Assembly (NCBI GenBank): GCA_963695335.1 | Contig: OY968764.1 | Coordinates: 416,001 to 480,000, forward strand | From: an uncultured bacterium | GTDB taxonomy: Bacteria > Babelota > Babeliae > Babelales > Vermiphilaceae | Direction: 5' to 3' | Length of the DNA: 64,000 nt | In this document: positions 1-64,000 of the stretch, in pieces | How positions within the stretch are numbered: the first letter of the stretch is position 1 | How the letters are laid out: every line of letters begins with the position of its first letter | Made by a program: the position numbers and the translations under genes | The notes under the pieces: generated by a model | Databases searched by the model: none | What the model saw: the letters and a program-made list of their open reading frames with translations, nothing else | Told to the model about the DNA's origin: nothing

Positions 1-2
1 CT

Positions 3-755
3 GAACAACAAGAGCAATTGGATGATTGGATACATCAGCTTGTATATGATCACATGCCACTGCAATATTTAATTGGTTCTGTACCATTTGCCGATTGTGA
101 TATTTTAGTACAACCTCCAACTCTTATCCCTCGCCCCGAAACAGAAGAATGGTGTTTACATATCATTGAACATCTTAAGTTATTGAATAATAAAAAAATT
201 AAAATTTTAGATATGGCGACTGGTTCTGGTTGTATTGCAATTGCACTTGCACACCATTTGCCGCTTGCAGAAATTATTGCAACTGACATTGCTGATAGCG
301 CACTAGCGCTTATAGAACAAAACATTGAACATAATAAAATTATGAACGTCACATGCATCAAATCAGATCTTTTTGCAGCAATTCCATGCGGCGCAATGTT
401 TGATATGATTGTTTCTAATCCTCCGTATATTACACTTGCAGAATTTGCAGATCTTGAAGAATCAGTTACGCGTTGGGAAGATCATAATGCACTGATGGCG
501 GATGATGATGGATTAGCGATTATTAAACAAATTATTGCGCAAGCACCACAATTTATACAAGTTAATAAAGAGATGGAAAATAAGAAGATTCCTCAAGTGG
601 TTATTGAAATTGGGTATGCACAAGGTGCTGCTGTTGAAAATCTCATGAAAAGCGCTGGTTATAATGATGTTCTTGTGCATAAAGATTTAGAAGGTAAAGA
701 TCGCTTTGTTACTGGGAGAGTGGACAATGTGGCCAATGCCCGCAATTGCACATAA
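3..755 (+). CDS. prmC: Release factor glutamine methyltransferase (5'-truncated by window edge)
   Basis: PLQYLIG, LIPRPETE, LDMATGSGCIA SAM motif, VSNPPYI, EIG, KDLEGKDR. Confidence 0.95.
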   Translation, partial: EQQEQLDDWIHQLVYDHMPLQYLIGSVPFADCDILVQPPTLIPRPETEEWCLHIIEHLKLLNNKKIKILDMATGSGCIAIALAHHLPLAEIIATDIADSALALIEQNIEHNKIMNVTCIKSDLFAAIPCGAMFDMIVSNPPYITLAEFADLEESVTRWEDHNALMADDDGLAIIKQIIAQAPQFIQVNKEMENKKIPQVVIEIGYAQGAAVENLMKSAGYNDVLVHKDLEGKDRFVTGRVDNVANARNCT

Positions 756-1422
756 ATTTGTTGCTATTATTTTTACTGAAGATAGTTTGAGTTGCTGTTG
801 GTTGGAAAAAGCAGAACGCGGTACAGCCCCCTTGGTTGTATGTGCATACAAATCTTATCCACTTGATAATCTTGAACTTACACATCTCACGCTGTTCAAT
901 CCCACAATTATCAAAAAACATATCAGATCTTTTTTGTGCGAACATAACTTGCAAGATGCTTTTATTGCGTTTGCTTTGCATGGTGCAGCAGTGCATGAAA
1001 CATTTGTAACAATGCCAACATCAACACCACACCGTACTGATTTTAAGATGCAAGACAGTGCACATGCGTTGTGGGAATACCGATATCTGTATCCCAATGA
1101 TGATGGGCAGTTTGTGTTTTATGTTTATAGCGTGCCACGTTATATTGTGTTGCAATATAAACTGCTTGCAGTTGCTGCGCAATGTAATGTAATCACCATG
1201 ACAACGCAAACAATGGCGTTGTTATCTGCGTATGAGCATATGTTTGGTAGCGCTTTTAGACGCACTCAACTTGGAGTGGATATGATGCGGTGCAACAATA
1301 ACATTGGTGATCTTATTACCGTTGATGCATTACGACGCATGGTGGATATTGGGACATTAGATATCTCAGATCGCTTGCATTATGTTGCTGCGGCAGGATT
1401 ATTTTGTTCTGAGAGAGTATAA
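727..1422 (+). CDS. Hypothetical protein, possibly divergent PilM/GspL-like cytoplasmic component
   Basis: Long ORF overlapping the prmC end and upstream of a PilN-like gene; family call is contextual only. Confidence 0.45.
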   Translation: MWPMPAIAHKFVAIIFTEDSLSCCWLEKAERGTAPLVVCAYKSYPLDNLELTHLTLFNPTIIKKHIRSFLCEHNLQDAFIAFALHGAAVHETFVTMPTSTPHRTDFKMQDSAHALWEYRYLYPNDDGQFVFYVYSVPRYIVLQYKLLAVAAQCNVITMTTQTMALLSAYEHMFGSAFRRTQLGVDMMRCNNNIGDLITVDALRRMVDIGTLDISDRLHYVAAAGLFCSERV

Positions 1423-1435
1423 GCGTTATTTTTTT

Positions 1436-1666
1436 CCGCTCGTCTAACCCCATCTTCAGTTTCTTTCGATGGGGACCCCAATTCAGCCCCATTTCCATTA
1501 TATTCCAATGGGGACCCCAATTGGAGTAAGACGTAAATTGGGAATAAAAAATTGGGGCAAAAGGATGCGGATTAATAAAAATATTAAATTAAAAAAATCT
1601 TTTTTATGTTGCACCCTTCGATACATTTTACTACGTTTCACTACGTAAAACACTCAGGGCGAGCGG
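1436..1666. repeat. Composite palindromic repeat (REPIN-like; type A arm plus type C units)
   Basis: CCGCTCGTC..., TAACCCCATCTTCAG...TGGGGACCCC, and GCACCCTTCGATAC...CACTCAGGGCGAGCGG, matching copies at 22333, 24422, 50132 and 59407. Confidence 0.85.
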
Positions 1667-1702
1667 TAAGGAATGTGAAATTAAAAATAAAAGGCTCAAG
1701 CT

Positions 1703-2233
1703 ATGAAAAAAGTTAATTTTATTACACCATTGTCACCAGAAAAACAGTATGCAATACAGCGCTGGTTTTTAATGACATTTTTTTTGGGAATGTGTGTTTT
1801 GTTGGTGAGTGCATATTTTGTTGTTCCGCAACTGTTGACATATATTGCATTGCATAAAGAAGTAGCTGAATTACGAATATTAACAAAAGATTATGATACA
1901 CAGGTTAAAGAAAAAGATGTGCTCAAAACAGAACATGATCAGATGCGTATTCGTACAAAAAAAATAGAACATTATAATGATGCACCAAAAAATCCCCATG
2001 CTTATATTGCAGCAATTACACAAGCGTGTGGTGATGGCGCAATTTTAGAAGCGATTAAAATTATTAAAAAAGATTATGATATTACATTGTTGTGCCCAAC
2101 ATCAGAACATGCAACAGTGTTTATTAAAAGATTGTCAGCATCAGAGTTGTTTATGAATGTTAAACTTGTTTCATTGCAACAAGATACACAAACAAAACAG
2201 CTGCGATGTGTTGTAAAAGGTAAACTTAGATAA
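1703..2233 (+). CDS. PilN-like protein (single TM, coiled coil, C-terminal alpha/beta domain)
   Basis: KVNFI N-terminus, TM at ~aa22-46, coiled coil, ATVFIKRLSASELFMNVKL segment typical of PilN. Confidence 0.6.
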   Translation: MKKVNFITPLSPEKQYAIQRWFLMTFFLGMCVLLVSAYFVVPQLLTYIALHKEVAELRILTKDYDTQVKEKDVLKTEHDQMRIRTKKIEHYNDAPKNPHAYIAAITQACGDGAILEAIKIIKKDYDITLLCPTSEHATVFIKRLSASELFMNVKLVSLQQDTQTKQLRCVVKGKLR

Positions 2234-3203
2234 TTCCAAAGAGTTTACCGAGCGTATATACGCTTGCACAGACAGTTACTAGAGAAGGGATCACGTATGG
2301 CATATTTTTTTCTTTCTTTAATACAACGTTAAGACGATCGAACCATTCTTGTTGTATTTTCGGTTGATATTCTTTAAGTTCCTCTAAAGTCAGACTTTTT
2401 TCTAGATAATTAGTTGGCAACAGATAATGTAATTTTAAAATAGTGTTAATCACTGTTATATCATTGATGTTTTTTTGATTTACGAGATACACATTCGGAT
2501 TTTGTTTTGTGACAGTTAAAAATGCATAGAGTGCCTGTGCATCCTTACAAGATAATTTGGTATTATGTAAAATAATAATTGGTAAATCATTGGGTAAATC
2601 ATTAATATTGTCGATTGGCTGTTCGCCAGTAGGTGAGTAGTGCCAAAAATGCGTTCGGACAAGCTGAGGAAGAAGATAATAACCTGCAGATGTGAAACGG
2701 CAACAGTTTCCAACGGCATATGAAATGGGATCATCAGATAAAGAATGGCTTGTATCGTCTACAAAAGTATTTTCAATAAAACTATTGCCGGTGAGTATGA
2801 TGCTTTCTAAAATAAGAGCTTTAATGTTTTTGGGGTTTTTGGCGGTATAATTTATGGCTGTTGCACTGCCCTGAAATGATCCATAGATAATAAGTGGATC
2901 AGTATCACGTAATGTTTTATTTTTTTTGCACCAGTTTATCTTTTTTTCAAGATGTTCTTGGCATTTATTTTGACCAAAATCAGATAATTTTTCAGGTGTT
3001 TCTATATAATGCATTGATGTCTGATTTTTTGCAAAGTAAGGCAAAATAGTTTCTATATAAGATAAAGTACCTTTTTTATTGAGATTGTTGCATCCATCGT
3101 ATTCAGGGATAACTAAAATGTGAGGTTTTTGTTCTTTTTCCATAGTGAGTGTGGTATTGCATGCTACGATGGTAAGAGTGAGTATGTGAGTTATTTTCTT
3201 CAT
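2226..3203 (-). CDS. Exported alpha/beta-hydrolase-fold protein, probably catalytically inactive
   Basis: Paralog of 3218..4183; nucleophile elbow reads GSFQG. Confidence 0.75.
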   Translation of the reverse strand: MKKITHILTLTIVACNTTLTMEKEQKPHILVIPEYDGCNNLNKKGTLSYIETILPYFAKNQTSMHYIETPEKLSDFGQNKCQEHLEKKINWCKKNKTLRDTDPLIIYGSFQGSATAINYTAKNPKNIKALILESIILTGNSFIENTFVDDTSHSLSDDPISYAVGNCCRFTSAGYYLLPQLVRTHFWHYSPTGEQPIDNINDLPNDLPIIILHNTKLSCKDAQALYAFLTVTKQNPNVYLVNQKNINDITVINTILKLHYLLPTNYLEKSLTLEELKEYQPKIQQEWFDRLNVVLKKEKNMPYVIPSLVTVCASVYTLGKLFGII

Positions 3204-3217
3204 TACGTGCCTTATTT

Positions 3218-4183
3218 TTACATTCCCAGCCATTTGCCCAGCGCGTATAATCCCAAACTTGAGCCTACTACTTTTGTTGAGGTATCAAGGCATTCAAGAT
3301 TTTGTTCTTTAGTAAATACAGCGTTAAAGTGATCAAGCCATTCTTGTTGCACTTCAGGTTGATATTGTTGTAAGTCAATTACTTCCTGATGATAATCGCA
3401 TGACAATACATTATGTAATTTTAAAATGGTGTTGATAGCACTGATTTCTTCGATGTTGTATGCTTGCAATAAGTTGATGTGTGCACCATTTTCAGTTTTA
3501 TAAGTAAAAAGATACACATTTTTATTCTTTTTTATTTGAGTTAAGTATGCATATAATGCTTGTGCATCTTTAAAATTCAGTTGAAAATCTTGATCATCAT
3601 GCAAAATGATAATTGGTAAATCAGTAGGTAATTTATCAATGTTATTAATGGGTTGTTCACCTGTGGGAGCATAAGATGGATATGCAACTTTTGCTGTATA
3701 AGGCAATGTATAATAACTACTTTCTGGTAGATCACATTCTTTTGGCATCATCACGTTATCAACAGTATGAAATATAGCACTGTTACCGGTGAGTAGAACA
3801 CTTTCTAAAATAAGACATTTAATATTTTCAGGATTTTTAGCAGTAAAATTTATGGTTGTTGCAGTACCTTGCGATGATCCATGAATAATAAGAGCATCGT
3901 TATCATGTAAAATATTCTTTTGTTTCAGCTCGTTGATTTTCTCTTTAAGATAGTTTTGGCATTTACTTTGTCCAAAGTCAGGGGATTTTAATGGTGTTTC
4001 CACATTATGCGCTTGTTGTGGATATTTTTTAAAATACGGTAAAACGGTTTTGACATTTTGACCACCCATGCCATTTTGTCCTGGAACAATCAAAATATGT
4101 GTTTTTTGTTCTGATTCCATGGTGAATATGTTGTGATTGCAAAGTGTGATTGCGAGAAGAAATGAATGTACTGTTTTTTTCAT
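3218..4183 (-). CDS. Exported alpha/beta hydrolase
   Basis: Signal peptide, IVPGQNG oxyanion region, HGSSQG nucleophile elbow, LHDDQD, GAH. Confidence 0.8.
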   Translation of the reverse strand: MKKTVHSFLLAITLCNHNIFTMESEQKTHILIVPGQNGMGGQNVKTVLPYFKKYPQQAHNVETPLKSPDFGQSKCQNYLKEKINELKQKNILHDNDALIIHGSSQGTATTINFTAKNPENIKCLILESVLLTGNSAIFHTVDNVMMPKECDLPESSYYTLPYTAKVAYPSYAPTGEQPINNIDKLPTDLPIIILHDDQDFQLNFKDAQALYAYLTQIKKNKNVYLFTYKTENGAHINLLQAYNIEEISAINTILKLHNVLSCDYHQEVIDLQQYQPEVQQEWLDHFNAVFTKEQNLECLDTSTKVVGSSLGLYALGKWLGM

Positions 4184-4280
4184 ATTATGCCTTTTTGATA
4201 AAGATATAAATTTTATACGCAATGATATAATATAATCACGGTTAATAATAGCGAGTTATATTTTTTAATAAAAGGAGAAG

Positions 4281-4727
4281 ATGATGAAGTTGAATGTTTT
4301 AGCAATATTGGCGGTTGCAGGTGCAACTGGTTCTTTGATGAGTATGGATCAAAAAAATGAATTCAGTGAATCTCGTTTAAATTTTTACCTTGGTCACAAT
4401 TGGCGTATTAGATCATATTCAGCTCAAAATATGGAATTTGGGATGCCACCATCTGAATTTGTGGGTAAAAAAATCACAGAAACTATTCCTTTAAGTGAAC
4501 ATGATAAAAATGCGGTGACAAGAGGAGTTGAAAAAGCTACTGAACAACAAATAACAGTAACTGTTCCATACACTTTTGATAAGAAAGAATATTTTGCAAC
4601 TATTACTCCTTTGATTAAGATGAAAAAAGATAAGCAAAGAAACAGTTTTTTTGTAAAGATTACAGATAGTACTATGGAATGGAACATGCCGGAAGATACA
4701 CTTTTCACAAAAGAAGCAAAAAAATAA
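4281..4727 (+). CDS. Exported protein with PAS-like domain
   Basis: AAGGAG RBS, signal peptide, PPSEFVGKKITETIP...VPYTF...ATITPL resembles a PAS fold. Confidence 0.55.
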   Translation: MMKLNVLAILAVAGATGSLMSMDQKNEFSESRLNFYLGHNWRIRSYSAQNMEFGMPPSEFVGKKITETIPLSEHDKNAVTRGVEKATEQQITVTVPYTFDKKEYFATITPLIKMKKDKQRNSFFVKITDSTMEWNMPEDTLFTKEAKK

Positions 4728-4779
4728 TTATTTTGTAAACAATTTATAGTTTTTTTGCGCTGCACAATTATCTTATTTT

Positions 4780-4820
4780 GGGGTAACCTATAAAATAAAA
4801 AACATTTTATAGGTTACCCC
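4780..4820. promoter_or_regulatory. Perfect 17-bp inverted repeat directly before polA start
   Basis: GGGGTAACCTATAAAAT-7nt-ATTTTATAGGTTACCCC. Confidence 0.6.
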
Positions 4821-4821
4821 C

Positions 4822-7614
4822 ATGAATTTTGATCCTAAAAAAACATTATTTCTTATCGACGGCTCTTCATTTTTATACCGTGCATACTACGGCCTTAAGC
4901 CATTGCATTCACCATCAGGTGTGGCAGTGCAAGCGGTGTTTAGTTTTTGCCGCATGATGAAAAAACTTATTGATACATATAAACCAGAATATGTTGCGCT
5001 CGTATGGGATAGTAAAGGTAAAACAACACGTCATACAATTTTTCCAGAATACAAAGCAACGCGTCAAGCACCACCAAGTGATATATTTGAGCAAAAAGAG
5101 TTAATTATTCAGTTTGCTCAATCTATTGGTATGCCGCAAGTACAGCAAACTGGAATTGAAGCTGATGATTTGATGTTTTCTTTAGCAAAAGACTGGGTCA
5201 GCACATCAGCTGCCCTTCGACAAGCTTCCGACTTCGCCGAGGCTTCTTCGGACGTACAGGGCGAGCGGGAGGCGGATAAGACAGTTGTGTTTGTAACCCT
5301 TGATAAAGATATGGGTCAAGCATTAACACTTGGGCAACAAATATATTTACTCGATGCATTTAAAGATCAGTTCACTGACGCTGCAGCAATGCAAATAAAA
5401 ATGGAAATTCCAGTAGAAAAAATGCCATTTTATTTTGCACTGCTTGGTGATGCTTCAGATAATATTCCGGGTGTAAAAGGGATTGGCAAAAAAACAGCGG
5501 TAGATTTGGTCAATCAGTTTGATTCACTCGAAGATATGTATGATAGACTTAATGAAATAAAAAAGGCTGGTGTAAAAACTGCATTATTAGAACAAAGAGA
5601 TAATGCGTTTTTGAGTTTCCAGCTTTTTCTGTTGCAATACACAGCACTGAACATGAGTTCAGAACAATTACTGTTTAATGCACAGAATTGGAAGCATGCA
5701 CGTCCACTGTTTGAAGAGCTTGGTTTTAAATCATTGCTCGTTACAGCGGGGGAAACAAAAGAAGAACGTGCAAAAGATGTGCAAGCTAAAATTGAATATT
5801 GGAAGAAATACAATTTTATTAATGTGACTACCGCGCAGCAATTGCATGATATGTGTGAGTATCTTAAAAAAGAAGGCGCATTTGCGCTCGACACAGAAAC
5901 TACTGGTTTATCGCCATTAGAAGTTGATTTAGTGGGAATTTCATTTTCATGTGATAAAGGAGTTGCATATTACGTTCCATGTGGTCATAAAACGGGCGAA
6001 CAACAACTTTCTTGTGATGAAATTATTGCAATATTGCGACCAATTTTAGAAAGTTCACAGTATAAAAAATATTTGCACAACGCAAAGTACGATATGTTAG
6101 TGCTCAGCAGTCATGGTATTGAATTAGCTGGTGTTGCACTTGATACACTTGTGGGCGCAAACTTAATTATTAAAGAATGGCAGAGCGCTGGTTTAAAAAA
6201 ACTGTCGCATGCGTTTTTTAATGAAGAGATGTTAACGTTTGAAGATGTAGTAAAGACGGGAAAATACAAAGACTTCTCTTTTGTACCAGTTGAACTAGCT
6301 GGGCTCTATTCATGCGCGGATTCGTATCAAACATATCGCCTTGTTGCGATCATCAAAGAAGCGTTTGAACAAGATAAAAAATTGTATGATTTGTATACAA
6401 ACATTGAACACCCATTGATTGAAGTTTTGTATGAGATGGAAAAAGAGGGTGTCAATTTAGATACGCATTTATTGCGTGAGCTGAATATAAAAGTTACGGC
6501 AGATTTGGCGGTGATTGATGCAGAAATTGCGCATGTTGTGGGTAAAGAAAAAATTAATCTTAATTCGCCAGCGCAAATGGAACATCTTTTGTTTGATGTG
6601 CTGCAGTTGCCACCACAAAAAAAGAGCCCAACGGGTAAATTTTCAACTGATGCAGAAGTGCTTAAAGCGTTAGCAACAATGCACCCGATTCCTGCATTGA
6701 TTATTAAATATCGTGAGTTGGCAAAACTGAAAAATACTTATATCGATGCCTTACCAACATACGTAAATAAAAAAACAGATCGTGTGCATACAACATTCAG
6801 TCAAACATCCGTTGCAACAGGGCGGCTTGCAAGCTCCAATCCTAATTTACAAAATATTCCTGCAGATGCATCTGGATACGGTATAGAAGTACGTGCAGCA
6901 TTCAAAGCGGGTGCAGGGCGTTTATTTATTTCTGCTGACTATTCGCAAATTGAGTTGCGCGTGCTTGCGTATTTGTCACAAGACAAAAATTTAATGAATG
7001 CATTTTTACGTGGGCATGATATTCACACCGAAACTGCTGCGCGTTTATTTGATGTTGAGTTGGCAGCGGTAACGCATGAACAAAGACAACTTGGTAAACG
7101 TATTAATTTTAGTGTTTTGTATGGAATGACACCGTACGGATTATCAAAAGATTTGGGTATTCCGTTCAAGCAAGCAAAGCAATATATTGAGCGTTATTTT
7201 CAGCAATATCCTGATGTTTCCACATGGATGGAATCTATTATAGAATTTGCGAAAAAACATGGATACGTGGAAACGTATTGGGGACGCAGACGGTATATTC
7301 CTGCTATTTATGAAAAAAATCGCACCATGTATGAAGAAGCATGCCGTGTAGCAATTAATACAGTTGCACAAGGAACTGCAGCAGAGATTATGAAATTGGG
7401 TATGTTGGCCGTCCGCAAAGAGTTGCAAACGCGTTTTAAAGATAGTTGCATTGTTTTACAAATTCATGATGAATTGATTGTGTCTGCGCCTGAGCAAGAT
7501 GCATTAGCAGTTGAGATGTTGGTTAAACGAGTGTTGGAATCTGTCGTAAAGTGGGATATCCCTCTTGATGTGAGCACGCGCAGTGGTGCTGATTGGAAAG
7601 AGATTACAAAATAA
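4822..7614 (+). CDS. polA: DNA polymerase I (with in-frame palindromic insert)
   Basis: LIDGSSFLYRAYY, EADD, GDASDNIPGVKGIG, DTETTG, ADYSQIELR, QIHDEL. Confidence 0.99.
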   Translation: MNFDPKKTLFLIDGSSFLYRAYYGLKPLHSPSGVAVQAVFSFCRMMKKLIDTYKPEYVALVWDSKGKTTRHTIFPEYKATRQAPPSDIFEQKELIIQFAQSIGMPQVQQTGIEADDLMFSLAKDWVSTSAALRQASDFAEASSDVQGEREADKTVVFVTLDKDMGQALTLGQQIYLLDAFKDQFTDAAAMQIKMEIPVEKMPFYFALLGDASDNIPGVKGIGKKTAVDLVNQFDSLEDMYDRLNEIKKAGVKTALLEQRDNAFLSFQLFLLQYTALNMSSEQLLFNAQNWKHARPLFEELGFKSLLVTAGETKEERAKDVQAKIEYWKKYNFINVTTAQQLHDMCEYLKKEGAFALDTETTGLSPLEVDLVGISFSCDKGVAYYVPCGHKTGEQQLSCDEIIAILRPILESSQYKKYLHNAKYDMLVLSSHGIELAGVALDTLVGANLIIKEWQSAGLKKLSHAFFNEEMLTFEDVVKTGKYKDFSFVPVELAGLYSCADSYQTYRLVAIIKEAFEQDKKLYDLYTNIEHPLIEVLYEMEKEGVNLDTHLLRELNIKVTADLAVIDAEIAHVVGKEKINLNSPAQMEHLLFDVLQLPPQKKSPTGKFSTDAEVLKALATMHPIPALIIKYRELAKLKNTYIDALPTYVNKKTDRVHTTFSQTSVATGRLASSNPNLQNIPADASGYGIEVRAAFKAGAGRLFISADYSQIELRVLAYLSQDKNLMNAFLRGHDIHTETAARLFDVELAAVTHEQRQLGKRINFSVLYGMTPYGLSKDLGIPFKQAKQYIERYFQQYPDVSTWMESIIEFAKKHGYVETYWGRRRYIPAIYEKNRTMYEEACRVAINTVAQGTAAEIMKLGMLAVRKELQTRFKDSCIVLQIHDELIVSAPEQDALAVEMLVKRVLESVVKWDIPLDVSTRSGADWKEITK
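5211..5268. repeat. Nested type A/B palindromic element inside polA
   Basis: GCCCTTCGACAAGCT[TCCGACTTCGCCGAGGCTTCTTCGGACGTA]CAGGGCGAGCGG. Confidence 0.85.
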
Positions 7615-7640
7615 AAAGAGCCCCAGAAATGGGGCTCATA
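7585..7640 (+). repeat. 56-bp direct repeat copy 1 (polA 3' end plus terminator)
   Basis: Identical to 8406..8461. Confidence 0.95.
7612..7640. terminator. Intrinsic terminator hairpin
   Basis: AAAAA-GAGCCCCA-GAAA-TGGGGCTC between convergent genes. Confidence 0.75.
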
Positions 7641-7642
7641 AT

Positions 7643-7972
7643 TTAGCATTTTTTAGTTGTTTTTTTATGTTGTAGAGAAATTTTAAGTGAATATCCTAAT
7701 GCATGAGCAACTTTAGCAAGTTTAGATATAGATGTATTTGCATATCCACCATTTTCCATGCGAGCAACAGAAGGTTGCTTAACTTTTAGTTTTTTCGCTA
7801 AATCTTCTTGTGATATGTTTGATGATTTACGAGCTTTAATAAACTCCATCATAAGTTCAAATTCAGGGCGCAATGCTTCATATTCCGCTCGTACCTTTGC
7901 ATTTTTTAACACTTCTTCTCTAAATGTTTTATAATCTGGCAGTGTTTTAAGGGTTGGTCGTTTTTTATTCAT
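7643..7972 (-). CDS. HigA-like XRE HTH antitoxin
   Basis: AEYEAL, ARKSSNISQEDLAKKL..KQPSVARMENG; downstream of and overlapping the toxin gene. Confidence 0.9.
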   Translation of the reverse strand: MNKKRPTLKTLPDYKTFREEVLKNAKVRAEYEALRPEFELMMEFIKARKSSNISQEDLAKKLKVKQPSVARMENGGYANTSISKLAKVAHALGYSLKISLQHKKTTKKC

Positions 7973-8297
7973 ATTCTTTTACCTCTTCCATACGCTTTAA
8001 CGCTAAATTCATTTCTTTTGATGGCGTTTTTTCTGTTTTTTTTATGAAGCCATTAAGAATTATAATCATTTTTTCTTTAATTAGGCAAAATAAAGCTCGT
8101 CCTATGCCCTCACTACCTTTAGCTCTCATTTCAAATAAGCCTTGTCCTAGCGCTTTGATATGCGGCATACCAATTTTATCTAGACCTCGTTGCTCTATGA
8201 CATTAATTATCCAAAGTAATTTTGCAAGTATTCCCTCTGGCCATTCTTTGATACTATTTTCAACCTTTTTATTATAGAATTTTATTTTCCAAGCCAT
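7965..8297 (-). CDS. HigB-like RelE/ParE superfamily toxin (Gp49/DUF891 type)
   Basis: GMPHIKALGQGLFEMRAK..GIGRALF..LNGFIKKTEKTP. Confidence 0.9.
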   Translation of the reverse strand: MAWKIKFYNKKVENSIKEWPEGILAKLLWIINVIEQRGLDKIGMPHIKALGQGLFEMRAKGSEGIGRALFCLIKEKMIIILNGFIKKTEKTPSKEMNLALKRMEEVKEYE

Positions 8298-8405
8298 GAA
8301 CTCTCACTCTTTAAAAATATTCTTTATATGTTTTAATATAACATATTTTTTATATTTTGTGCAATGAGGATGTCAAGAGTTTTTTTAATGTTACAATATG
8401 TGGGG

Positions 8406-8461
8406 GGTGCTGATTGGAAAGAGATTACAAAATAAAAAGAGCCCCAGAAATGGGGCTCATA
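8406..8461 (+). repeat. 56-bp direct repeat copy 2
   Basis: Identical to 7585..7640. Confidence 0.95.
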
Positions 8462-8476
8462 TTTTTGCATATTTTT

Positions 8477-9067
8477 TTATGCGTGTTCTAATTCTGCTAT
8501 TTTAGCATCTATTTTTTTTGACAGTTTATATAGCCGTTCTATTCCAGAATATGCAAGAAATGGAACCAGTTTATCTTGTTTGCTTAAGTTCGTTAGACAA
8601 TTTATTGTCAAATCATCATTAGGATTATTGCGACGATATTGCTCATAATGTTTTATAGTAATTGATTGGATAAGCATCGCTTCTTTTTCATCATTTTCCG
8701 TGGTATATGAAAAATTTGTTGCTACAAGTTTATCATATTTTGTTGCTAAATCATCCTCTACATCCATTATTGTTTTCATTTCATTACAGAGCAGGTTTAC
8801 TGTAACATTCAAGTCGCCAAAGATTTTCTTTTTTAGCGAATGACCAAGTTGTTGGTCAATATCCTGAATCATGTTTAAAAGAAAAAAATATTGTTTTTTA
8901 CCGAACAAGTTATACTCGTCTATAGACCGCTCCATTGCGTCGAGTCTTAATAGTTCTATATCTTTTTTTACTGTTTTCAAATGCGCCAATAATTCTGCAT
9001 TGCTGGGTTTTGCAGCAGTAAAAAATGAAGTGAATGCTAAAAGAGTGGTAAGTAATTGTTTTTTCAT
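8477..9067 (-). CDS. Exported helical hypothetical protein (LxH family)
   Basis: Signal peptide; paralog of 9081..9683. Confidence 0.8.
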   Translation of the reverse strand: MKKQLLTTLLAFTSFFTAAKPSNAELLAHLKTVKKDIELLRLDAMERSIDEYNLFGKKQYFFLLNMIQDIDQQLGHSLKKKIFGDLNVTVNLLCNEMKTIMDVEDDLATKYDKLVATNFSYTTENDEKEAMLIQSITIKHYEQYRRNNPNDDLTINCLTNLSKQDKLVPFLAYSGIERLYKLSKKIDAKIAELEHA

Positions 9068-9080
9068 AATTTATCCTAAT

Positions 9081-9683
9081 TTATGCTTTTTGTAGTTCTT
9101 TGATTTTGGTATCTATTTTTTTTGAAAGTTCATTAAAAAATTCTATTCCCATGTTGACAAAGAATGGTGCTAAAGCATCTGAATCACACAAATCCATAAA
9201 ATGCATTTCCATAAGGTCATTATGAGGATTTTCTATGCAATATTTTTTATGATGCTGGGCAAAGATTGATGCAATGATCGTGAATTCTTTTTCATTATCA
9301 TTTGTAAAACCTAAAAAGCCTGAATCAAGTAAGAGTTCAGCGTTATCGTTGACTATGTCATTTATGTCATCTATTGTTTTCATCTCATTGCATATCAATT
9401 CAATAGCGTTGTTTGATAATTCACCAAGGAGTTTATTTTGTAGTGAATGATTAAGTTGTTGGTCAATTTCATTCATCATGTCTAAGAAAAAGAGATAGTC
9501 TTTGCCGAATGCACATTTTTTTTGCATTTCCTTTGCAGCAATTTTTAATCCTTGAGACATATGTTCAGCATCTTTTTTTGTTGTTTTTAAATGTGCTAAC
9601 AATTCAGTTTTGCTTACTTCTTCATTTGAGAACGCAAAAAATGGAGTGAGTGCTACAAGAGCAGTAAGTAATTGTTTTTTCAT
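9081..9683 (-). CDS. Exported helical hypothetical protein (LxH family)
   Basis: AGGGGG RBS; MKKQLLT, ELLAHLK, LCNEMKTI/ICNEMKTI and LSKKID shared with neighbour. Confidence 0.8.
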   Translation of the reverse strand: MKKQLLTALVALTPFFAFSNEEVSKTELLAHLKTTKKDAEHMSQGLKIAAKEMQKKCAFGKDYLFFLDMMNEIDQQLNHSLQNKLLGELSNNAIELICNEMKTIDDINDIVNDNAELLLDSGFLGFTNDNEKEFTIIASIFAQHHKKYCIENPHNDLMEMHFMDLCDSDALAPFFVNMGIEFFNELSKKIDTKIKELQKA

Positions 9684-9782
9684 AAAATCCCCCTAAGAAT
9701 TAATGATCTATGCTTTTAGTATCGCATAATTATTACAAACCGTCAATTGGGTGGGGGTAAGAGGGGGTAAAAAAAGGGGTTG

Positions 9783-10289
9783 TTATTTTTTACGCTGATA
9801 GGTGCCAATGAGGGTAGTTTGTGCTAGAATATGGCCTTTCATAGCATCGATAATCTGTTCTTTGGTAGAGCCAGTAGGCAAATCAAGGAAATTATCGAGT
9901 GCATAGAGAGTAAAGCGGTAATGATGGGTGCCACTCGGTGGACATGGGCCTCCCCATGCACGTTTGCCATCAAAATCAGTGGCGCCTTGAATAAAAGGAC
10001 CTGAAGACGTATTTTCAGCTAAACTTTGTGTGGTATTGGGGATATTAAAGACTATCCAATGCGTCCATACTTTGCTGGGAGCATCTGGGTCATCAACAAT
10101 AAGTGCAAAGCTGTTGGTGGTTTGCGGTGCGTCTGACCATTCTAGCGCAGGGGAAATATTAGCCCCATCGCAGGTATATTGTGACGGAATTGACCCGTTA
10201 TGAGAAAAGGATGGGCTGGTGAGTTTCATTGGGTTCCCTTTGAGTGATAGAGAGAAGATAACTGTTAGAAACAATAGTTTTTTGAACAT
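9783..10289 (-). CDS. YbhB/YbcL family PEBP (Raf kinase inhibitor-like) protein
   Basis: YTCDG.NISPAL.W, DDPDAP, WTHW, GPCPPSGTHHYRF. Confidence 0.95.
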   Translation of the reverse strand: MFKKLLFLTVIFSLSLKGNPMKLTSPSFSHNGSIPSQYTCDGANISPALEWSDAPQTTNSFALIVDDPDAPSKVWTHWIVFNIPNTTQSLAENTSSGPFIQGATDFDGKRAWGGPCPPSGTHHYRFTLYALDNFLDLPTGSTKEQIIDAMKGHILAQTTLIGTYQRKK

Positions 10290-10360
10290 AAAATAACCCC
10301 CTGTTATGTTTTTTAACAAAATAACAGGGGGATTGTTGTAATTTCAAGGGAAGAGTTGTG

Positions 10361-10948
10361 TTACATCACTGATTGGCCGATGTATTCTTGCGATTGGCCA
10401 ACTTCCTGACCAGCAGGCGCTGCAGGAGCTGATTGGTTACCTTTAACTTGTGCACTGATTTCTTTAACTTTATCAGCCAATTTTTGTCCCAAAAGAACTA
10501 AGTAAGCTTTGTTTGCCATTGCTTTATACAGTTTGGCTCCATATTCACTCATTTTGAGGTTAGGGAATAAGTCTGATAAGTTATTATCTACTTTTATATT
10601 TTTGAATGAACCGTTTTTATTTACAATTTCATCATATTGCATAGATACAATAGCATCCATATTTGTTGTAAAATCGGTGCTCATAATAAGTTTTTCAAGA
10701 ACCGGTTTGATAGCATTGTATAAAGTTGAAGAAGCCTTTTCTGCCATTTTTATATGAATACGTTCTGCATTCCATGCACGTTTAATAGCATTCATTTGTG
10801 TATTAATGTGATTGAGTTGGACTGTAAGAGTAGCAATATCAGCTGCCTGCCCTTCGAAGCCTTGGCGAAGTAGGGTGGGAGCCATTGCCATTATTGTTTG
10901 AGCTGTGGCAAGCAGCGTTACTATGCAAAAAGATAATTTTTTAATCAT
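10361..10948 (-). CDS. Exported hypothetical protein with in-frame palindromic insert
   Basis: GAGGA RBS, signal peptide; type B repeat at 10847..10875 encodes PTLLRQGFEGQ. Confidence 0.75.
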   Translation of the reverse strand: MIKKLSFCIVTLLATAQTIMAMAPTLLRQGFEGQAADIATLTVQLNHINTQMNAIKRAWNAERIHIKMAEKASSTLYNAIKPVLEKLIMSTDFTTNMDAIVSMQYDEIVNKNGSFKNIKVDNNLSDLFPNLKMSEYGAKLYKAMANKAYLVLLGQKLADKVKEISAQVKGNQSAPAAPAGQEVGQSQEYIGQSVM

Positions 10949-11026
10949 GACACATCCTCAATTAATGGTTTATTTCTTACTTTAAAAGTAACAGAATCGA
11001 TTTCAGTTTGTCAATAAAGGGTTGCG

Positions 11027-11620
11027 TTAGTTATGATGGTTGGCTTCTAGTGCTGCGAGTTCTACGTAAAGTTCTTGTGTTTTATGGTCAAGTTTTTCAA
11101 GAAGTAGTTTGTAACCAAGGCGTTGAGTGGTTCTGAGATAGTAGAGATTAAAGAGTAATTCGAAATCTTCCCATGATTTTAGGGGTTCACTTTCAAGAGC
11201 ATTGTCGATGAGTTGTTTTAGAGGTTTTGGTCTTGTGGAATATGCTTCTATTGTATATGCAATATTATTATAGTTTATCTGTTTATCAATGATACTCGTG
11301 AGTTGTACATCAGTTACATGGTCAAGCATTAATGTAAACTCATTGAGGGTTGTGATTGAGTTGACGATAGCTTTGATTGTTTTACTTAGTCTTTTGTATT
11401 GATAATATTCTACCAAGTGACCAATGAATTCGTGTTTTATGTGTGTTTTTATGTCTTTATTAATAGAAGAGATCATTTCTCTATCTGCGATAATGTCCTT
11501 TTTTGCCTGAGCAATATGAGCAAGGTTGCTTTTAATAATGTTAATTTTATCAACTGAAGCGGTTATTGATATAAAAGATAATGCGGTCAGGGTGGTCAAT
11601 AAGTACATATTTTTGAGCAT
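11027..11620 (-). CDS. Exported helical hypothetical protein (LxH family)
   Basis: Signal peptide, NLAHIAQAKKDI. Confidence 0.7.
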   Translation of the reverse strand: MLKNMYLLTTLTALSFISITASVDKINIIKSNLAHIAQAKKDIIADREMISSINKDIKTHIKHEFIGHLVEYYQYKRLSKTIKAIVNSITTLNEFTLMLDHVTDVQLTSIIDKQINYNNIAYTIEAYSTRPKPLKQLIDNALESEPLKSWEDFELLFNLYYLRTTQRLGYKLLLEKLDHKTQELYVELAALEANHHN

Positions 11621-11862
11621 AACATTCTCTAAAAGGGCCTAAATAAATAATAAAAGATATCTTATTTCCAGTGTGCCAGATAACCCATAGTAGGTCAAAA
11701 CAGGGGTAACATAAGGCTTTAGTTAGCATAGCTAGCGGCAGGCTGGAGTTGACATTTAGCCAAATATAGGACATTATTTTTATATATATCTTATCCCATT
11801 CTTTAATGGGAGTCTCGATAAGAAAATAATAGTAAGTTTCATTTTTTTTAAGGACGAATCCA

Positions 11863-12117
11863 ATGGCAACCAGTAAATCCGGTGGAAGTACCCAGAATAA
11901 TAGAGAAAGTCATAGTAAGCGGTTAGGCTGTAAAATATTTGATGGACACAAAGTTTTTGGTGGTGAAATCATCGTCCGTCAACGTGGCACTCATATTCAC
12001 CCAGGTAAACAAGTTCGTCGCGGTGGTGATGATACATTGTTTGTTACAGCTCCTGGCGTAATCAAATTCCATTTTGGCCCTAAAGGTCGTAAATACGTTT
12101 CTGTTATCAGCCAATAA
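11863..12117 (+). CDS. rpmA: 50S ribosomal protein L27
   Basis: MATSKSGGSTQNNRES.SKRLG, GEIIVRQRGT, G.DDTLF. Confidence 0.98.
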   Translation: MATSKSGGSTQNNRESHSKRLGCKIFDGHKVFGGEIIVRQRGTHIHPGKQVRRGGDDTLFVTAPGVIKFHFGPKGRKYVSVISQ

Positions 12118-12119
12118 GT

Positions 12120-12267
12120 TTAACCCCATCTTCTTAGCCCCATTTTCAGACAAGTCTTTCAATGGGGACACTTAAGAACAAGATAATTGGGTAAAACAAA
12201 GTAGTGGTGAGGTTTACCCTACGTCCTTCGACAGGCTCAGGATGAGCGGAAGATAGCGTAGTAGGGT
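12120..12267. repeat. Composite palindromic repeats (types C, A, B)
   Basis: TTAACCCCATCTTC...ATGGGGAC; CCCTAC[CCTTCGACAGGCTCAGGATGAGCGG]...GCGTAGTAGGG. Confidence 0.75.
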
Positions 12268-12324
12268 TGAGAAAAATAAAAAAAGGTATCTTAAATAGTG
12301 TGCTGTTAAAAGAATGGGTAGCTG

Positions 12325-13221
12325 ATGGTTATTAATTTTTTGAAATATCGTAAAGCAACAGCTTTATCTTCTCTCGCATTAATTGCTGCATTTATTGGTG
12401 TGGCGGTTTATCGGCAACAAACACGTGGATCAGTATACAATTATAGCGTTGATTTTACTGGAGGAACTCAGATTTTGCTTGGTTTTGAGCAAGAAGTTGA
12501 TGGTTCTTACATAAAACAGATTATTGTTGATAATGGTTGGCCAAGTGCAAATACGCGTGAATTTGGTAAAACAGAAGTTCTAGTGCGTGTTAAAGAGTTT
12601 GAAGCGGATATGGTTGGTCTTGGTGAACGCATGAAAGATGTGATACAGCAAGCAATGCCAGAAAACAGAGTTGAAATTCTACAAACAGAAAGCGTTGGAG
12701 CTGGGGTTGGTGCAGATTTGCGTGGTAAATCGGCGTATGCAATGGCAGTGGCGCTGATTTTAATGTTGCTGTATATTGCGATGCGTTTCTGGTCAATAGC
12801 TTTTGCTTCAGGTGCTATTTTGGCACTTATCCATGATGCGCTTGTGATGTTAGCGATATTTTTGTTTTTAGATCGCGAAATATCAATTAACTTTATTGCA
12901 GCGGTATTAACAGTTCTTGGTTATTCAATTAATGATACAATTGTAATCTTTTCTCAGATTCGTGAATTTATGAAAAAGAGAAAAGGTGTACCGTTAGATC
13001 AAATTGTTAATGATAGCCTTAATTACACGCTCAGAAGAACAATGCTCACCAGTATTTCAACAGGTTTGCCGGTTTTGGTGATGTTGTTTTTTGGTGGTGA
13101 AGCATTACAAGATTTCTCACTCGCGTTATTGATTGGAATAATTTTTGGTACATATTCATCAATTTATATTGCAAGTCCTATTATGATGTTGATGCAGCCA
13201 AAAGAACATGCTGCGCATTAA
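12325..13221 (+). CDS. secF: Protein translocase subunit SecF
   Basis: VDFTGGT, HDAL, LGYSINDTIVIF..IRE, TL.RT.LTS, GTYSSIYIASP. Confidence 0.97.
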   Translation: MVINFLKYRKATALSSLALIAAFIGVAVYRQQTRGSVYNYSVDFTGGTQILLGFEQEVDGSYIKQIIVDNGWPSANTREFGKTEVLVRVKEFEADMVGLGERMKDVIQQAMPENRVEILQTESVGAGVGADLRGKSAYAMAVALILMLLYIAMRFWSIAFASGAILALIHDALVMLAIFLFLDREISINFIAAVLTVLGYSINDTIVIFSQIREFMKKRKGVPLDQIVNDSLNYTLRRTMLTSISTGLPVLVMLFFGGEALQDFSLALLIGIIFGTYSSIYIASPIMMLMQPKEHAAH

Positions 13222-13280
13222 AAAAGCTTTTTCTTTTTTATTTTTTTTGAAATATATTGACGGCTTATTTAAAAAATATG

Positions 13281-13320
13281 ATCATTTTGGTATACAATAA
13301 ACTATGTATACCAAAATGAT
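13281..13320. promoter_or_regulatory. Perfect 16-bp inverted repeat upstream of rho
   Basis: ATCATTTTGGTATACA-8nt-TGTATACCAAAATGAT followed by a T-run; TTGACG at 13257. Confidence 0.55.
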
Positions 13321-13334
13321 TCCTTTTTTGCCTG

Positions 13335-13363
13335 GCCTTCGTAGCTCGCTAGAGCGTAGTAGG
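13335..13363. repeat. Type B palindromic unit
   Basis: GCCTTCGTAGCTCGCTAGAGCGTAGTAGGC. Confidence 0.8.
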
Positions 13364-13484
13364 CATACGTAACATTAATTTACATATCTCATATTAGTAC
13401 ATCATTTTTTTTAATCTTATTTTCACAAATTCAAGGAATATTACATGACGTACAACGTCAGAGTATCTTTTACAGGAGGTCTGG

Positions 13485-15206
13485 ATGAAAACTCGTGATA
13501 TTAAAACAGCTGATTCTGCGCAAATAGAAGAGTCGCAAACAGCACAAACCGTGGAATCTTCTCAGGCTACTCCACAACCAACTCGTACACGTGCTCCAAG
13601 AGCACCTAAAAAAGATAAAGTGGTAGAAACAGCTACACATACGGTGTCTGAAGAGCCACAAAAGTCAGTAACATCCGACTATGCTTCGTCCTCCGCTAAA
13701 AGCTACGGAGAACACAGCAAGGCTTCCTCTGTTGCTGAAGCTATGAAGGACAGGTCGTCGGACAGGTCAGAATCAACAAGGCCTGCAGCGCAAGAGCATT
13801 ATTTTGAGCGCGATGCAATGCCGCAAGATCGTAGAAATGGAAATGGGCAGTATGTCCAACCTCGTGAAGTACGCGAAGAATATAATCGTCCAACGCAACA
13901 ATATTCTCAGCAAGGTTCATACGATCGTTCAGGATACACACGTCGACCATTAGAAGATTTATCATTGTCAGAACTCGTTCAATATGCTCGCCGTTATGGT
14001 ATCATGGGCGCGGCAATTACTAAAAAAGATGAGTTGCTCAAAAAAGTTCGTTACGCTGAAGAACATCCAAATGCTGAAATGGCAGTCGAGGGGGTTTTAG
14101 AAAAATTACCTGATGGATTTGGATTCTTGCGTTCAGCATTATATGATTACGTTTCAGGGCCAGATGATATTTATGTTTCTCCATCACAAATTAGACGTTT
14201 TGGTTTGCGTACGGGAGACACTATCAAGGGTGAAATAAGAAAACCAAAAGAAGGTGAAAAATATTTTGCGCTATTAAAAGTATCGCAAGTAAATTACGCT
14301 GAACCTCTTTCTATGATTGATAGACCTCATTTTGACAGCTTGAGTCCGCAGCATCCTATTTCAAAATTCAATCTTGAATTTGATCCAACAGCACTTTCTA
14401 CCCGTATTCTTGATGTATTCACACCGATTGGTAAAGGTCAGCGTGGTTTGATTGTAGCTCCTCCTAAAGTTGGTAAAACGTTGTTGCTTAAAGAAATTGC
14501 GCGAGCAATTATTAGCAATCATCCTGAAGCACATCTTATGGTACTTTGCGTGGATGAACGTCCTGAAGAAGTTGCTGATATGCGCCGTACGCTTAAAGGC
14601 ACCACAGCAGAAGTTATCAGTTCTACATTTGATGAACCTGCAGAGCGTCATGTTCAAGTGGCGGAAATTGTTTTGGAAAAAGCAAAACGTTTAGTTGAAT
14701 GTAACAAAGATGTGGTTATTATTCTTGATTCTATCACTCGTCTTGCGCGTGCATATAATACCGTTGCTCCTGCATCAGGAAAAGTACTGACTGGTGGTAT
14801 TGATGCATACGCACTGCAACATCCAAAACGATTTTTTGGTGCAGCACGTGCCACTGAAGAAGCTGGTTCATTAACTATTTTAGCTTCTGCATTGGTAGAA
14901 ACAGGTTCGCGTATGGATGAAGTTATTTTTGAAGAGTTTAAAGGTACGGGTAACATGGAAATGAATATGACGCGTAAACTTTCACACCGTCGTATTTTCC
15001 CAGCCTTTGATCTGTTAACTTCTGGAACTCGTCGTGATGACTTATTACTTTCTGAAGAAGAACTTAATAAAGTTTGGATTCTGCAGAAATTACTTTCTAC
15101 GATGAATACTATAGAAGGTATGGAATTCTTGATTGATAAAATGAAGAAGACCAAAACCAATGCTGAATTTTTTGAATCGATCAATAAACGAACCGCTGAA
15201 ATGTAA
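13485..15206 (+). CDS. rho: Transcription termination factor Rho with long N-terminal extension
   Basis: [68 protein letters not shown]. Confidence 0.99.
13674..13767. repeat. Multiply nested type B elements inside rho
   Basis: TCCGACTA...GTCCTCCGCTAAAAGCTACGGAG...AAGGCTTC...GCTGAAGCTATGAAGGACAGG...TCGTCGGACAGG. Confidence 0.75.
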
Positions 15207-15228
15207 AAAACGCTATTTTATGATGGTG

Positions 15229-15260
15229 AAAGGACTCGGGAAACCGGGCCTTTTTTTTTT
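15229..15260 (+). terminator. Intrinsic terminator after rho
   Basis: AAAGGACTCGG-GAAA-CCGGGCC followed by a long T-run. Confidence 0.8.
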
Positions 15261-15405
15261 ATGAAATCCCCAAAAGCACACTCCTATGTTTTCATTTTGA
15301 AATATAAACACATTGTTTTTTGATAAAAAAATAAATTTTGATATTGTTATAAATATGATAAGAATGTGTTGTTTGGGTTATCAAAGGTGATAGGTGGGGG
15401 ATTTC

Positions 15406-17871
15406 ATGGATTATAAAAGACTTATTTTGCCAATATTGGTTCTGTTCGGTGGAACGTCAATATCGTTGGCTATGAAGCAAATAGTGCCTGCAAACAAAAA
15501 AGAACGAGCAAAGAGAGATCAGTCTGTTAAGAAATTCAATAACACTAATAATCAACGGCAAGTTGTCCGGCAACCAAAACAATTGGTAAAATCTGAAATT
15601 AAAAAAAAACCAATAAGTGCTCAACCGATAACTACTACATATGATCTTTTTAGGGCATGTAAAACAGTAAGAAAAGACCTTGATGAAGGGGTAGAGATCA
15701 ATCTTGTTGAAAAAGAAGATATAAATGGGAGAGAGGTTTATTCCTATGACGGGAAAACTGCATTGCATCATGCTGCACAAAATGGTCTTATCAATATGGT
15801 AAAGGCATTGGTTAAAGCTGGTGCTGATGTAAATGCTCAAGATAGCGAAGAAGATTCTTTTTATAATGTAACGAGTAAGCGTACAGCTTTGCAGTATGCC
15901 GTGCAGAATGGCCATATGGAAGTGGTAAAATTTTTAATTGACCATGATGATATTAAAATAGATATGACAGATGGTTATGGTAATGGTTTATTGCACCATG
16001 CGGTTGGTTCATTTCGTGATAATTCAGAAATGGTACGGTTTGTTATTGCAAAATATCCCACGAGTGTAAACGCTAAAAATAATTATTTGGAGACCCCGCT
16101 GCATTATGATGTATCACTGCCATATGCAAATAAAGGAATAACAACTAGTATTTTGCTGGAAAATGGCGCTGATGTAAACGCTAAAAATGCTAAAGGTCGC
16201 ACATCAATAGAATTTCCTCGTGCATCTAAAGAGGTGAGGAAACTTTTGGTTAAAAATGGCGCTGATCCAGATACAATTGTTTATAATAGTAGCGGTTGGA
16301 CGCCTTTGTTTTTTGCAATAGAAGGCAAAGATATGGAATTTATAGAGCTATTGGTGAACAAAGGGGCTAATGTTCATGCCAAAGATGATCTAGGTAATAC
16401 CGTATTGCGTTATGCAGCTTGTTCTGATTCGGCAATATTAAAATTTTTGCTTGAAAACACGGATATTAAAAAAGATATAAATGTTAAAGATGGGATACAA
16501 GGGACTCCTTTGTATGATGTGTGTAGTAGCGGTAATTATGAAAATGCAAAAATTTTAATTGAACATGGTGCTGATGTTAATGCTAAAGATGGGCGTCAAT
16601 TTATATCACAAGGAATATCGAGGGAAGCGTTTGCTAAAATGTTTTATCATGATCCCAATGCAAAAAAACCTGAAATCGAGTATTTTATGGCTTCTGCTTC
16701 TATACATTCAGTCCCAGAAGAAGGTTTTTCTCCTTTACATATAGCTAGTTTACAAGGCCATGACAAAATAGTTGATTTGCTTATTGCAAATAAGGCTATC
16801 ATCGTAGATATTAAAACTAATAAACATGTGACTCCTTTGCATGCAGCTGCTTTTAATGGACATGCTAACATTGTTGAAAAATTATATATGGCAGGTGCCT
16901 GTACTGATGCTGAGACAACAGCGGATGATTTTTTTGAAGAAATTAATCATGTTACAGATAAAGTAACTCCTTTGTTTACTGCAATTGGACAGGGGAAAAC
17001 TGAGACGGTAAAAAAACTTGCTCCTTGGTCAAAAGTGAATCATCAGATTGGATCCTTTAAGGTTACTCCTTTACATTTGGCATCTTTATTGGGGCATTCT
17101 GATATGGTAAAAATTCTTATAGATAATGGTGCAGATCCTAAGTTGCTTATTTGGGGAAAACATACTGCAGCCGATGTTGCTAATTATTATGGCAAAAAAG
17201 ATATTGCAGGTTTCCTTACTGAGAAGATGGATTACTTGAGGCAAAAGTTCACATTTTCATTGAGTAAGGAAAACCAAAAACAAATTCCTATACAAATTAT
17301 GGGAAATGATGGAATTTTGCAGGGGCCAATAATCATTCAGCAAAAAGCTAATATAAAAGCGGATATGCTTTTTGTTGATAAGACTATTGTGCCTTTTGGT
17401 GTATATTATCGTGGTATTGATAGGCAGATTAAGTCTATTCCTAATAATACAAAAAGTAGAAATGGTTTATCGATGGTGAGTAATCATTTATCACAATTAA
17501 ATTATTGTGGTTGTCCTAAAAAAAATAGTATTGATCCTTTGCATAATTTTTCTGAAAATATAGAGAAAGAATTTGGTAATTTAGCGTATGTTTTTATTGA
17601 AAATGAAAATCCTAATTTTACTGATGAGGACAAAAAGCTGACACTCTGTATTTCTATGCCAGAAGACATTGAGAAATTAAAAAATAAAAAAAATAATTCC
17701 GACATAGTAATAAACCGGCTGGGAGCCTATGAATTTGTTGTAAGAAAAAACTTGTATGAGGCAAAAGGTGTCTGCTCCCATCGATTTCTTAATCCAAAAG
17801 GAACAGTTGGTGCGCAAGCTTTTGGTGCTGAATATCGTAAAAAAGAGCAAAAGAAATTAACTTATTCTTAA
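15406..17871 (+). CDS. Exported ankyrin-repeat protein with unrelated C-terminal domain
   Basis: Signal peptide; more than 10 TALH/TPLH...GADVNA repeats; non-ankyrin C-terminal ~200 aa. Confidence 0.92.
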   Translation: MDYKRLILPILVLFGGTSISLAMKQIVPANKKERAKRDQSVKKFNNTNNQRQVVRQPKQLVKSEIKKKPISAQPITTTYDLFRACKTVRKDLDEGVEINLVEKEDINGREVYSYDGKTALHHAAQNGLINMVKALVKAGADVNAQDSEEDSFYNVTSKRTALQYAVQNGHMEVVKFLIDHDDIKIDMTDGYGNGLLHHAVGSFRDNSEMVRFVIAKYPTSVNAKNNYLETPLHYDVSLPYANKGITTSILLENGADVNAKNAKGRTSIEFPRASKEVRKLLVKNGADPDTIVYNSSGWTPLFFAIEGKDMEFIELLVNKGANVHAKDDLGNTVLRYAACSDSAILKFLLENTDIKKDINVKDGIQGTPLYDVCSSGNYENAKILIEHGADVNAKDGRQFISQGISREAFAKMFYHDPNAKKPEIEYFMASASIHSVPEEGFSPLHIASLQGHDKIVDLLIANKAIIVDIKTNKHVTPLHAAAFNGHANIVEKLYMAGACTDAETTADDFFEEINHVTDKVTPLFTAIGQGKTETVKKLAPWSKVNHQIGSFKVTPLHLASLLGHSDMVKILIDNGADPKLLIWGKHTAADVANYYGKKDIAGFLTEKMDYLRQKFTFSLSKENQKQIPIQIMGNDGILQGPIIIQQKANIKADMLFVDKTIVPFGVYYRGIDRQIKSIPNNTKSRNGLSMVSNHLSQLNYCGCPKKNSIDPLHNFSENIEKEFGNLAYVFIENENPNFTDEDKKLTLCISMPEDIEKLKNKKNNSDIVINRLGAYEFVVRKNLYEAKGVCSHRFLNPKGTVGAQAFGAEYRKKEQKKLTYS

Positions 17872-17886
17872 AAAGTTTAAAAATTA

Positions 17887-17913
17887 AGAAGGCCCCAAAT
17901 TTGGGGCCTTTTT
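17887..17913. terminator. Bidirectional terminator
   Basis: AAGGCCCCAAATTTGGGGCCTTTTT between convergent genes. Confidence 0.8.
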
Positions 17914-17932
17914 GTTTGAGCTATTTTTTTAC

Positions 17933-20446
17933 CTATTTTGTTGACCAGAAATAGTTTTTTATTTGTTCGAGATAGTTTCCTTTTACAGGGTAAGCTTTTT
18001 GTACATCTTGCTCTCGTTTTGTGTCTATACCTAGGTTCTGTTGAGTTTTCATCGTAACCATATGCAAGTTCCCACAAAAGAAAGAAAAGATAAAAAATTT
18101 CGTGCCGATTTATCAAAACGAGCAAACACTCTTCTAAAGTGTTTTATCTTTGAAAACAAGCATTCAATCGCATGTCTCTCTTTATATAGATGTTCATCAT
18201 ATTGATATTGTTCTTTACGATTGGATCTTGGAGGAATAACGGGAACACAATTTTTTTCTATTAATTTCGAACGTAATTCAGTGGAATCATATCCTTTATC
18301 CGCTATTACATATGATTCAGAAATATCTTTTAATAAAATATCAGCCTGAGTAATATCATTACGCTGACCAGGAGTAATAACAAATCTTAAAGGATTGCCT
18401 AAAGCATCTACTGTTGCATGTATCTTACTTGTAAAACCACCTTTACTTCTTCCCAGTCCTTCATTTTTAAATTGATCATATCCAGCAGAACAGGCATGTG
18501 CGCGGACTATCGTGGCATCAATCATTACATATTCCATATCGGGATCCTCTGCACAAAAACTGAGTAATTTTTCCCAAATATGTTTTTTTGACCAAGCATT
18601 AAATCTGCTGAACACACTATTCCAATTTCCATATTTTTCCGGCAACTCTCTCCATTGTGCTCCTGTTCTTGCCATCCAAAATGTCCCTTCTATAAACTTT
18701 TTACAGTCCTTTTCTTCTTTTATATAAATGTTTTTTTGCTGTTTTAAAAAATTAAAAATTTTGCTCCAGGCCATTTCGCTGATATACTCTTTTTTCATGA
18801 TAGCACCGTTTTAGTGATTTGGTTTTTGCTTTTTCGGTGTTATCATACTTCAAAACTTATCTTTTCAAAAACTCAACAGAACCTAAAGATTCTTCATAAG
18901 CTTTTTGTAATTCTTGCTGATGTTGAATATTCTTTTCTTCGTTTTGTTCTGCTGCTTTGTGTGCTAATTGTTGTTCTTGTTTTTGCCGTAAAGCTTGTAT
19001 TTCACGTTTTTCTTGTTTTCGTTTTTTAGCCTCTTCTTCTAATTCCCTTCGAGCTATTGTTAGTTCTTTTTGAGTCTTTTCTTCTAATTCTTTTTGAGTT
19101 TTTTGTTGCCGTTCTTCCTGGAGAGCTTCATCTCTCAGTTTTGGCTCTCCCATTTTTTTAATTTCTTGAGTGACTTGTTGTTTGTTTTGCCGTTGTTCTT
19201 TTTCAAATGCTATACCTGTTTGGGGGTTGTAGGAGGTGAATGCGCCATTTTTGCCAACAACAACAAGTTCATGTGGAGATTTAAAGTAGAAAGCATTATC
19301 AACGGTGAATGTTGTCAGAGAAGATGAAAGTTTTTCCAAATTAACGAGTGAATAGATTATATTTTGTCCGGTAAAAAATTCACGCGGTGCACCAAGTTCT
19401 ACTAAACGGGTCTCTTTATCATCAGGGCTAAAGCAGTAGGTAACAACATTTGTGGCTATGTTATCGAGTTTTTTTCCGGTTGTTGTATTAATAAGATACA
19501 TTGCATTTTTTTCTTTGAAAACAACAAGGTAATTTTTTAATGGGCTCAGGATATATGCCATAACATGTGTTTCTGTTATTTTTTTCCCATGAGCTAGCAT
19601 TATAGAGAGTTCTTTGGTTGCATCATAGTATGTAATTTTTTTTGAAACAGTGAGGTCGTTATTGATTGTTTCAGTAATATTGGGAGTTGATGAGAACCAT
19701 CTGTTTCTTTGTACGGTAATTTGCCGTAGGGTGTCATTATCATATTGTACAACAAGATTATCTTCGCTTGAGTAATCGATTGTTTGTACATTTTCAAATG
19801 TTTTAAGAACTGATTTTGACGAAATATCAAACAGTTCGTACCGAGTAGTATCATTCTGAGGTCTTGCGCCAAGAGGCAACGCTCCCTCGTTAGTATGAGT
19901 TGTATCTAAATGTCTTCTGGCAATGATGAGTGTTGTTTCATCTGGGCTAAATTCATAGGTGATTAAATCACCATCAAAAGAGCCAACTTCCGTGAGACTT
20001 TGTAGATCTATTATTTTTGTAACATGAGTGATAGTCGGTATTTTTTCCCCTATAGGACGTTTTAACAGACTGCTCAGTAAGTACGTGATTGTTTTTTCAG
20101 AGAGACCTTGTGATGGAGATGCTGTGTTTGTGATTACTTGCACCATGAGATATTTTTTTTGAGGACTAAAATTATAGAAGCTCACTTGTGTTGGAGATAT
20201 GGGAGTTGTTTTGAGTGTGTCGTTTTCAACAAAGTTAAGGATCATTCTTTTTTGGTCGGGTTCATAAAAAATGACTGGAATTTGTTGTGCTTCTTCTGAT
20301 TTTAGTTCTGTTTGTTTATGTATTTGTGGTGTTTTCATCTGTTGGAGATACTTTGCCGTGTACTGTTTGCCCTGTTGTGTCATGCGCATACACAAGAGAT
20401 TTGTACTCACGAGTGCACATACGAGTGTTATTTTTATACATTTCAT
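17933..20446 (-). CDS. Exported beta-propeller-like/coiled-coil protein, interrupted near its C-terminus by IS5
   Basis: Repeated FSP..K/T strands and a charged coiled coil; removing the IS and one TA restores the frame ...ESLGIDTKREQ...YFWSTK*. Confidence 0.75.
18034..18883 (-). mobile_element. IS5-family element copy 1 (850 bp, TA duplication)
   Basis: Terminal IR GGTTCTGTTGAGTTTT/AAAACTCAACAGAACC flanked by TA. Confidence 0.95.
18049..18798 (-). CDS. IS5-family (IS427-like) DDE transposase
   Basis: RTGAQWRELP..YG.W, IDATIVRAH, LGRSKGGFTSKIHA, ADKGYD, YKERHAIECLF. Confidence 0.97.
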   Translation of the reverse strand: MKKEYISEMAWSKIFNFLKQQKNIYIKEEKDCKKFIEGTFWMARTGAQWRELPEKYGNWNSVFSRFNAWSKKHIWEKLLSFCAEDPDMEYVMIDATIVRAHACSAGYDQFKNEGLGRSKGGFTSKIHATVDALGNPLRFVITPGQRNDITQADILLKDISESYVIADKGYDSTELRSKLIEKNCVPVIPPRSNRKEQYQYDEHLYKERHAIECLFSKIKHFRRVFARFDKSARNFLSFLSFVGTCIWLR

Positions 20447-20484
20447 ATTATTCCCCTATTTTTTTTAATATATTTTTACATTTT

Positions 20485-22206
20485 TCAAAGTGGAACGGGT
20501 TCAATTTCTTGCATATTTTCCCATACATCAGTGATACTCGCCCATACGCTTGACCAGCGTGAGCTGACTGCAGAACCAAGAGCATCTTTCCCTTTTTGTA
20601 GCGATGCATAAAATCCGCCAGATTTTCCAGCTTCATTAACGATAAGATTAGTTGCCTCTGTGGCGATAGCTTGTAATACACCCGTGATAACAGCTTGCGG
20701 TGTTGTGGCAATATTCACTCCCGTTGAAGCAACCATTTGTTGGCTTAATGGAATGGTACTGATGCTCACCAGTGCACCAGGAGTGATATTATTAGTGAGT
20801 GCAGCCACATTTGCAACCATTCCTTGCGCCATACCAGTAAGAACTGCATTACTTATTGATTCAGTAAAAGTGGTGTTGGCATACCCAAGTCCTGCTGCCC
20901 ATAAAAGTCCGCCAAGTGTTGCAGATTGGAAGAAGATCCAACCTACTTCTGCAAGTGCTAACGCAAATTTTTGATTGTTGATTACCGTTTTAACTTTTGG
21001 CAGAGCGAGTGCAACAAACATGTTGCTTGTTGATGGTGTTTTTTTACCAAGTAAAATCTGTTTAAGATTTATGTTTTTGATTGCTTGGGCAATTTCACCA
21101 TTTTCTGCGAGCATTGTGTTCATCACTGCAGACGCTTCATTCATAATTAAAGAATCAATAACACCTCTGAATAACGGAATTTTAAATTGATATGTTTTAT
21201 TTTGTACCGATGGTGCAAGAATAGCTTGGAATAAAATGTTTGTTTCTGCTGTGGTTGCTATAGATTGTATCGTTGTATTACTTGTTAGTAATGTATTTGA
21301 TTTTTCTATTAAAGCTGCTGATGCATAGGTTAAAAAGGTAATGAGTAATGCATCGGTATCTAATGTTGCAAGATTACCGGTCGCCATTTTAGTATATTGA
21401 GCAGCAAATACACCGAGCGCACCAGTAACACCCATATTTGTTGCTTGTATAGCAAGTTTGACTATTTCTGCACCATGTCCTTGCCAACTTCCTTTAATAC
21501 TTTGTTCAATGAGATTTTTTAATGATGGCGTTGCGGGAGTAAGGAGTTTTGTCTGTTTTTCTTGCCATTGTGGCCAATCTGTTGAAGGTAATTGTGCAAT
21601 TGCCATGTCTAACTCTTTAACATGTTGCACTAACTGAGTAAGCTGTTTATTTGCCATTGCTGCATTTTCTTTTTCTATGGTAGGAGAATTAATTTCTTCA
21701 ATTTTTTCTTTTGTTTTTTTGGGTTCATTTTTTGCTTTTAATAGCTGTTGAAGATTTGGTTTGTCTTTTGTCTTACCTTTTATAGCTTCAGCAGGAGAAG
21801 GTTTTTTCAGCATTGCAAGATCTTGGGCTACTATAGCAAGCGCTTTCTCTGCATTTTGTGGTTGTGTTTTAACAGCTATCTTTTGCAATGGCTTGGTTCC
21901 AACTTGAAGGGTTGAAATGTCATCTGTTTTATTTTTTGTAGCGGGAGTTGTGTTTGGAATGATGAGTGAATTATCAGAAACTGCGGGTTTTGGCCAAATA
22001 AGAGATTTGAGGTAGTTGATGTAGTTAATGCCAGAAGTATATGTTGAGTGCAGACGCATGGTTATATAGACTAACATGTTTGCAAGATTGGCTTTGATGT
22101 ATTGCGCGGTGCTTTGTGCTTCTTCTGGTTGTGTATCATCTGGTAGCACGGTTGTTGTTGCGAGTAATGCTATGGACGTGAAAAGAAATAGTTTTTTTAT
22201 AATCAT
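20485..22206 (-). CDS. Exported/membrane hypothetical protein with several Gly/Ala-rich hydrophobic segments
   Basis: GGGGAG RBS, signal peptide, 573-aa ORF. Confidence 0.75.
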   Translation of the reverse strand: MIIKKLFLFTSIALLATTTVLPDDTQPEEAQSTAQYIKANLANMLVYITMRLHSTYTSGINYINYLKSLIWPKPAVSDNSLIIPNTTPATKNKTDDISTLQVGTKPLQKIAVKTQPQNAEKALAIVAQDLAMLKKPSPAEAIKGKTKDKPNLQQLLKAKNEPKKTKEKIEEINSPTIEKENAAMANKQLTQLVQHVKELDMAIAQLPSTDWPQWQEKQTKLLTPATPSLKNLIEQSIKGSWQGHGAEIVKLAIQATNMGVTGALGVFAAQYTKMATGNLATLDTDALLITFLTYASAALIEKSNTLLTSNTTIQSIATTAETNILFQAILAPSVQNKTYQFKIPLFRGVIDSLIMNEASAVMNTMLAENGEIAQAIKNINLKQILLGKKTPSTSNMFVALALPKVKTVINNQKFALALAEVGWIFFQSATLGGLLWAAGLGYANTTFTESISNAVLTGMAQGMVANVAALTNNITPGALVSISTIPLSQQMVASTGVNIATTPQAVITGVLQAIATEATNLIVNEAGKSGGFYASLQKGKDALGSAVSSRWSSVWASITDVWENMQEIEPVPL

Positions 22207-22332
22207 CGCAGCTCCCCCTTTTTAATAATTATGATTTTAAAATAATATTTTTCATTTGAAATTGTAAAGGGTTGGTTGAGAATTGGTTTGTTTCCGTAAA
22301 AGGATTTTTTTGGTATTGTATGGTTCTCTCCT

Positions 22333-22470
22333 GCGCTCGTCCTGAGCCTGTTTAACCCCATCTTCAGTTCCTTCAGACGGGGACCCCGGTTTGGAGTGAA
22401 ACGAAAACTGGGGCAAAAGGATATCTTTGAGCGCTCGAGGATACCCTTCAACAAGTTCAGGGCGAGCGCG
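22333..22470. repeat. REPIN-like inverted pair of type A arms with a type C unit nested in the left arm
   Basis: GCGCTCGTCCTGAGCCTG[TTTAACCCCATC...TGGGGC]AAAAGGA ... CCCTTCAACAAGTTCAGGGCGAGCGC. Confidence 0.85.
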
Positions 22471-22553
22471 GGGAATATATTGATGATTGGGTCATTTAAA
22501 TAATTTGTGCTATATAACATATGTAACTAAAATTTTAAAGAAAGGACTCTTAT

Positions 22554-23354
22554 ATGAATATTGCAAAACGCATGGCGTTTATTACGTGTAGCTTAATGAT
22601 GAGTGTGATGATGCACGGAATGGAATTAGAAAAATCGAATGAACCATTTATTTCTCAAGATCGTATTTTTGTGTGGACTGGTTATAATCCTCAATATCAT
22701 GTAGTAACCGTGCTTGGTAACTATTCTGAACATGATATTTTACAAAAAAATGATCAACCTCACAAAATTTATAGAGCTCAGTTGGTCATTCAAAAAAATA
22801 AAGAAGGTGAAGAGGGTAAGAAGTATTTTGTAAAGACTACTCAAGAATATATTTGCAATGGAACAGAAGCTAAGTTTAAAAATCTTACAAAATTAGAAAG
22901 AATTGAAGTGCCAACTTTTTGGTCTCAAGAACAGTGTGATGGAATACGGTATAAATTGAATAGCTGTTTAGATAGAAAAAAGGCAGTTTTAGCGATTGAT
23001 AATGATGGTAATGAGTATTTTATTACGCATGTATGGGATGAAAATCGTGATAATTCAAAAAAGGTACGTGTATACAATACCGAAAAACATCGAGCTGAGT
23101 TGATTCCTGTATTAAACAAAAAGAAGATGTTGTTAGAAATACAAAATTTAAAACAAGACGTTGCAGAATTTAAAAAGATTGCAGTACAGATACAAATAGC
23201 AAAAGATAGGTTCAATGCTGAGAAATTGCCAGAGAGACTTAATCGTAGTCGTAATAATGACTATTTTGGACTTGTAATGAGTTGTGCTACTTACGGAGGT
23301 TTAATTGTACTTGGAATTCTTCTTGCAGCGCTTATTCCCCAATATCAAGGTTGA
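22554..23354 (+). CDS. Exported hypothetical protein with C-terminal TM anchor
   Basis: AAGGA RBS, signal peptide then MELE, C-terminal hydrophobic helix. Confidence 0.75.
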   Translation: MNIAKRMAFITCSLMMSVMMHGMELEKSNEPFISQDRIFVWTGYNPQYHVVTVLGNYSEHDILQKNDQPHKIYRAQLVIQKNKEGEEGKKYFVKTTQEYICNGTEAKFKNLTKLERIEVPTFWSQEQCDGIRYKLNSCLDRKKAVLAIDNDGNEYFITHVWDENRDNSKKVRVYNTEKHRAELIPVLNKKKMLLEIQNLKQDVAEFKKIAVQIQIAKDRFNAEKLPERLNRSRNNDYFGLVMSCATYGGLIVLGILLAALIPQYQG

Positions 23355-24396
23355 AATCTGAAAAACGGCCCTGTTGCGCTTTATAATTACCGACAAAAGC
23401 AATCATAGCAGCATTATCCGTGCAATATTTGCGTGAAGGGTGGAAGAATGGAATGTTGTGTGTAGTGGAGAATGTTTTAAGGCGTTCAGTGATATATGCA
23501 TTACATGCAACACCACCAACAAACGTAATCGCTTGTACGTGCGGATGCGCTGCTAACGCCAATTCTAATTTTTGTTCAAAAATATCTGCCATGCACACAA
23601 GAAGTGAGCTGGCAACTTCTTTTATAAATTGTTCATCATCAGAACGTAGGAATTTTTTTGCGGAAAGATCGTATGCATTTTGTTTTACAAGATCATAAAG
23701 CACTGCAGTTTTAAGTCCGGAAAAACTGAAATCTAATGTTTTTTGTTTGCTGCGTGGGTAGTGGAAAAAATCTTGGAAATTAACTTCACGCGCAAGTTTT
23801 TCAATCACTGGTCCGCCTGGATATGGTAAATTCATCAGTTTTGCAATTTTATCAAACGCTTCACCTGCCGCATCATCTTGCGTTTCTCCAAGCACTTCAT
23901 AATCACCAAAATCTTTTATTAAATAAAGCGATGTATGTCCACCCGATGCGGTGAGGCATAGATGAGGAAATGGAACATTGTGTTCTATTGAAGCAGAAAA
24001 TGCATGCCCTTCTAAGTGGTTAATTCCTATGAGTTTCTTTTTCTCCCTACTACGCTCTCCGAGCTTCGAAGGGCAGGTCTTGGCGTACGCAATTGCTTTT
24101 GCAAAACAGATACCAACAAGTAATGATCCAGGAAGGCCTGGTTTGTTGGTAACGGCAATCACATCAATATCATCAAGTGACATGTTTGCTTGTTCAAGTG
24201 CTGCTGCAACTATGGGATTAATTTTTTCCAGTTGTGAGCGTGATGCAAGTTCAGGGATAACACCACCAAATTTTTTGTGTAGTTCAATTTGTGAGTATAA
24301 AGCGCTGGAAAGTAAACCTTGTGTGCTGTGGTATACTGCAGCTGCTGTTTCATCACATGAAGTTTCTATGCCGAGGGTGATAAATGGGTGTTTCAT
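23332..24396 (-). CDS. tsaD: tRNA N6-adenosine threonylcarbamoyltransferase (with in-frame palindromic insert)
   Basis: LGIETSCDETAAAV, GGVIPELASR, NHLEGH, SGGHT, DDAAGEAFDK, SFSGLKTA, CTDNAAMIA. Confidence 0.98.
   Translation of the reverse strand: MKHPFITLGIETSCDETAAAVYHSTQGLLSSALYSQIELHKKFGGVIPELASRSQLEKINPIVAAALEQANMSLDDIDVIAVTNKPGLPGSLLVGICFAKAIAYAKTCPSKLGERSREKKKLIGINHLEGHAFSASIEHNVPFPHLCLTASGGHTSLYLIKDFGDYEVLGETQDDAAGEAFDKIAKLMNLPYPGGPVIEKLAREVNFQDFFHYPRSKQKTLDFSFSGLKTAVLYDLVKQNAYDLSAKKFLRSDDEQFIKEVASSLLVCMADIFEQKLELALAAHPHVQAITFVGGVACNAYITERLKTFSTTHNIPFFHPSRKYCTDNAAMIAFVGNYKAQQGRFSDFNLDIGE
24045..24077. repeat. Type B element inside tsaD
   Basis: CCCTACTACGCTCTCCGAGCTTCGAAGGGCAGG, encoding CPSKLGERSR on the minus strand. 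Confidence 0.85.
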
Positions 24397-24421
24397 TTTC
24401 TTAATAATTCGTTCTTTTTTT

Positions 24422-24624
24422 CCGCTCGCCCTGAGTGTTTTTGTCTTCAAAAACGTATCGAAGGGTATGCGGAAATTTAGTAATTTTAAGATTTTTTTAT
24501 TTTGCACCCTTCGATACATTTTACTACGCTAAAGCTTCGCAAAACACTCAGGGCGAGCGGGTTGTATATTCAAATTTCTTTTAACGGGGGTCCCCAATTG
24601 GAACATAGTGTAGATTGGGGTTAA
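24422..24624. repeat. REPIN-like type A inverted pair plus type C unit
   Basis: CCGCTCGCCCTGAGTG...GTATCGAAGGGT / ACCCTTCGATAC...CACTCAGGGCGAGCGG; TTAACGGGGGTCCCCAAT...TTGGGGTTAA. Confidence 0.88.
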
Positions 24625-24625
24625 G

Positions 24626-25306
24626 TTATGTTATGGTATCCATGATAAGAATGCGTTTTTTATCCGCCACCGTTTGTATTTGGCGTTTAATGGGTGCATG
24701 AATAATTTTTGAATCAAGCGCAGTTAATTCTAACTTAATTAAAGCCTCTGCAAAACTTTCTTCTGATGCCCGTTCATTTGCATTATTAACATACAATGTT
24801 GGAAGTTCTACTGCAGAACCACCTCTAAATTCACTAATCCAATCTGCATAGCATTCAATGATAATTGCTCGATCAGGAATTTGTCCTGTTGCAGGTAATG
24901 CTTCTTCTTTTATCTCCCATGCATCGTCAATAAGATCAAGAACATAATATTTATACGAAGATTGCGGATCTATTTTGAGGTAATCAAATGTATTGATAAT
25001 TTCAGTTTTGTCAGGATATTGTTTAAGTTGACATTCAATTCTGTCTGCAGTAACAAGAACTTCAAAATGAGTTTGATGCGTTGCTTTAGGAATTTCAAAT
25101 GTTATCTTGGGTAGTGATGTTTCATGAGAAGCTGTCGTTATTTGAGTTCCGCCGCAGTTCATATTGAGTGGCACAAATGTTGAATTTTTACTGAATTGCA
25201 CCGTGCCGCCAATAAGTGATGGAGCAGCAAGAAGATGAGACTGTAAGGAAAGCGTAGCAAAAGTAAGTAATAATACCTTGTAGGACGTTGTTTTGATTTT
25301 TTTCAT
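24626..25306 (-). CDS. Exported hypothetical protein
   Basis: Signal peptide, ~226-aa ORF. Confidence 0.7.
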   Translation of the reverse strand: MKKIKTTSYKVLLLTFATLSLQSHLLAAPSLIGGTVQFSKNSTFVPLNMNCGGTQITTASHETSLPKITFEIPKATHQTHFEVLVTADRIECQLKQYPDKTEIINTFDYLKIDPQSSYKYYVLDLIDDAWEIKEEALPATGQIPDRAIIIECYADWISEFRGGSAVELPTLYVNNANERASEESFAEALIKLELTALDSKIIHAPIKRQIQTVADKKRILIMDTIT

Positions 25307-25396
25307 TTTAGCCTGCTTCTTTATAGGTTTAAAGAATGTCCTTATGATTAATATACCTAGAGTAACTGAAAGATTTTTTAATTTCAAAGGATTTGT

Positions 25397-25864
25397 ATGC
25401 TGCGTAAACGAATGCGTGCTTTAGCTAAACGATTATTGTTGCAAGAGCGATCACCTCATAAGTTAGCATTAACCTGTTCTTTGGGTGCATTTATTGCTAT
25501 TTCACCGCTTATTGGTGGACATACATTGATGACGTTTATATTGGGTTGGTTAATGCGGTTAAGTATTCCTGCAGTTTTTACTGTATCATTTTTTATTAAT
25601 AATCCATGGACGGTGATTCCTATTTATTCCTTTGATCATATATTTGGTAAGTGGCTGTTTGGGTTGTTGAATATAGATCACACCAGTTGGGAACCAACAT
25701 GGTTAGAGTCTTGTTATTTATTTTTAAAACAACATACTGGTATTAGTGGGATATCTGTTTCTGCACTTTTGGTTGGGGGGCATGTGCTTGCTTTGACTGC
25801 CGGTGTTGTAGCGTATATGCCTATGAAGAAAATTTTTCAACGTATCTGTTCAAAAAAACATTAA
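25397..25864 (+). CDS. DUF2062-like membrane protein
   Basis: SPHKLAL..LG.FI.ISP..G.HT, NNPWT..PIY. Confidence 0.85.
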   Translation: MLRKRMRALAKRLLLQERSPHKLALTCSLGAFIAISPLIGGHTLMTFILGWLMRLSIPAVFTVSFFINNPWTVIPIYSFDHIFGKWLFGLLNIDHTSWEPTWLESCYLFLKQHTGISGISVSALLVGGHVLALTAGVVAYMPMKKIFQRICSKKH

Positions 25865-25872
25865 ATAGATGT

Positions 25873-26325
25873 ATGAAGATATTAGCACAAAATAAAAAAG
25901 CATTTCATGATTACGATATTTCTGAAAAAATAGAAGTTGGTATTGTGTTAACTGGTGATGAAGTTAAATCATTACGTGCAGGTAATGTATCCTTGGTAGG
26001 CGCATTTGCCGCAATCCGCAATGGTGAAATGTCACTCGTTAACTGTCGCATTGCGCCGTATGATAAGGCGTATCAAAAAGATGAAGAGGCTGCAACACGT
26101 AGCCGTATTCTTTTACTCCATAAACGTCAAATTCTCAAACTTATTGGTGAGATCGCCCAAAAGGGTGTTACGGTAATCCCTTTGATGTTTTACCTCAATG
26201 ATAAAAGTAAAATTAAGGTGCAGCTGGGTGTTGGCAAACATAAAAAAGCACCGAGTAAGAAAAAAGAGCTCAAAGAGCGAGATATTAAGCGGGAAACGAG
26301 TAGGGCGATGAAAGAAAGCCGCTAA
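25873..26325 (+). CDS. smpB: SsrA-binding protein
   Basis: NKKAFHDY, GIVLTGDEVKSLR, LLLHKRQI, KERDIKRE. Confidence 0.97.
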   Translation: MKILAQNKKAFHDYDISEKIEVGIVLTGDEVKSLRAGNVSLVGAFAAIRNGEMSLVNCRIAPYDKAYQKDEEAATRSRILLLHKRQILKLIGEIAQKGVTVIPLMFYLNDKSKIKVQLGVGKHKKAPSKKKELKERDIKRETSRAMKESR

Positions 26326-26441
26326 TTCCATGTATCTTCATGGCTAACTCTTTTTGCATCTTGAGTGTCGCGTGATTCAGCGATGAGCGATAATATCAAA
26401 TCTTCTAATTCTTCTAAATATTCTTTGTTTTCTGTAGACAT
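26322..26441 (-). CDS. 39-aa acidic peptide resembling the toxin-binding half of RelB-type antitoxins (not in ORF track)
   Basis: MSTENKEYLEELEDLILSLIAESRDTQDAKRVSHEDTWN; AAGGA RBS; TTGACT...GCTAAT promoter-like sequence upstream. Confidence 0.6.
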   Translation of the reverse strand: MSTENKEYLEELEDLILSLIAESRDTQDAKRVSHEDTWN

Positions 26442-26649
26442 ATACATCCTTTGTATGCATAAAAATATACGATTAGCATGATGTTTTTGGGTAGGCAAGT
26501 CAAGGGGTCAGGGTATTGAGCAGGAATAGGCCGAAAGGCGAAGAAAGCCACTAAAAATGGACCCTTTTGCGATTGTTTCTAAGGTTTGGTAAACTTATTA
26601 GTGATAGATATTTATATGATCTTAACTGCCTATAGGGGGAATTATAGGG

Positions 26650-27684
26650 ATGTTATTAAAAAAGTTCTTTGTTATTGTAATCTTGAGTATGGCAGGGTTT
26701 GCTTGTAATCTCACTGCAATGCAAGGATTAATAGCGAATTTTTATCATAATCTTACGTTGAAGAAAAAAAAGCCAGATTATAGTATCAATTTGATGTGGA
26801 TTAATGAAAATCTTAAGAAAGATCAAGAATATATTCATCCATCAAATGATGAGTTTGCATCAACTATTTGTAAATGGGCAGCTCTTAATAAAGATGGTGT
26901 AGTGAATGTTTGGTATGATGAAGAAATGACGACCACTGATGCGATAAAAAATACCCATAAAGCCATTATAAGAGAATGTTCACAATATTCGTATAAAGCT
27001 CTGGTGCGATTAAAAAATGTGAGAAAGTTATCTGAAGTCAAAGAGCATCCCAAAGCCTTTTCTGATAAAATGCCTGTATATTTTCGTGCGGATCTTTTAC
27101 GTTCCACCGCGGGATTTAATCATATATCGAGAAATAAAATTAATTATTTTGTGTATAGTGATTTAGATGCAGAACCTATAACAGAAAAACAGCTTTTTGA
27201 TGAAAAAACTAAAGAAGATCTTAAGCGATATGGTATGGTTTTGACTAGGCCTTCTGAATTTCCTGGCTATTCAGGTTTTGAAAATAGTTTTCAAATTATG
27301 AGTAATCATAAATCAAATCTTTTACAGGCAAAAAAAACTGCACTGATAGATCTTAATATTAAACGAGCTTATGATGTACAAGATAAAAATTTGTCAGGAG
27401 TCAAATCGCTTGAGCAAGCTGTATATCGTAGTTATAACGATATGTTTAAATATTTTTATCATCTTGAAGGATGTGGTGAATTTAAGGTACGTTCTTCTGA
27501 AAAAACGTTAGAACGTTACGATAAAGATAAACATGGATTAGAGCCTTTTGAGAGGCATATGTTTTTTTTTCCACGTGATAATTGTTGTAATGGAAAAGAT
27601 TTTAGACATGGTGGTTTTATTCCTACAAAAGAAGTCAATGTGCCTTTATCTGTTCATTTTGGTCCTGGTTCTCATAAAAGTTGA
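26650..27684 (+). CDS. Exported DxD (GT-A) glycosyltransferase-like protein
   Basis: Signal peptide; INLMWI, VNVWYD, YFRADLLR, FVYSDLD, GFENSF. Confidence 0.7.
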   Translation: MLLKKFFVIVILSMAGFACNLTAMQGLIANFYHNLTLKKKKPDYSINLMWINENLKKDQEYIHPSNDEFASTICKWAALNKDGVVNVWYDEEMTTTDAIKNTHKAIIRECSQYSYKALVRLKNVRKLSEVKEHPKAFSDKMPVYFRADLLRSTAGFNHISRNKINYFVYSDLDAEPITEKQLFDEKTKEDLKRYGMVLTRPSEFPGYSGFENSFQIMSNHKSNLLQAKKTALIDLNIKRAYDVQDKNLSGVKSLEQAVYRSYNDMFKYFYHLEGCGEFKVRSSEKTLERYDKDKHGLEPFERHMFFFPRDNCCNGKDFRHGGFIPTKEVNVPLSVHFGPGSHKS

Positions 27685-27791
27685 GTTTAGAAATATAAAA
27701 AATGTGGCTATCTTTGAAAAATAGGATGGCCGCATCTTTTTTTGGTAGGCAAATCAAGTTCTTTTTTTGTTGGCGACAGCCAGAAGACCGT

Positions 27792-27842
27792 GTCCTTCCG
27801 AAGCCTTGGCGAAGGAGGAAGCCCGATAAGGGCGAAGACTGG
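27792..27842. repeat. Type B unit plus inverted copy of the tmRNA-trailer start
   Basis: GTCCTTCCGAAGCCTTGGCGAAGGAGG then GAAGCCCGATAAGGGCGAAGACTGG. Confidence 0.7.
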
Positions 27843-27917
27843 GCCCTTTTGCGGTTATTTTCAAGGTCTGGTAAACTTATAATAAGTGATAAATATGACC
27901 TATTTTAGGGGGGAATT

Positions 27918-28286
27918 ATGAAAAAAGTATTAGTTTCATTATTGATGATATCTGGGACAGAAGTATTGTGTGTACCTTCATCTGGTTTAGGCACTCCTGG
28001 GGGGAAGCCTTCTGATTATCTACGAATGTTGCCTGAGAATTCACAAATTAGGCAAAGATGTATTGGAAATGGCACTTCTTTGAAAAAAGAGAATAAAGAA
28101 GCTTGTGATATTATGAGAAGTTATTTAGCTATAAATTCTGGATATGAATCTGGATGGTTTTCTGAGATTGATAGCAAAAAAGTACATGAGGCTTGGGATA
28201 TTTTAGTAGATGCTGAGAATAAAGATAATGAAGAAAAAAATGTTAAATTAGCAGTACAAAAACTTATCAATAGAATGGTGGTTTAG
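27918..28286 (+). CDS. Exported hypothetical protein
   Basis: GGGGGG RBS, MKKVLV signal peptide. Confidence 0.7.
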   Translation: MKKVLVSLLMISGTEVLCVPSSGLGTPGGKPSDYLRMLPENSQIRQRCIGNGTSLKKENKEACDIMRSYLAINSGYESGWFSEIDSKKVHEAWDILVDAENKDNEEKNVKLAVQKLINRMVV

Positions 28287-28294
28287 GCGAAATC

Positions 28295-28774
28295 ATGAAA
28301 AAAGTATTAGTTTTATTATCGATAGCTTTTGTTACTCAAGGATCATTGCTGGCGAGTGAGCAATCTGTTTATAAGAATTTGAGTAATATGCATTTTAGAT
28401 ATTCTCGCATTGAGCAAGAATGTGCTGATGTACATAGCAGATGGTTTAAGGGTGAAATTAAAAAAATTTGTGATAGATTCGATAACCATCTTGAAAATGG
28501 CAAAATAGATGGTAATGAATTTGAAAAATTTGATATCAAAGACCTTAAACGAGAAGTTTCATCGCCAGAATGGCAAGAAGCTCAAGTAAAAAAGATTGCT
28601 GATTTTAGATCAGAAACGTATAATGTATGCATATCAGAAATACATACAATGTTTCCTGATATGCCTGAAGATGTAAGAAAGGATCACTGTCAAATAATGG
28701 CTCTCAATGCATATTCGTTTTATGCCAATAATTTTTATGTATTTGAATCAGCTATTCGTGATAGTGTAAAATAA
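28295..28774 (+). CDS. Exported hypothetical protein
   Basis: MKKVLV signal peptide, Cys pairs. Confidence 0.7.
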   Translation: MKKVLVLLSIAFVTQGSLLASEQSVYKNLSNMHFRYSRIEQECADVHSRWFKGEIKKICDRFDNHLENGKIDGNEFEKFDIKDLKREVSSPEWQEAQVKKIADFRSETYNVCISEIHTMFPDMPEDVRKDHCQIMALNAYSFYANNFYVFESAIRDSVK

Positions 28775-28796
28775 AAATTTTATTCTTTGAAAATTC

Positions 28797-29161
28797 GGGG
28801 GCGTACTGGCTTCGACGTGTTGTTAGTCGCCTTGAGAGCATGCCGAGCGTTGATTGAGTGCTCGTTAAACAATTGATCGAAAAACAAATGCAAATCAATT
28901 TGATTTTGCTCCAGCTGTTGCTTAGGCAATAAGGTGGCTTATTGGATTAACGTGTCTGTCAGTTGAACCAATTCGTATAATAAAAAGATAGAACTTCCGG
29001 GCGAGATTGAACTGTTTAGTAGCCCGAGCACGTACCACAAGTAGTCTCATATAATCTGCTGTGTCTTTGAGGTGTTATATGAGTATATTCAGAGAATAAG
29101 CATGTAGCGCTTGGGGTTATTTGTAATGCGGACATGGGTTCGATTCCCATCGCCTCCACCA
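28797..29161 (+). ncRNA. ssrA: tmRNA; tag peptide (A)ANQFDFAPAVA*
   Basis: GGGGGCG/CGCCTCC-ACCA acceptor stem with G3.U, GGCTTCGAC, T-arm ATGGGTTCGATTCCCAT, tag ORF 28890..28925; smpB nearby. Confidence 0.96.
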
Positions 29162-29338
29162 GTCTTCGCCCTTACAGGCTTCGTCTGGCTGCGCCGCAAA
29201 AGAAAGAGTTAGCAAATATAAAAAGTTTGATAGCAGAAGGCGAAGACTGTCCGACGTAGCTTTAGCGTAGACGGACGGCTTGGTACGGTTTGCCCTTCGT
29301 AGCTCGTTAGAGCGTAGTAGGGCCAGCTTTTTAAAGGT
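29155..29338 (+). repeat. Direct repeat left copy (tmRNA 3' end plus type B units)
   Basis: Near identity with 38719..38902. Confidence 0.95.
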
Positions 29339-29434
29339 TGGGCTAAGAATTAAAATTAAAGATCGATACTCAAAGCGAAGGCTGTCCGCCAAAGCCTTGG
29401 CGACGGCGGGCGATAAAATAAAAAGTCATTATAT

Positions 29435-29469
29435 AAAAGAGGTTTGGAATTTTTCCAAACCTCTTCTTG
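29435..29469. terminator. Terminator hairpin
   Basis: AAGAGGTTTGGAATTTTTCCAAACCTCTT. Confidence 0.75.
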
Positions 29470-29713
29470 TTTGCGAAAATAAAATCAATTCTTTTAACCT
29501 CCTTCTTCTTTATGTTATCGATTGTATTGATGATAATTCTTGCCCGCAACCTGCCCTGTTCTATAAGGGAAAAGATAAATTTAAAAATTACTTTTAGAGG
29601 ATATCTTGGTATACTGTAGCTGTAAACTTTCTATAAGCTATTTTTGTATAAGTTTAACTTATTTTTATTGTCTTAGTAGCAAACCCTATTATTTTCAAGA
29701 ACAGACCAAGAAC

Positions 29714-30529
29714 ATGCAAATAAAAGTACATATTTTAAAGTCATTTACTAATGATAGTACCCAGGGAAATCCTGTAGGAATTGTATTTGATGCTGATAAT
29801 TTAACGGCTGAACAGATGATGAGCATTGTTCAAAAAACTGATTACTCAGAATGTGCTTTTGTTCAAAAATCAGATATTGCCACAGTCAAAGTAAGATTTT
29901 TTAGCCCAAAAAAAGAAATGAATCTTTGTGGGCACGCTACCATAGCATTATTTCATTTGTTAGTAGACCGCGATCGATCTATAAAAACCTTAACACAAGA
30001 AACGCTAGCAGGTATCTTATCCGTCTCAGAAAAAGATGATGGTATGATAGAAATGGAACAAGCAAATCCGATATTTTATCAACAAGAATATGATATTAAT
30101 GACATCGCTCAACTTCTTGGTATTGCTTCTGAATTAATAATTAATATTCCTATACGTGTTTCTACGGGAACCCCAAAATTGTTGGTAGAGTTAAAGGATA
30201 TAGCAACACTATGGGATTTGAAGCCAAATTTTGAATTAATAAAAGAGCTGGTACCGACAGGTATATATGCTTTTGTAAAAATAAATAATCATTTTTATGA
30301 TGCCCGACAATTTAATCCTTCAACTGGTGTAAATGAAGATCCTGTTACAGGAATAGCTGCAGGTGCGCTTGGAGCATATCTTAAAAAGTACCATTTGGTT
30401 GAGATGCCTATTGTTGTTGAACAGGGGCACATGCTTGGTAAAATAGGACAAATTTACGTTGATACCTATAATGGTATTAAGGTCGGCGGATATGCCGTAG
30501 AAGCCGGACAATTTATTTTGGATATATGA
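29714..30529 (+). CDS. PhzF family isomerase
   Basis: SFT....GNPVGIV, SECAFV, VRFFSP..EMNLCGHATIA, EDPVTGIAAGALG, VEQG. Confidence 0.93.
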   Translation: MQIKVHILKSFTNDSTQGNPVGIVFDADNLTAEQMMSIVQKTDYSECAFVQKSDIATVKVRFFSPKKEMNLCGHATIALFHLLVDRDRSIKTLTQETLAGILSVSEKDDGMIEMEQANPIFYQQEYDINDIAQLLGIASELIINIPIRVSTGTPKLLVELKDIATLWDLKPNFELIKELVPTGIYAFVKINNHFYDARQFNPSTGVNEDPVTGIAAGALGAYLKKYHLVEMPIVVEQGHMLGKIGQIYVDTYNGIKVGGYAVEAGQFILDI

Positions 30530-30558
30530 AAAAGGCCCGGAAATTTCCGGGCCATAAT

Positions 30559-31662
30559 TTATTCTTTGTCTAATGCGAAATAGCAGCGTTGTAACCATCT
30601 CCAGTTATCATAATCAATTTTAAATCCACATCGGCCGTGCATAACTTCCCAATTATTAAATAAAAGTAATGTGCCTTTTTTTAGATTGAAGTTAGTAAAA
30701 CACTGTTCTTTAAAGTCTTCACTTAATAGCATGTTTTTAATGAATTCCGATACAAATAAAGTATCTTCATCACAGCCTTCAGTTCTATTGTTTGTGGTAT
30801 TGAATTTGAATTTGCGCTCTCCTGTTTCAGATAGAGTGAGGATAGGCGCTAGAATTGATGTTTGATTTTTGCCAAATGTTGGACCTGTTTTTTGAATATA
30901 GTTTTTAGCCATTTGTTCTAAAAACCATTCATAACTTTTTTCTTCAGGCAAATGATTTTTTAAGTAATTCAGGATATCATCAAGCAAAATCACACTTGTA
31001 TCTACCTTTATATCTCCTCTTAATCCAATTAAAGAAAAGAATTTAAGAGCCGGCTCCTGGTAAACATTTTCAGTATGAGGACTAAAAGCAAGTGCCGATC
31101 CATAACTAGAAATCTCATTTTTGCTCTTTTCATCATCTCTGGGGATAATTTGATGTATGTAGGTACCATCTTTTTCGTTTTCATCAAAATCAGGATGTGC
31201 GCCAAGAAGGCTGCATAGACCTAGCAAACAAATCTCACTCACAAATCCCTTACCATTCACAGCATCTTCAAATTTGCTTGGTGGACAATCACCGTTACGC
31301 GGTGTCTGGGGAATGTATTTGTCTACAGGAAAATTATGAACTACCAAAACTGCAGGATTATTGTCGTTTTTCATTTGCAGTATGATATCAATTAAATCCT
31401 GAGGAAGATGATGTAATAAAATGTCTCTAGCAGGATTTTTATAATATTCCCAATTTTCATATGGATTTATATTAGCATCTTGAAGTGCTTGATTAATGAC
31501 TTCAGATACGGATGCATCAAGAGTGTATTCTACAATTGTTTGTGTTTTAATTTTGCGTACAACTATTTTTCCATCATTGCTTGATCTAAGTTCTTCAGTA
31601 TTTGTAAAAAGCACTGAAAAGCTGAACGAAAACAATAATAATATCGACGTAAATATATTCAT
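30559..31662 (-). CDS. Clavaminate-synthase-like Fe(II)/2-oxoglutarate dioxygenase with signal peptide
   Basis: PHTEN (HxE), LLLFNN.EVMHGR, RWLQRCY. Confidence 0.85.
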   Translation of the reverse strand: MNIFTSILLLFSFSFSVLFTNTEELRSSNDGKIVVRKIKTQTIVEYTLDASVSEVINQALQDANINPYENWEYYKNPARDILLHHLPQDLIDIILQMKNDNNPAVLVVHNFPVDKYIPQTPRNGDCPPSKFEDAVNGKGFVSEICLLGLCSLLGAHPDFDENEKDGTYIHQIIPRDDEKSKNEISSYGSALAFSPHTENVYQEPALKFFSLIGLRGDIKVDTSVILLDDILNYLKNHLPEEKSYEWFLEQMAKNYIQKTGPTFGKNQTSILAPILTLSETGERKFKFNTTNNRTEGCDEDTLFVSEFIKNMLLSEDFKEQCFTNFNLKKGTLLLFNNWEVMHGRCGFKIDYDNWRWLQRCYFALDKE

Positions 31663-31702
31663 AAAGTTCCTATAAAAATTAAAGTAATCAGAGGTGATTT
31701 AA

Positions 31703-32533
31703 TTAAGAACGCAACATGACCCAGTCTATTGCGGTTAAGCCGTTATTGTCTTTGAGGCTTTTATTAGGATGAAATTCATTGATAACATTTAGCATTTTCA
31801 TGCCGTTTGTGGCATCATCGCATTTCGCAGCAACGATTAAGGCCGTTTCTCCCTGTTGACCGCGAATATTGATATCGCTCCCATTTTTAATGAGAAAACG
31901 CACCATTTCAGGATTCAGTTTTTTTACGGCATACACAAGAGCAGGATCCGATAAAGAGGGATTAAAAGCATCAACATTTGCACCAGAATTTAGTGACTCT
32001 AGAGCCAGCCTTGCATCATCATTTATTAATGCTTTGGCTAAAAGATCATTAGCATTAATTGATTTTTGAAAGCACGCCAACCATTGTTTTGATGCTTTCA
32101 TATTTAAAGTTTTTACCACTAATGGCTTATTTATTTTAAATTTATGCGAAAGCGTTAGTGCAATAGTATCAATAGCGCCTTGTTCAGAGAGAAAAAAAAC
32201 ACTGTTTTTTGTGATTAAGGAGATGGCTCTAACATCATGCACTGCTTGCGCAAAATCATCGTTGTTTTGAATTAAGTGACGTGTCACAATGGCATTAATG
32301 TCGATAATATCTAAAGGAGAATGCAGAGCAAAGCCCAGCTCCCTTTTATCATCCTGATGAATATAAGATTCCTTTTTGCCATGAGAAAGATTCAGTGAAC
32401 CTAATTGATTAGGAGTGAAAGTTGATGAGTCAATATGTCTTTTTTTTGCATTTTGAGTATGTTGAACAACTTCCAATTCCATTGAGAATAGAGATACACT
32501 CATAAATGAGAGTATTAATGATGCTTTTTGCAT
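31703..32533 (-). CDS. Exported ankyrin-repeat protein
   Basis: Signal peptide then MELE; GANVDA, ALVYAV, GETALIVAA, GLTAID. Confidence 0.85.
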   Translation of the reverse strand: MQKASLILSFMSVSLFSMELEVVQHTQNAKKRHIDSSTFTPNQLGSLNLSHGKKESYIHQDDKRELGFALHSPLDIIDINAIVTRHLIQNNDDFAQAVHDVRAISLITKNSVFFLSEQGAIDTIALTLSHKFKINKPLVVKTLNMKASKQWLACFQKSINANDLLAKALINDDARLALESLNSGANVDAFNPSLSDPALVYAVKKLNPEMVRFLIKNGSDINIRGQQGETALIVAAKCDDATNGMKMLNVINEFHPNKSLKDNNGLTAIDWVMLRS

Positions 32534-33004
32534 ATAAATCCTGTTTAGTGAAATTTAATATATAAAAAATACGTGAAAAAGATGTGAGCATGAAAATGTG
32601 GTTATGTTGACATGATAAAATCCTTTTGAAAAAATTCACACTGTGTAGTTATTAAGAAAAATAATAATATAAATCGCTCAAAGAGTAAATAGCAAATAAG
32701 TCATTGAAATTATTTTTTTATATTGTTTGTTGTTTTTATTATTATTTTTATATAAAGCAACAATGTGTTTTGAGCGAAAAACAGAAGGGTAGGTATATTT
32801 TTGTTGCAATATGTGAGTATGCAACAAGCATATTTTCAGGAATAATATTGAAAATTTAGTGGTAGATCCAATTGCTGACTGATTTATGGTATATATATCA
32901 AAATAATTGATGATAAAAATAGATGAAAAACGTAGATAGTATTAGTAAGATATCATGTAATTTGTGTATTTTAGAGATTATTGAAAAAATATCATGAAAC
33001 TAAA

Positions 33005-33041
33005 CAAGCCCCTTAGCATACAGCGTAAGGGGTTGGTTTTT
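33005..33041. terminator. Terminator hairpin
   Basis: AAGCCCCTTAGC...GCGTAAGGGGTTGGTTTTT. Confidence 0.6.
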
Positions 33042-33957
33042 ATGTTAAATTTATTTGAGTTCACTAGAGGTCTTTGCCCCGCGTTGCATTAATATACGTA
33101 TTGCACCAGTTTTTCCGAGGGATTCTGCATAGTCCAATGGGGTTTGCATGTCTTTGCCATCAGGGTTAGCTTTAAGATTTATGTCTGCGCCAGCATTTAA
33201 TAAATTTTCGATTCCATCGTTCGCCACTTTGCTATTGTTATTCATCCAGATCGCAAAAAATAATGCTGGCATAGGAGAAAGATTACGTACTTCTGTAGTT
33301 ATATTCTGATTAATATCTATTCCATTCTTGAGGCAAAAGGTAATTACATTTTTGTCCCATTCATAAGAGCCATTATTCCATATTTTATCTATTATTTTAT
33401 CATAACCATGAAGTTTAAGCTGTTGTATTAATTCAAAAAAATCAGCCCTTATTTGTGAGGAACGAATGATCTCAAGTCCATTTTTTTGAATCATGTCTGC
33501 TATGGTTGGTACCTTCGAACCGTTATTCAAAATTTTAACACCAGCAAAATCTACTCCTTTAGCAACAAGCGATGACATAGTCTTGAGTATTAGAGGGTCA
33601 GTATTAGTTGATCTATAGGATCCCTGCATATTATTAAAAACATCCACAACAGCTTGAGCAACTGATTTTCCTTTGTAAGGAATATCAGTTTTTGCTCCAG
33701 ATTCAAGCAATGCATTTACTATGCCAAATTTTCCAAGTAATAATGCCTGCCATAAAGGTGTTTTACCATCCGATTCAACATTATTTATGTCAGCACCTGC
33801 GCTAATTGCTTTCTTAGCTCCCTCTATTGAACCATCAAGTATGGCCTTCATTAGTTGTGATTGAATTTCGGGGTTGACTGTAGGTTGGGTTGTTGGTTGT
33901 ATGGGAGTTATGGTTGTTGTTTGTATCCCCTTGGACTTTTCTTCTTCTTTTGTTCTA

Positions 33958-34807
33958 GGTTCTGTTGAGTTTTTGAAAAGATAAGTTTTGAAGTATGATA
34001 ACACCGAAAAAGCAAAAACCAAATCACTAAAACGGTGCTATCATGAAAAAAGAGTATATCAGCGAAATGGCCTGGAGCAAAATTTTTAATTTTTTAAAAC
34101 AGCAAAAAAACATTTATATAAAAGAAGAAAAGGACTGTAAAAAGTTTATAGAAGGGACATTTTGGATGGCAAGAACAGGAGCACAATGGAGAGAGTTGCC
34201 GGAAAAATATGGAAATTGGAATAGTGTGTTCAGCAGATTTAATGCTTGGTCAAAAAAACATATTTGGGAAAAATTACTCAGTTTTTGTGCAGAGGATCCC
34301 GATATGGAATATGTAATGATTGATGCCACGATAGTCCGCGCACATGCCTGTTCTGCTGGATATGATCAATTTAAAAATGAAGGACTGGGAAGAAGTAAAG
34401 GTGGTTTTACAAGTAAGATACATGCAACAGTAGATGCTTTAGGCAATCCTTTAAGATTTGTTATTACTCCTGGTCAGCGTAATGATATTACTCAGGCTGA
34501 TATTTTATTAAAAGATATTTCTGAATCATATGTAATAGCGGATAAAGGATATGATTCCACTGAATTACGTTCGAAATTAATAGAAAAAAATTGTGTTCCC
34601 GTTATTCCTCCAAGATCCAATCGTAAAGAACAATATCAATATGATGAACATCTATATAAAGAGAGACATGCGATTGAATGCTTGTTTTCAAAGATAAAAC
34701 ACTTTAGAAGAGTGTTTGCTCGTTTTGATAAATCGGCACGAAATTTTTTATCTTTTCTTTCTTTTGTGGGAACTTGCATATGGTTACGATGAAAACTCAA
34801 CAGAACC
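33958..34807 (+). mobile_element. IS5-family element copy 2 (850 bp, inserted in CTAG, TA duplicated)
   Basis: Same IRs and identical transposase as copy 1, inverted orientation. Confidence 0.95.
34043..34792 (+). CDS. IS5-family DDE transposase
   Basis: Protein identical to 18049..18798. Confidence 0.97.
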   Translation: MKKEYISEMAWSKIFNFLKQQKNIYIKEEKDCKKFIEGTFWMARTGAQWRELPEKYGNWNSVFSRFNAWSKKHIWEKLLSFCAEDPDMEYVMIDATIVRAHACSAGYDQFKNEGLGRSKGGFTSKIHATVDALGNPLRFVITPGQRNDITQADILLKDISESYVIADKGYDSTELRSKLIEKNCVPVIPPRSNRKEQYQYDEHLYKERHAIECLFSKIKHFRRVFARFDKSARNFLSFLSFVGTCIWLR

Positions 34808-35007
34808 TAGTTTGTTGTGTTTTAGCAATATGTTCACCAGCTTTTTGTGCTGCTTTTTCAAGTGCTGATAGAGTTTCTTCTAATGATGTTTTTTTATTCT
34901 TATTAGGTATTTCCGTTGCAAAAATGAGTGTTGAATATATGCCTAAACAAGCAAATAAAGTTTTGAGTAGTTTTACATTACACATAAAAATATCCATTAA
35001 TGGTGTT

Positions 35008-36648
35008 TTATAATTTTAAATTTTTATAAACCTTTTTTCTTAAGCCAATTTCGTGAATTTTAATTTCATGGTTTGCATCATCGACTGAAAAAATAATTCT
35101 ATAGCCGCCAATGCGTAATCGGTATTTGCCAGATCCATCTTTAAGTTTTTTTACATCACAACCATGATTAGGCCAATTTTTAAGTTGTTTTATACCATTC
35201 TTTATTGTGTCATTGAGTAATCGAGCGTTAATTTTTTTATCGATTAAAATTTCATATTGATTCTGTGCAGAAGAGGATGTAATGTTTGCAGTTTTAGGGG
35301 TTGAGGCGATATAGCTAGGAGTATTGGTTATTGGAGTTATTGATGCAGTTGATGTTGGAATTGTTGTCGATGTAGTCGATGTTGCTAAAGTAGTATTTAC
35401 AGGGGTTGTTTCTTCTGGTTCAGGTAAGGATGATTTTGTTTTTGAGGGTTCGGTGGATGTTTGAGGAGCAGTTTGTGTAGGTGTTGTTTGTGCCAACTGT
35501 TTGCCGCTTTTAATTGTTTGTTTTTTCGGTTCAATTTTTTTTGGCTGTTTTTTCCCCTGTTGTATTGTCTTTTTTTGTTGTTTTTGCAACTTTTCTTCAT
35601 TTAATTCTACAATAAAAGCGCGCATATTTTCATCAGCTTGTTTTTGAGAAATGATTGATATGCCATATTGGCTAAATAAATGTAATATGGCATTATTTCC
35701 TTTATCATAGGCTATATCTAAAGGTGTAATGCCGTACACGCTTTCTGCATTAATGTCGGCATTGGCAATGAGTAATGATTTGCAAATCTCTATATTTCCA
35801 AACCAAACAGCTGTATGTAAAGGGGTAAAGCCGCCAATTGTTTTTGAATTTACATCAGCACCTTTTTTTATAAGATAATTTACAATATTGAGATGTTGAG
35901 CTTTACAGGCAATATTGAGTGGAGTTGCTCCATCAGTCATTGTTTTTTCTTCTATATTAGCCTTAGCATCAACTAAGAGACGTACAATATTCAGTGTTCC
36001 AAATTGACAGGCTGCATGAAGTGCGCTTCTATTTTTTTTGTCTACAATATTTACATTAGCTCCTTTTTTGATTAAAAAATCAACGATTTGATCATGTTTA
36101 TATTCACAGGCAAATATTAAAGGAGTTACGCCTCTACCATTTTGAATATCTTTGTCGGCATCATGATCAATTAAAGTTTTTACAAGATCTAATAGACCTA
36201 ATTCACATACAAGATGGAGGGGCGTTCCTAGGTCTGTGTTTTGAATATTTGCATTTGCACCATTGTTGAGCAAAAGATTTACAATAGATATACGTTTAAA
36301 TTGACAGGCAAGATATAATGGAGAATCTCCTTCTTTAGACTGAGCATTTACATCAGCTCCTAGTTCAATCAAAAGTTTTGCTATATTAAAATCATTTTGT
36401 GCGCAAGCATAGAATAATGGGGTACCGCCCGTGGCATCACGAGCATTTGCATCAGCGCCTTGTTGGATAAAATATTCTATATTACTAGGGAGAGGTTTCT
36501 CTTTTTTACATTCACTAAATAATAGGTTGTTTAAAATAGTTTGTTTTTTTTCCAGTTGTTTTTCATTTGATTCCATTGTTAGTGTTAATGGTGCATAGCT
36601 CAGTAAGGCTGTCCATAGTATAGATAAACAAATAGTTTTACAATTCAT
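35008..36648 (-). CDS. Exported ankyrin-repeat protein with C-terminal RelE/ParE-like domain
   Basis: Signal peptide, ~9 ankyrin repeats, K/Q then T/S/P linker, DVKKLK...YRLRIGGYRIIFSVDD...I.IHEIGLRKKVY. Confidence 0.9.
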   Translation of the reverse strand: MNCKTICLSILWTALLSYAPLTLTMESNEKQLEKKQTILNNLLFSECKKEKPLPSNIEYFIQQGADANARDATGGTPLFYACAQNDFNIAKLLIELGADVNAQSKEGDSPLYLACQFKRISIVNLLLNNGANANIQNTDLGTPLHLVCELGLLDLVKTLIDHDADKDIQNGRGVTPLIFACEYKHDQIVDFLIKKGANVNIVDKKNRSALHAACQFGTLNIVRLLVDAKANIEEKTMTDGATPLNIACKAQHLNIVNYLIKKGADVNSKTIGGFTPLHTAVWFGNIEICKSLLIANADINAESVYGITPLDIAYDKGNNAILHLFSQYGISIISQKQADENMRAFIVELNEEKLQKQQKKTIQQGKKQPKKIEPKKQTIKSGKQLAQTTPTQTAPQTSTEPSKTKSSLPEPEETTPVNTTLATSTTSTTIPTSTASITPITNTPSYIASTPKTANITSSSAQNQYEILIDKKINARLLNDTIKNGIKQLKNWPNHGCDVKKLKDGSGKYRLRIGGYRIIFSVDDANHEIKIHEIGLRKKVYKNLKL

Positions 36649-37079
36649 ATTAATCCTTTAGAAAACAGTATTACCAATTCATTTTTAATTTAGGATAATA
36701 GCCATGAAATTCTCTTTGGTTATAAACACTGTTTTTTTATGATTTAACAATCAGGAATGCAAAATCAATAGTTGGGATAATGATTCATTACCCTTTTTTC
36801 TCATTGCAAATTTTTTTCAAGACTAAAGACACATCACTTTTCATACCAATTACATGATATAGGTGTATTTTTTTTGCCATTTGTTCTCTTGTAGTTCATG
36901 CACACTGAACATGTGATTTTTTGTCAGGTGTTGAACTGTCTCCAAGTTGTCGACAGTTTGTTTACGACAGTCTTGATAAACCGTGCCTTAAAGGTAAAGG
37001 CGCAAGTTAAAGTATTAAATATCATCGTGTTTTGGAGCTTGATATTGTGGTTTGTCTCAATGATTACGGACTTCCATAT

Positions 37080-37612
37080 TTATAATTTATCCTCATAGTA
37101 GAAATACTTATCTTTGAGTCTTCGATAGGTATCGTAATGCATTTTAGGGGGTTTTTTATATGCGTCGAGATCTCCGCCTTTTTGTTTGATGAGTTCTTTA
37201 ACTTTATCTTGCATATGAGCATGGCGCCATGTAGGACATAGGCGTTGGCTGGCATAGCTTAGGTTTAGACAGTTCCTGCAAAGAAAAATACTCTGCTCGG
37301 CAAAATAAAGAAAACGCATGCGTTTTTGGCATAATGGGCATTTAAAAAAATAGCGAAATCCGCCATAATTACAGGTTAATTTGTCTATAGCTATCATATA
37401 AGAGCAATTTTTACGATTTCTATAGGTTATTTTAAGTGATTGGGGTATGCATCAGCTTTGACGTCCAGTGGTTTTACCATGAAGCCGGTTATAGAGCGTT
37501 TTTTGGTGTTTTCTTTATAAAGTTTGAATGAGTCAATGGATGGTAGATTTGAGCAAAGCTTTTTTCGTACATGCTTCTTTTTTACTTTCCAATACCAGCC
37601 CCAATGTGTCAT
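37080..37612 (-). pseudogene. Frameshifted mobile-element-associated CxxC protein
   Basis: GGFRYFFKCPLC..CRNC.LSYASQ..KPPKMH..TY; one extra A in the A-run near 37430 would fuse it to ORF 37427..37612. Confidence 0.7.
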
Positions 37613-37803
37613 AAAATTTCCTTTATCGAAATAGATAGGTAAACCAGTCTTTAGGGTAAGATTATCCCTGATTTATAGGATATTAGCTATTACAATTAGG
37701 GGAAAAGTCGATAGGATCACTATTCCTTGGGGGCCTTTGACAGCTTTTATGCGATATGGCAACCTAAAAATAGGGAAATATTGTTTATTTAAGGGGGTTT
37801 TTT

Positions 37804-38190
37804 ATGAAAAATTTAAGGCTATTATCACCATTATTATTGTTATCAGCCATTCTATTGTTGTGTGGTTGTGGTGTTAAAAAGAAGCAATTATTGTCTACTA
37901 TTTCAAAGGGTATGCCTAAATATGAGATTAAAAAGAAGATGGGCAAACCTGTCGAGACTAGTACAACAATAAATTTGTATGGACAAGAAACTGAGGTATG
38001 GAAATATAGGCTTGCTACGGTTGATGAAAATCAAAGAGGCAAAAGGATAACGGTAACCGTTGTATCAGCAATATTTTTCTGGCCAGGTCTCTTTGCACTT
38101 CCCTTTATGGATTCTAAATATGATTATGATAACTATTTTGTAGAATTTCAAAATAATCATGTTCGTAGATGGGGAAAAAGTGTTGACTGA
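37804..38190 (+). CDS. Lipoprotein, BamE/SmpA-like domain
   Basis: Lipobox LLCGC; ISKGM.K.EIKK.MGKP, EVWKY, VEFQNNHV. Confidence 0.7.
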   Translation: MKNLRLLSPLLLLSAILLLCGCGVKKKQLLSTISKGMPKYEIKKKMGKPVETSTTINLYGQETEVWKYRLATVDENQRGKRITVTVVSAIFFWPGLFALPFMDSKYDYDNYFVEFQNNHVRRWGKSVD

Positions 38191-38245
38191 AGAACGCATA
38201 TAATTTTTAGAAAATTGAAGAAATTGCAATAACCAAAGGAAAAAT

Positions 38246-38596
38246 ATGAGAAAATTAATATTAATCACGTTAATGACATTGATCATTGGATTAGGACACA
38301 ATCAGCTTAATGCTGAAATGCGATATGATCCCGTGCAAAATGTTTTGTATTCACATCCACAGGATTCAAGTATCAATCATGTTGAATATGTGGGGCTTAT
38401 TGTGGCTTGTATTGAATTAAGTAATCGTCTTGTAGCAATGAATAATGGAAGACAAATACCGATAAAAGAAGACCTAGAACAAGCGTACGTTTATTTAAAG
38501 TCTGTCGGAACTCCTACGGCCCTTAGACTTATAAAAGATCTAAAGGCAAATGCTATTTATTATAAGAATGGCGCTTTTATGCGCAAGATATATTAA
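38246..38596 (+). CDS. Exported hypothetical protein
   Basis: AAGGA RBS, signal peptide. Confidence 0.6.
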   Translation: MRKLILITLMTLIIGLGHNQLNAEMRYDPVQNVLYSHPQDSSINHVEYVGLIVACIELSNRLVAMNNGRQIPIKEDLEQAYVYLKSVGTPTALRLIKDLKANAIYYKNGAFMRKIY

Positions 38597-38718
38597 ATAA
38601 ACAAGTATTATTGATTTAAGAGATATTTATAAGCTGGCTTTTCGTAATTGAGTATTAAATTCTAGAACTAGTGGTGCCATTTTTTTCCAATTAAAAGTTC
38701 GAAGTGTATCGCATGTCT

Positions 38719-38902
38719 TCCACCAGTCTTCGCCCTTACAGGCTTCGTCTGGCTGCGCCGCAAAAGAAAGAGTTAGCAAATATAAAAAGTTTGATAGCAG
38801 AAGGCGAAGACTGTCCGACGTAGCTTTAGCGTAGACGGACGGCTTGGTACGGTTTGCCCTTCGTAGCTTGTTAGAGCGTAGTAGGGCCAGCTTCTTAAAG
38901 GT
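38719..38902 (+). repeat. Direct repeat right copy (attR-like)
   Basis: Preceded by degenerate GTTCGA...ATCGC; starts TCCACCA. Confidence 0.95.
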
Positions 38903-38910
38903 CATTATAT

Positions 38911-38943
38911 AAAAGAGGTTTGGAATTTTCCAAACCTCTTTTT
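38911..38943. terminator. Bidirectional terminator
   Basis: AAAAGAGGTTTGGAATTTTCCAAACCTCTTTTT. Confidence 0.8.
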
Positions 38944-38969
38944 GTTATCACGTAAAATTAATTTTCAAT

Positions 38970-40073
38970 TTAATCACATTTTTTCAACTGAATCACATCC
39001 ACCACATTTGAAGTGTAATTAGTCACATACGCATATCTGCTATTTGGGGAAATTGCAATATTAGCAGGTGATTGGTCAACAGCAATTGTTGGTGAGATCA
39101 ATTTTTTATGATGCACATCAATAATATTAACAGTTCCTTGTCCCGCAGTCAGATCAGTGAAACTTGAGCCTGCGTATAACGTATTATAATTGGTTACGTA
39201 TGCATGATGACCATCTGGAGCAATGGCAATGCCTGCTGGTTGTATTCCAACTTCAATTGTTTTATCGATATTTAATCCACATAAATTAACAATACTGACT
39301 GTGGTGCCAAATGGTGCAAAATTGTTGCTGCCAAAATTGGTGACGTATGCGTATTTTCCGTTTGGTGTAATTGCAATACCAAATGGTCCAGAGAATCCAT
39401 TAACCGTTGCTGTTACCGTGTTAGTACTTGTTTTAATAACACTCATTGTTCCTGTTCCTGGATTGCCATCAACATAATTAACGGTGTATACAAATTTGCC
39501 ATTCGGTGATATTGCAATTGCGGCAGGGGCTAGGCCTACAGTGATTGGGGATCCAATGATCATGTTGGTTGTTAAATCAACAACGCGTACTGTTGTGCCA
39601 TTTCCACTGCCCACACCACCTGGAGCACCATAGTTATTAACATATCCAAATTTTCCATCAGGAGTTATTGCCATACCAGATGGGCCATCAAAACCATTAA
39701 TAACACCAATAACTTGGTTGGTTTTTGTAGAAATGATGGTGATTGTTGTACTGTTACTATTGGTGACATATGCTCTGTGGCCGGATGGGTTAATGGTGAC
39801 GGTATACGGTTGATTAAAACTGGCATCAAAAATAGTTGTTTTTACGGTGTTATTTTTTAGGTCTAATACAGTTACAGAGTCTTCTCCAGCAATTCCATAG
39901 TTGTTGTTATTGGCAACGTATGCTTTATGACCACTTGGAGTAACTGCTATTCCTGCAGGGGTAACTCCTGTATTCATTACTGCAACGACGGCATTATGAT
40001 CTGCCATGAGGTGTGCGGATGTGAATAAACATAAAAAACCTAAGAAATAGGTTGTTTGATTGGTGCGGTTCAT
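38970..40073 (-). CDS. Exported YVTN/YncE-type beta-propeller
   Basis: Seven P.GIAI.P.G..AYVTN...TV.VI repeats. Confidence 0.93.
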   Translation of the reverse strand: MNRTNQTTYFLGFLCLFTSAHLMADHNAVVAVMNTGVTPAGIAVTPSGHKAYVANNNNYGIAGEDSVTVLDLKNNTVKTTIFDASFNQPYTVTINPSGHRAYVTNSNSTTITIISTKTNQVIGVINGFDGPSGMAITPDGKFGYVNNYGAPGGVGSGNGTTVRVVDLTTNMIIGSPITVGLAPAAIAISPNGKFVYTVNYVDGNPGTGTMSVIKTSTNTVTATVNGFSGPFGIAITPNGKYAYVTNFGSNNFAPFGTTVSIVNLCGLNIDKTIEVGIQPAGIAIAPDGHHAYVTNYNTLYAGSSFTDLTAGQGTVNIIDVHHKKLISPTIAVDQSPANIAISPNSRYAYVTNYTSNVVDVIQLKKCD

Positions 40074-40143
40074 CAGGTCTCCTTTAGAAAATAGTGTTAT
40101 AATTGGTTGTATTATATAGTCTTATTTTTTGAAATGTCGAGCG

Positions 40144-41163
40144 TTACGTTGAAACTGCTTCCTTTCTAACTTCTTTTGCTGGTTTATCATCACGTAACCC
40201 TAAATAACTTGCATGACGTAGTTTGTTATCTTTTGTCCATTCTTCGAACTGTATTTCACATACTAATAGTGGTTTAACCCAATGAACGCTTTTTGTTGAA
40301 TCATCGTAATTATGGAAGGGATTTTTTTTGATTTCATATTTTGTCATTTTTGCACCAAGTTCTTTGAGTATTGTTGCATCAAATCCCGTACCAACTTTTC
40401 CTGCATAGTGGAGTTTGCCATTTTCATAATAACCAAGCAGTAATGCGCCAAAACGTAATTGAGGGTTTGTGGATTCAGTGTATCCTCCAATAACTAATTC
40501 TTGTTCATTGACGCATTTAAGTTTAGTCCAATTGGCTGATCTTTTTGAAACATATAAACCGTTTCTTTTTTTTGCAATCAATCCTTCCCATTGTGCTTTA
40601 CACGCTTGTTTAAAATAGGTTTTTCCTTTTTCATTTTTGTGAGTAACATAACGAATGATCCCTTTAAATGGAATGAGGTATTTTAAAAGACGTTTGCGTG
40701 TAATCAATGGTAGATGCGTTACCATATGACCATCGCAATAAAGAATGTCGAATATATAGTAATAGATATGCAGTTTTGATTTTATTGCTTTAGAAGCTTC
40801 ATCGGTACCAAATCGTTTTTGTAATAATGAAAAACTTGTAATACCATGTTTCATTGCTACTATTTCTCCATCAAGGATGCAATTTGGGAGAGATAGCTTT
40901 TGTAAAGCATGTACAATTTCTGGATAACTTTTATTAAGATGTTTATCGTTACGTGATTTTAGAATAATGGAATCACCTTTTTTATATAAAAAACAGCGTT
41001 CACCATCCAGTTTTCTTTCAAATATCCAATCTTTATTATTAAATGGTTTGTTGTCAGTTAATTTTGCGAGCATTGGTTTGATAAAAGAAGGCATTGCTTT
41101 TTTGTGGATTAGTTTTCTTTCATCTGGAGAAAGTAGTTGCAATAAATCGACGGTCTTTTGCAT
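40144..41163 (-). CDS. ligD: NHEJ ATP-dependent DNA ligase (LigD ligase domain only)
   Basis: PMLA, ERKLDGER, LDGEIV, FDIL, EGLIAK, YAGKVGTGF, LRHASYLGLRDDK. Confidence 0.92.
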   Translation of the reverse strand: MQKTVDLLQLLSPDERKLIHKKAMPSFIKPMLAKLTDNKPFNNKDWIFERKLDGERCFLYKKGDSIILKSRNDKHLNKSYPEIVHALQKLSLPNCILDGEIVAMKHGITSFSLLQKRFGTDEASKAIKSKLHIYYYIFDILYCDGHMVTHLPLITRKRLLKYLIPFKGIIRYVTHKNEKGKTYFKQACKAQWEGLIAKKRNGLYVSKRSANWTKLKCVNEQELVIGGYTESTNPQLRFGALLLGYYENGKLHYAGKVGTGFDATILKELGAKMTKYEIKKNPFHNYDDSTKSVHWVKPLLVCEIQFEEWTKDNKLRHASYLGLRDDKPAKEVRKEAVST

Positions 41164-41217
41164 GCTTGCCTCAATAAAATAATTTTTGATTTTATTGTAA
41201 AAAAAAAGGAGAAGATA

Positions 41218-42003
41218 ATGAAAGCAATTTGGTCTGGTTCAATTTCTTTTGGCTTGTTGAATATACCCGTCTATCTGTATTCAGCGATAAGTGAGCATAA
41301 ATTTGGTTTTAAAATATTATGTGGAACATGTCATACGCCATTGAAGAATGTACGGTGGTGCGAACATTGCAAAAAAGAAGTAGCGTGGGATGATACCGTT
41401 AAAGGTTTTAAAAAAGATGATGGTAAATTTATTGTTATGACTCAAGAAGCAATAAAAAAACTAAAACCAGAAAAAATGGATATTCTTGAAATTAAAGAGT
41501 TTGTGCCGCAATCAGAGGTGGAAATGCTCTATATTTCTGGCCATTATTATATGGCTCCCAAAAATGAAAAAGATAAAGCATTTTATCTGTTTGCCCAAGC
41601 GCTTGAAAAAGCAAAAAAAGTTGCGATAGGGACTTTTGTGATGCGTGATAAAGAGTATGTTGTGGCAATCAATTTTTATAAAAATATATTGCTTCTTAAT
41701 ACATTACATTATCAATATGAGATACGGCATTTTGAACTGAAAGAGATGAAAAAAGTTAAGGTAACAAAAGAAGAGTTAGATCTTGCTTTGTTATTGATTA
41801 ATAAGCTGACACATAAAACCTTCAAGTTAGATGCGTATAAAGATCAGTTTGTAGAAAAGCTGAAAAAAGCAGTTAAAACTGCCAAAACAACAAAAAAAAC
41901 TAAGGCAGCAAAAGGTAAAAAAGTTGTTAAAAAGAAAGTGGAAAAGAAGAAAACGCTTGTTTCATCGTTAAAAGAAAGTTTGGGAAAAGAAGCGCGCGCG
42001 TAA
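41218..42003 (+). CDS. ku: NHEJ Ku protein
   Basis: AGGAG RBS; MKAIWSGSISFGLLNIPV.LYSA, VKGF, EFVP, Lys-rich tail. Confidence 0.95.
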   Translation: MKAIWSGSISFGLLNIPVYLYSAISEHKFGFKILCGTCHTPLKNVRWCEHCKKEVAWDDTVKGFKKDDGKFIVMTQEAIKKLKPEKMDILEIKEFVPQSEVEMLYISGHYYMAPKNEKDKAFYLFAQALEKAKKVAIGTFVMRDKEYVVAINFYKNILLLNTLHYQYEIRHFELKEMKKVKVTKEELDLALLLINKLTHKTFKLDAYKDQFVEKLKKAVKTAKTTKKTKAAKGKKVVKKKVEKKKTLVSSLKESLGKEARA

Positions 42004-42060
42004 TATGAAAAAATAGTGTATACTACTGCACAATATTATTTTAATCATACGGAGTGCTTC

Positions 42061-42537
42061 ATGAAAATGTTCAAAATATTGTTAGCAGTTGCAATGGTAA
42101 CTGGTATTTTTTCTCATGTTATTGCAGATGAAAATGTTCCAATGGTAACTGATGGAGTTATTGATTTGGAGCAATATTTATTTGGTGATGTTGATAGCAA
42201 TGGGCAAACTATTTTGCACAGGCTTGCTGCTAATTGTGATAATGATGACTTTACGGTACGCCTTAAACCGTTTGATTTTGTAGAAAATGTTGAAAAATCA
42301 GAAAGTTTTAAACATTTACAAGTTAAAATGGCACTATGTAATGCTATGTCAAAAGACATTGCACAGGCTTTTGTGATGGTGGAGCTGAATGATTTTGTAC
42401 AAAAAAAAGATAATAATGGTGAAACAGCTTTAGATATTGCAAAAAAACGTAATGTGCTCAATTCTCACAAAAGATGTACGTCTTGTGTGGAATTTTTGAA
42501 TATCTTTGATGAACTTAATAAACAAATTAATAAGTAA
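42061..42537 (+). CDS. Exported protein with degenerate ankyrin-like motifs
   Basis: DSNGQTILH.LA, DNNGETALDIA. Confidence 0.7.
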   Translation: MKMFKILLAVAMVTGIFSHVIADENVPMVTDGVIDLEQYLFGDVDSNGQTILHRLAANCDNDDFTVRLKPFDFVENVEKSESFKHLQVKMALCNAMSKDIAQAFVMVELNDFVQKKDNNGETALDIAKKRNVLNSHKRCTSCVEFLNIFDELNKQINK

Positions 42538-42559
42538 AATTGAGAGAAAAAAGTACTCA

Positions 42560-42591
42560 AAAGGCTTAGGTTCTACCTGAGCCTTTTTTTT
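42560..42591 (+). terminator. Intrinsic terminator
   Basis: AAAAGGCTTAGG-TTCTA-CCTGAGCC-T run. Confidence 0.8.
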
Positions 42592-42612
42592 AAGATCAAA
42601 TAAGGAGTATCC

Positions 42613-43119
42613 ATGAAAAAAATAGCAAAATTATGTTTTATCATCATTTTTGTTGTTAATATTACTGTAGCGATGGATAATCAAAAAAGTGCTTTGGATG
42701 TGAGTAAGATGTGGTTGCAATATCCTCATAATGCGCGAGATGAATATGGTAATACTTTTTGGCATCAATTAGCGTGCGGATCAGAACATTTTATAGATTG
42801 GTCGGAAGTTACTATTAAAGAAAAGCTGTTCAAATTTAATCATAACAAATGGACGCCAAATCCTTTTATAGAAAACAAGAATAATAAAACGGCACGGCAA
42901 GAAGTAAAATATGTTTTTAAGAGATCAAAAAATCCGGTTGCTGGATTATTGGTTGTGTATTTAAGACAGCAAGAAGAGAATTTTTTGTATAAAATTGCTG
43001 TAAAAGAGTATCGGGATGCAATGCCTACTTTGCAATATGTAGACTATGAATTAGTAGAATGTTTGCCAATAGATCAGGTTAAATCTCTGGTTATAGGCTA
43101 TGGCGCACAACCAAAGTAG
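42613..43119 (+). CDS. Exported protein with degenerate ankyrin-like motifs
   Basis: AAGGAG RBS; DEYGNTFWHQLA, NKNNKTARQ. Confidence 0.7.
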   Translation: MKKIAKLCFIIIFVVNITVAMDNQKSALDVSKMWLQYPHNARDEYGNTFWHQLACGSEHFIDWSEVTIKEKLFKFNHNKWTPNPFIENKNNKTARQEVKYVFKRSKNPVAGLLVVYLRQQEENFLYKIAVKEYRDAMPTLQYVDYELVECLPIDQVKSLVIGYGAQPK

Positions 43120-43244
43120 CTGGAACCCTTTTTGTGGCGAAAATAGCGATAAACAGGACCCCTTTGACGTCTTGCCCTCCTTATATTATACTTATAATAG
43201 AGCTAGAAATAGGCTATTTTTATAGATATATAGGGGGATTTTTT

Positions 43245-43637
43245 ATGAAAACTGTAAAATTGTTATTGATGTTGACGTTAGTTGTTCCTGCTGTTGCAAT
43301 GGATTTAAAGCAATCTCGTAAAGAAGTTATGGACAAAGCTGACAAAGCTTTTTTTGCTGCTATAGAAAATTGTCATAGAAATGATGGTAAGCATAAAGAC
43401 AGAATGTATGAGCTTAAAAACAGAACTTACAATCTTTCAGCTCTTGAAACTCATTTTGTTTTACAACAGCGTCTTGATCAGGCAATAGATAAGTCTAACG
43501 ATTTTCGTGAGTGTGATAATTGTAAAGATGTAGCAGATTTTGCTCATGAGGTTTTGTTGTATACTTTCCTTGATATTAATGAGGGAAAAGGAAATGCGAT
43601 AATTTCTGAACTGAGAGAACTACATATTAATAAATAA
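43245..43637 (+). CDS. Exported hypothetical protein
   Basis: GGGGG RBS, signal peptide AVA-MD. Confidence 0.7.
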   Translation: MKTVKLLLMLTLVVPAVAMDLKQSRKEVMDKADKAFFAAIENCHRNDGKHKDRMYELKNRTYNLSALETHFVLQQRLDQAIDKSNDFRECDNCKDVADFAHEVLLYTFLDINEGKGNAIISELRELHINK

Positions 43638-43767
43638 TTTTTGTTGAGAATAATAAAAGAGGCCTGGAATTTTCCAAGCCTTTTTTTTATGGGCTTTTTT
43701 TGCTCGCAATATCAAAAATCATGGTATACTTATAGCAGAATAATTTTTCAACTACAGGAGTGTACAT

Positions 43768-43974
43768 ATGAGAAATTCAAAAACATTGTTGAAGATGATA
43801 ATCATCGTAATGATCGCAGCTTCTCATGCAGCAAAACATTATAATAATATGCATATCGGTGAGATATTAGCCACCGAATATTGCGATGAAGATGATGAAG
43901 AGGATGAAGAAGAAGTTTTTGAGCGTATGAGTATTATTTGTAGATCTCAGCAGAATAAGAAAAATCGATATTAG
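43768..43974 (+). CDS. Small exported acidic peptide
   Basis: AGGAG RBS, signal peptide, DEDDEEDEEE tract. Confidence 0.5.
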   Translation: MRNSKTLLKMIIIVMIAASHAAKHYNNMHIGEILATEYCDEDDEEDEEEVFERMSIICRSQQNKKNRY

Positions 43975-43976
43975 AT

Positions 43977-44006
43977 AAAGGGCCCTTGGAGGGCCCTCTT
44001 TTTTTA
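43977..44006. terminator. Bidirectional terminator
   Basis: AAAGGGCCCT-TGG-AGGGCCCTC-T run. Confidence 0.8.
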
Positions 44007-44009
44007 TGT

Positions 44010-45260
44010 CTAAAAATCAACAGAGAATATTGCACCAATCATGGGCACAAGGGCAACATTTCTGCCATTAAATGGTAATCGCGCATACAAGTTTAATTCC
44101 GGTCTTACACGTGCATCTGGAAGATGCATCTGAAAGTCATAGGTAAAGCGTGGGATCATATGATGCATGGTGTATGAATCAAGACGCGGGGATGTGTTAG
44201 CGATGTTTGTTGAGAACTCTTGCGTTTTGAGCGCAATTTCATTTTCGCCGCGTTTAAGATATTGATAATAAATAGAGAATGATAATCCTTTCATGAAATT
44301 AAACATTTCAACGTAGAGATTAAATCGTTGCACCAATCCAGAATCGATAAAAGCACATGTTTTTTGTAATAATAAAAGTTCTGTTTGTTGGCGATCTGTT
44401 TTAATGCGGTGCTCACGTGTATGGCCAAAAATTTGTGTTAATTGAACATCAACACCACCTTTAAAATGTGAACCAAGCGTGAGATCAATTCCTAAACCAA
44501 ATGGCATAGAAACTGCACCATCCCAACCAAAAGGAACTGCAAACAGTAAGTTTTCATTTTCACGCAATCCGGTTGGAAATCCAATACCAACGCGCCAGTT
44601 AACACGTACACATTTTAAGAACGGTTTGTTTTGATAAAAATCACGAAACCAATCAACGAGCAATACAAGATCACCTACACCGGAACGCGTCCAAGGTCCA
44701 AGATTAAGACAACCAAGTTGTTGTACATTTTCTGCTAAATTATCAGTTAGTAAGCGATGCACAAGTTTATCAAGATTATCAACATTGGGGGTTAAATCTT
44801 GAAAATTAATATCTTTCAGTTTCATTTGAAAAGCTGGTAAATATAATCCCAAAGACCAATCTTGCGCAAAAAAGAAACGCCCTGCAAATGCAAGATTGTA
44901 CGGCATCTGGAATTCACCACACACATTAAATCTTCCACGAATGCCATTATCACAATCAAGCAGTTCTGAGCGTAACTGCGAAATAGGACTTTCTTTTGGA
45001 AATCCTTCTAACATGGCAAGCGCGTTTTGTTGTCTGTTCCAGATGTGTAATGGATTAACACTGTCTCCATCATCATTAAACCCTTTGGCCTTATGAAATC
45101 CGCCTTCACCATAGAATGCTAATTGCCATCTGCGTTCATTATTAAATGTTGGACGAATTGATGTATCGTATGGCCACATTGAGTTAACAATATTCATGGC
45201 CCAGGTACTATTACTGAGTATCAGTGATATTGAAAGTATTATTTTATTTTTGCGCGTCAT
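44010..45260 (-). CDS. Probable outer-membrane beta-barrel protein
   Basis: Signal peptide, amphipathic strands, GVGDL...GFPTG motif, C-terminal FSVDF. Confidence 0.65.
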   Translation of the reverse strand: MTRKNKIILSISLILSNSTWAMNIVNSMWPYDTSIRPTFNNERRWQLAFYGEGGFHKAKGFNDDGDSVNPLHIWNRQQNALAMLEGFPKESPISQLRSELLDCDNGIRGRFNVCGEFQMPYNLAFAGRFFFAQDWSLGLYLPAFQMKLKDINFQDLTPNVDNLDKLVHRLLTDNLAENVQQLGCLNLGPWTRSGVGDLVLLVDWFRDFYQNKPFLKCVRVNWRVGIGFPTGLRENENLLFAVPFGWDGAVSMPFGLGIDLTLGSHFKGGVDVQLTQIFGHTREHRIKTDRQQTELLLLQKTCAFIDSGLVQRFNLYVEMFNFMKGLSFSIYYQYLKRGENEIALKTQEFSTNIANTSPRLDSYTMHHMIPRFTYDFQMHLPDARVRPELNLYARLPFNGRNVALVPMIGAIFSVDF

Positions 45261-45276
45261 TGCCGCATCCTATTTA

Positions 45277-48087
45277 TTATTCTAAAACTTGCGTATTAAA
45301 GTTTCCTGCAGCAATCCAACTCCCTGAAGCTTGGCTGCGTGCAAAATAGTTGATTTCTGTTCCTGATCCAAAATTAATATTTACTAATGAGCTGCGATCA
45401 CCAACGCCAGCAACACCAACGCGTGGTTCAGGTCCAGCAGGCGTTAGTAACGCTATTGGTGGAATATGTACATTTTGATTACGTGTTGCAAAATACAAAG
45501 CTCCATCGGTTGCAAAATTACTTCTAAACTCTCCAAAAGAAAGTAAAAACGACGGAATATTTTTTACAAAAAGATCATCAAAAGCTTGTATAGTTGTAGC
45601 AGTCATTGGTTCAGTTAGACCAAGTGGTTGTACTGCAAATCTATTGATGCGTGATTGATTAAGACCAACATCGGCAGTGAGCACATAGAATTGCCCGCTG
45701 GTACCTTTGGTAATATCTTGTACGCGATTAGTTTGTGTTACACCATAGAGAGCTGTTGGTGCTCCTGCATTTTCTCCGATGGCAACAAGTTGCCACTGAG
45801 CATCTGATTCATCTGCAATAATGCGAATATCCTTACCATCACCAATGCGGAGTAAGTCATCAGTTGTTGCAATAAGTGCTAACGCTTGTGAAAAAATTCC
45901 ATTCAGGAACCCTCCACGTATTGAAACACCGTTATCACCTATTGTCGCGATGGTAGTTACATCGAGCGTGTTAGTTCCAAAATTAGATGTTGCAAGATTG
46001 ATGCGATCAACTCTGTCATGCGCGATAACATATAAAAAGCCACTGTCGCTGATCAGTTTTTTAACAAAGCTGTAATTTCCAACTTGTTTAAACATCATTC
46101 CTGCATTTAAACCAACTAAGTTGTTACTCAATTGCGTTGCGGGGTTCCAACCTGATCCGTCTGGATTAGCAAGTATTGCTAACCCGTTTGATCCACCAAC
46201 AAAAAGCCAACCATTTGTGGCTGTTGCTGCAATTTCTAATGCAGTAATAGGACCAACGTTGTTAAGGTCTCCGCCAGATATAATGACTGTTTTTTCATTA
46301 ACATCGGTTGTGATTGTGCCATTATCAAAACTGATCATGGTATTAAAATCTGGTCCTGCAGTTGGTGTGATAATTCCAGTAACACTGTCTTGTAATCCTG
46401 TTTGCGCCAATACAATAGTACCAATTCCACCAGCAGCAAGAAGTGCAATATTGTGTAACCCTGGTGTATTTGGCAAGAATGTTTGTAATCCTTGTGCTCC
46501 ACCATCGGTTGGAAGTGTGTTATCCAAAATAGTTGTCAGCGGTTGTAAACTTTCTGGTGATCCATTAGACCACACTGTTCTTTTTATTGTGTTAACTGAG
46601 TTAGTATCTGCGCCTGAAGCTAAAATAAAATTGCCATCAAATGGATTGAGTACAGCTGCAAAAATATTATCTGTTGTTCCTGCAGCGCGTTGCCATTGTG
46701 TCCATGATCTGATTTTTCCTGAGGCATCAAAAAGAGCTTGTGAAGAGTATACACCAGGAGTTTCATTGCCAACAAAAGCAAATACCGTATCATTCCGTAC
46801 AATAATATCAACAATGGGTCCTGCAGTTAATAAACCACCACCAACTTGTGCAGCACTATCGGTCGCTTGTGTCATTTCATCTGGTGTTGTTGCTGGTGTG
46901 GTGATAATGCGAGCGGTGATATTCGGAACAGGTGCATTTTTAAATATATTTTGAGGTTGAGCATTTTTTGCAGCAATCATACCTTGCGCATCGCCACTAT
47001 TAACAAGCGGTAACGCAAAAACAGAATTGTTATGTGCAGAGAGATTTCCATTGCCACCAACCATGATGAGATAGTTAAGTGCAGTACTTGTGTACATGGT
47101 GCTGAGTGCATTCACAGAAAGTTGTTGGTTTGCACCAATAACACCAATAATGCTATCAATATTACCTGGAGCAAATGCACTATCAGGTGCGATTGTTTCC
47201 AATGTAATTGCACCATTTTCTATAAATTTAACAGCGGCAATGGAGCGAGCGCCATCAGTAGTACCGTTATTTGCAACAACTGATAATCCAACATAAAGAC
47301 GTTGTAACACAGCATCCCAATGCATGACAGCGTAGTTTTCTATAATTCGCGCGAGTGGGGTAGTGATAAAAAGGGCTGGTGATGTTGGGTCAAGTTGTAA
47401 AGCCTTTTGATCAACGGTTGAACCATTCGTTGCATTAATTTCACCAAAAACTCTTTCTTTTTTTGTGGTTTCTCCTTCTACAGTGTCCATTATTCCGCGT
47501 ACAAGCAGAGCAATACCACTATTTTCTTGACCAAATTCGCCACCATTTGGTTTAACGGCAGCAAATACATGACTTGTGTTATTGGTTGTAAGATCAACAA
47601 TGCCAGGAGAAACGGCACCTGTTGCATCATGAACGTCCATTGATACTACTACGATGGTGTTATTAAACTGATTTATGTTTTCAAAAAGATACACGCGGGC
47701 TGGTCTACTTTCTCCAACAACAACGGGCATATCACGCATCACAAAACCATCTTCTGTTTCAAGCATACCCAGTTGAATGATTTTATCTCCAAAGAGAGGG
47801 TTTTCTATTTCTGGATGGCCATTAAGAGTTATAGTTTGCGGCATGAGTGGCATGAATGCAATTGCACCACGCACTAATCTTGAGAGGGTGAATGGTGCTT
47901 CATCTTGTGTTAAAATTTGGTTTGATGATTCGTAAAAACTACCTGATGAACTAAAAATATTTTTGTTGACGGTGAATGAGAATGTTTGACCTTCTGGTGC
48001 GTTTTTATCACCTTTGATGAGGATTGCACTGTTGAGATGTAGGGTGAGGAGGAGGGTTAATAGTGAGGTTATTATTTTTTTATTCAT
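45277..48087 (-). CDS. Large exported beta-rich protein (936 aa)
   Basis: Signal peptide; G/N/T-rich beta composition; 16 bp upstream of the barrel gene. Confidence 0.75.
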   Translation of the reverse strand: MNKKIITSLLTLLLTLHLNSAILIKGDKNAPEGQTFSFTVNKNIFSSSGSFYESSNQILTQDEAPFTLSRLVRGAIAFMPLMPQTITLNGHPEIENPLFGDKIIQLGMLETEDGFVMRDMPVVVGESRPARVYLFENINQFNNTIVVVSMDVHDATGAVSPGIVDLTTNNTSHVFAAVKPNGGEFGQENSGIALLVRGIMDTVEGETTKKERVFGEINATNGSTVDQKALQLDPTSPALFITTPLARIIENYAVMHWDAVLQRLYVGLSVVANNGTTDGARSIAAVKFIENGAITLETIAPDSAFAPGNIDSIIGVIGANQQLSVNALSTMYTSTALNYLIMVGGNGNLSAHNNSVFALPLVNSGDAQGMIAAKNAQPQNIFKNAPVPNITARIITTPATTPDEMTQATDSAAQVGGGLLTAGPIVDIIVRNDTVFAFVGNETPGVYSSQALFDASGKIRSWTQWQRAAGTTDNIFAAVLNPFDGNFILASGADTNSVNTIKRTVWSNGSPESLQPLTTILDNTLPTDGGAQGLQTFLPNTPGLHNIALLAAGGIGTIVLAQTGLQDSVTGIITPTAGPDFNTMISFDNGTITTDVNEKTVIISGGDLNNVGPITALEIAATATNGWLFVGGSNGLAILANPDGSGWNPATQLSNNLVGLNAGMMFKQVGNYSFVKKLISDSGFLYVIAHDRVDRINLATSNFGTNTLDVTTIATIGDNGVSIRGGFLNGIFSQALALIATTDDLLRIGDGKDIRIIADESDAQWQLVAIGENAGAPTALYGVTQTNRVQDITKGTSGQFYVLTADVGLNQSRINRFAVQPLGLTEPMTATTIQAFDDLFVKNIPSFLLSFGEFRSNFATDGALYFATRNQNVHIPPIALLTPAGPEPRVGVAGVGDRSSLVNINFGSGTEINYFARSQASGSWIAAGNFNTQVLE

Positions 48088-48114
48088 GAGTACTTTTCGA
48101 ATGATTTAATTGTT

Positions 48115-48274
48115 GCGCTTTAACCCTTCAACAAGTTCAGGGTGAGCGCTTTGGGATTAATTCTCTTTTTTAAAGAGCTCTAAAAAGTGCAATAAAGCTT
48201 TGTAGAGGCTGGCGATAGCAAAGAGTGTTTATGCTTCATCGCGCTCACCCTGAACTTGTTGAAGGGTTAAGCGC
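48115..48274. repeat. REPIN-like inverted pair of type A arms
   Basis: GCGCTTTAACCCTTCAACAAGTTCAGGGTGAGCGC ... GCGCTCACCCTGAACTTGTTGAAGGGTTAAGCGC. Confidence 0.9.
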
Positions 48275-48463
48275 GTAATTCGTTTTCTATTGCTATAGTG
48301 TACGATTTTTTTTGAAAACTGCCACTGCAATTAATGCATCAAAAGTAACTGTTCTCTCATTATACACATTATAACTATTTCCAATCATCAAGATTTATGA
48401 TATATGTTATTAAATAATAAGTTTTTATTTTTTCTAAATTGTTACATATAAGAAATTTTCAAG

Positions 48464-50002
48464 ATGCATTCAAAAATATTTTCTGCAACAACAGTCGGTG
48501 TTGAAGCTCATTTGGTAGAAGTTGAAGTTGATATCTCTTTTGGTTTAGTCAATTTTTACATTGTTGGATTGCCAGATACTGCAATTAAAGAAAGCAGCAA
48601 ACGTATTTTAACATCGCTTAAAAATGCAGGGTTTAGACTTCCCGCAAAACGTATCACGGTTAATTTGGCTCCAGCTGATTTAAAAAAAGAGGGAACACTG
48701 TTTGATTTACCGATTGCTGTTGGTATTTTGCTTGCTAATGAATCATTAGAAATTTCTCAGGATTTTTTACAAGAGACACTGTTTTTAGGAGAGCTTTCAC
48801 TTGATGGCAGCATTCGCTTTATTAAAGGTGCATTGGCAATTGCATTTGATGCGCACAAATTAGGCAAACGCCGTATTATTGTTCCCAAAGAGAATATGCA
48901 AGAAGCAGCTTTAATTAAAGATTTAGAAGTTATTGGCGTGAGTCATCTGACTGAATTAATTGGATATTTACGTCATGAAATTACACTTGAGCCTGCCAAA
49001 CATACGTTTGATACAACATCTGCTCAACATGATCTGTCTCTTGATTTTTCTCAGGTAAAAGGTCAGCAGATGGCAAAGCGAGCGTTACAAATTGCGGCAG
49101 CGGGGCGACATAATATTTTGTTTATTGGGTCGCCAGGTTCTGGTAAAACTATGCTTGCAAAACGTTTGCAATCTATTATGCCACCAATGACGTTTAATGA
49201 GTTACTCGAAACAAGTAAAATTTATTCCATTACCGGAAAATTAACGAATCACTCATTATTAACGCAACGAGCATTTCGCAGCCCTCATCACACTATTTCT
49301 CAAGCAGGGCTTGTGGGCGGTGGATCATATCCTCAGCCGGGAGAAATTAGTCTTGCGCACAATGGTATTTTATTTTTAGATGAATTGACTGAGTTTAAGC
49401 GTGACACATTAGAAGCGTTGCGTCAGCCATTAGAAAGTAAAACAGTCTCTATATCACGTGTTGCACAAAATGTTTCATTCCCAGCATCGTTTTTACTTGT
49501 TGCTGCTTTGAATCCATGTCCGTGTGGTTTTTTTGGTGATAAAAAACGGCAATGTACCTGTTCACGTCAACAAATTATGAAATACATTAGTAAATTATCA
49601 GGACCGTTATTGGACCGTATTGATTTGCAGGTTCCGGTTCAATCTATTGAATATGATTCTATTAAGGCTACTGGTGATGAACAAAGCAGTGCTTTTTTGT
49701 ATGAAAAAGTTACGATTGCATGTGGAGCACAAGAAAAAAGATTTGGTGGTACGCAGGTCTATAATAATTGTATGACAGCTGAACAAGTGGAAAAATATTG
49801 TATTTTAACTTCTGCTGCAGAAGAGATTATCAGAAAAGCTTTTGATAAGCTTAATTTGAGTATGCGTGGATATCATAAGATTCTGAAAGTTGCGCGTACT
49901 ATTGCTGATTTGGCATCACAAGATATGATTGATGCGACGCATATTCAAGAGGCGATTATGTACCGTTCGCTTGATCAGTATTTGGAAAAAGAAGTACAGT
50001 AG
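48464..50002 (+). CDS. comM: YifB/ComM Mg-chelatase-like AAA+ ATPase
   Basis: VGLPD.AIKES, VNLAPADLKKEG..FDLPIA, GSPGSGKTMLA, PGEISLAHNG.LFLDE, NPCPCG, SGPLLDRID. Confidence 0.95.
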   Translation: MHSKIFSATTVGVEAHLVEVEVDISFGLVNFYIVGLPDTAIKESSKRILTSLKNAGFRLPAKRITVNLAPADLKKEGTLFDLPIAVGILLANESLEISQDFLQETLFLGELSLDGSIRFIKGALAIAFDAHKLGKRRIIVPKENMQEAALIKDLEVIGVSHLTELIGYLRHEITLEPAKHTFDTTSAQHDLSLDFSQVKGQQMAKRALQIAAAGRHNILFIGSPGSGKTMLAKRLQSIMPPMTFNELLETSKIYSITGKLTNHSLLTQRAFRSPHHTISQAGLVGGGSYPQPGEISLAHNGILFLDELTEFKRDTLEALRQPLESKTVSISRVAQNVSFPASFLLVAALNPCPCGFFGDKKRQCTCSRQQIMKYISKLSGPLLDRIDLQVPVQSIEYDSIKATGDEQSSAFLYEKVTIACGAQEKRFGGTQVYNNCMTAEQVEKYCILTSAAEEIIRKAFDKLNLSMRGYHKILKVARTIADLASQDMIDATHIQEAIMYRSLDQYLEKEVQ

Positions 50003-50025
50003 GTTTATTTTTTTAACCGTTCGTA

Positions 50026-50332
50026 TATTTCGACCCGACTACGCCAAGGCTTCGTCGGGCGGGCAGGCGTTTACTACTGAGCAACGTTGAAGTATCATCA
50101 CGAATGGGAAGAGATATCTGTTTATCCCCCCCCGCTCGCCCTGAGTGTTTTTGCGAAGCAAAAATGTATCGAAGGGTATGCGGAAAATTAACAAATTAAA
50201 GTTATTTTTATGTTGCACCCTTCGACCCAGCCTTCGTTAAAACTTCGGCGGGCAGGCAAGTCCGCCATAGCCTTGGCGCCGGCGGATACATTTTACTACG
50301 TTATACTTCGTAAAACACTCAGGGCGAGCGGG
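50026..50332. repeat. Composite nested palindromic repeats (A with B inserts)
   Basis: CCCGACTACGCCAAGGCTTCGTCGGG; CCGCTCGCCCTGAGTG..CGAAGGGT; CCCTTCGA[two B units]TACATTTT..CACTCAGGGCGAGCGG. Confidence 0.85.
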
Positions 50333-50341
50333 GGATGATAT

Positions 50342-50725
50342 ATGATCATAGGAATTGGCGTAGACACGGTCGAAATAGAACGCTTTTCTCAATGGAATTC
50401 TTATTCCCAAAAAAAATTATCAAGAATTTTTTCCTTTCAGGAAATTGATTACTGTTTAGAAAAAAGTAATCAATCCGCTGAACGTTTTGCAGTTCGTTTT
50501 GCAGCACGTGAAGCATTATATAAAGCTTTATCGTATGCATTTCCAAATAAAAAAATTCCATTCTTGACGCTTTGTTCAAGCGTATCTATTACAAAAAAAA
50601 ATGAGTTGCCCCATCTTATTATTCATGATGATCTTGGTATTGATACGAGTGGTTTAACTATTCATTTTTCTTTATCTCATTCACGTACTTTAGCAACTGC
50701 TTTTGTGGTGATTGAAAAGAGATAG
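50342..50725 (+). CDS. acpS: Holo-ACP synthase
   Basis: IIGIGVD.VEIERF, FAVRFAAREA.YKA, HFSLSHS. Confidence 0.92.
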   Translation: MIIGIGVDTVEIERFSQWNSYSQKKLSRIFSFQEIDYCLEKSNQSAERFAVRFAAREALYKALSYAFPNKKIPFLTLCSSVSITKKNELPHLIIHDDLGIDTSGLTIHFSLSHSRTLATAFVVIEKR

Positions 50726-50729
50726 GGGA

Positions 50730-51440
50730 TTAACGTTTTATTGTTTGCAAGTATGCCTTACGCTGCGCTTCTGGAAATTTTTCAATAGCATACCTGAGCA
50801 TTGTTCGTGGCATATCTGATGCATGTGCACCAAGAAAATCGATCAGCTGTTGCGTATCTTTTTTACCAGCTTCACGCAGCATCCAGCCAACACTTTTGTG
50901 AATTAGATCATGTTTATCGTGTAACAGTAATGTGGCAATTTTAAACGTCCACATCAGATCATTGTTGCGAATAAAATACCATGTTGCAACAATTGCAATC
51001 CGGCGTTCCCAGAGATCATGCGATTGTGCTAAAGAGACTAAAACGTCTCTTTTTTTGTTGTATATATGCGCACCAAGAATAAGATGTGCAGATGCATCAA
51101 CCAAGTTCCAATTGTTTACCTGTTTGAGGTTATTCATATATAACTGATATAATGCATCTTTATTGTTTACATCAGCTTTTTGGTATTGATGTACCAAGAT
51201 AATCAAAGCCAATAATCGTTCTTCATTAAATGGTGAAGCTAGCAGTTGTTCAATGTCATCAGATGATATATCTAAAAATTGTTTTGCGATAAGGCGTATT
51301 GTGGGTACAGTGACACCCATGAACTGATCGTGGGCGGCATAACTGTCTGCATCTGTTTTAAAAAAATAGCTGCGCTTTTTTTCTGGAATAGTTGCCGATG
51401 CTTGTAGTAGGGCGCGGATTTCATTCACTTTATGTGTCAT
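50730..51440 (-). CDS. AlkD-like DNA alkylation repair protein
   Basis: FMGVTVP..R, NNWNLVD, LWERRIAIV, DLIHKSVGWMLREAGK, MPRTMLRYAIEKF. Confidence 0.9.
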   Translation of the reverse strand: MTHKVNEIRALLQASATIPEKKRSYFFKTDADSYAAHDQFMGVTVPTIRLIAKQFLDISSDDIEQLLASPFNEERLLALIILVHQYQKADVNNKDALYQLYMNNLKQVNNWNLVDASAHLILGAHIYNKKRDVLVSLAQSHDLWERRIAIVATWYFIRNNDLMWTFKIATLLLHDKHDLIHKSVGWMLREAGKKDTQQLIDFLGAHASDMPRTMLRYAIEKFPEAQRKAYLQTIKR

Positions 51441-51963
51441 AATGTGTTGCTTTTTCAAAATCTAAAAGCCATTGTTTGCGGTTAATTCCACCTGCGTACC
51501 CACCAAGTTTACCGTTGCCATTGATAACACGGTGACAAGGAATAATAATAGCAAGTTGATTTGCTCCATTAGCATTTGCTACAGCTCTAAAAGCTGATGC
51601 ATTACCAATACTTTTCGCCTGTTCACCATAACTTTTAGTGTGACCGTAAGGAATAGTTTGTAATGCTTTCCAGACTGATTGTTGGAATGGGGTTCCCATC
51701 AGATGAATTGGTGTTTTGAATTGTTGTAATGTACCATCAAAATATGCAGCAAGCTCTTTTTGTATTGATTCAATGGGCGCTGTGCTTCCGGCAACAATAG
51801 TCACATTTTTTGCAAAGCAGAGTTTTTCTATTTCACGATCTACTCCGCGACCATCAACAAATTCCAAAAGATATAAAGATTGTTCATCTGCGATTGCTAT
51901 CATGGTGCCAAGTGGAGTTGTGAATGAAGATGATGTAAGTGTAATTGGATTTTTTTGATTCAT
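51430..51963 (-). CDS. ogt: Methylated-DNA-protein-cysteine methyltransferase
   Basis: GTPFQQSVW, IPYG.T.SY, RAVANA.G.N, IPCHRV. Confidence 0.95.
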   Translation of the reverse strand: MNQKNPITLTSSSFTTPLGTMIAIADEQSLYLLEFVDGRGVDREIEKLCFAKNVTIVAGSTAPIESIQKELAAYFDGTLQQFKTPIHLMGTPFQQSVWKALQTIPYGHTKSYGEQAKSIGNASAFRAVANANGANQLAIIIPCHRVINGNGKLGGYAGGINRKQWLLDFEKATHYDT

Positions 51964-52056
51964 GGTAATACGAATTCTGGTGTGTTAGGGTTGAATTGAT
52001 CTATGTTCAGTATAGTGGATTTAATAGTACTTTGCACTGTAAAAAAAGGAGATTGC

Positions 52057-52419
52057 ATGAAATCTGTTATAGTGTCATTGGCATTAATAAGCATCTGTTT
52101 TTCAGGTAGCATATATTCTATGGAAGAGCAAGATAATACCAAAGCCATCAATAATGCAATAAAGGCACAGAAGTTATATGAAAAAGGACAAGAAGCTATT
52201 GTAAAAATGGGAGCTAGTATGGTATTTACGTGTTGTCCTGATCGAGAAAGTTATTTAATGCATGAGGCAACAGAAAAAAGTAAAATTAATGATCTTTTTT
52301 GTAAAAGTAGGCGTCGTATTCGAGATGTACTCAATGATATAAATGCAGATGAAGTTACAAAGAAAACTGTGTTAGATATAGAGAAAAAAATTGATGCAAT
52401 ATCATGGGCGAGTAAGTAA
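52057..52419 (+). CDS. Exported hypothetical protein
   Basis: AAGGAG RBS, signal peptide IYS-MEEQ. Confidence 0.7.
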   Translation: MKSVIVSLALISICFSGSIYSMEEQDNTKAINNAIKAQKLYEKGQEAIVKMGASMVFTCCPDRESYLMHEATEKSKINDLFCKSRRRIRDVLNDINADEVTKKTVLDIEKKIDAISWASK

Positions 52420-53752
52420 TTTATTTTTATCAGCAGTTTTGTATTCAGTGCCATTTATTTTGAGTCACCATGTTTGGTGGCTCATTTTTTTATTTCCTGT
52501 TCCGTTATTGTATGCAGCAAATAAAGTAAATTTTTCTTTTAAAGATGGTTATCTGTGGGGATGCGCTGTTTTTACGTTGCACACACTGGGATGGATATAT
52601 CTGATTGCTAATATGGCGGGTGAATCATGGCCAATTGGGCTTATGCTGGGTATTGCAATGATTTTGTATCAAGCACTGTTGCCCGCATTTCTTTTTTTGG
52701 GCGTAACAAAAATAGTTACTTTTTTTTCCATTTATAATGCTTTTGCACGTTTATGTTTATGGACTGTTGCATTGTGGTTTTTTATTGTGTGGGTTGATTG
52801 GTACAGTTTGTGGATATGTGGTGTGGAAGAAGGGTATCCATTAATGCACCCATTGATTGTGCTTGCACAAAAACCACAACTGTTATGTTTATTACCGGTT
52901 GTTGGCAAGTTGTTGTTAACAGCTTTTTTTTTATTAGTTCCGATGAGTATTGCGGCATTGTTGTGGTATAGAAATTGGGGTGCAATGTTGTTTTTTTGTA
53001 TTGTTATGATGCCATGGTTGTTTTGTTGTTGTAAAAAATTAGAATTCAATCGAATAGCTTGGGAACCAAGCATAAACACTTTGCCATGCATGATGTGTTC
53101 TACAACTGATGACCCTGGAGTCATCATAAAAATTATTGGTAATTATCTTAAAAAGCTGGTTGCGCAGCAACCAACAATAGATATTATTATCATGCCGGAA
53201 TCAGCATGTAATATCAGTAATTTTGCAGAACTACCAGAGTTGCTGCAATTGTGGAATAGTGAAAATGTAGGGAAGAAAGTACACCTTATTTTTGGTGCAT
53301 CTCGATATCAGGGTGATGATTATTATAATTCATTACATTGGGTGCATGATGGAAAATTACAGCACTGTTATGATAAAAAACATGCGATGCTTTTATCAGA
53401 GCGATTATCTGGATTTATGAATAATAAGTTTTTTAAAGATATTTATTTTAATACAAGGCAACCGATAACGGTTTCATATTGCGATAGAACGCCGATTGTT
53501 ATATCACAAGAAATAAGTTTTGTTCCATATATCTGTTCGGAACTGTTTTTTAATGAATTGCCTGATGATTATAGCAAAGATCCTATTATTGCCATTGTTA
53601 ATGATCTGCTGTTTGTGCCATATATCCAAAAACTTTTGGTGCTTTTGGCACGGTTTAAGGCTATACAATGGCGACGGAATATAATCTATGTTTCCTATGC
53701 ACACTCACTTTTTATTGATGATTGTGGAGGGTGTAGGGAGATTAATGAGTGA
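52394..53752 (+). CDS. lnt: Apolipoprotein N-acyltransferase-like protein
   Basis: Multi-TM N-terminus; nitrilase triad MPES, YDKKH, YICSE. Confidence 0.75.
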   Translation: MQYHGRVSNLFLSAVLYSVPFILSHHVWWLIFLFPVPLLYAANKVNFSFKDGYLWGCAVFTLHTLGWIYLIANMAGESWPIGLMLGIAMILYQALLPAFLFLGVTKIVTFFSIYNAFARLCLWTVALWFFIVWVDWYSLWICGVEEGYPLMHPLIVLAQKPQLLCLLPVVGKLLLTAFFLLVPMSIAALLWYRNWGAMLFFCIVMMPWLFCCCKKLEFNRIAWEPSINTLPCMMCSTTDDPGVIIKIIGNYLKKLVAQQPTIDIIIMPESACNISNFAELPELLQLWNSENVGKKVHLIFGASRYQGDDYYNSLHWVHDGKLQHCYDKKHAMLLSERLSGFMNNKFFKDIYFNTRQPITVSYCDRTPIVISQEISFVPYICSELFFNELPDDYSKDPIIAIVNDLLFVPYIQKLLVLLARFKAIQWRRNIIYVSYAHSLFIDDCGGCREINE

Positions 53753-53755
53753 TTT

Positions 53756-54274
53756 TTATTCGTTTAACGAAGAAGTAATCGTTATCTTTTTCTGCTCATC
53801 ACGTATGATGTCAAAATGACGATCTCTGCATAGTGATTTTTGTGCTGGCGTGGACACCGCCTTATTTTCTTTTATTATTTTGCCCGAAACCTTGCCCTTC
53901 GTAGCTTTAGCGGAGTAGGGTTGCTTTTTGGTCTTACTTTTTTCTTCTACCCATGTGATGGCAATTTTTCTCCAGGGAGCTTTTTCAAAATTATGCATTT
54001 TTTGTTCTTGTGTAGGGTTTTCAACATAATACACCTGATCAAGGCAGAAGCCCCATTTGATTTCTGGTATGTCTTTTCTGCCAGGAGTGAAGGTGATCAT
54101 GGATTGTGGTTTTACTAATTGTTTGTAAAGAGGTTCTTTGATACCATCATTGCCTGTGTATTGAATTGCAACGGCTATTGGGTTTTCGGTACCGTTATGG
54201 AAACTGAATTCATAGGCTTTTACCGATATGATGGTACAGCAAGCGAGGAAGGCGGATGTATATGCATATTTCAT
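53756..54274 (-). CDS. Exported hypothetical protein with in-frame palindromic insert
   Basis: Paralog of 54350..55108; type B repeat 53894..53920 encodes PYSAKATKG. Confidence 0.75.
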   Translation of the reverse strand: MKYAYTSAFLACCTIISVKAYEFSFHNGTENPIAVAIQYTGNDGIKEPLYKQLVKPQSMITFTPGRKDIPEIKWGFCLDQVYYVENPTQEQKMHNFEKAPWRKIAITWVEEKSKTKKQPYSAKATKGKVSGKIIKENKAVSTPAQKSLCRDRHFDIIRDEQKKITITSSLNE

Positions 54275-54295
54275 TTTATTTCCTTTTTTGTTTGT

Positions 54296-54329
54296 AAAAA
54301 GGGACCCCTTTTAAAGGCCCCTTTTTTTT
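54296..54329. terminator. Terminator hairpin
   Basis: AAAAAGGGACCCCTTTTAAAGGCCCCT-T run. Confidence 0.55.
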
Positions 54330-54349
54330 GTTTACATACTTTTTGTAGT

Positions 54350-55108
54350 TTACAAGAGTGATATAAATTTGATCTGACCTTTATCTGTAATAATGTCTAT
54401 ATGGCGATCTGTCATCATAGAGCGTGAAGCAGATTTTCCAACTGCTGAGAGTAATTTAGTAAGAGCATCCGAAACTATCCCATCTTGAACCGCTTTAAGA
54501 ACAGCTGTGTTTGTTCCGGTGTTTGAAGTGGTTGCAGGTTCAGTAACAGCAAGTTTGGTTTTAGGAGCAGAAGCAGCTCCAATGCCGGCTTTTTTAAGAG
54601 TATCAAGAGCATCCATAGCTGTGTCTGTAGCAGATTTTACTGCAACAGACGCTCCATCTGTTGCTGCAGCCATAGCAGCTTCGAGTGCTAATTTTGCAGC
54701 TTCTATTGTTGCCGCACCAATAGCTTCACAAAGATCTATAGTGAGCTGGTATGCTTCAGTTGGTACCCATGTTATTTGGAATTCGCGCCATGCAATAGCT
54801 TTTGGATCTTGTTTTTGTGCTGCAGTTGGGTTTTCTGTATACCAGAATGTTTTACCAACAAAGCCTATTTTTCTGTATTCTATTTCTCTTTCTGTTGTTG
54901 ATCGAGTCGCTTGACCTGGTGTGAATTGACGCGCTTGGTGTGATGGAATCCATCTATAATAGCGAGGTTCACCAAGGCCGTAATATCTCATACCCACACC
55001 GATTTCTTTTTTGGTATGGTTAGAGAATATGTAACTATATGCTTGTGTTTGGCTTGTTGCGCCAATGATTGCAAGCACAGCGAGTGCTTTAAATATACGA
55101 TTTTTCAT
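54350..55108 (-). CDS. Exported hypothetical protein with Ala-rich insertion
   Basis: AGGGGT RBS, signal peptide, FTPG/ENPT/ITWV/DRH motifs shared with neighbour. Confidence 0.75.
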   Translation of the reverse strand: MKNRIFKALAVLAIIGATSQTQAYSYIFSNHTKKEIGVGMRYYGLGEPRYYRWIPSHQARQFTPGQATRSTTEREIEYRKIGFVGKTFWYTENPTAAQKQDPKAIAWREFQITWVPTEAYQLTIDLCEAIGAATIEAAKLALEAAMAAATDGASVAVKSATDTAMDALDTLKKAGIGAASAPKTKLAVTEPATTSNTGTNTAVLKAVQDGIVSDALTKLLSAVGKSASRSMMTDRHIDIITDKGQIKFISLL

Positions 55109-55387
55109 AATACCCCCTTAATAATAGATATTAAATATTTTCTTACTACATTTTTAGGTTACTTAAATGAACCCTTAAGAATCAATGGTTTTTAACTATT
55201 TTATTTCACTCTGTATTTATTGACCTGGTGCAAATGCGACTGAAGCGGGCTTTTGGGGGATAAGGACAGGTTTTATGGCTTAAAAAGGGTTTATTGTTAT
55301 GAAAAAGAAGATTAAAAGATGACTCTTTAATTTGACAAATATAGAAAGAGACCTTATAGTTATAATAACTTTTATTTGAAAATATGC

Positions 55388-55464
<77 letters not shown>

Positions 55465-55657
55465 GACTTTTACCCCAGATTTCGCTGAAGCTCCAATCCG
55501 GGGACCCCTTATAAGAAAAAAGATTTGGCATGGCTTGCCCTTCGTAGCTCGTCAGAGCGGAGTAGGGCCAGTTTTTTAAAGGTTTGATATTAAAATAAAA
55601 AAAGGGTTTAGATAGCAAGAGCGAAGTCTGCCCTTCGAAGCTTCAGCGAAGTAGGGC
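55465..55657. repeat. tRNA-trailer repeat module (type C and B units)
   Basis: TTGCCCTTCGTAGCTCGTCAGAGCGGAGTAGGGCCAGTTTTTTAAAGGTT, nearly identical to the tmRNA trailer. Confidence 0.8.
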
Positions 55658-55679
55658 TAACCTGTGAAAAATCAAATTT

Positions 55680-55706
55680 AAAACCGCATTCTCAATGCGG
55701 TTTTTT
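55680..55706. terminator. Bidirectional terminator
   Basis: AAAACCGCATT-CTC-AATGCGGTTTTTT. Confidence 0.85.
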
Positions 55707-55718
55707 CGTGCATAATTT

Positions 55719-56156
55719 TTATTTTAAAAAACGTTGAGATACTGAGTGTGCTGTTTCTACTCGATAATTAATGAGATGCATATTAACGGATTGAAGGCCT
55801 AAAAGCATATTATTGGCCATTGAGATGGTTTTTTGTATGTATTCTTTAAGTTCTTTTATTTGAGTATATTCGGTTGGTGTGAATTCAAAATCTTCTAATT
55901 GCTCATTGAGTGCTTCAGTAATATTTTGTAATGTTTTGATTCGTGATGTAAGTTGTTGGTTGTTGATTTTTTCCATTCGAGCTTCCTCAAGCAGTTCGCT
56001 CACTCCTGATTCACTACTGACATTTGCTTTACCTATTGGTATTTCAAACTGTTCACCACTGGCACTGAATCTTTCTTTTTCCATAGCAAAAACCTGGAAT
56101 GATGTACAAAAACCAACAGATAAAGATAGCAATAGATATTTTTTTATAGTATTCAT
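55719..56156 (-). CDS. Exported helical hypothetical protein
   Basis: SFQVFAMEKE; paralog of 56175..56609. Confidence 0.75.
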   Translation of the reverse strand: MNTIKKYLLLSLSVGFCTSFQVFAMEKERFSASGEQFEIPIGKANVSSESGVSELLEEARMEKINNQQLTSRIKTLQNITEALNEQLEDFEFTPTEYTQIKELKEYIQKTISMANNMLLGLQSVNMHLINYRVETAHSVSQRFLK

Positions 56157-56174
56157 AAGGGTACCTTCTAGTTT

Positions 56175-56609
56175 TTAATACGAAGATGACTCAGATGATG
56201 TGTCTATTTGATTCCATCGGGTGATTATAGCTCTTACATTTTGATCAATGAGTTGTAAATTAACAGGTATAATGCCAAAAAGCATATCCCTCGCTTTTAT
56301 GGTAACTGCATGTGTGTCTTGCTGGAGTTGTTTGAGCTCATTATGTTCTCTGATAGATATATCCTTATCTCTGAGTGTTTGGTTTATCATTCTGCTAACG
56401 GTTTCTAGTTTTTGAATTATTTTTGCAAGTTTTTGTTTGATCCATTCGTTTATCTCTGATTCACTGCTTGTATCAGCTATTCCTAATGATTGTTCTTCCC
56501 TTGATCTGCTTGCGTTTGATTTTACTTCTTTTTCCATAGCAAAAACCTGGAATGATGCACAAAAAGCGACTGATAATGCTAAAAATAGATCTTTTTTTAT
56601 ACTATTCAT
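56175..56609 (-). CDS. Exported helical hypothetical protein
   Basis: SFQVFAMEKE; shared upstream GTACCTTATGAATA. Confidence 0.75.
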   Translation of the reverse strand: MNSIKKDLFLALSVAFCASFQVFAMEKEVKSNASRSREEQSLGIADTSSESEINEWIKQKLAKIIQKLETVSRMINQTLRDKDISIREHNELKQLQQDTHAVTIKARDMLFGIIPVNLQLIDQNVRAIITRWNQIDTSSESSSY

Positions 56610-56670
56610 AAGGTACTCTTTCTATAAAAGGTTATGTCCTTTGACAGTTATCAGAATACCCAATCAAGAT

Positions 56671-57087
56671 TCAATTAGTCAATGAATTATGCATATTTGC
56701 GCTCTTTAATATCTCTTTTGCATTATCATAGGTTAGTCGTTCAAGAGCGTTTTGGTACGTCAGCCAGGCATAATTGGTGTGTTCATGAGACAGTTTTACA
56801 TTACTATTTGTTGCTTGTCCGGTAAAAAAGTAAACGGTTTTTATGGTTTTCTCGTGATCGTACATAAAAATGTATTGAATTGTCTCTTCAAAATTGCCAT
56901 CAATCTGTGCTGTCAGATTGGTTTCTTCTTTAAGTTCTCGCAGCGCAGCTTCTTCTTTTGTCTCACCAGCTTCTATTTTGCCTTTAGGGAAATCCCAGTG
57001 GCCAGCGCCATATTGCAATAAGAGATAGAGAATTGTATTGTTTTCTTTTTTATAGATGATAATTCCGGCAGAATATTGGTGTTTCAT
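56671..57087 (-). CDS. Nudix hydrolase, Ap4A hydrolase-like
   Basis: SAG.I, HWDFPKGKIE.GET..EAALRELKEET, LSHEH. Confidence 0.9.
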   Translation of the reverse strand: MKHQYSAGIIIYKKENNTILYLLLQYGAGHWDFPKGKIEAGETKEEAALRELKEETNLTAQIDGNFEETIQYIFMYDHEKTIKTVYFFTGQATNSNVKLSHEHTNYAWLTYQNALERLTYDNAKEILKSANMHNSLTN

Positions 57088-57095
57088 AGAATATC

Positions 57096-58655
57096 TTATT
57101 TTAAAAAATGAAGATGTATATTACATAACGAGCGTGAAATATAGAGTAATGTAAGAAAGAGTAAACTTAAAGGCCCTACCCATAACCAGAGGCCTATTTT
57201 GGTGATGAAAAAGAGTGAAAGGGTTGCAGGTAAGAACCATTCAATTGCTTTTATTATAATATGATAGCATATCAAAAACGCTGTGCTTAAAATAGTTAAT
57301 TGTGCAGTGTATCGCAATGCAAATTGTAGAAATGGCATCAGGTATATGCGGAAGGTGTATTTTTTATACAAAACAGCTAAAAAGAGTACCGTTTGTACAA
57401 CGCTTGAAAGTGTTGTTGCAATAGCGAGTCCTGTTGCCTGAAATTGGTCAATAAATAACATATTCAGAATGACATTGATAATTGTTGCGCAGAGTGCAAC
57501 AAAAGCTGGAATCCATGCAGCGTGCATTGCATAAAAAATATTGAGTAAGATTTTGTTGAGAGAGAAAAAGAATAGCCCAAGTAAAAATGCTCGTAAAATT
57601 GTTCCAGCTTCTTGCACTTGAGTAAGTGTGAATTTTTTTGAAAGAAATATAGTCGAAAAGATCTCTTCTGAAAAAAATGCCATCAATAAGGCAACGGGAA
57701 TAGTGATCCAAAAAATAAATTTAGTTGATTCAAGTAAATAAAAATGGAGTCTTTTGGGATTAGAAATATGCATGCGTGAAAAATGGGGAAGTAAAATAGT
57801 AGAAAACGCAACTGCAAAGACCCCTAAAGGAATGCCTACAAAACGGTTTGCATAAAAGATGAGTGATATTGATCCTGGCGCCAAGAGTGATGCAAAGCTT
57901 GTATCAATAAAGAGTGCAATTTCCATTAAGCTGACGCTTGGTAAGCAGAGTAAAAATTTTCCCATTATTTGCATAAAAATAGAAACATCTTTGCGTGTTA
58001 TTGGGCCAAAAAAGAAATGATACTTAAAGTACATAATCAGATGTAAAATAAAATGTACTGCTCCTGCAAACACAATACACCAACAAAGATATGTTACGGG
58101 AAGATTATAGAAGAGAGAGATGCATATACCCGCAATAAAAATAAGATTTACTATGACGGGTGCAATTGCAGGAGTAAAAAAGTGACCAACCGCATGGAGT
58201 GCGCCACCTAACAGAGCGCTGCTTGATATGAACAAGATAAAAGGCATAAGAATGTGGAGCATGGGAACAGCAGCAGTAAGTTGTTCTTGAGAAAATCCAG
58301 GAGCAATAAAATGGATCACTTGCTGCGCGTGGATCATAACAAAAGCGCAGATTGCTACAACAAGCCCTTCAAAAACTATAAAAGAGAGCGACATTAGTCC
58401 CGCGATGGTTTGCGGACCATTTTGTTTCATGGTGCTGACAACTGTTGGAATGAATGCGGCTGAAAGAGCGCCTTCTGCAAATATTTTACGCAAAGAGTTG
58501 GGAATTTTGTATGCAGTTAAAAAAGCATCGGATAGTCCGCTGACTCCAAGATATTTGACCATGAGTACTTCACGTACAATTCCGAAAAATCTACTGAGGA
58601 GTGTTGAGCTGCCGACTTGGATTGTTTTTTGTATGATTTTATTTTTTGTTAACAT
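57096..58655 (-). CDS. murJ: Lipid II flippase MurJ
   Basis: SRFFGIVRE, DAFL.AYKIPNSLRKIFAEGALSAAFIP, YANRF...PLG. Confidence 0.96.
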   Translation of the reverse strand: MLTKNKIIQKTIQVGSSTLLSRFFGIVREVLMVKYLGVSGLSDAFLTAYKIPNSLRKIFAEGALSAAFIPTVVSTMKQNGPQTIAGLMSLSFIVFEGLVVAICAFVMIHAQQVIHFIAPGFSQEQLTAAVPMLHILMPFILFISSSALLGGALHAVGHFFTPAIAPVIVNLIFIAGICISLFYNLPVTYLCWCIVFAGAVHFILHLIMYFKYHFFFGPITRKDVSIFMQIMGKFLLCLPSVSLMEIALFIDTSFASLLAPGSISLIFYANRFVGIPLGVFAVAFSTILLPHFSRMHISNPKRLHFYLLESTKFIFWITIPVALLMAFFSEEIFSTIFLSKKFTLTQVQEAGTILRAFLLGLFFFSLNKILLNIFYAMHAAWIPAFVALCATIINVILNMLFIDQFQATGLAIATTLSSVVQTVLFLAVLYKKYTFRIYLMPFLQFALRYTAQLTILSTAFLICYHIIIKAIEWFLPATLSLFFITKIGLWLWVGPLSLLFLTLLYISRSLCNIHLHFLK

Positions 58656-59329
58656 GGGATTAATTCACCATCATTTAACTGGTACATTTCATCCATTTTC
58701 TCCGCAACATATTCATCATGACTACTGATAATAATTCCCATATCCCATTCCTCTTGGCATGCAATCAGTAGATCAATAATATTTTTTCCTGTTGCAAGAT
58801 CCAAGTTGCCCGTTGGCTCATCGGCGATTAAAAAAGCTGGTTTATTAAAAAGAGCACGCGCAATAGCAACACGCTGTTGTTGTCCGCCAGAGAGTTCTCC
58901 AATTTTACTATCTTTTTTGTGAATGAGCTCTATTTTTTTCAGTAGTTCAATTGCTTTTGCTTCACAATCATGACGTGTGTGTCCATTAATAAGTCCAGGA
59001 ATGATAATATTTTCTATAACAGAAAGTTCTTTAAGTAAATGGGGAGATTGGAATACTAAGCCAATTGATTTGTTTAAAAACTGTTCACGTTGGGAAGGGG
59101 AAAGGCTTTGTAGTGAATGGTCGTTGAATATAACAGTTCCAGTTGTTGGCGCATCGAGTCCTGCAAGAATGTGAATAAATGTTGATTTTCCCGATCCGGA
59201 GATGCCGGTAATGGCGTAACTTTTTTTTTGTTCAAATGTGCATGTTATATCTTTAAGAACAGTAATTTGTTGTGTGCCTTGCGTGAATGTTTTGGAAATC
59301 TTTTGTGTGGAAAGGATGGCTCTATCCAT
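58649..59329 (-). CDS. lolD: LolD-like ABC transporter ATP-binding protein
   Basis: [33 protein letters not shown]. Confidence 0.8.
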
Positions 59330-59406
59330 GGTGCTTCCTGAAGGTGAGGGGTTTTGATTTAGTATAGCATAAGTCGTTATATTCACTCTATTCAAATTTT
59401 TCTCTT

Positions 59407-59554
59407 GCGCTCGTCCTGAACTTGTTGAAGGATATCTTTCGAGCGCTCAAAGATACCCTTCGACAGGCTCAGGGCGAGCGCGGGGAAGATGGGCGGTGGG
59501 AAAATAAGCCCTTTTAACTGGGGTCCCCATCGGAAGGAACTGGAGATGGGGTTA
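59407..59554. repeat. REPIN-like type A inverted pair plus type C unit
   Basis: GCGCTCGTCCTGAACTTGTTGAAGGA..CCCTTCGACAGGCTCAGGGCGAGCGC; TTAACTGGGGTCCCCATC..GATGGGGTTA. Confidence 0.88.
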
Positions 59555-59729
59555 CAAGACGCCTCTTTTTATAGCAGAAAATTATCTCAAATTGATAGTA
59601 TTTTATACAAAAGCTCTAAAATAAGGCTTTTTTGGTTTATTGCTGATAATTATTGAGTTGTTTTATGGCCAGCTCATAAACTAATAAACGTAATGTACAG
59701 CACAAATAAAAAACTAGGGGGGAGTTATA

Positions 59730-62100
59730 ATGAAAAGTGTTGTCAATCAAAAAAAGGTAAATGTCTCTTCTGAGGTGCTACCAGTTATACCAACAATGGA
59801 TGTGGTTGTTTTTCCACAAATTATTGTTCCGCTACTTGTTCTTGATGAAAAAATTATTAATGGGATTAACCAAGCAATAGAAGAAAAAAAAATGGTATTT
59901 CTTCTTGCTGCAAAAAATGGGGTTGATCCACAAGGGGCAATCAGTACAGAAGATTTGTACACGGTTGGTACGGTTGCTACGATAATGCGTCTGATTAAAA
60001 TACCTGAAGGTGGAATTAAAATTCTTGTTCAGGGCGTTTCCAAAGCGCGTGCTCTTGATATCATGACTGATGATAATATGTTGCATGCAAAAGTTCAAAA
60101 GCTGCAAGATGAAGAGATCAATGCAGCAGAATTAACTGCATGTGTACAAAGAATTAAAAAAATTGCTGATCAAATGGCAACTTCAGGATATACCTTCAGT
60201 CCAGATTTCCATATTATTCTTTCTAAAATGACATGATGCAGGAAAAATTGGCGATTTTATTCTTTCTCACCTTAATCTTAATGTTGATGATGCGCAAAGA
60301 CTTCTTGAAACAGATAATCAAAAAGATTTCTTGATAATGTTATCTGATTATTTGAGTAAAGAGGTACAAGTTGCTGAGATTCAAGAAAAAATTAGAAACA
60401 ATGCTCGTGAATCTATGAATCAGTCTCAAAAAGAGTTTTATTTGCGTGAACAACTTAAGGCAATTAAACAAGAGCTTGGTGAAGATGATTTAGAAGAAAT
60501 AGAAGAGATGCGCGATAAATTAGCCGCTCTTGAAGTTTCGGATGAAGTTAAAAAAGAAGTTGGCAGACAAATTAATCGTTTAGAACGCACAGCGCCAGAT
60601 TCTCTTGAAGCAACCGTCACACGTAACCATTTGGAATGGGTGTTTGCATTACCATGGAACACTGCAACGGAAGATAATTTAGATATTGCGCATGCAAAAG
60701 AAGTTCTTGATGAAGATCATTTTGGTTTAAAAGAGATTAAAGATCGTATTTTAGATTTTATATCAGTGCGTAATTTAAAAAAAGATGGTTTTGCACCGAT
60801 TCTTTGTTTTGTTGGGCCTCCAGGAACGGGTAAAACATCATTGGGTAAATCAATTGCACGTAGTTTGGGCAGAGAGTATGGCCGTATATCTCTTGGTGGT
60901 GTCAAAGATGAAGCGGAAATTCGTGGTCACCGGAGAACATATGTTGGCGCAATGCCAGGAAGATTTATTCAGGCATTACGCAAAGCAGGATCACGTAACC
61001 CATTATTAGTGATTGATGAGTTGGATAAAATAGGTGCAGATTTTAGAGGTGATCCTTCAGCGGCGATGCTTGAAGTTCTTGATCCTCAACAAAATAAGAC
61101 ATTTTATGATAACTATCTTGGTATACCATTTGATTTATCAGAAGTGATGTTTATTGCAACGGCAAATAGTGTGGATGTTATTTCTGAACCATTACGTGAT
61201 CGTATGGAAATTATTGAACTGAGTGGCTACACCATGGAAGAAAAAGTAAAAATAGCGCAACAGCATTTGGTGAGAAAATCAATCACCAATGCAGGGCTTG
61301 ATAGTAATAAATTGACTATTTCTGACGATATTATTCAAAGAATTGTGACCGATTACACGCGTGAATCAGGAGTGCGTCAGTTGGAACGTTTGATTGGTAA
61401 AATGTGTTCCAAAGCTGCACGAACATTTGTAGAAACCAAAAAATTTAATGGTTTTACACTTGATAATCTTGAAAACTATCTTGGACCATGTCGCTTTATA
61501 GATGATGGCGCAAATAAATCGCATCAAATTGGTATCACTAATGGACTTGCATGGACAGTGCATGGTGGTGAAATACTGCAAATAGAAGCAATGCTTATGC
61601 CAGGAACGGGTAAATTGTTATTAACTGGCCAACTGGGTGATGTGATGAAAGAGTCTGCGCAAGCGGCACGCAGTTATGCGTGTGCGCATGCAAAAGATTT
61701 TGGTATTGATAACAAATTGTTTACTGATTTTGATATGCATATTCATCTTCCAGCTGGTGCGGTGCCAAAAGATGGTCCATCAGCAGGGCTTGCAATGTTA
61801 ACTGCAATGCTTTCAACCTTAACAAAGCGTCCAATTAACGCTAATTATGCCATGACAGGGGAGTTGAACTTACGTGGTGAAGTTATGCCAATTGGTGGCG
61901 TTAAAGAAAAAATCTTGGCAGCAAAACGTAATAATATTCCGCATGTGATTTTACCAAGAAAAAACAGCCATAATTTGGCAGAGCTTGATAATTTAATTGA
62001 TGGTATTCAAGTTATCCTGGTTGATCATGCGAATGATATTATGGATAAATTGTTGATGCCATTGGATAGTATTGATGATAAGGCTGGGCAAGAATGCTGA
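59730..62100 (+). pseudogene. lon: Lon protease split by a single extra base near 60231-60234 (real lesion or sequencing error)
   Basis: LON N-domain, GPPGTGKTS, GHRRTYVGAMPG, PKDGPSAG, IGGVKEK; +1 shift restores SKM(T/H)DAGKIGDFILSHL. Confidence 0.85.
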
Positions 62101-62122
62101 CAGCGCAGAATAGAGTTAATAT

Positions 62123-62153
62123 AAAAACCGGGTGATTGTGTCACCCGGTTTTT
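62123..62153. terminator. Bidirectional terminator
   Basis: AAAAACCGGGTGA-TTGTG-TCACCCGGTTTTT. Confidence 0.9.
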
Positions 62154-62168
62154 GTTTACATATTATTT

Positions 62169-63086
62169 TTATTGTTGTTGAGCTTTCATGCTTGCAATTT
62201 GCTTCTCTAATGCTTTGTTCTGTTGTTGAAGCTCTTCAAGTTCATATTTGGCCTTTTGTAATGCTTCAGGATCAACAGTTTCAGGATTTTCTTCAGCACC
62301 TAAAATATAATTCATTAAAGTACCGATAGTTTTTTGTATGGCATATTGTTTTGCTTGGTACCAGGCTATACTTACGGCTAATCCGCCTGCAGCACCAGCA
62401 AGCCATTTTGCATTGGAAACAAAACCGCCTGTTGTCTCTGTTGGTATTTCTGTGGATGTGGAAGGTAATGCTGGTGATGGTGTTGAACGCCATGATGGCA
62501 CGTAACCCCAAGCTGTTGATGCTGCAGAACCTAATTTACCACCTAATGTACTTGCTCCACTCATTATAGCAGCGCTATTGTTAACAAGAAGATACGCTGT
62601 GGCAAGACCTACGGCACCAATGAGTGCACCTACCGACCAATTATTAAGTGCGTTGACTGCTTTGGGGCGAGTAGTGGTTGTTTTACCTAATTGTGTTTCT
62701 ATTTTTGTTAATTCTTGATAGAGTCCTTCAAGTTGTTTTTTGTTTGCTATTATCTCTTTAGCATCAAAATAGCTGATGTAACCTTCTTCATTTCTAATCT
62801 TATTTTCTAGTTCTGTAATCTCATCAAGCAATATCTGTTCTTTTAAGATTAATAGAGTACTAGGATTGTTTTTAATATCAGCAGCCAATTTTTCAGCAGC
62901 ATCCATTTTTTCTTGTTGAGTTGATGCGTTTTTAAGCGCTTTGGTATCCACAAACATCTGTTTTTCATTTTTGGTTACAGGAACAGTTTGTGATAGAGGG
63001 GTTCTGCGCTTCATGATTTTGGCATCAACGGTGCCAATGAGGGTAAAAGCAAGGGTGGCAAGAGTAATATGTAGTAATTTTTTCAT
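62169..63086 (-). CDS. Exported coiled-coil protein with two Gly/Ala-rich hydrophobic segments
   Basis: AAGGAG RBS, signal peptide. Confidence 0.75.
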   Translation of the reverse strand: MKKLLHITLATLAFTLIGTVDAKIMKRRTPLSQTVPVTKNEKQMFVDTKALKNASTQQEKMDAAEKLAADIKNNPSTLLILKEQILLDEITELENKIRNEEGYISYFDAKEIIANKKQLEGLYQELTKIETQLGKTTTTRPKAVNALNNWSVGALIGAVGLATAYLLVNNSAAIMSGASTLGGKLGSAASTAWGYVPSWRSTPSPALPSTSTEIPTETTGGFVSNAKWLAGAAGGLAVSIAWYQAKQYAIQKTIGTLMNYILGAEENPETVDPEALQKAKYELEELQQQNKALEKQIASMKAQQQ

Positions 63087-63216
63087 AACAACTCTCCTTT
63101 ATATATATTTCTACCTTTAGAATAATAAAATCAGTTTCAGATAGTCAATAGATTGGTAAAGTGTTGATAGGTATATAGGAAGGGGTGGTGTTAAAAAAAG
63201 AATGTTTGGAATGAAA

Positions 63217-63246
63217 AAGAAAGGGCAGCATATCATATGCTGCCCT
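63217..63246 (-). terminator. Terminator hairpin
   Basis: A-run, AGGGCAGCATA-TCA-TATGCTGCCCT. Confidence 0.75.
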
Positions 63247-63263
63247 GATTTGTATTGATCAGT

Positions 63264-64000
63264 TTACTTTTTGCGAGGGGATAATCTTTTAGCTTCAGCA
63301 GCCGCACTTCGTCGTTGTCTTGCTTGTGCCGTTGCCAATCTTGATTGAGCAATAGCTTTTGCAGTAGCAGCATCAGCTTCTTTTTTTGTAATTCCTGCAG
63401 ATCTTAATAGTCCTAGATCAGTTATTTTTACTCCGGCACTTGTAAGATTTTCAATAACTTCTTTGTCTGCATTTTTCCATAAGTTATTCAAGTCTTTTTG
63501 GCTTATTGCTCCTGTTTCTATGAGCTCGCCTGCGCCATAGCCCATTCTATTCTTTGCATCGGATATCGTGCCAGCTAATCCTTGCATTTCACGTGCCAAC
63601 ATGCTTTCCCCTGCAGCACGGCGACTATAGTATTCACTTTCTAAATTTACCCAACGACTTATTTCATTTTTTAAATCATCTAAAGTTGTTGGTAGTTTTT
63701 CTGCTGTATCTCCCATGAGTACAGGTAGGCCAAATTCACCACGTTCTACCCACCAACTCTCTCGTGCTTCTTTTTCGGCTGCTTTGCGTGCCTCTTGTAA
63801 TATTGCATTTTGTTCTTCTAATTGTAGTGCTTCTAATGCTCTTGCTTGTCTTGCTTCAGCACCAAAATAAGGGACATTAGGCAATTGAGCGTAAGCTTTT
63901 CCAAATTGTTTTGATACGTAAGCTTTACCTGCGCTATCAAAACCGTAGGCATCAATAGCATAAATAGTACCTGCAGCAGCAGCGGCACCGATCATATACA
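63264..64000 (-). CDS. Hypothetical protein (5'-truncated by window edge)
   Basis: Open frame running to the window end. Confidence 0.65.
   Translation of the reverse strand, partial: YMIGAAAAAGTIYAIDAYGFDSAGKAYVSKQFGKAYAQLPNVPYFGAEARQARALEALQLEEQNAILQEARKAAEKEARESWWVERGEFGLPVLMGDTAEKLPTTLDDLKNEISRWVNLESEYYSRRAAGESMLAREMQGLAGTISDAKNRMGYGAGELIETGAISQKDLNNLWKNADKEVIENLTSAGVKITDLGLLRSAGITKKEADAATAKAIAQSRLATAQARQRRSAAAEAKRLSPRKK

Follow-up and report, generated by a model that had tools for sequence, protein, structure and literature searches.

Two families of ∼30-base hairpin repeats inserted in frame in bacterial genes, and their association with stand-alone GIY-YIG nucleases

Short palindromic repeats inside genes

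The in-frame insertion of short repeats into bacterial genes is already published, and so is the pairing of such hairpins with nuclease genes. According to the accessible parts of Di Nocera et al. 2013 (PMC3733652), REPs are 20–40 nt long, lie mostly between genes as singles and dimers, and are also read in frame as peptides of 7–11 residues. These parts also describe REP inserts in DNA polymerase I and the single units of the Rickettsia elements RPE-4 and RPE-6, which correspond to 8–10 residues, and the paper closes on the open question of how REP/RPE-like repeats spread without a transposase. Longer Rickettsia palindromic elements, of about 105–150 bp, encode a conserved peptide (Ogata et al., as summarised in PMC10969869 and PMC3184786). 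The Ssn nucleases of the cd10448 clade, as presented by Chenal et al. 2025 (PMC11893778), are single-domain GIY-YIG proteins of ∼90 residues associated with oriented hairpins that carry a non-palindromic tag; symbiont genomes contain their NTS/SRM in hundreds of copies that have no gene, the NTS rarely within genes (2%), and what has been demonstrated for SsnA is cutting alone.

Here, we describe two hairpin families, A and B, found in a window of 64,000 nt (the whole stretch of DNA analysed) from an uncultured bacterium of the Vermiphilaceae, and in the genome to which it belongs. As with RPE-type elements, members of both families are inserted in frame in unrelated genes and are missing from orthologs. 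The long Rickettsia elements, from an intracellular bacterium, are selfish palindromes too, and unrelated proteins contain them as in-frame translated segments; they are, however, three to five times longer and have a conserved peptide, whereas the inserts considered here encode 8–12 residues in any of six frames. The initial annotation of this locus had set its repeats apart from Rickettsia elements as the longer ones, which is wrong in view of RPE-4 and RPE-6; the peptides listed for these two differ from those of A and B. The GTAG and CGTC REPs are alike in palindrome size, mostly intergenic location, dimers, mosaics, and the polA host. However, in GTAG REPs the GTAG is an unpaired terminal tag, whereas in family A this motif, if present, is within the paired stem, and the CGTC families have an A-T stem start and a CCA tail, both of which family B lacks. 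Moreover, the nesting rule, tRNA docking, and codon-level selection described below for A and B are not reported in the accessible text of PMC3733652, and none of five diagnostic A/B peptides was found in its supplements. Judging from these peptides, the text, and the SRM pattern of PMC11893778, as far as both sources are available, A or B may still overlap a family already listed; the two families and their nuclease partners, in a small-genome bacterium, appear to be undescribed.

Hairpin units between and within genes

The family A unit consists of a 26-nt hairpin and a 4-nt tail, 30 nt in all, and is therefore in frame by default. Its ends are sharp at the hairpin base and variable at the unpaired tail, which reads CA(C/G/A)G, and no target-site duplication above chance was detected for this family (105 in-gene copies, 2–5 nt, 12 offsets). 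Nested insertions use one fixed site in the host repeat, and their sequence is often unlike that of the host unit. Nearest-neighbour DNA folding energies are weak (−0.6 to −8.3 kcal/mol) and uninformative, the informative feature being stem covariation. Apart from the five inserts in genes treated below, the units recorded in the window are the following:

29159..29410, no strand assigned: family A hairpin starting on the CCA of the tmRNA itself (28797–29161), then three inverted A units
38723..38886, no strand assigned: A cluster of the tmRNA end present a second time, 9.5 kb downstream, 97% identical
55533..55656, minus strand: two family A units downstream of tRNA-Met (55388–55464)
59406..59482, no strand assigned: inverted family B pair of 77 nt, equal to both ends of the B–nuclease–B cassette joined without the gene
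22332..22470, no strand assigned: inverted family B pair, the left unit with a nested third repeat type
24421..24561, no strand assigned: inverted family B pair with long loops, immediately upstream of tsaD
48123..48267, no strand assigned: inverted family B pair
50034..50332, no strand assigned: mosaic of nested A and B units
12212..12270, no strand assigned: family B unit (12223–12250) nested in a family A unit, outer limits taken from the sequence itself
1613..1667, plus strand: family B unit with a long loop
13330..13364, minus strand: family A unit, intergenic, upstream of rho
27789..27819, minus strand: family A unit nested in another family A unit, intergenic

The first of these is the tRNA-docked nuclease cassette, discussed in the next section, in gene-less form. 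A third repeat type, a C-run/G-run hairpin, is also present. When the curated Rfam models were compared with the window, nothing but the tmRNA and tRNA scored above the cut-offs, and neither A nor B was matched.

Five further inserts lie in genes:

5211..5269, plus strand: family B unit with a nested 30-nt family A unit (5227–5256), in frame in polA (4822–7614)
10846..10875, minus strand: family A unit (26-nt hairpin and 4-nt tail) in ORF 10361–10948, right behind a hydrophobic N-terminal stretch
13674..13766, plus strand: nest of three family A units, 93 nt in total, in the variable N-terminal region of rho (13485–15206)
24045..24077, plus strand: family A unit (29-nt hairpin and tail) in tsaD (23332–24396, minus strand), antisense to the gene
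53891..53920, minus strand: family A unit in a Lys-rich linker of ORF 53756–54274

All five had been reported in the initial annotation, with coordinates and peptides that were confirmed; the single element it claimed proved to be two families, and its polA repeat, although in frame as stated, is not one unit but a B unit whose fixed nesting site is occupied by an A unit. This insert corresponds to a position between residues 128 and 136 of Taq polymerase, and that of tsaD to a helix-strand loop ahead of the H-x-x-x-H motif. The triple nesting in rho was read from the printed sequence, with the inner unit alone above the scan threshold.

Across the genome, models trained on intergenic copies gave 53 family A and 20 family B matches in 52 called genes, against 0–1 in shuffled genes; for weight matrices trained on intergenic copies only and used at 20 bits or more, the in-gene matches were 51 A and 20 B, against 0 in each of five shuffles. 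A strict structural descriptor gave 103 genome matches, 23 of them wholly within called genes, against 0–1 in each of 20 codon shuffles. The copies in genes are thus not due to chance. The gene calls come from a hexamer-based script, and matches near starts may be non-coding; one in-gene B match is no insert. Genes hold 53 of the 157 family A matches, the density being 13-fold (A) and 78-fold (B) lower than between genes. Ortholog matches add PheT, DnaG, FtsZ, FtsK, PGK, Ddl, DprA, and LigD to the hosts, in agreement with the earlier proposal that small selfish palindromes add peptide loops even to core enzymes such as those encoded by polA, tsaD, and rho; counts overlap somewhat, as 12 of 75 host ortholog groups were matched in more than one of three genomes. 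Orientation relative to replication is unbiased between genes (47/96, 44/83), while in genes it is 18/52 (p 0.04) in this genome and 15/37 in G008.

Comparison with orthologs reveals empty sites, most clearly for polA and tsaD. The polA loop, obtained from 13 of 14 loci, measures 156 nt here, which is 57 nt longer than in G002, 108 nt in G005, and 87–93 nt in 11 further relatives; the tsaD loop is longer in three of the ten genus members examined and empty in seven. The other three cases speak less strongly for insertion. The site in ORF 10361–10948, compared by eye as a translation (like rho), is empty in G002 and G008 and holds a 5-residue relic in G005; orthologs of ORF 53756–54274, whose motif was unmatched in G005 and in four of eight relatives, are 14 residues shorter in G002 and merely 2–4 shorter in G005 and G008, the latter containing a decayed repeat copy; and the N-terminal region of rho varies across all relatives. 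The net gain is most often +30 or +33 nt (13 each among 52 pairwise rows, which are not independent), and some in-gene matches replace ortholog sequence with no lengthening (net 0 or −3). We also considered whether the tsaD insert of this genome (G000) and G002 is that of G005 inverted in place; this is unlikely, as the tail side and the junction differ. Three low-share DNA sequencing runs yielded short pieces only, none of them with a joint.

Partner nucleases and the spread of the hairpins

The initial annotation made no link with stand-alone GIY-YIG genes and tRNA ends, which was found here. Family A precedes Slx1-like GIY-YIG genes (clade 2) docked at tRNA ends, and family B flanks UPF0213-like ones (clade 1), all of them stand-alone, single-domain, and of 80–95 residues. 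The clade-2 nuclease of this genome is encoded at genome positions 895131–895367 and the clade-1 nuclease at 565584–565799. Of 11 clade-2 genes, nine have A upstream and none has B beside it; of 16 clade-1 genes, 12 have B beside them. At 63 clade-2 loci from metagenomes, A is upstream in 51 and downstream in two (shuffles, 0), with a tRNA or tmRNA within 400 nt at 37; the pattern search of the genome collection was too strict and returned four loci. UPF0213 and Slx1 are also the best structure matches of these nucleases, NCBIfam has no name for either, and in a tree both clades stand apart from three relatives' proteins with Ssn-type flanks (100/100 support, long branches).

Taken together, these data make it probable that the inserts are gene-less hairpin copies of two selfish cassettes, each built around a stand-alone GIY-YIG nuclease. 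The family A cassette would comprise a tRNA, an inverted hairpin pair, and the Slx1-like nuclease, docking on tRNA/tmRNA CCA ends, and family B would form the inverted ends of a cassette around the UPF0213-like nuclease. By analogy with Ssn, the nucleases may cut single-stranded DNA beside their own hairpin, and repair of the cut may copy the hairpin to new sites. Copies are seen both within genes and between them, those in genes persisting only as multiples of three and with the encoded peptide then softened, Phe/Tyr becoming Ser; the peptide would stay in the mature protein as a near-neutral loop. Mobilisation by the nucleases is what we infer from this pairing, although association alone does not establish movement.

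Ssn/SRM (PMC11893778) is a close parallel: A and B likewise flank a ∼90-residue single-domain GIY-YIG gene. However, the 2% of NTS in genes compares with 53 of 157 A matches, A docks on tRNA ends, and A and B match no SRM: the published pattern had 0 matches in this genome, G005, and G008, while it did match beside one of three Ssn-like genes of relatives. The 76–77 nt inverted B pair relates to the B–nuclease–B cassette as a MITE does to its IS, but only the family B pairs have terminal inverted repeats in common with an element that carries a gene, there is no DDE or HUH transposase and no target duplication for A, and single units insert alone.

The inserts might instead be real and translated yet spread by host repair alone, through template switching or microhomology-guided gene conversion at stable hairpins, with the GIY-YIG genes merely co-located. 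The lack of target duplication, the ragged tail ends, and the occasional target replacement do resemble repair, and the repeat-rich G007 and G033 have no clade-2 match. We nevertheless regard this explanation as unlikely, because the distribution of each hairpin family, in genomes as well as in metagenome contigs of 31–66% GC, follows that of its own nuclease clade, and because nested inserts use one fixed site and are often unlike the host unit. Clade 2 occurs in 18 of 20 genomes with at least three strict A copies versus 6 of 21 others (kin not being independent), and 15 of the 17 genomes that lack it have 0–2. Six clade-2 genomes have 0–1 strict A copies, which, like G007 and G033, counts against the nuclease reading.

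Considerably less probable is the view of A and B as classical REPs that depend for their movement on a Y1 (RAYT/IS200) transposase, even if the REP-like size, the dimers and mosaics, the GTAG in many A units, and three Y1 genes in the genome invite the comparison. In REP/RAYT systems the Y1 gene is flanked by the repeats, which is not so for A or B: all three Y1 genes are IS200-like, identical to one another, and equipped with hairpins of their own; around two of them no A or B lies closer than 500 nt, and the third has an in-gene copy only, 315 nt away. Any Y1 match occurs in just 6 of 20 A-rich genomes. This mobiliser was rejected, being largely refuted by gene flanks and genome distribution.

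Selection on the encoded peptides

In genes, copies are found in both orientations and all six frames, one of which holds 66 of 110 in-gene copies, whereas any given frame is open in 54–87% of the 169 intergenic copies. A change of hairpin Phe/Tyr codons to Ser is confined to arms that the reading frame translates as Phe/Tyr; in this genome 15 of 37 such arms have it, as against 1/63 other in-gene arms and 5/180 intergenic arms, and the arm that carries the change switches with the reading frame. The corresponding values are 7/25 versus 0/47 in G008, and 4/15 versus 1/19 in G005, where the difference is not significant (p 0.15). In-gene copies are kept in loops and disordered stretches; among 120 TsaD homologs, 11 of 12 internal inserts fall in one surface loop, the other elsewhere inside the protein, and the model places the insert in a low-confidence coil between helix 89–104 and strand 121–126. 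The frame-specific Ser change and the concentration in the TsaD loop thus indicate, at the level of sequence, that the peptides are made and that selection filters them, and the Ser change lends indirect support to their retention in the expressed protein.

Frame-breaking A variants occur between genes only. Nested inserts are multiples of three in 13/13 cases in genes versus 11/18 between genes (Fisher p 0.025), and hairpin lengths that make a multiple of three with the 4-nt tail account for 94/107 in genes and 112/202 outside. The earlier view that selection keeps the in-frame, tolerated events is upheld by the nesting lengths, the Ser change, and the TsaD loop, with the 30-nt default length sharing the credit. 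A search for repeat-broken genes yielded one candidate, a PEP synthase whose frame changes where the repeat is inserted but which has several other breaks; the remaining candidates were in frame, lay ahead of the gene start, or fell where two genes meet.

Could the loops be adaptive, with the host driving the supply of new surface peptides or of regulation? The same TsaD loop has been struck repeatedly and certain inserts are common to sister genomes, but at least nine unrelated peptides occupy that loop, no insert is present in 108 of the 119 homologs that have the loop motif, and inserts decay or become partly deleted, so that this reading is very improbable. Least credible is removal from RNA or protein as a micro-intron or mini-intein, leaving normal enzymes: the inserts do fold as hairpins and have core genes among their hosts, but they come in both orientations and all six frames with no frame-breaking copy in an intact gene, their junctions and peptides share no conserved residues, and the frame bias and frame-specific Ser change are explicable only if the peptide is made, which renders unlikely the RNA-level removal that the initial annotation had left possible.

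With the cassette origin as the preferred reading, one may tentatively go further, to a view that we hold with less than even confidence: stand-alone GIY-YIG nucleases outside the Ssn clade would drive transposase-free, transposition-like copying, the tRNA-docked cassette shedding a 30-nt frame-neutral hairpin that inserts in genes and, at a fixed site, in other hairpins, and this hairpin would be the lineage's main source of new loops inside proteins. Of 11 clean lineage-specific insertions of at least seven residues, repeats supply eight, as new internal loops in conserved proteins, and the other three are tandem expansions. The codon-level evidence bears on whether in-gene repeat copies are translated, and the two nuclease-hairpin pairs are testable, the unit (30 nt) and the nested target site both being defined exactly. 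The Ssn toolbox could gain two clades and, if the proposal is true, the repeats would amount to a natural insertion scan mapping the tolerant loops of essential enzymes.

Two families of hairpin repeats

The initial annotation had placed copies of a short palindrome within polA, ORF 10361–10948, rho, tsaD and ORF 53756–54274, and all five sites, with their coordinates and peptides, are as it gave them. It had also proposed one element of about 30 bp; small palindromes do lie in genes, but they form two families, A and B, rather than one. Family A is a 26-nt hairpin (variants 25–32 nt) whose 6-bp stem leads through a TWC/TWC internal loop to a small apical stem-loop, and an unpaired tail, CA(C/G/A)G, comes after the hairpin; the stem varies with compensation, its first pair being, e.g., C-G (147) or T-A (98). 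Family B is a 27–28 nt unit found mostly as inverted pairs, and 61 of 78 close pairs share one arrangement. A third type, a C-run ... G-run hairpin that in many cases has an internal loop like that of A and lies inside a B unit, was seen at 1440–1525, 12118–12175, 22350–22410 and 59516–59559 of the window.

The study genome is a single contig of 1.37 Mb with 35.7% GC (window, C1:416001–480000), in which our own hexamer script called 1301 genes; the identical procedure was run on two relatives, G005 (nearly whole) and G008 (whole), whose PolA proteins are 87% and 81% identical to that of the study genome. A strict descriptor found 103 A matches genome-wide, 23 of them in genes, against 0–1 in 20 codon shuffles, and matrices built from intergenic copies alone gave, at 20 bits, 51 A and 20 B matches in genes against none in five shuffles. 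At working thresholds, 53 A matches lie in genes, 2 partly so and 102 outside (family B: 20, 10 and 224), and 52 genes carry a match, a count that errs both ways: one B match is no insert, some start-proximal matches may be non-coding, and gene calling overlooked one small gene. The in-gene copies number 19 A and 11 B in G005, and 38 of each in G008. Density is 13-fold (A) and 78-fold (B) lower in genic than in intergenic DNA. Repeats can also inflate gene calls, since the longest tsaD ORF (23332–24519) extends 41 codons upstream, across a B pair, beyond the start at 24396 judged from relatives.

In-gene copies as insertions

Judged by sequence comparison, the in-gene copies are insertions. 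The PolA loop measures 156 nt in the study genome, 108 in G005 and 87–93 in 11 other relatives, and its excess of 57 nt over the relative G002 equals 27 + 30. Of 10 genus members, 3 have an insert in the TsaD loop: the study genome and G002 share one, and that of G005 has the opposite orientation and a shifted junction. The other three sites are less clean: G002 and G008 have no insert in ORF 10361 and G005 has a relic there, the G002 counterpart of ORF 53756 is shorter and that of G008 contains a relic, and the N-terminal region of rho varies in all relatives. A duplicate of the polA terminator and final codons (7585–7654) lies 821 nt downstream (8406–8475), around two small ORFs, and Lon protease (59730–62100) is apparently split into an N-terminal ORF (59730–60236) and a remainder (60331–62100).

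Orthologs were scanned for 42 of the 47 host genes located outside the window; among them are PheT, DnaG, FtsZ, FtsK, PGK, D-Ala ligase, DprA, LigD and ABC proteins, and 21 had no Pfam match. In 52 pairwise comparisons with well-aligned flanks, where one insert may yield two rows, the net differences were +30 (13 rows), +33 (13), +27 (5) and +36 nt (4), more rarely +24 (3), +60 (2) and +15 (1); in most of the 11 rows at +3 or less the relative has an insert too, either one of its own or a decayed one, and two of these rows are equal-length replacements. Eight of 11 clean insertions of at least 7 residues present in the study genome and in neither relative are repeats. Two genes outside the window deserve mention: that of PEP synthase (C1:1141700–1144130), which is broken by several frame changes and stops and whose A insert occupies the loop that also carries one in G005, and a double D-Ala-D-Ala ligase gene (C1:149120–151516), with five B matches and one site shared with G005 and G008, where the repeat mosaics differ.

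Since the sequence of the host unit is known, nested copies reveal exact insert ends. Eleven A-in-A inserts directly follow the same RRGCT-like motif, at the base of the apical stem, B units hosting inserts are cut at the matching place, and the insert comprises the hairpin plus 4 or 5 nt. Excluding long-loop B units, all 13 nested inserts in genes are multiples of three, compared with 11 of 18 between genes, so that the unit is frame-neutral by default and selection removes the rest; the proposal that only in-frame events are kept stands with this amendment. No target duplication was detectable at 105 copies, and orientation showed no clear bias relative to replication.

Translation and selection

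The insert peptides appear to be made and filtered by selection. Of 110 copies, 66 use one frame, which gives peptides rich in Ser, Ala and Lys, although any given frame is open in 54–87% of intergenic copies. TWC arms that encode Phe/Tyr in the host's frame have turned into Ser codons in 15 of 37 cases; the corresponding figures are 1 of 63 for in-gene arms with any other reading and 5 of 180 for arms between genes. The changed arm moves from left to right according to frame. G008 repeats the pattern (7/25, 0/47 and 3/162), and G005 shows the same direction without significance (4/15 vs 1/19). When the 120 best of 5641 TsaD homologs were compared, the loop occupied in the study genome held an insert in 11 of them, and only 1 had an internal insert elsewhere; the loop inserts comprise at least nine different peptides from both families, their repeat origin being read from the peptides. 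In agreement with the suggestion of surface-tolerated sites, the TsaD insert is a coil between helix and strand in the AlphaFold model (pLDDT 61–72; mean 91.8), and in PDB alignments this insert and that of PolA both fall at short connectors. The observation of in-gene repeats is confirmed and its initial interpretation partly supported.

Linked GIY-YIG nucleases and tRNA docking

The likely source of the hairpins is a set of GIY-YIG nuclease cassettes. Besides UvrC, the study genome has three stand-alone genes. One sits between inverted B units, and each of the other two comes after an inverted A pair, in one case behind tRNA-Arg.

In a tree of 30 proteins (the best match per relative plus motif finds in three genomes; bootstrap convergence incomplete), 12 of 16 clade 1 genes are flanked by B on at least one side, and clade 2 genes have A upstream in 9 of 11 and a tRNA or tmRNA in 7 of 11, with B beside none of the 11; three Ssn-like proteins with other hairpins fall separately. 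Structure matches are UPF0213 (E 8e-15) for clade 1, and Slx1 (1e-9) and UPF0213 (2e-9) for clade 2. The best 80 of 553 clade 2 metagenome loci range from 31 to 66% GC, and in the 63 with enough upstream DNA, A lies upstream in 51 and downstream in 2 (shuffled, 0), 37 follow a tRNA or tmRNA, and 20 are docked by a strict test. At least three strict A copies occur in 20 of 41 genomes, 18 of them with clade 2 and 6 with a Y1 transposase; 15 of the 17 genomes lacking clade 2 have 0–2. The common 76–77 nt B pair equals both cassette ends without the nuclease gene.

An A lies within 150 nt of 20 of the 35 tRNA/tmRNA genes of the study genome, and in 17 of 35 a hairpin starts on the gene's own CCA (16 scored at the offset plus one nested case). 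A pattern search of a genome collection found this layout in four named records, three from Dependentiae/Babeliales. A 97% copy of the 3' end of the tmRNA and its hairpin cluster (29145–29338) lies 9.5 kb downstream (38709–38902), and the two enclose ankyrin genes together with one IS5-family copy, as in an att-like island; no integrase was seen in the window. Ankyrin genes are present in the genome, one of their products (35008–36648) ending in a weak ParE-like domain (E 1e-5), and an IS4/5-family element occurs as two identical (100%) inverted copies (18031–18885 and 33956–34810).

Insertion here works as in Rickettsia palindromic elements (PMC10969869, PMC3184786) and intragenic REPs; PMC3733652 describes single REP inserts of 8–10 residues in Rickettsia and DNA polymerase I, and a search of its supplements for five diagnostic A/B peptides had no match. 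Membership of A and B among RAYT-associated repeats failed on testing, and membership in SRM is rejected, as the published SRM pattern has no match in the study genome. A literature search, largely outside subscription papers, returned nothing on the two families, Dependentiae repeats or tRNA-docked GIY-YIG cassettes, and the relevant passages of bioRxiv 10.64898/2026.09.22.753630 leave GIY-YIG unmentioned. Ssn and SRM are defined in PMC11893778, which raises the mobile-element idea and reports that SsnA cuts single-stranded DNA beside its hairpin; by analogy with SsnA, we infer that the nucleases would move hairpins to new sites, and the A/B repeats and their nucleases probably behave like an Ssn pair. 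Ssn-like nucleases with TGTCATC-type hairpins are found in other Babeliales (L160, L161, L164 and L171, in G018, G035, G033 and G039, respectively), and thus three nuclease–hairpin pairs coexist in the order.

Follow-up and report, generated by a model that had tools for sequence, protein, structure and literature searches.

In RelBE type II toxin-antitoxin (TA) systems, RelE is a small cytoplasmic single-domain toxin encoded next to its antitoxin. The E. coli protein is reported to cut mRNA on eukaryotic ribosomes (PMC2807027) and to be toxic to yeast and human cells (PMC4773802). As a polymorphic toxin, Tox-RelE is given with one instance in the survey entry that names it, from Paenibacillus elgii, where it occurs with RHS, HINT and Imm54 (PMC3482391). 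Rickettsia VapC2, a TA-family RNase of an intracellular bacterium, has been reported to act on host RNA (PMC12321070). A survey published in 2025 on RelE/ParE proteins with several domains by its own account left out those without an identifiable antitoxin (PMC11980606). Among Dependentiae, Babela is described as having type II as its sole secretion system and signal peptides on 79 of 126 ankyrin proteins (PMC4378268), 44% of the CDS of Chromulinavorax carry signal peptides (PMC6561590), and TM6 carries two copies of gspD (PMC4776705).

The window analysed here is a stretch of 64,000 nucleotides (positions 416,001 to 480,000 of contig OY968764.1) from an uncultured member of this phylum. One ORF of 546 aa on its minus strand (35008..36648) carries all parts of an ankyrin-RelE fusion. 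The features of the gene are:

35008..36648, minus strand: whole gene, reading signal peptide, ankyrins, acidic helix, linker and RelE domain (ORF, Pfam, AlphaFold2)
36654..36659, minus strand: Shine-Dalgarno-like AAAGGA, 6 nt 5' of the ATG of Met1 (sequence)
36577..36648, minus strand: Sec-type signal peptide, residues 1-24, followed by Met25-Glu26 (hydropathy rule only)
35668..36576, minus strand: N-cap and 8 canonical ankyrin repeats, residues 25-327 (Pfam, AlphaFold2)
35590..35667, minus strand: conserved acidic amphipathic helix, residues about 328-353, GxxxISxxQAxxxMxxFFxELNxE (family profile, column counts)
35266..35589, minus strand: disordered linker, K/Q-rich at 354-384 (net +10), then T/S/P-rich at 385-461 (composition, AlphaFold2)
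35011..35265, minus strand: RelE-fold domain, residues 462-546, with R510, R512, R517, R537 and Y541 (Pfam, fold, alignment)

The tail has the fold, the basic surface and the Arg/Arg/Tyr positions of RelBE-type RelE from E. coli (4v7k), P. horikoshii (1wmi) and T. thermophilus (2khe), but it ends a signal-peptide protein of 430-830 aa that lacks an antitoxin gene. The fusion therefore stands outside RelBE type II systems, being neither adjacent to an antitoxin nor a small cytoplasmic single-domain toxin. VapC2 has a PIN fold. The fusion shares with VapC2 a TA-type RNase domain and host RNA as a candidate target (PMC12321070), but VapC2 is an ordinary vapBC toxin, whereas the fusion no longer has an antitoxin gene and carries repeats and an export signal in addition. 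Tox-RelE, as presented in its survey entry, is likewise a C-terminal RelE toxin on a long exported protein with an N-terminal trafficking module; unlike it, the fusion lacks an immunity gene, RHS and HINT, has ankyrin or Sel1/TPR heads, and combines a constant tail with a varying head in dozens of members from parasites of eukaryotes. The multidomain RelE/ParE proteins also place a BECR domain within a larger protein, but those covered in the survey text are fused TA, membrane or defence modules; its main text mentions neither ankyrin, Sel1, signal peptide nor Dependentiae, and its supplements (the large table in part) contain no ankyrin match (PMC11980606). The ankyrin proteins of Babela and Chromulinavorax resemble the fusion in their signal peptides and ankyrins, in genomes where type II was the only system detected; they differ in that the relevant sections of both reports name no RelE fusion, while here an enzymatic output is predicted (PMC4378268, PMC6561590). 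No description of the ankyrin-RelE family was found in the openly accessible literature searched, and it is apparently an undescribed variant of repeat-plus-toxin effectors.

The domain layout was supported by profiles and by structure prediction. Ankyrin families matched the 546-aa protein at E values of 1e-40 to 1e-67 (Pfam), and PF05016 (ParE_toxin) matched residues 460-541 with 26.1 bits, or 29.9 bits for the domain alone, above the cut-off of 23. NCBIfam returned ankyrin matches only, all below cut-off, and none for the RelE domain; the ESM Atlas returned generic ankyrin clusters. The full-length AlphaFold2 model (49-row alignment, mean pLDDT 84.5, pTM 0.76) begins with an N-terminal cap and 8 canonical helix pairs (~9 repeats). 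A helix spans 335-366, about 375-460 is disordered, and a confidently folded domain occupies 462-546. An earlier note, made from the letters of the window, had read the gene as a signal peptide, about nine ankyrins, a K/Q then T/S/P linker and a RelE-like tail; Pfam and AlphaFold2 agree with that layout, and the PF05016 score bears out its assignment of the tail to RelE/ParE.

By every sequence and structure test applied, the predicted domain resembles RelE. For the C-terminal 90 residues modelled separately (pLDDT 82.6), Foldseek ranked RelE and YoeB first (2khe, E 4e-5; 11 matches at E ≤0.001). Among 48,161 chains searched, YoeB gave the best match (VIA Z 10.1, rmsd 2.3, 78 aligned), RelE gave VIA Z 9.8 (rmsd 2.4, 80 aligned), and the best ParE chain scored below both (Z 7.7). 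The Pfam family is named ParE_toxin, yet RelE/YoeB folds score higher and the mRNase residues are kept; the structure prediction recovers the BECR/RelE fold that the earlier note had expected in the C-terminal 90 residues. Sequence matches of the domain alone were to the RelE chains 9g12, 1wmi, 3bpq and 4v7k (E 0.002-0.6).

E. coli RelE is reported to require R61, R81 and Y87, with K52 and K54 mattering less (PMC2807027). In the alignment to 4v7k, R517 corresponds to R61 and R537 to R81, and in 1wmi and 9g12 the counterpart of Y541 is the terminal Tyr. From the hairpin register, R510 and R512 would correspond to K52 and K54; phmmer instead puts them on K54 and R56. All 58 fused rows (one of them a duplicate) have R512, R517 and Y541, and 56 have R510 and R537. 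The RelE positions named in the note are intact: all five are kept in 56/58 fused rows, compared to 91/93 solo rows, a conservation that is inflated because fused and solo rows were all picked by one RelE-domain profile. The two exceptions, P0042 and P0048, have each lost two of the five residues. The domain has a net charge of +10 in the 546-aa protein, and mean net charge is +9.6 in the clade to which it belongs (clade 1, below), +9.3 and +9.8 in the solo RelE sets and -1.2 in the second fused clade. Some members of the family may be inactive, given the residue losses and the acidic second clade. The RelE part is 43-51% identical to all 8 genome relatives, compared to 30-42% for the ankyrins. 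Its dN/dS ranges from 0.08 to 0.52 but is largely saturated (35 computable of 36 pairs), and the closest pair gives 0.41, no lower than in linker or ankyrins (0.43-0.53). From fold and residues we infer that the domain would cut mRNA in the ribosomal A site in a ribosome-dependent manner.

A profile built from nine C-terminal domains was run on 261 genomes of the phylum. Matches occurred in 85 of these, mostly as ordinary genes of 90-110 aa, and in 13 the domain lay inside frames of 435-1266 aa. The clade of the window gene (clade 1) was present in 7 of the 11 genomes of the genus, with two copies in G002, and also in G033. The gene in G033 consists of two overlapping ORFs (L033:6360-8205), either a broken gene or a sequence error, and was left apart. 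The architecture that the note had proposed looking for in Dependentiae is present; recurrence in dozens of independent assemblies largely rules out an assembly artefact and speaks against a chance fusion. Among 150 matches listed from 1.84 billion cluster representatives (50% identity), 50 are at least 190 aa long, including 45 of the top 46; 47 of these 50 have ankyrins, and the other three resemble N-terminally cut fragments. Repeat number varies widely across the family, two members of which bear the automatic IMG name 'ankyrin repeat protein/mRNA-degrading endonuclease RelE'. Viral contigs contained no relative of the RelE domain in a search sensitive to close relatives only.

A second clade, with a different RelE domain and ankyrin or Sel1/TPR heads, was found in G057, G081, G075, G025 and G137. 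In G137 it forms seven neighbouring paralogues of 618-1259 aa (L070:3323-13482 and L071:529-12042; Pfam was applied to 3 of the 7), which share a near-identical acidic RelE-like core and a C-terminal extension but differ in their ankyrin/Sel1 heads; a SUF-like block, named by eye, splits the array. A word-index search for clade 2 gave one self match among 128 candidates. A tree built quickly from 191 rows and 91 columns put clade 2 on one branch (SH-aLRT 97) and 56 of 57 clade-1 rows, with two short rows, on another (SH-aLRT 94), both apart from 23 solo RelEs of the phylum. The tree suggests that the RelE fusion arose twice. The genome's own ordinary RelBE-like pair (genome positions 226800-227293) falls in another part of the tree than the fusion. 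A second toxin-HTH pair, HigBA-like by eye, lies at genome positions 101107-101764 of this reduced parasite genome. Several solo RelE genes of the phylum (L011, L016, L015, L010, L029, L030 and L059) have one small ORF upstream and another downstream, the latter resembling the N-terminal half of the antitoxin; these may be three-gene TA modules.

The gene lies in an island with these features:

28797..29161, plus strand: tmRNA, left island edge (context)
29145..29338, plus strand: left copy of a 194-nt direct repeat, starting in the tmRNA 3' end (97% identity)
38709..38902, plus strand: right copy of the repeat (97% identity), making the island about 9.6 kb
33955..34810, plus strand: IS5-type element, inverted repeats of 19 nt (6 near-identical genome copies)

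The IS5-type element splits the downstream signal-peptide ankyrin gene into 34797-34997 and 33051-about 33954, and an intact relative of that gene adjoins the fusion on L078. Another IS5-type copy is present at about 18031-18885 of the window. Also on the island are two ankyrin genes and genes resembling PhzF and TauD; the scan of its ORFs showed no integrase. The earlier note had placed the gene in an island at tmRNA and linked it to the rescue of RelE-stalled ribosomes. The island is real, as its repeats show, but the functional link fails: tmRNA was absent from the 15 loci scanned around other fusions, and four orthologues have ATP-synthase F0 genes (assigned by eye) on one side and cysK on the other. 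The tmRNA is the insertion site of the island, coincidental to the function of the gene. The sequence after tmRNA (29136-29340) has weaker copies in the genome, one at about 55525-55584 just after tRNA-Met, and may be a small repeat element associated with the ends of tRNAs. Upstream of the gene, small zinc-ribbon-like ORFs (37080-37612) have a 67% identical copy at genome positions 889382-889930, possibly a mobile-element remnant. Divergent genes for an ATP-dependent DNA ligase and Ku, an end-joining pair, occupy 40144-42003, outside the right repeat. No short sequence record at the locus spans the gene; one of 151 nt covers 35127-35277, with too few linker-side letters to bridge.

The absence of an adjacent antitoxin, remarked in the note, holds: Pfam found none among the neighbouring small ORFs, and known antitoxin families, from which unfamiliar ones could escape, numbered 0 among 51 small ORFs near 13 fusions. 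A small ORF lies directly upstream in 38 of 41 solo RelE rows (some rows duplicated). Protection in trans by a related RelBE pair was rejected, as a solo RelE match was present in only 2 of 8 clade-1 genomes. In 48 of the 51 family proteins an acidic helix of 28 residues comes after the last ankyrin; among the 1047 ORFs of this genome, the window gene alone has it. Its hydrophobic stripe is formed by A338, M342, F345, I346 and L349. The profile of the helix reached 5 bits at best, which is not significant, against 34 upstream antitoxin-like ORFs of the phylum, and this speaks against the helix being a relic of the phylum's RelB-like antitoxins.

Identity to the closest relative is low at the N-terminus (signal 33%, first repeats 45%) and higher towards the tail (last three repeats 73%, helix 96%, RelE 80%), and dS along the same pair drops from about 0.9 to 0.07-0.44. 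The rise in identity and fall in dS indicate that the head was swapped and the tail cassette retained. Across the family the tail is constant and the head variable, although the searches themselves used the tail as query. The pTM of the full-length model, 0.76, is higher than the roughly 0.64 expected, by estimate, were only the ankyrins and helix placed. A two-chain prediction of residues 205-360 with 458-546 scored 0.58, compared to 0.00 for the best of 3 controls; the runs share at least 87% of contacts and the partner pLDDT is at least 79. Of 157 solved complexes, 116 attained the docking mark, as did 2 of 215 mismatches; among those that did, only 18 solved complexes, but both mismatches, lie at ≤0.60. 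The models give a weak hint that the RelE domain may be bound by the last ankyrins and the acidic helix, which would then act as a cis-inhibitor. The proposal in the note that the ankyrins are a host-targeting module thus divides: the variable N-terminal repeats may fit it, while the last repeats travel with the helix and RelE and may inhibit.

The signal-peptide-like start that the note had read was supported by a hydropathy rule, by which all signal peptides here were called. The rule also picked 492 of the 1047 ORFs of the genome (about 47%), so the signal indicates export and not destination. It was passed by 29 of 51 family proteins; most of the others start at or after the mature Met and look N-terminally truncated. 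A Met at positions 17-30 was found in 277 of the 492 signal-peptide-like ORFs compared to 100 of 449 controls, followed most often by Glu (108). Genome-wide, 194 of these 277 have a Shine-Dalgarno word before the first Met and 8 have one before the internal Met, so the signal is translated, and the mature protein probably starts at the internal Met (residue +1). The window gene follows this pattern with Met25-Glu26 (Met codon 36574-36576), the typical mature start of the lineage. Met25 as the real start of a cytoplasmic form was rejected: no Shine-Dalgarno sequence precedes it, and the genome-wide start statistics oppose it. Mature proteins that start with Met would resemble eukaryotic cytosolic proteins at the N-terminus; that Met-Glu is a sorting tag or mimics N-end-rule/NatB substrates is a guess.

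The genome (1.37 Mb, one contig, 94% complete) encodes two secretins, two secretion/pilus ATPases above cut-off and two ATP/ADP translocases, and has 73 Ank_2 matches. One marker each for T3SS, T4SS and T6SS was searched in this 94% complete genome, and none was found. The secretins, translocases and many ankyrins agree with published Dependentiae traits, with assignment to that phylum and with a host-dependent context. By analogy, the host of the source bacterium would be a protist.

Taken together, sequence and models make it somewhat more probable than not that the protein is a Sec/T2SS-exported, ribosome-dependent mRNase directed against the protist host. Translation would begin at Met1 with the signal peptide, as the sequence statistics support. 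Sec export would then separate the nuclease from the parasite's own ribosomes, so that no antitoxin gene would be needed, and the protein would leave by the type II secretion/pilus machine or in vesicles and enter the host cell. A type II substrate would, on this reading, also have to pass a vacuole membrane to arrive in the host cytosol, a point against it. There, the variable N-terminal repeats would probably bind a host partner, while the last repeats and acidic helix, if the weak model support holds, would probably keep RelE inactive until release. Fold, residues and charge suggest that the RelE domain, on its flexible 100-residue tether, could reach the A site and cut mRNA; host translation would be shut down, and nucleotides, amino acids and ATP set free. 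A fuller version, in which Dependentiae domesticated RelE at least twice into self-muzzled exported mRNases with a constant cassette and swappable ankyrin/Sel1 heads, active inside the protist, is tentative and in our estimate probably too strong.

An exported mRNase might instead hit bacterial-type ribosomes, those of the host mitochondrion or of co-resident bacteria. In its native setting RelE works on 70S ribosomes, the isolate Chromulinavorax of the Dependentiae is described as being wrapped by the host mitochondrion (PMC6561590), and the single earlier RelE polymorphic toxin is, in its survey entry, of the inter-bacterial kind (PMC3482391). Such targets would however require two further membranes to be crossed, antibacterial toxins require a kin immunity gene and none adjoins the fusions, the markers of contact-dependent injection (one each for T3SS, T4SS and T6SS) were not found in the genome, and ankyrin and Sel1 heads typify host-directed proteins; we regard this target as unlikely. 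It is distinctly unlikely, too, that the gene is a one-gene toxin-antitoxin acting on the parasite itself, cis-inhibited and freed by failed export or proteolysis, for example in a dormant infectious particle. The docking score relative to its controls (a weak result), the full-length pTM and the coupling of the acidic helix to RelE favour such a module, and fused TA genes are known from the multidomain survey (PMC11980606). Against it, the signal peptide is conserved and translated, Met25 lacks a start signal for a cytoplasmic form, the helix has no significant match to the 34 upstream antitoxin-like ORFs, and the head swapping is that expected of host-facing modules.

The RelE domain could also serve to bring the repeats to host ribosomes and not to kill, as an anchor that binds the ribosome or RNA or as a weak tuner. 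The two fused rows with active-site losses and the acidic charge of clade 2 are consistent with this, and a living host may benefit the parasite; the near-complete retention of all five active-site positions, some of them needed for catalysis by E. coli RelE, argues against it and makes it decidedly improbable. A ParE-type gyrase inhibitor, suggested by the name of the sole Pfam match of the tail, or a chance or erroneous fusion, suggested by the fact that no single read or contig examined covers the whole gene, is highly improbable: the ParE_toxin family includes mRNases, as the survey text states (PMC11980606), RelE and YoeB folds outscore every ParE chain, and the fusion recurs across independent assemblies.

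If the protein is a host-directed exported mRNase, it would make RelE an effector that acts on eukaryotic translation in nature. RelE activity on eukaryotic ribosomes has long been known in the laboratory, and the family is a candidate for its natural use. Dependentiae spend much of their genome on secreted ankyrin proteins without known function, and part of this unexplained repertoire would gain a concrete one. A genus-conserved, assayable enzyme makes host takeover testable without culturing the parasites, and the possible built-in inhibitor and the genome-wide mature Met offer handles on effector delivery and switching.
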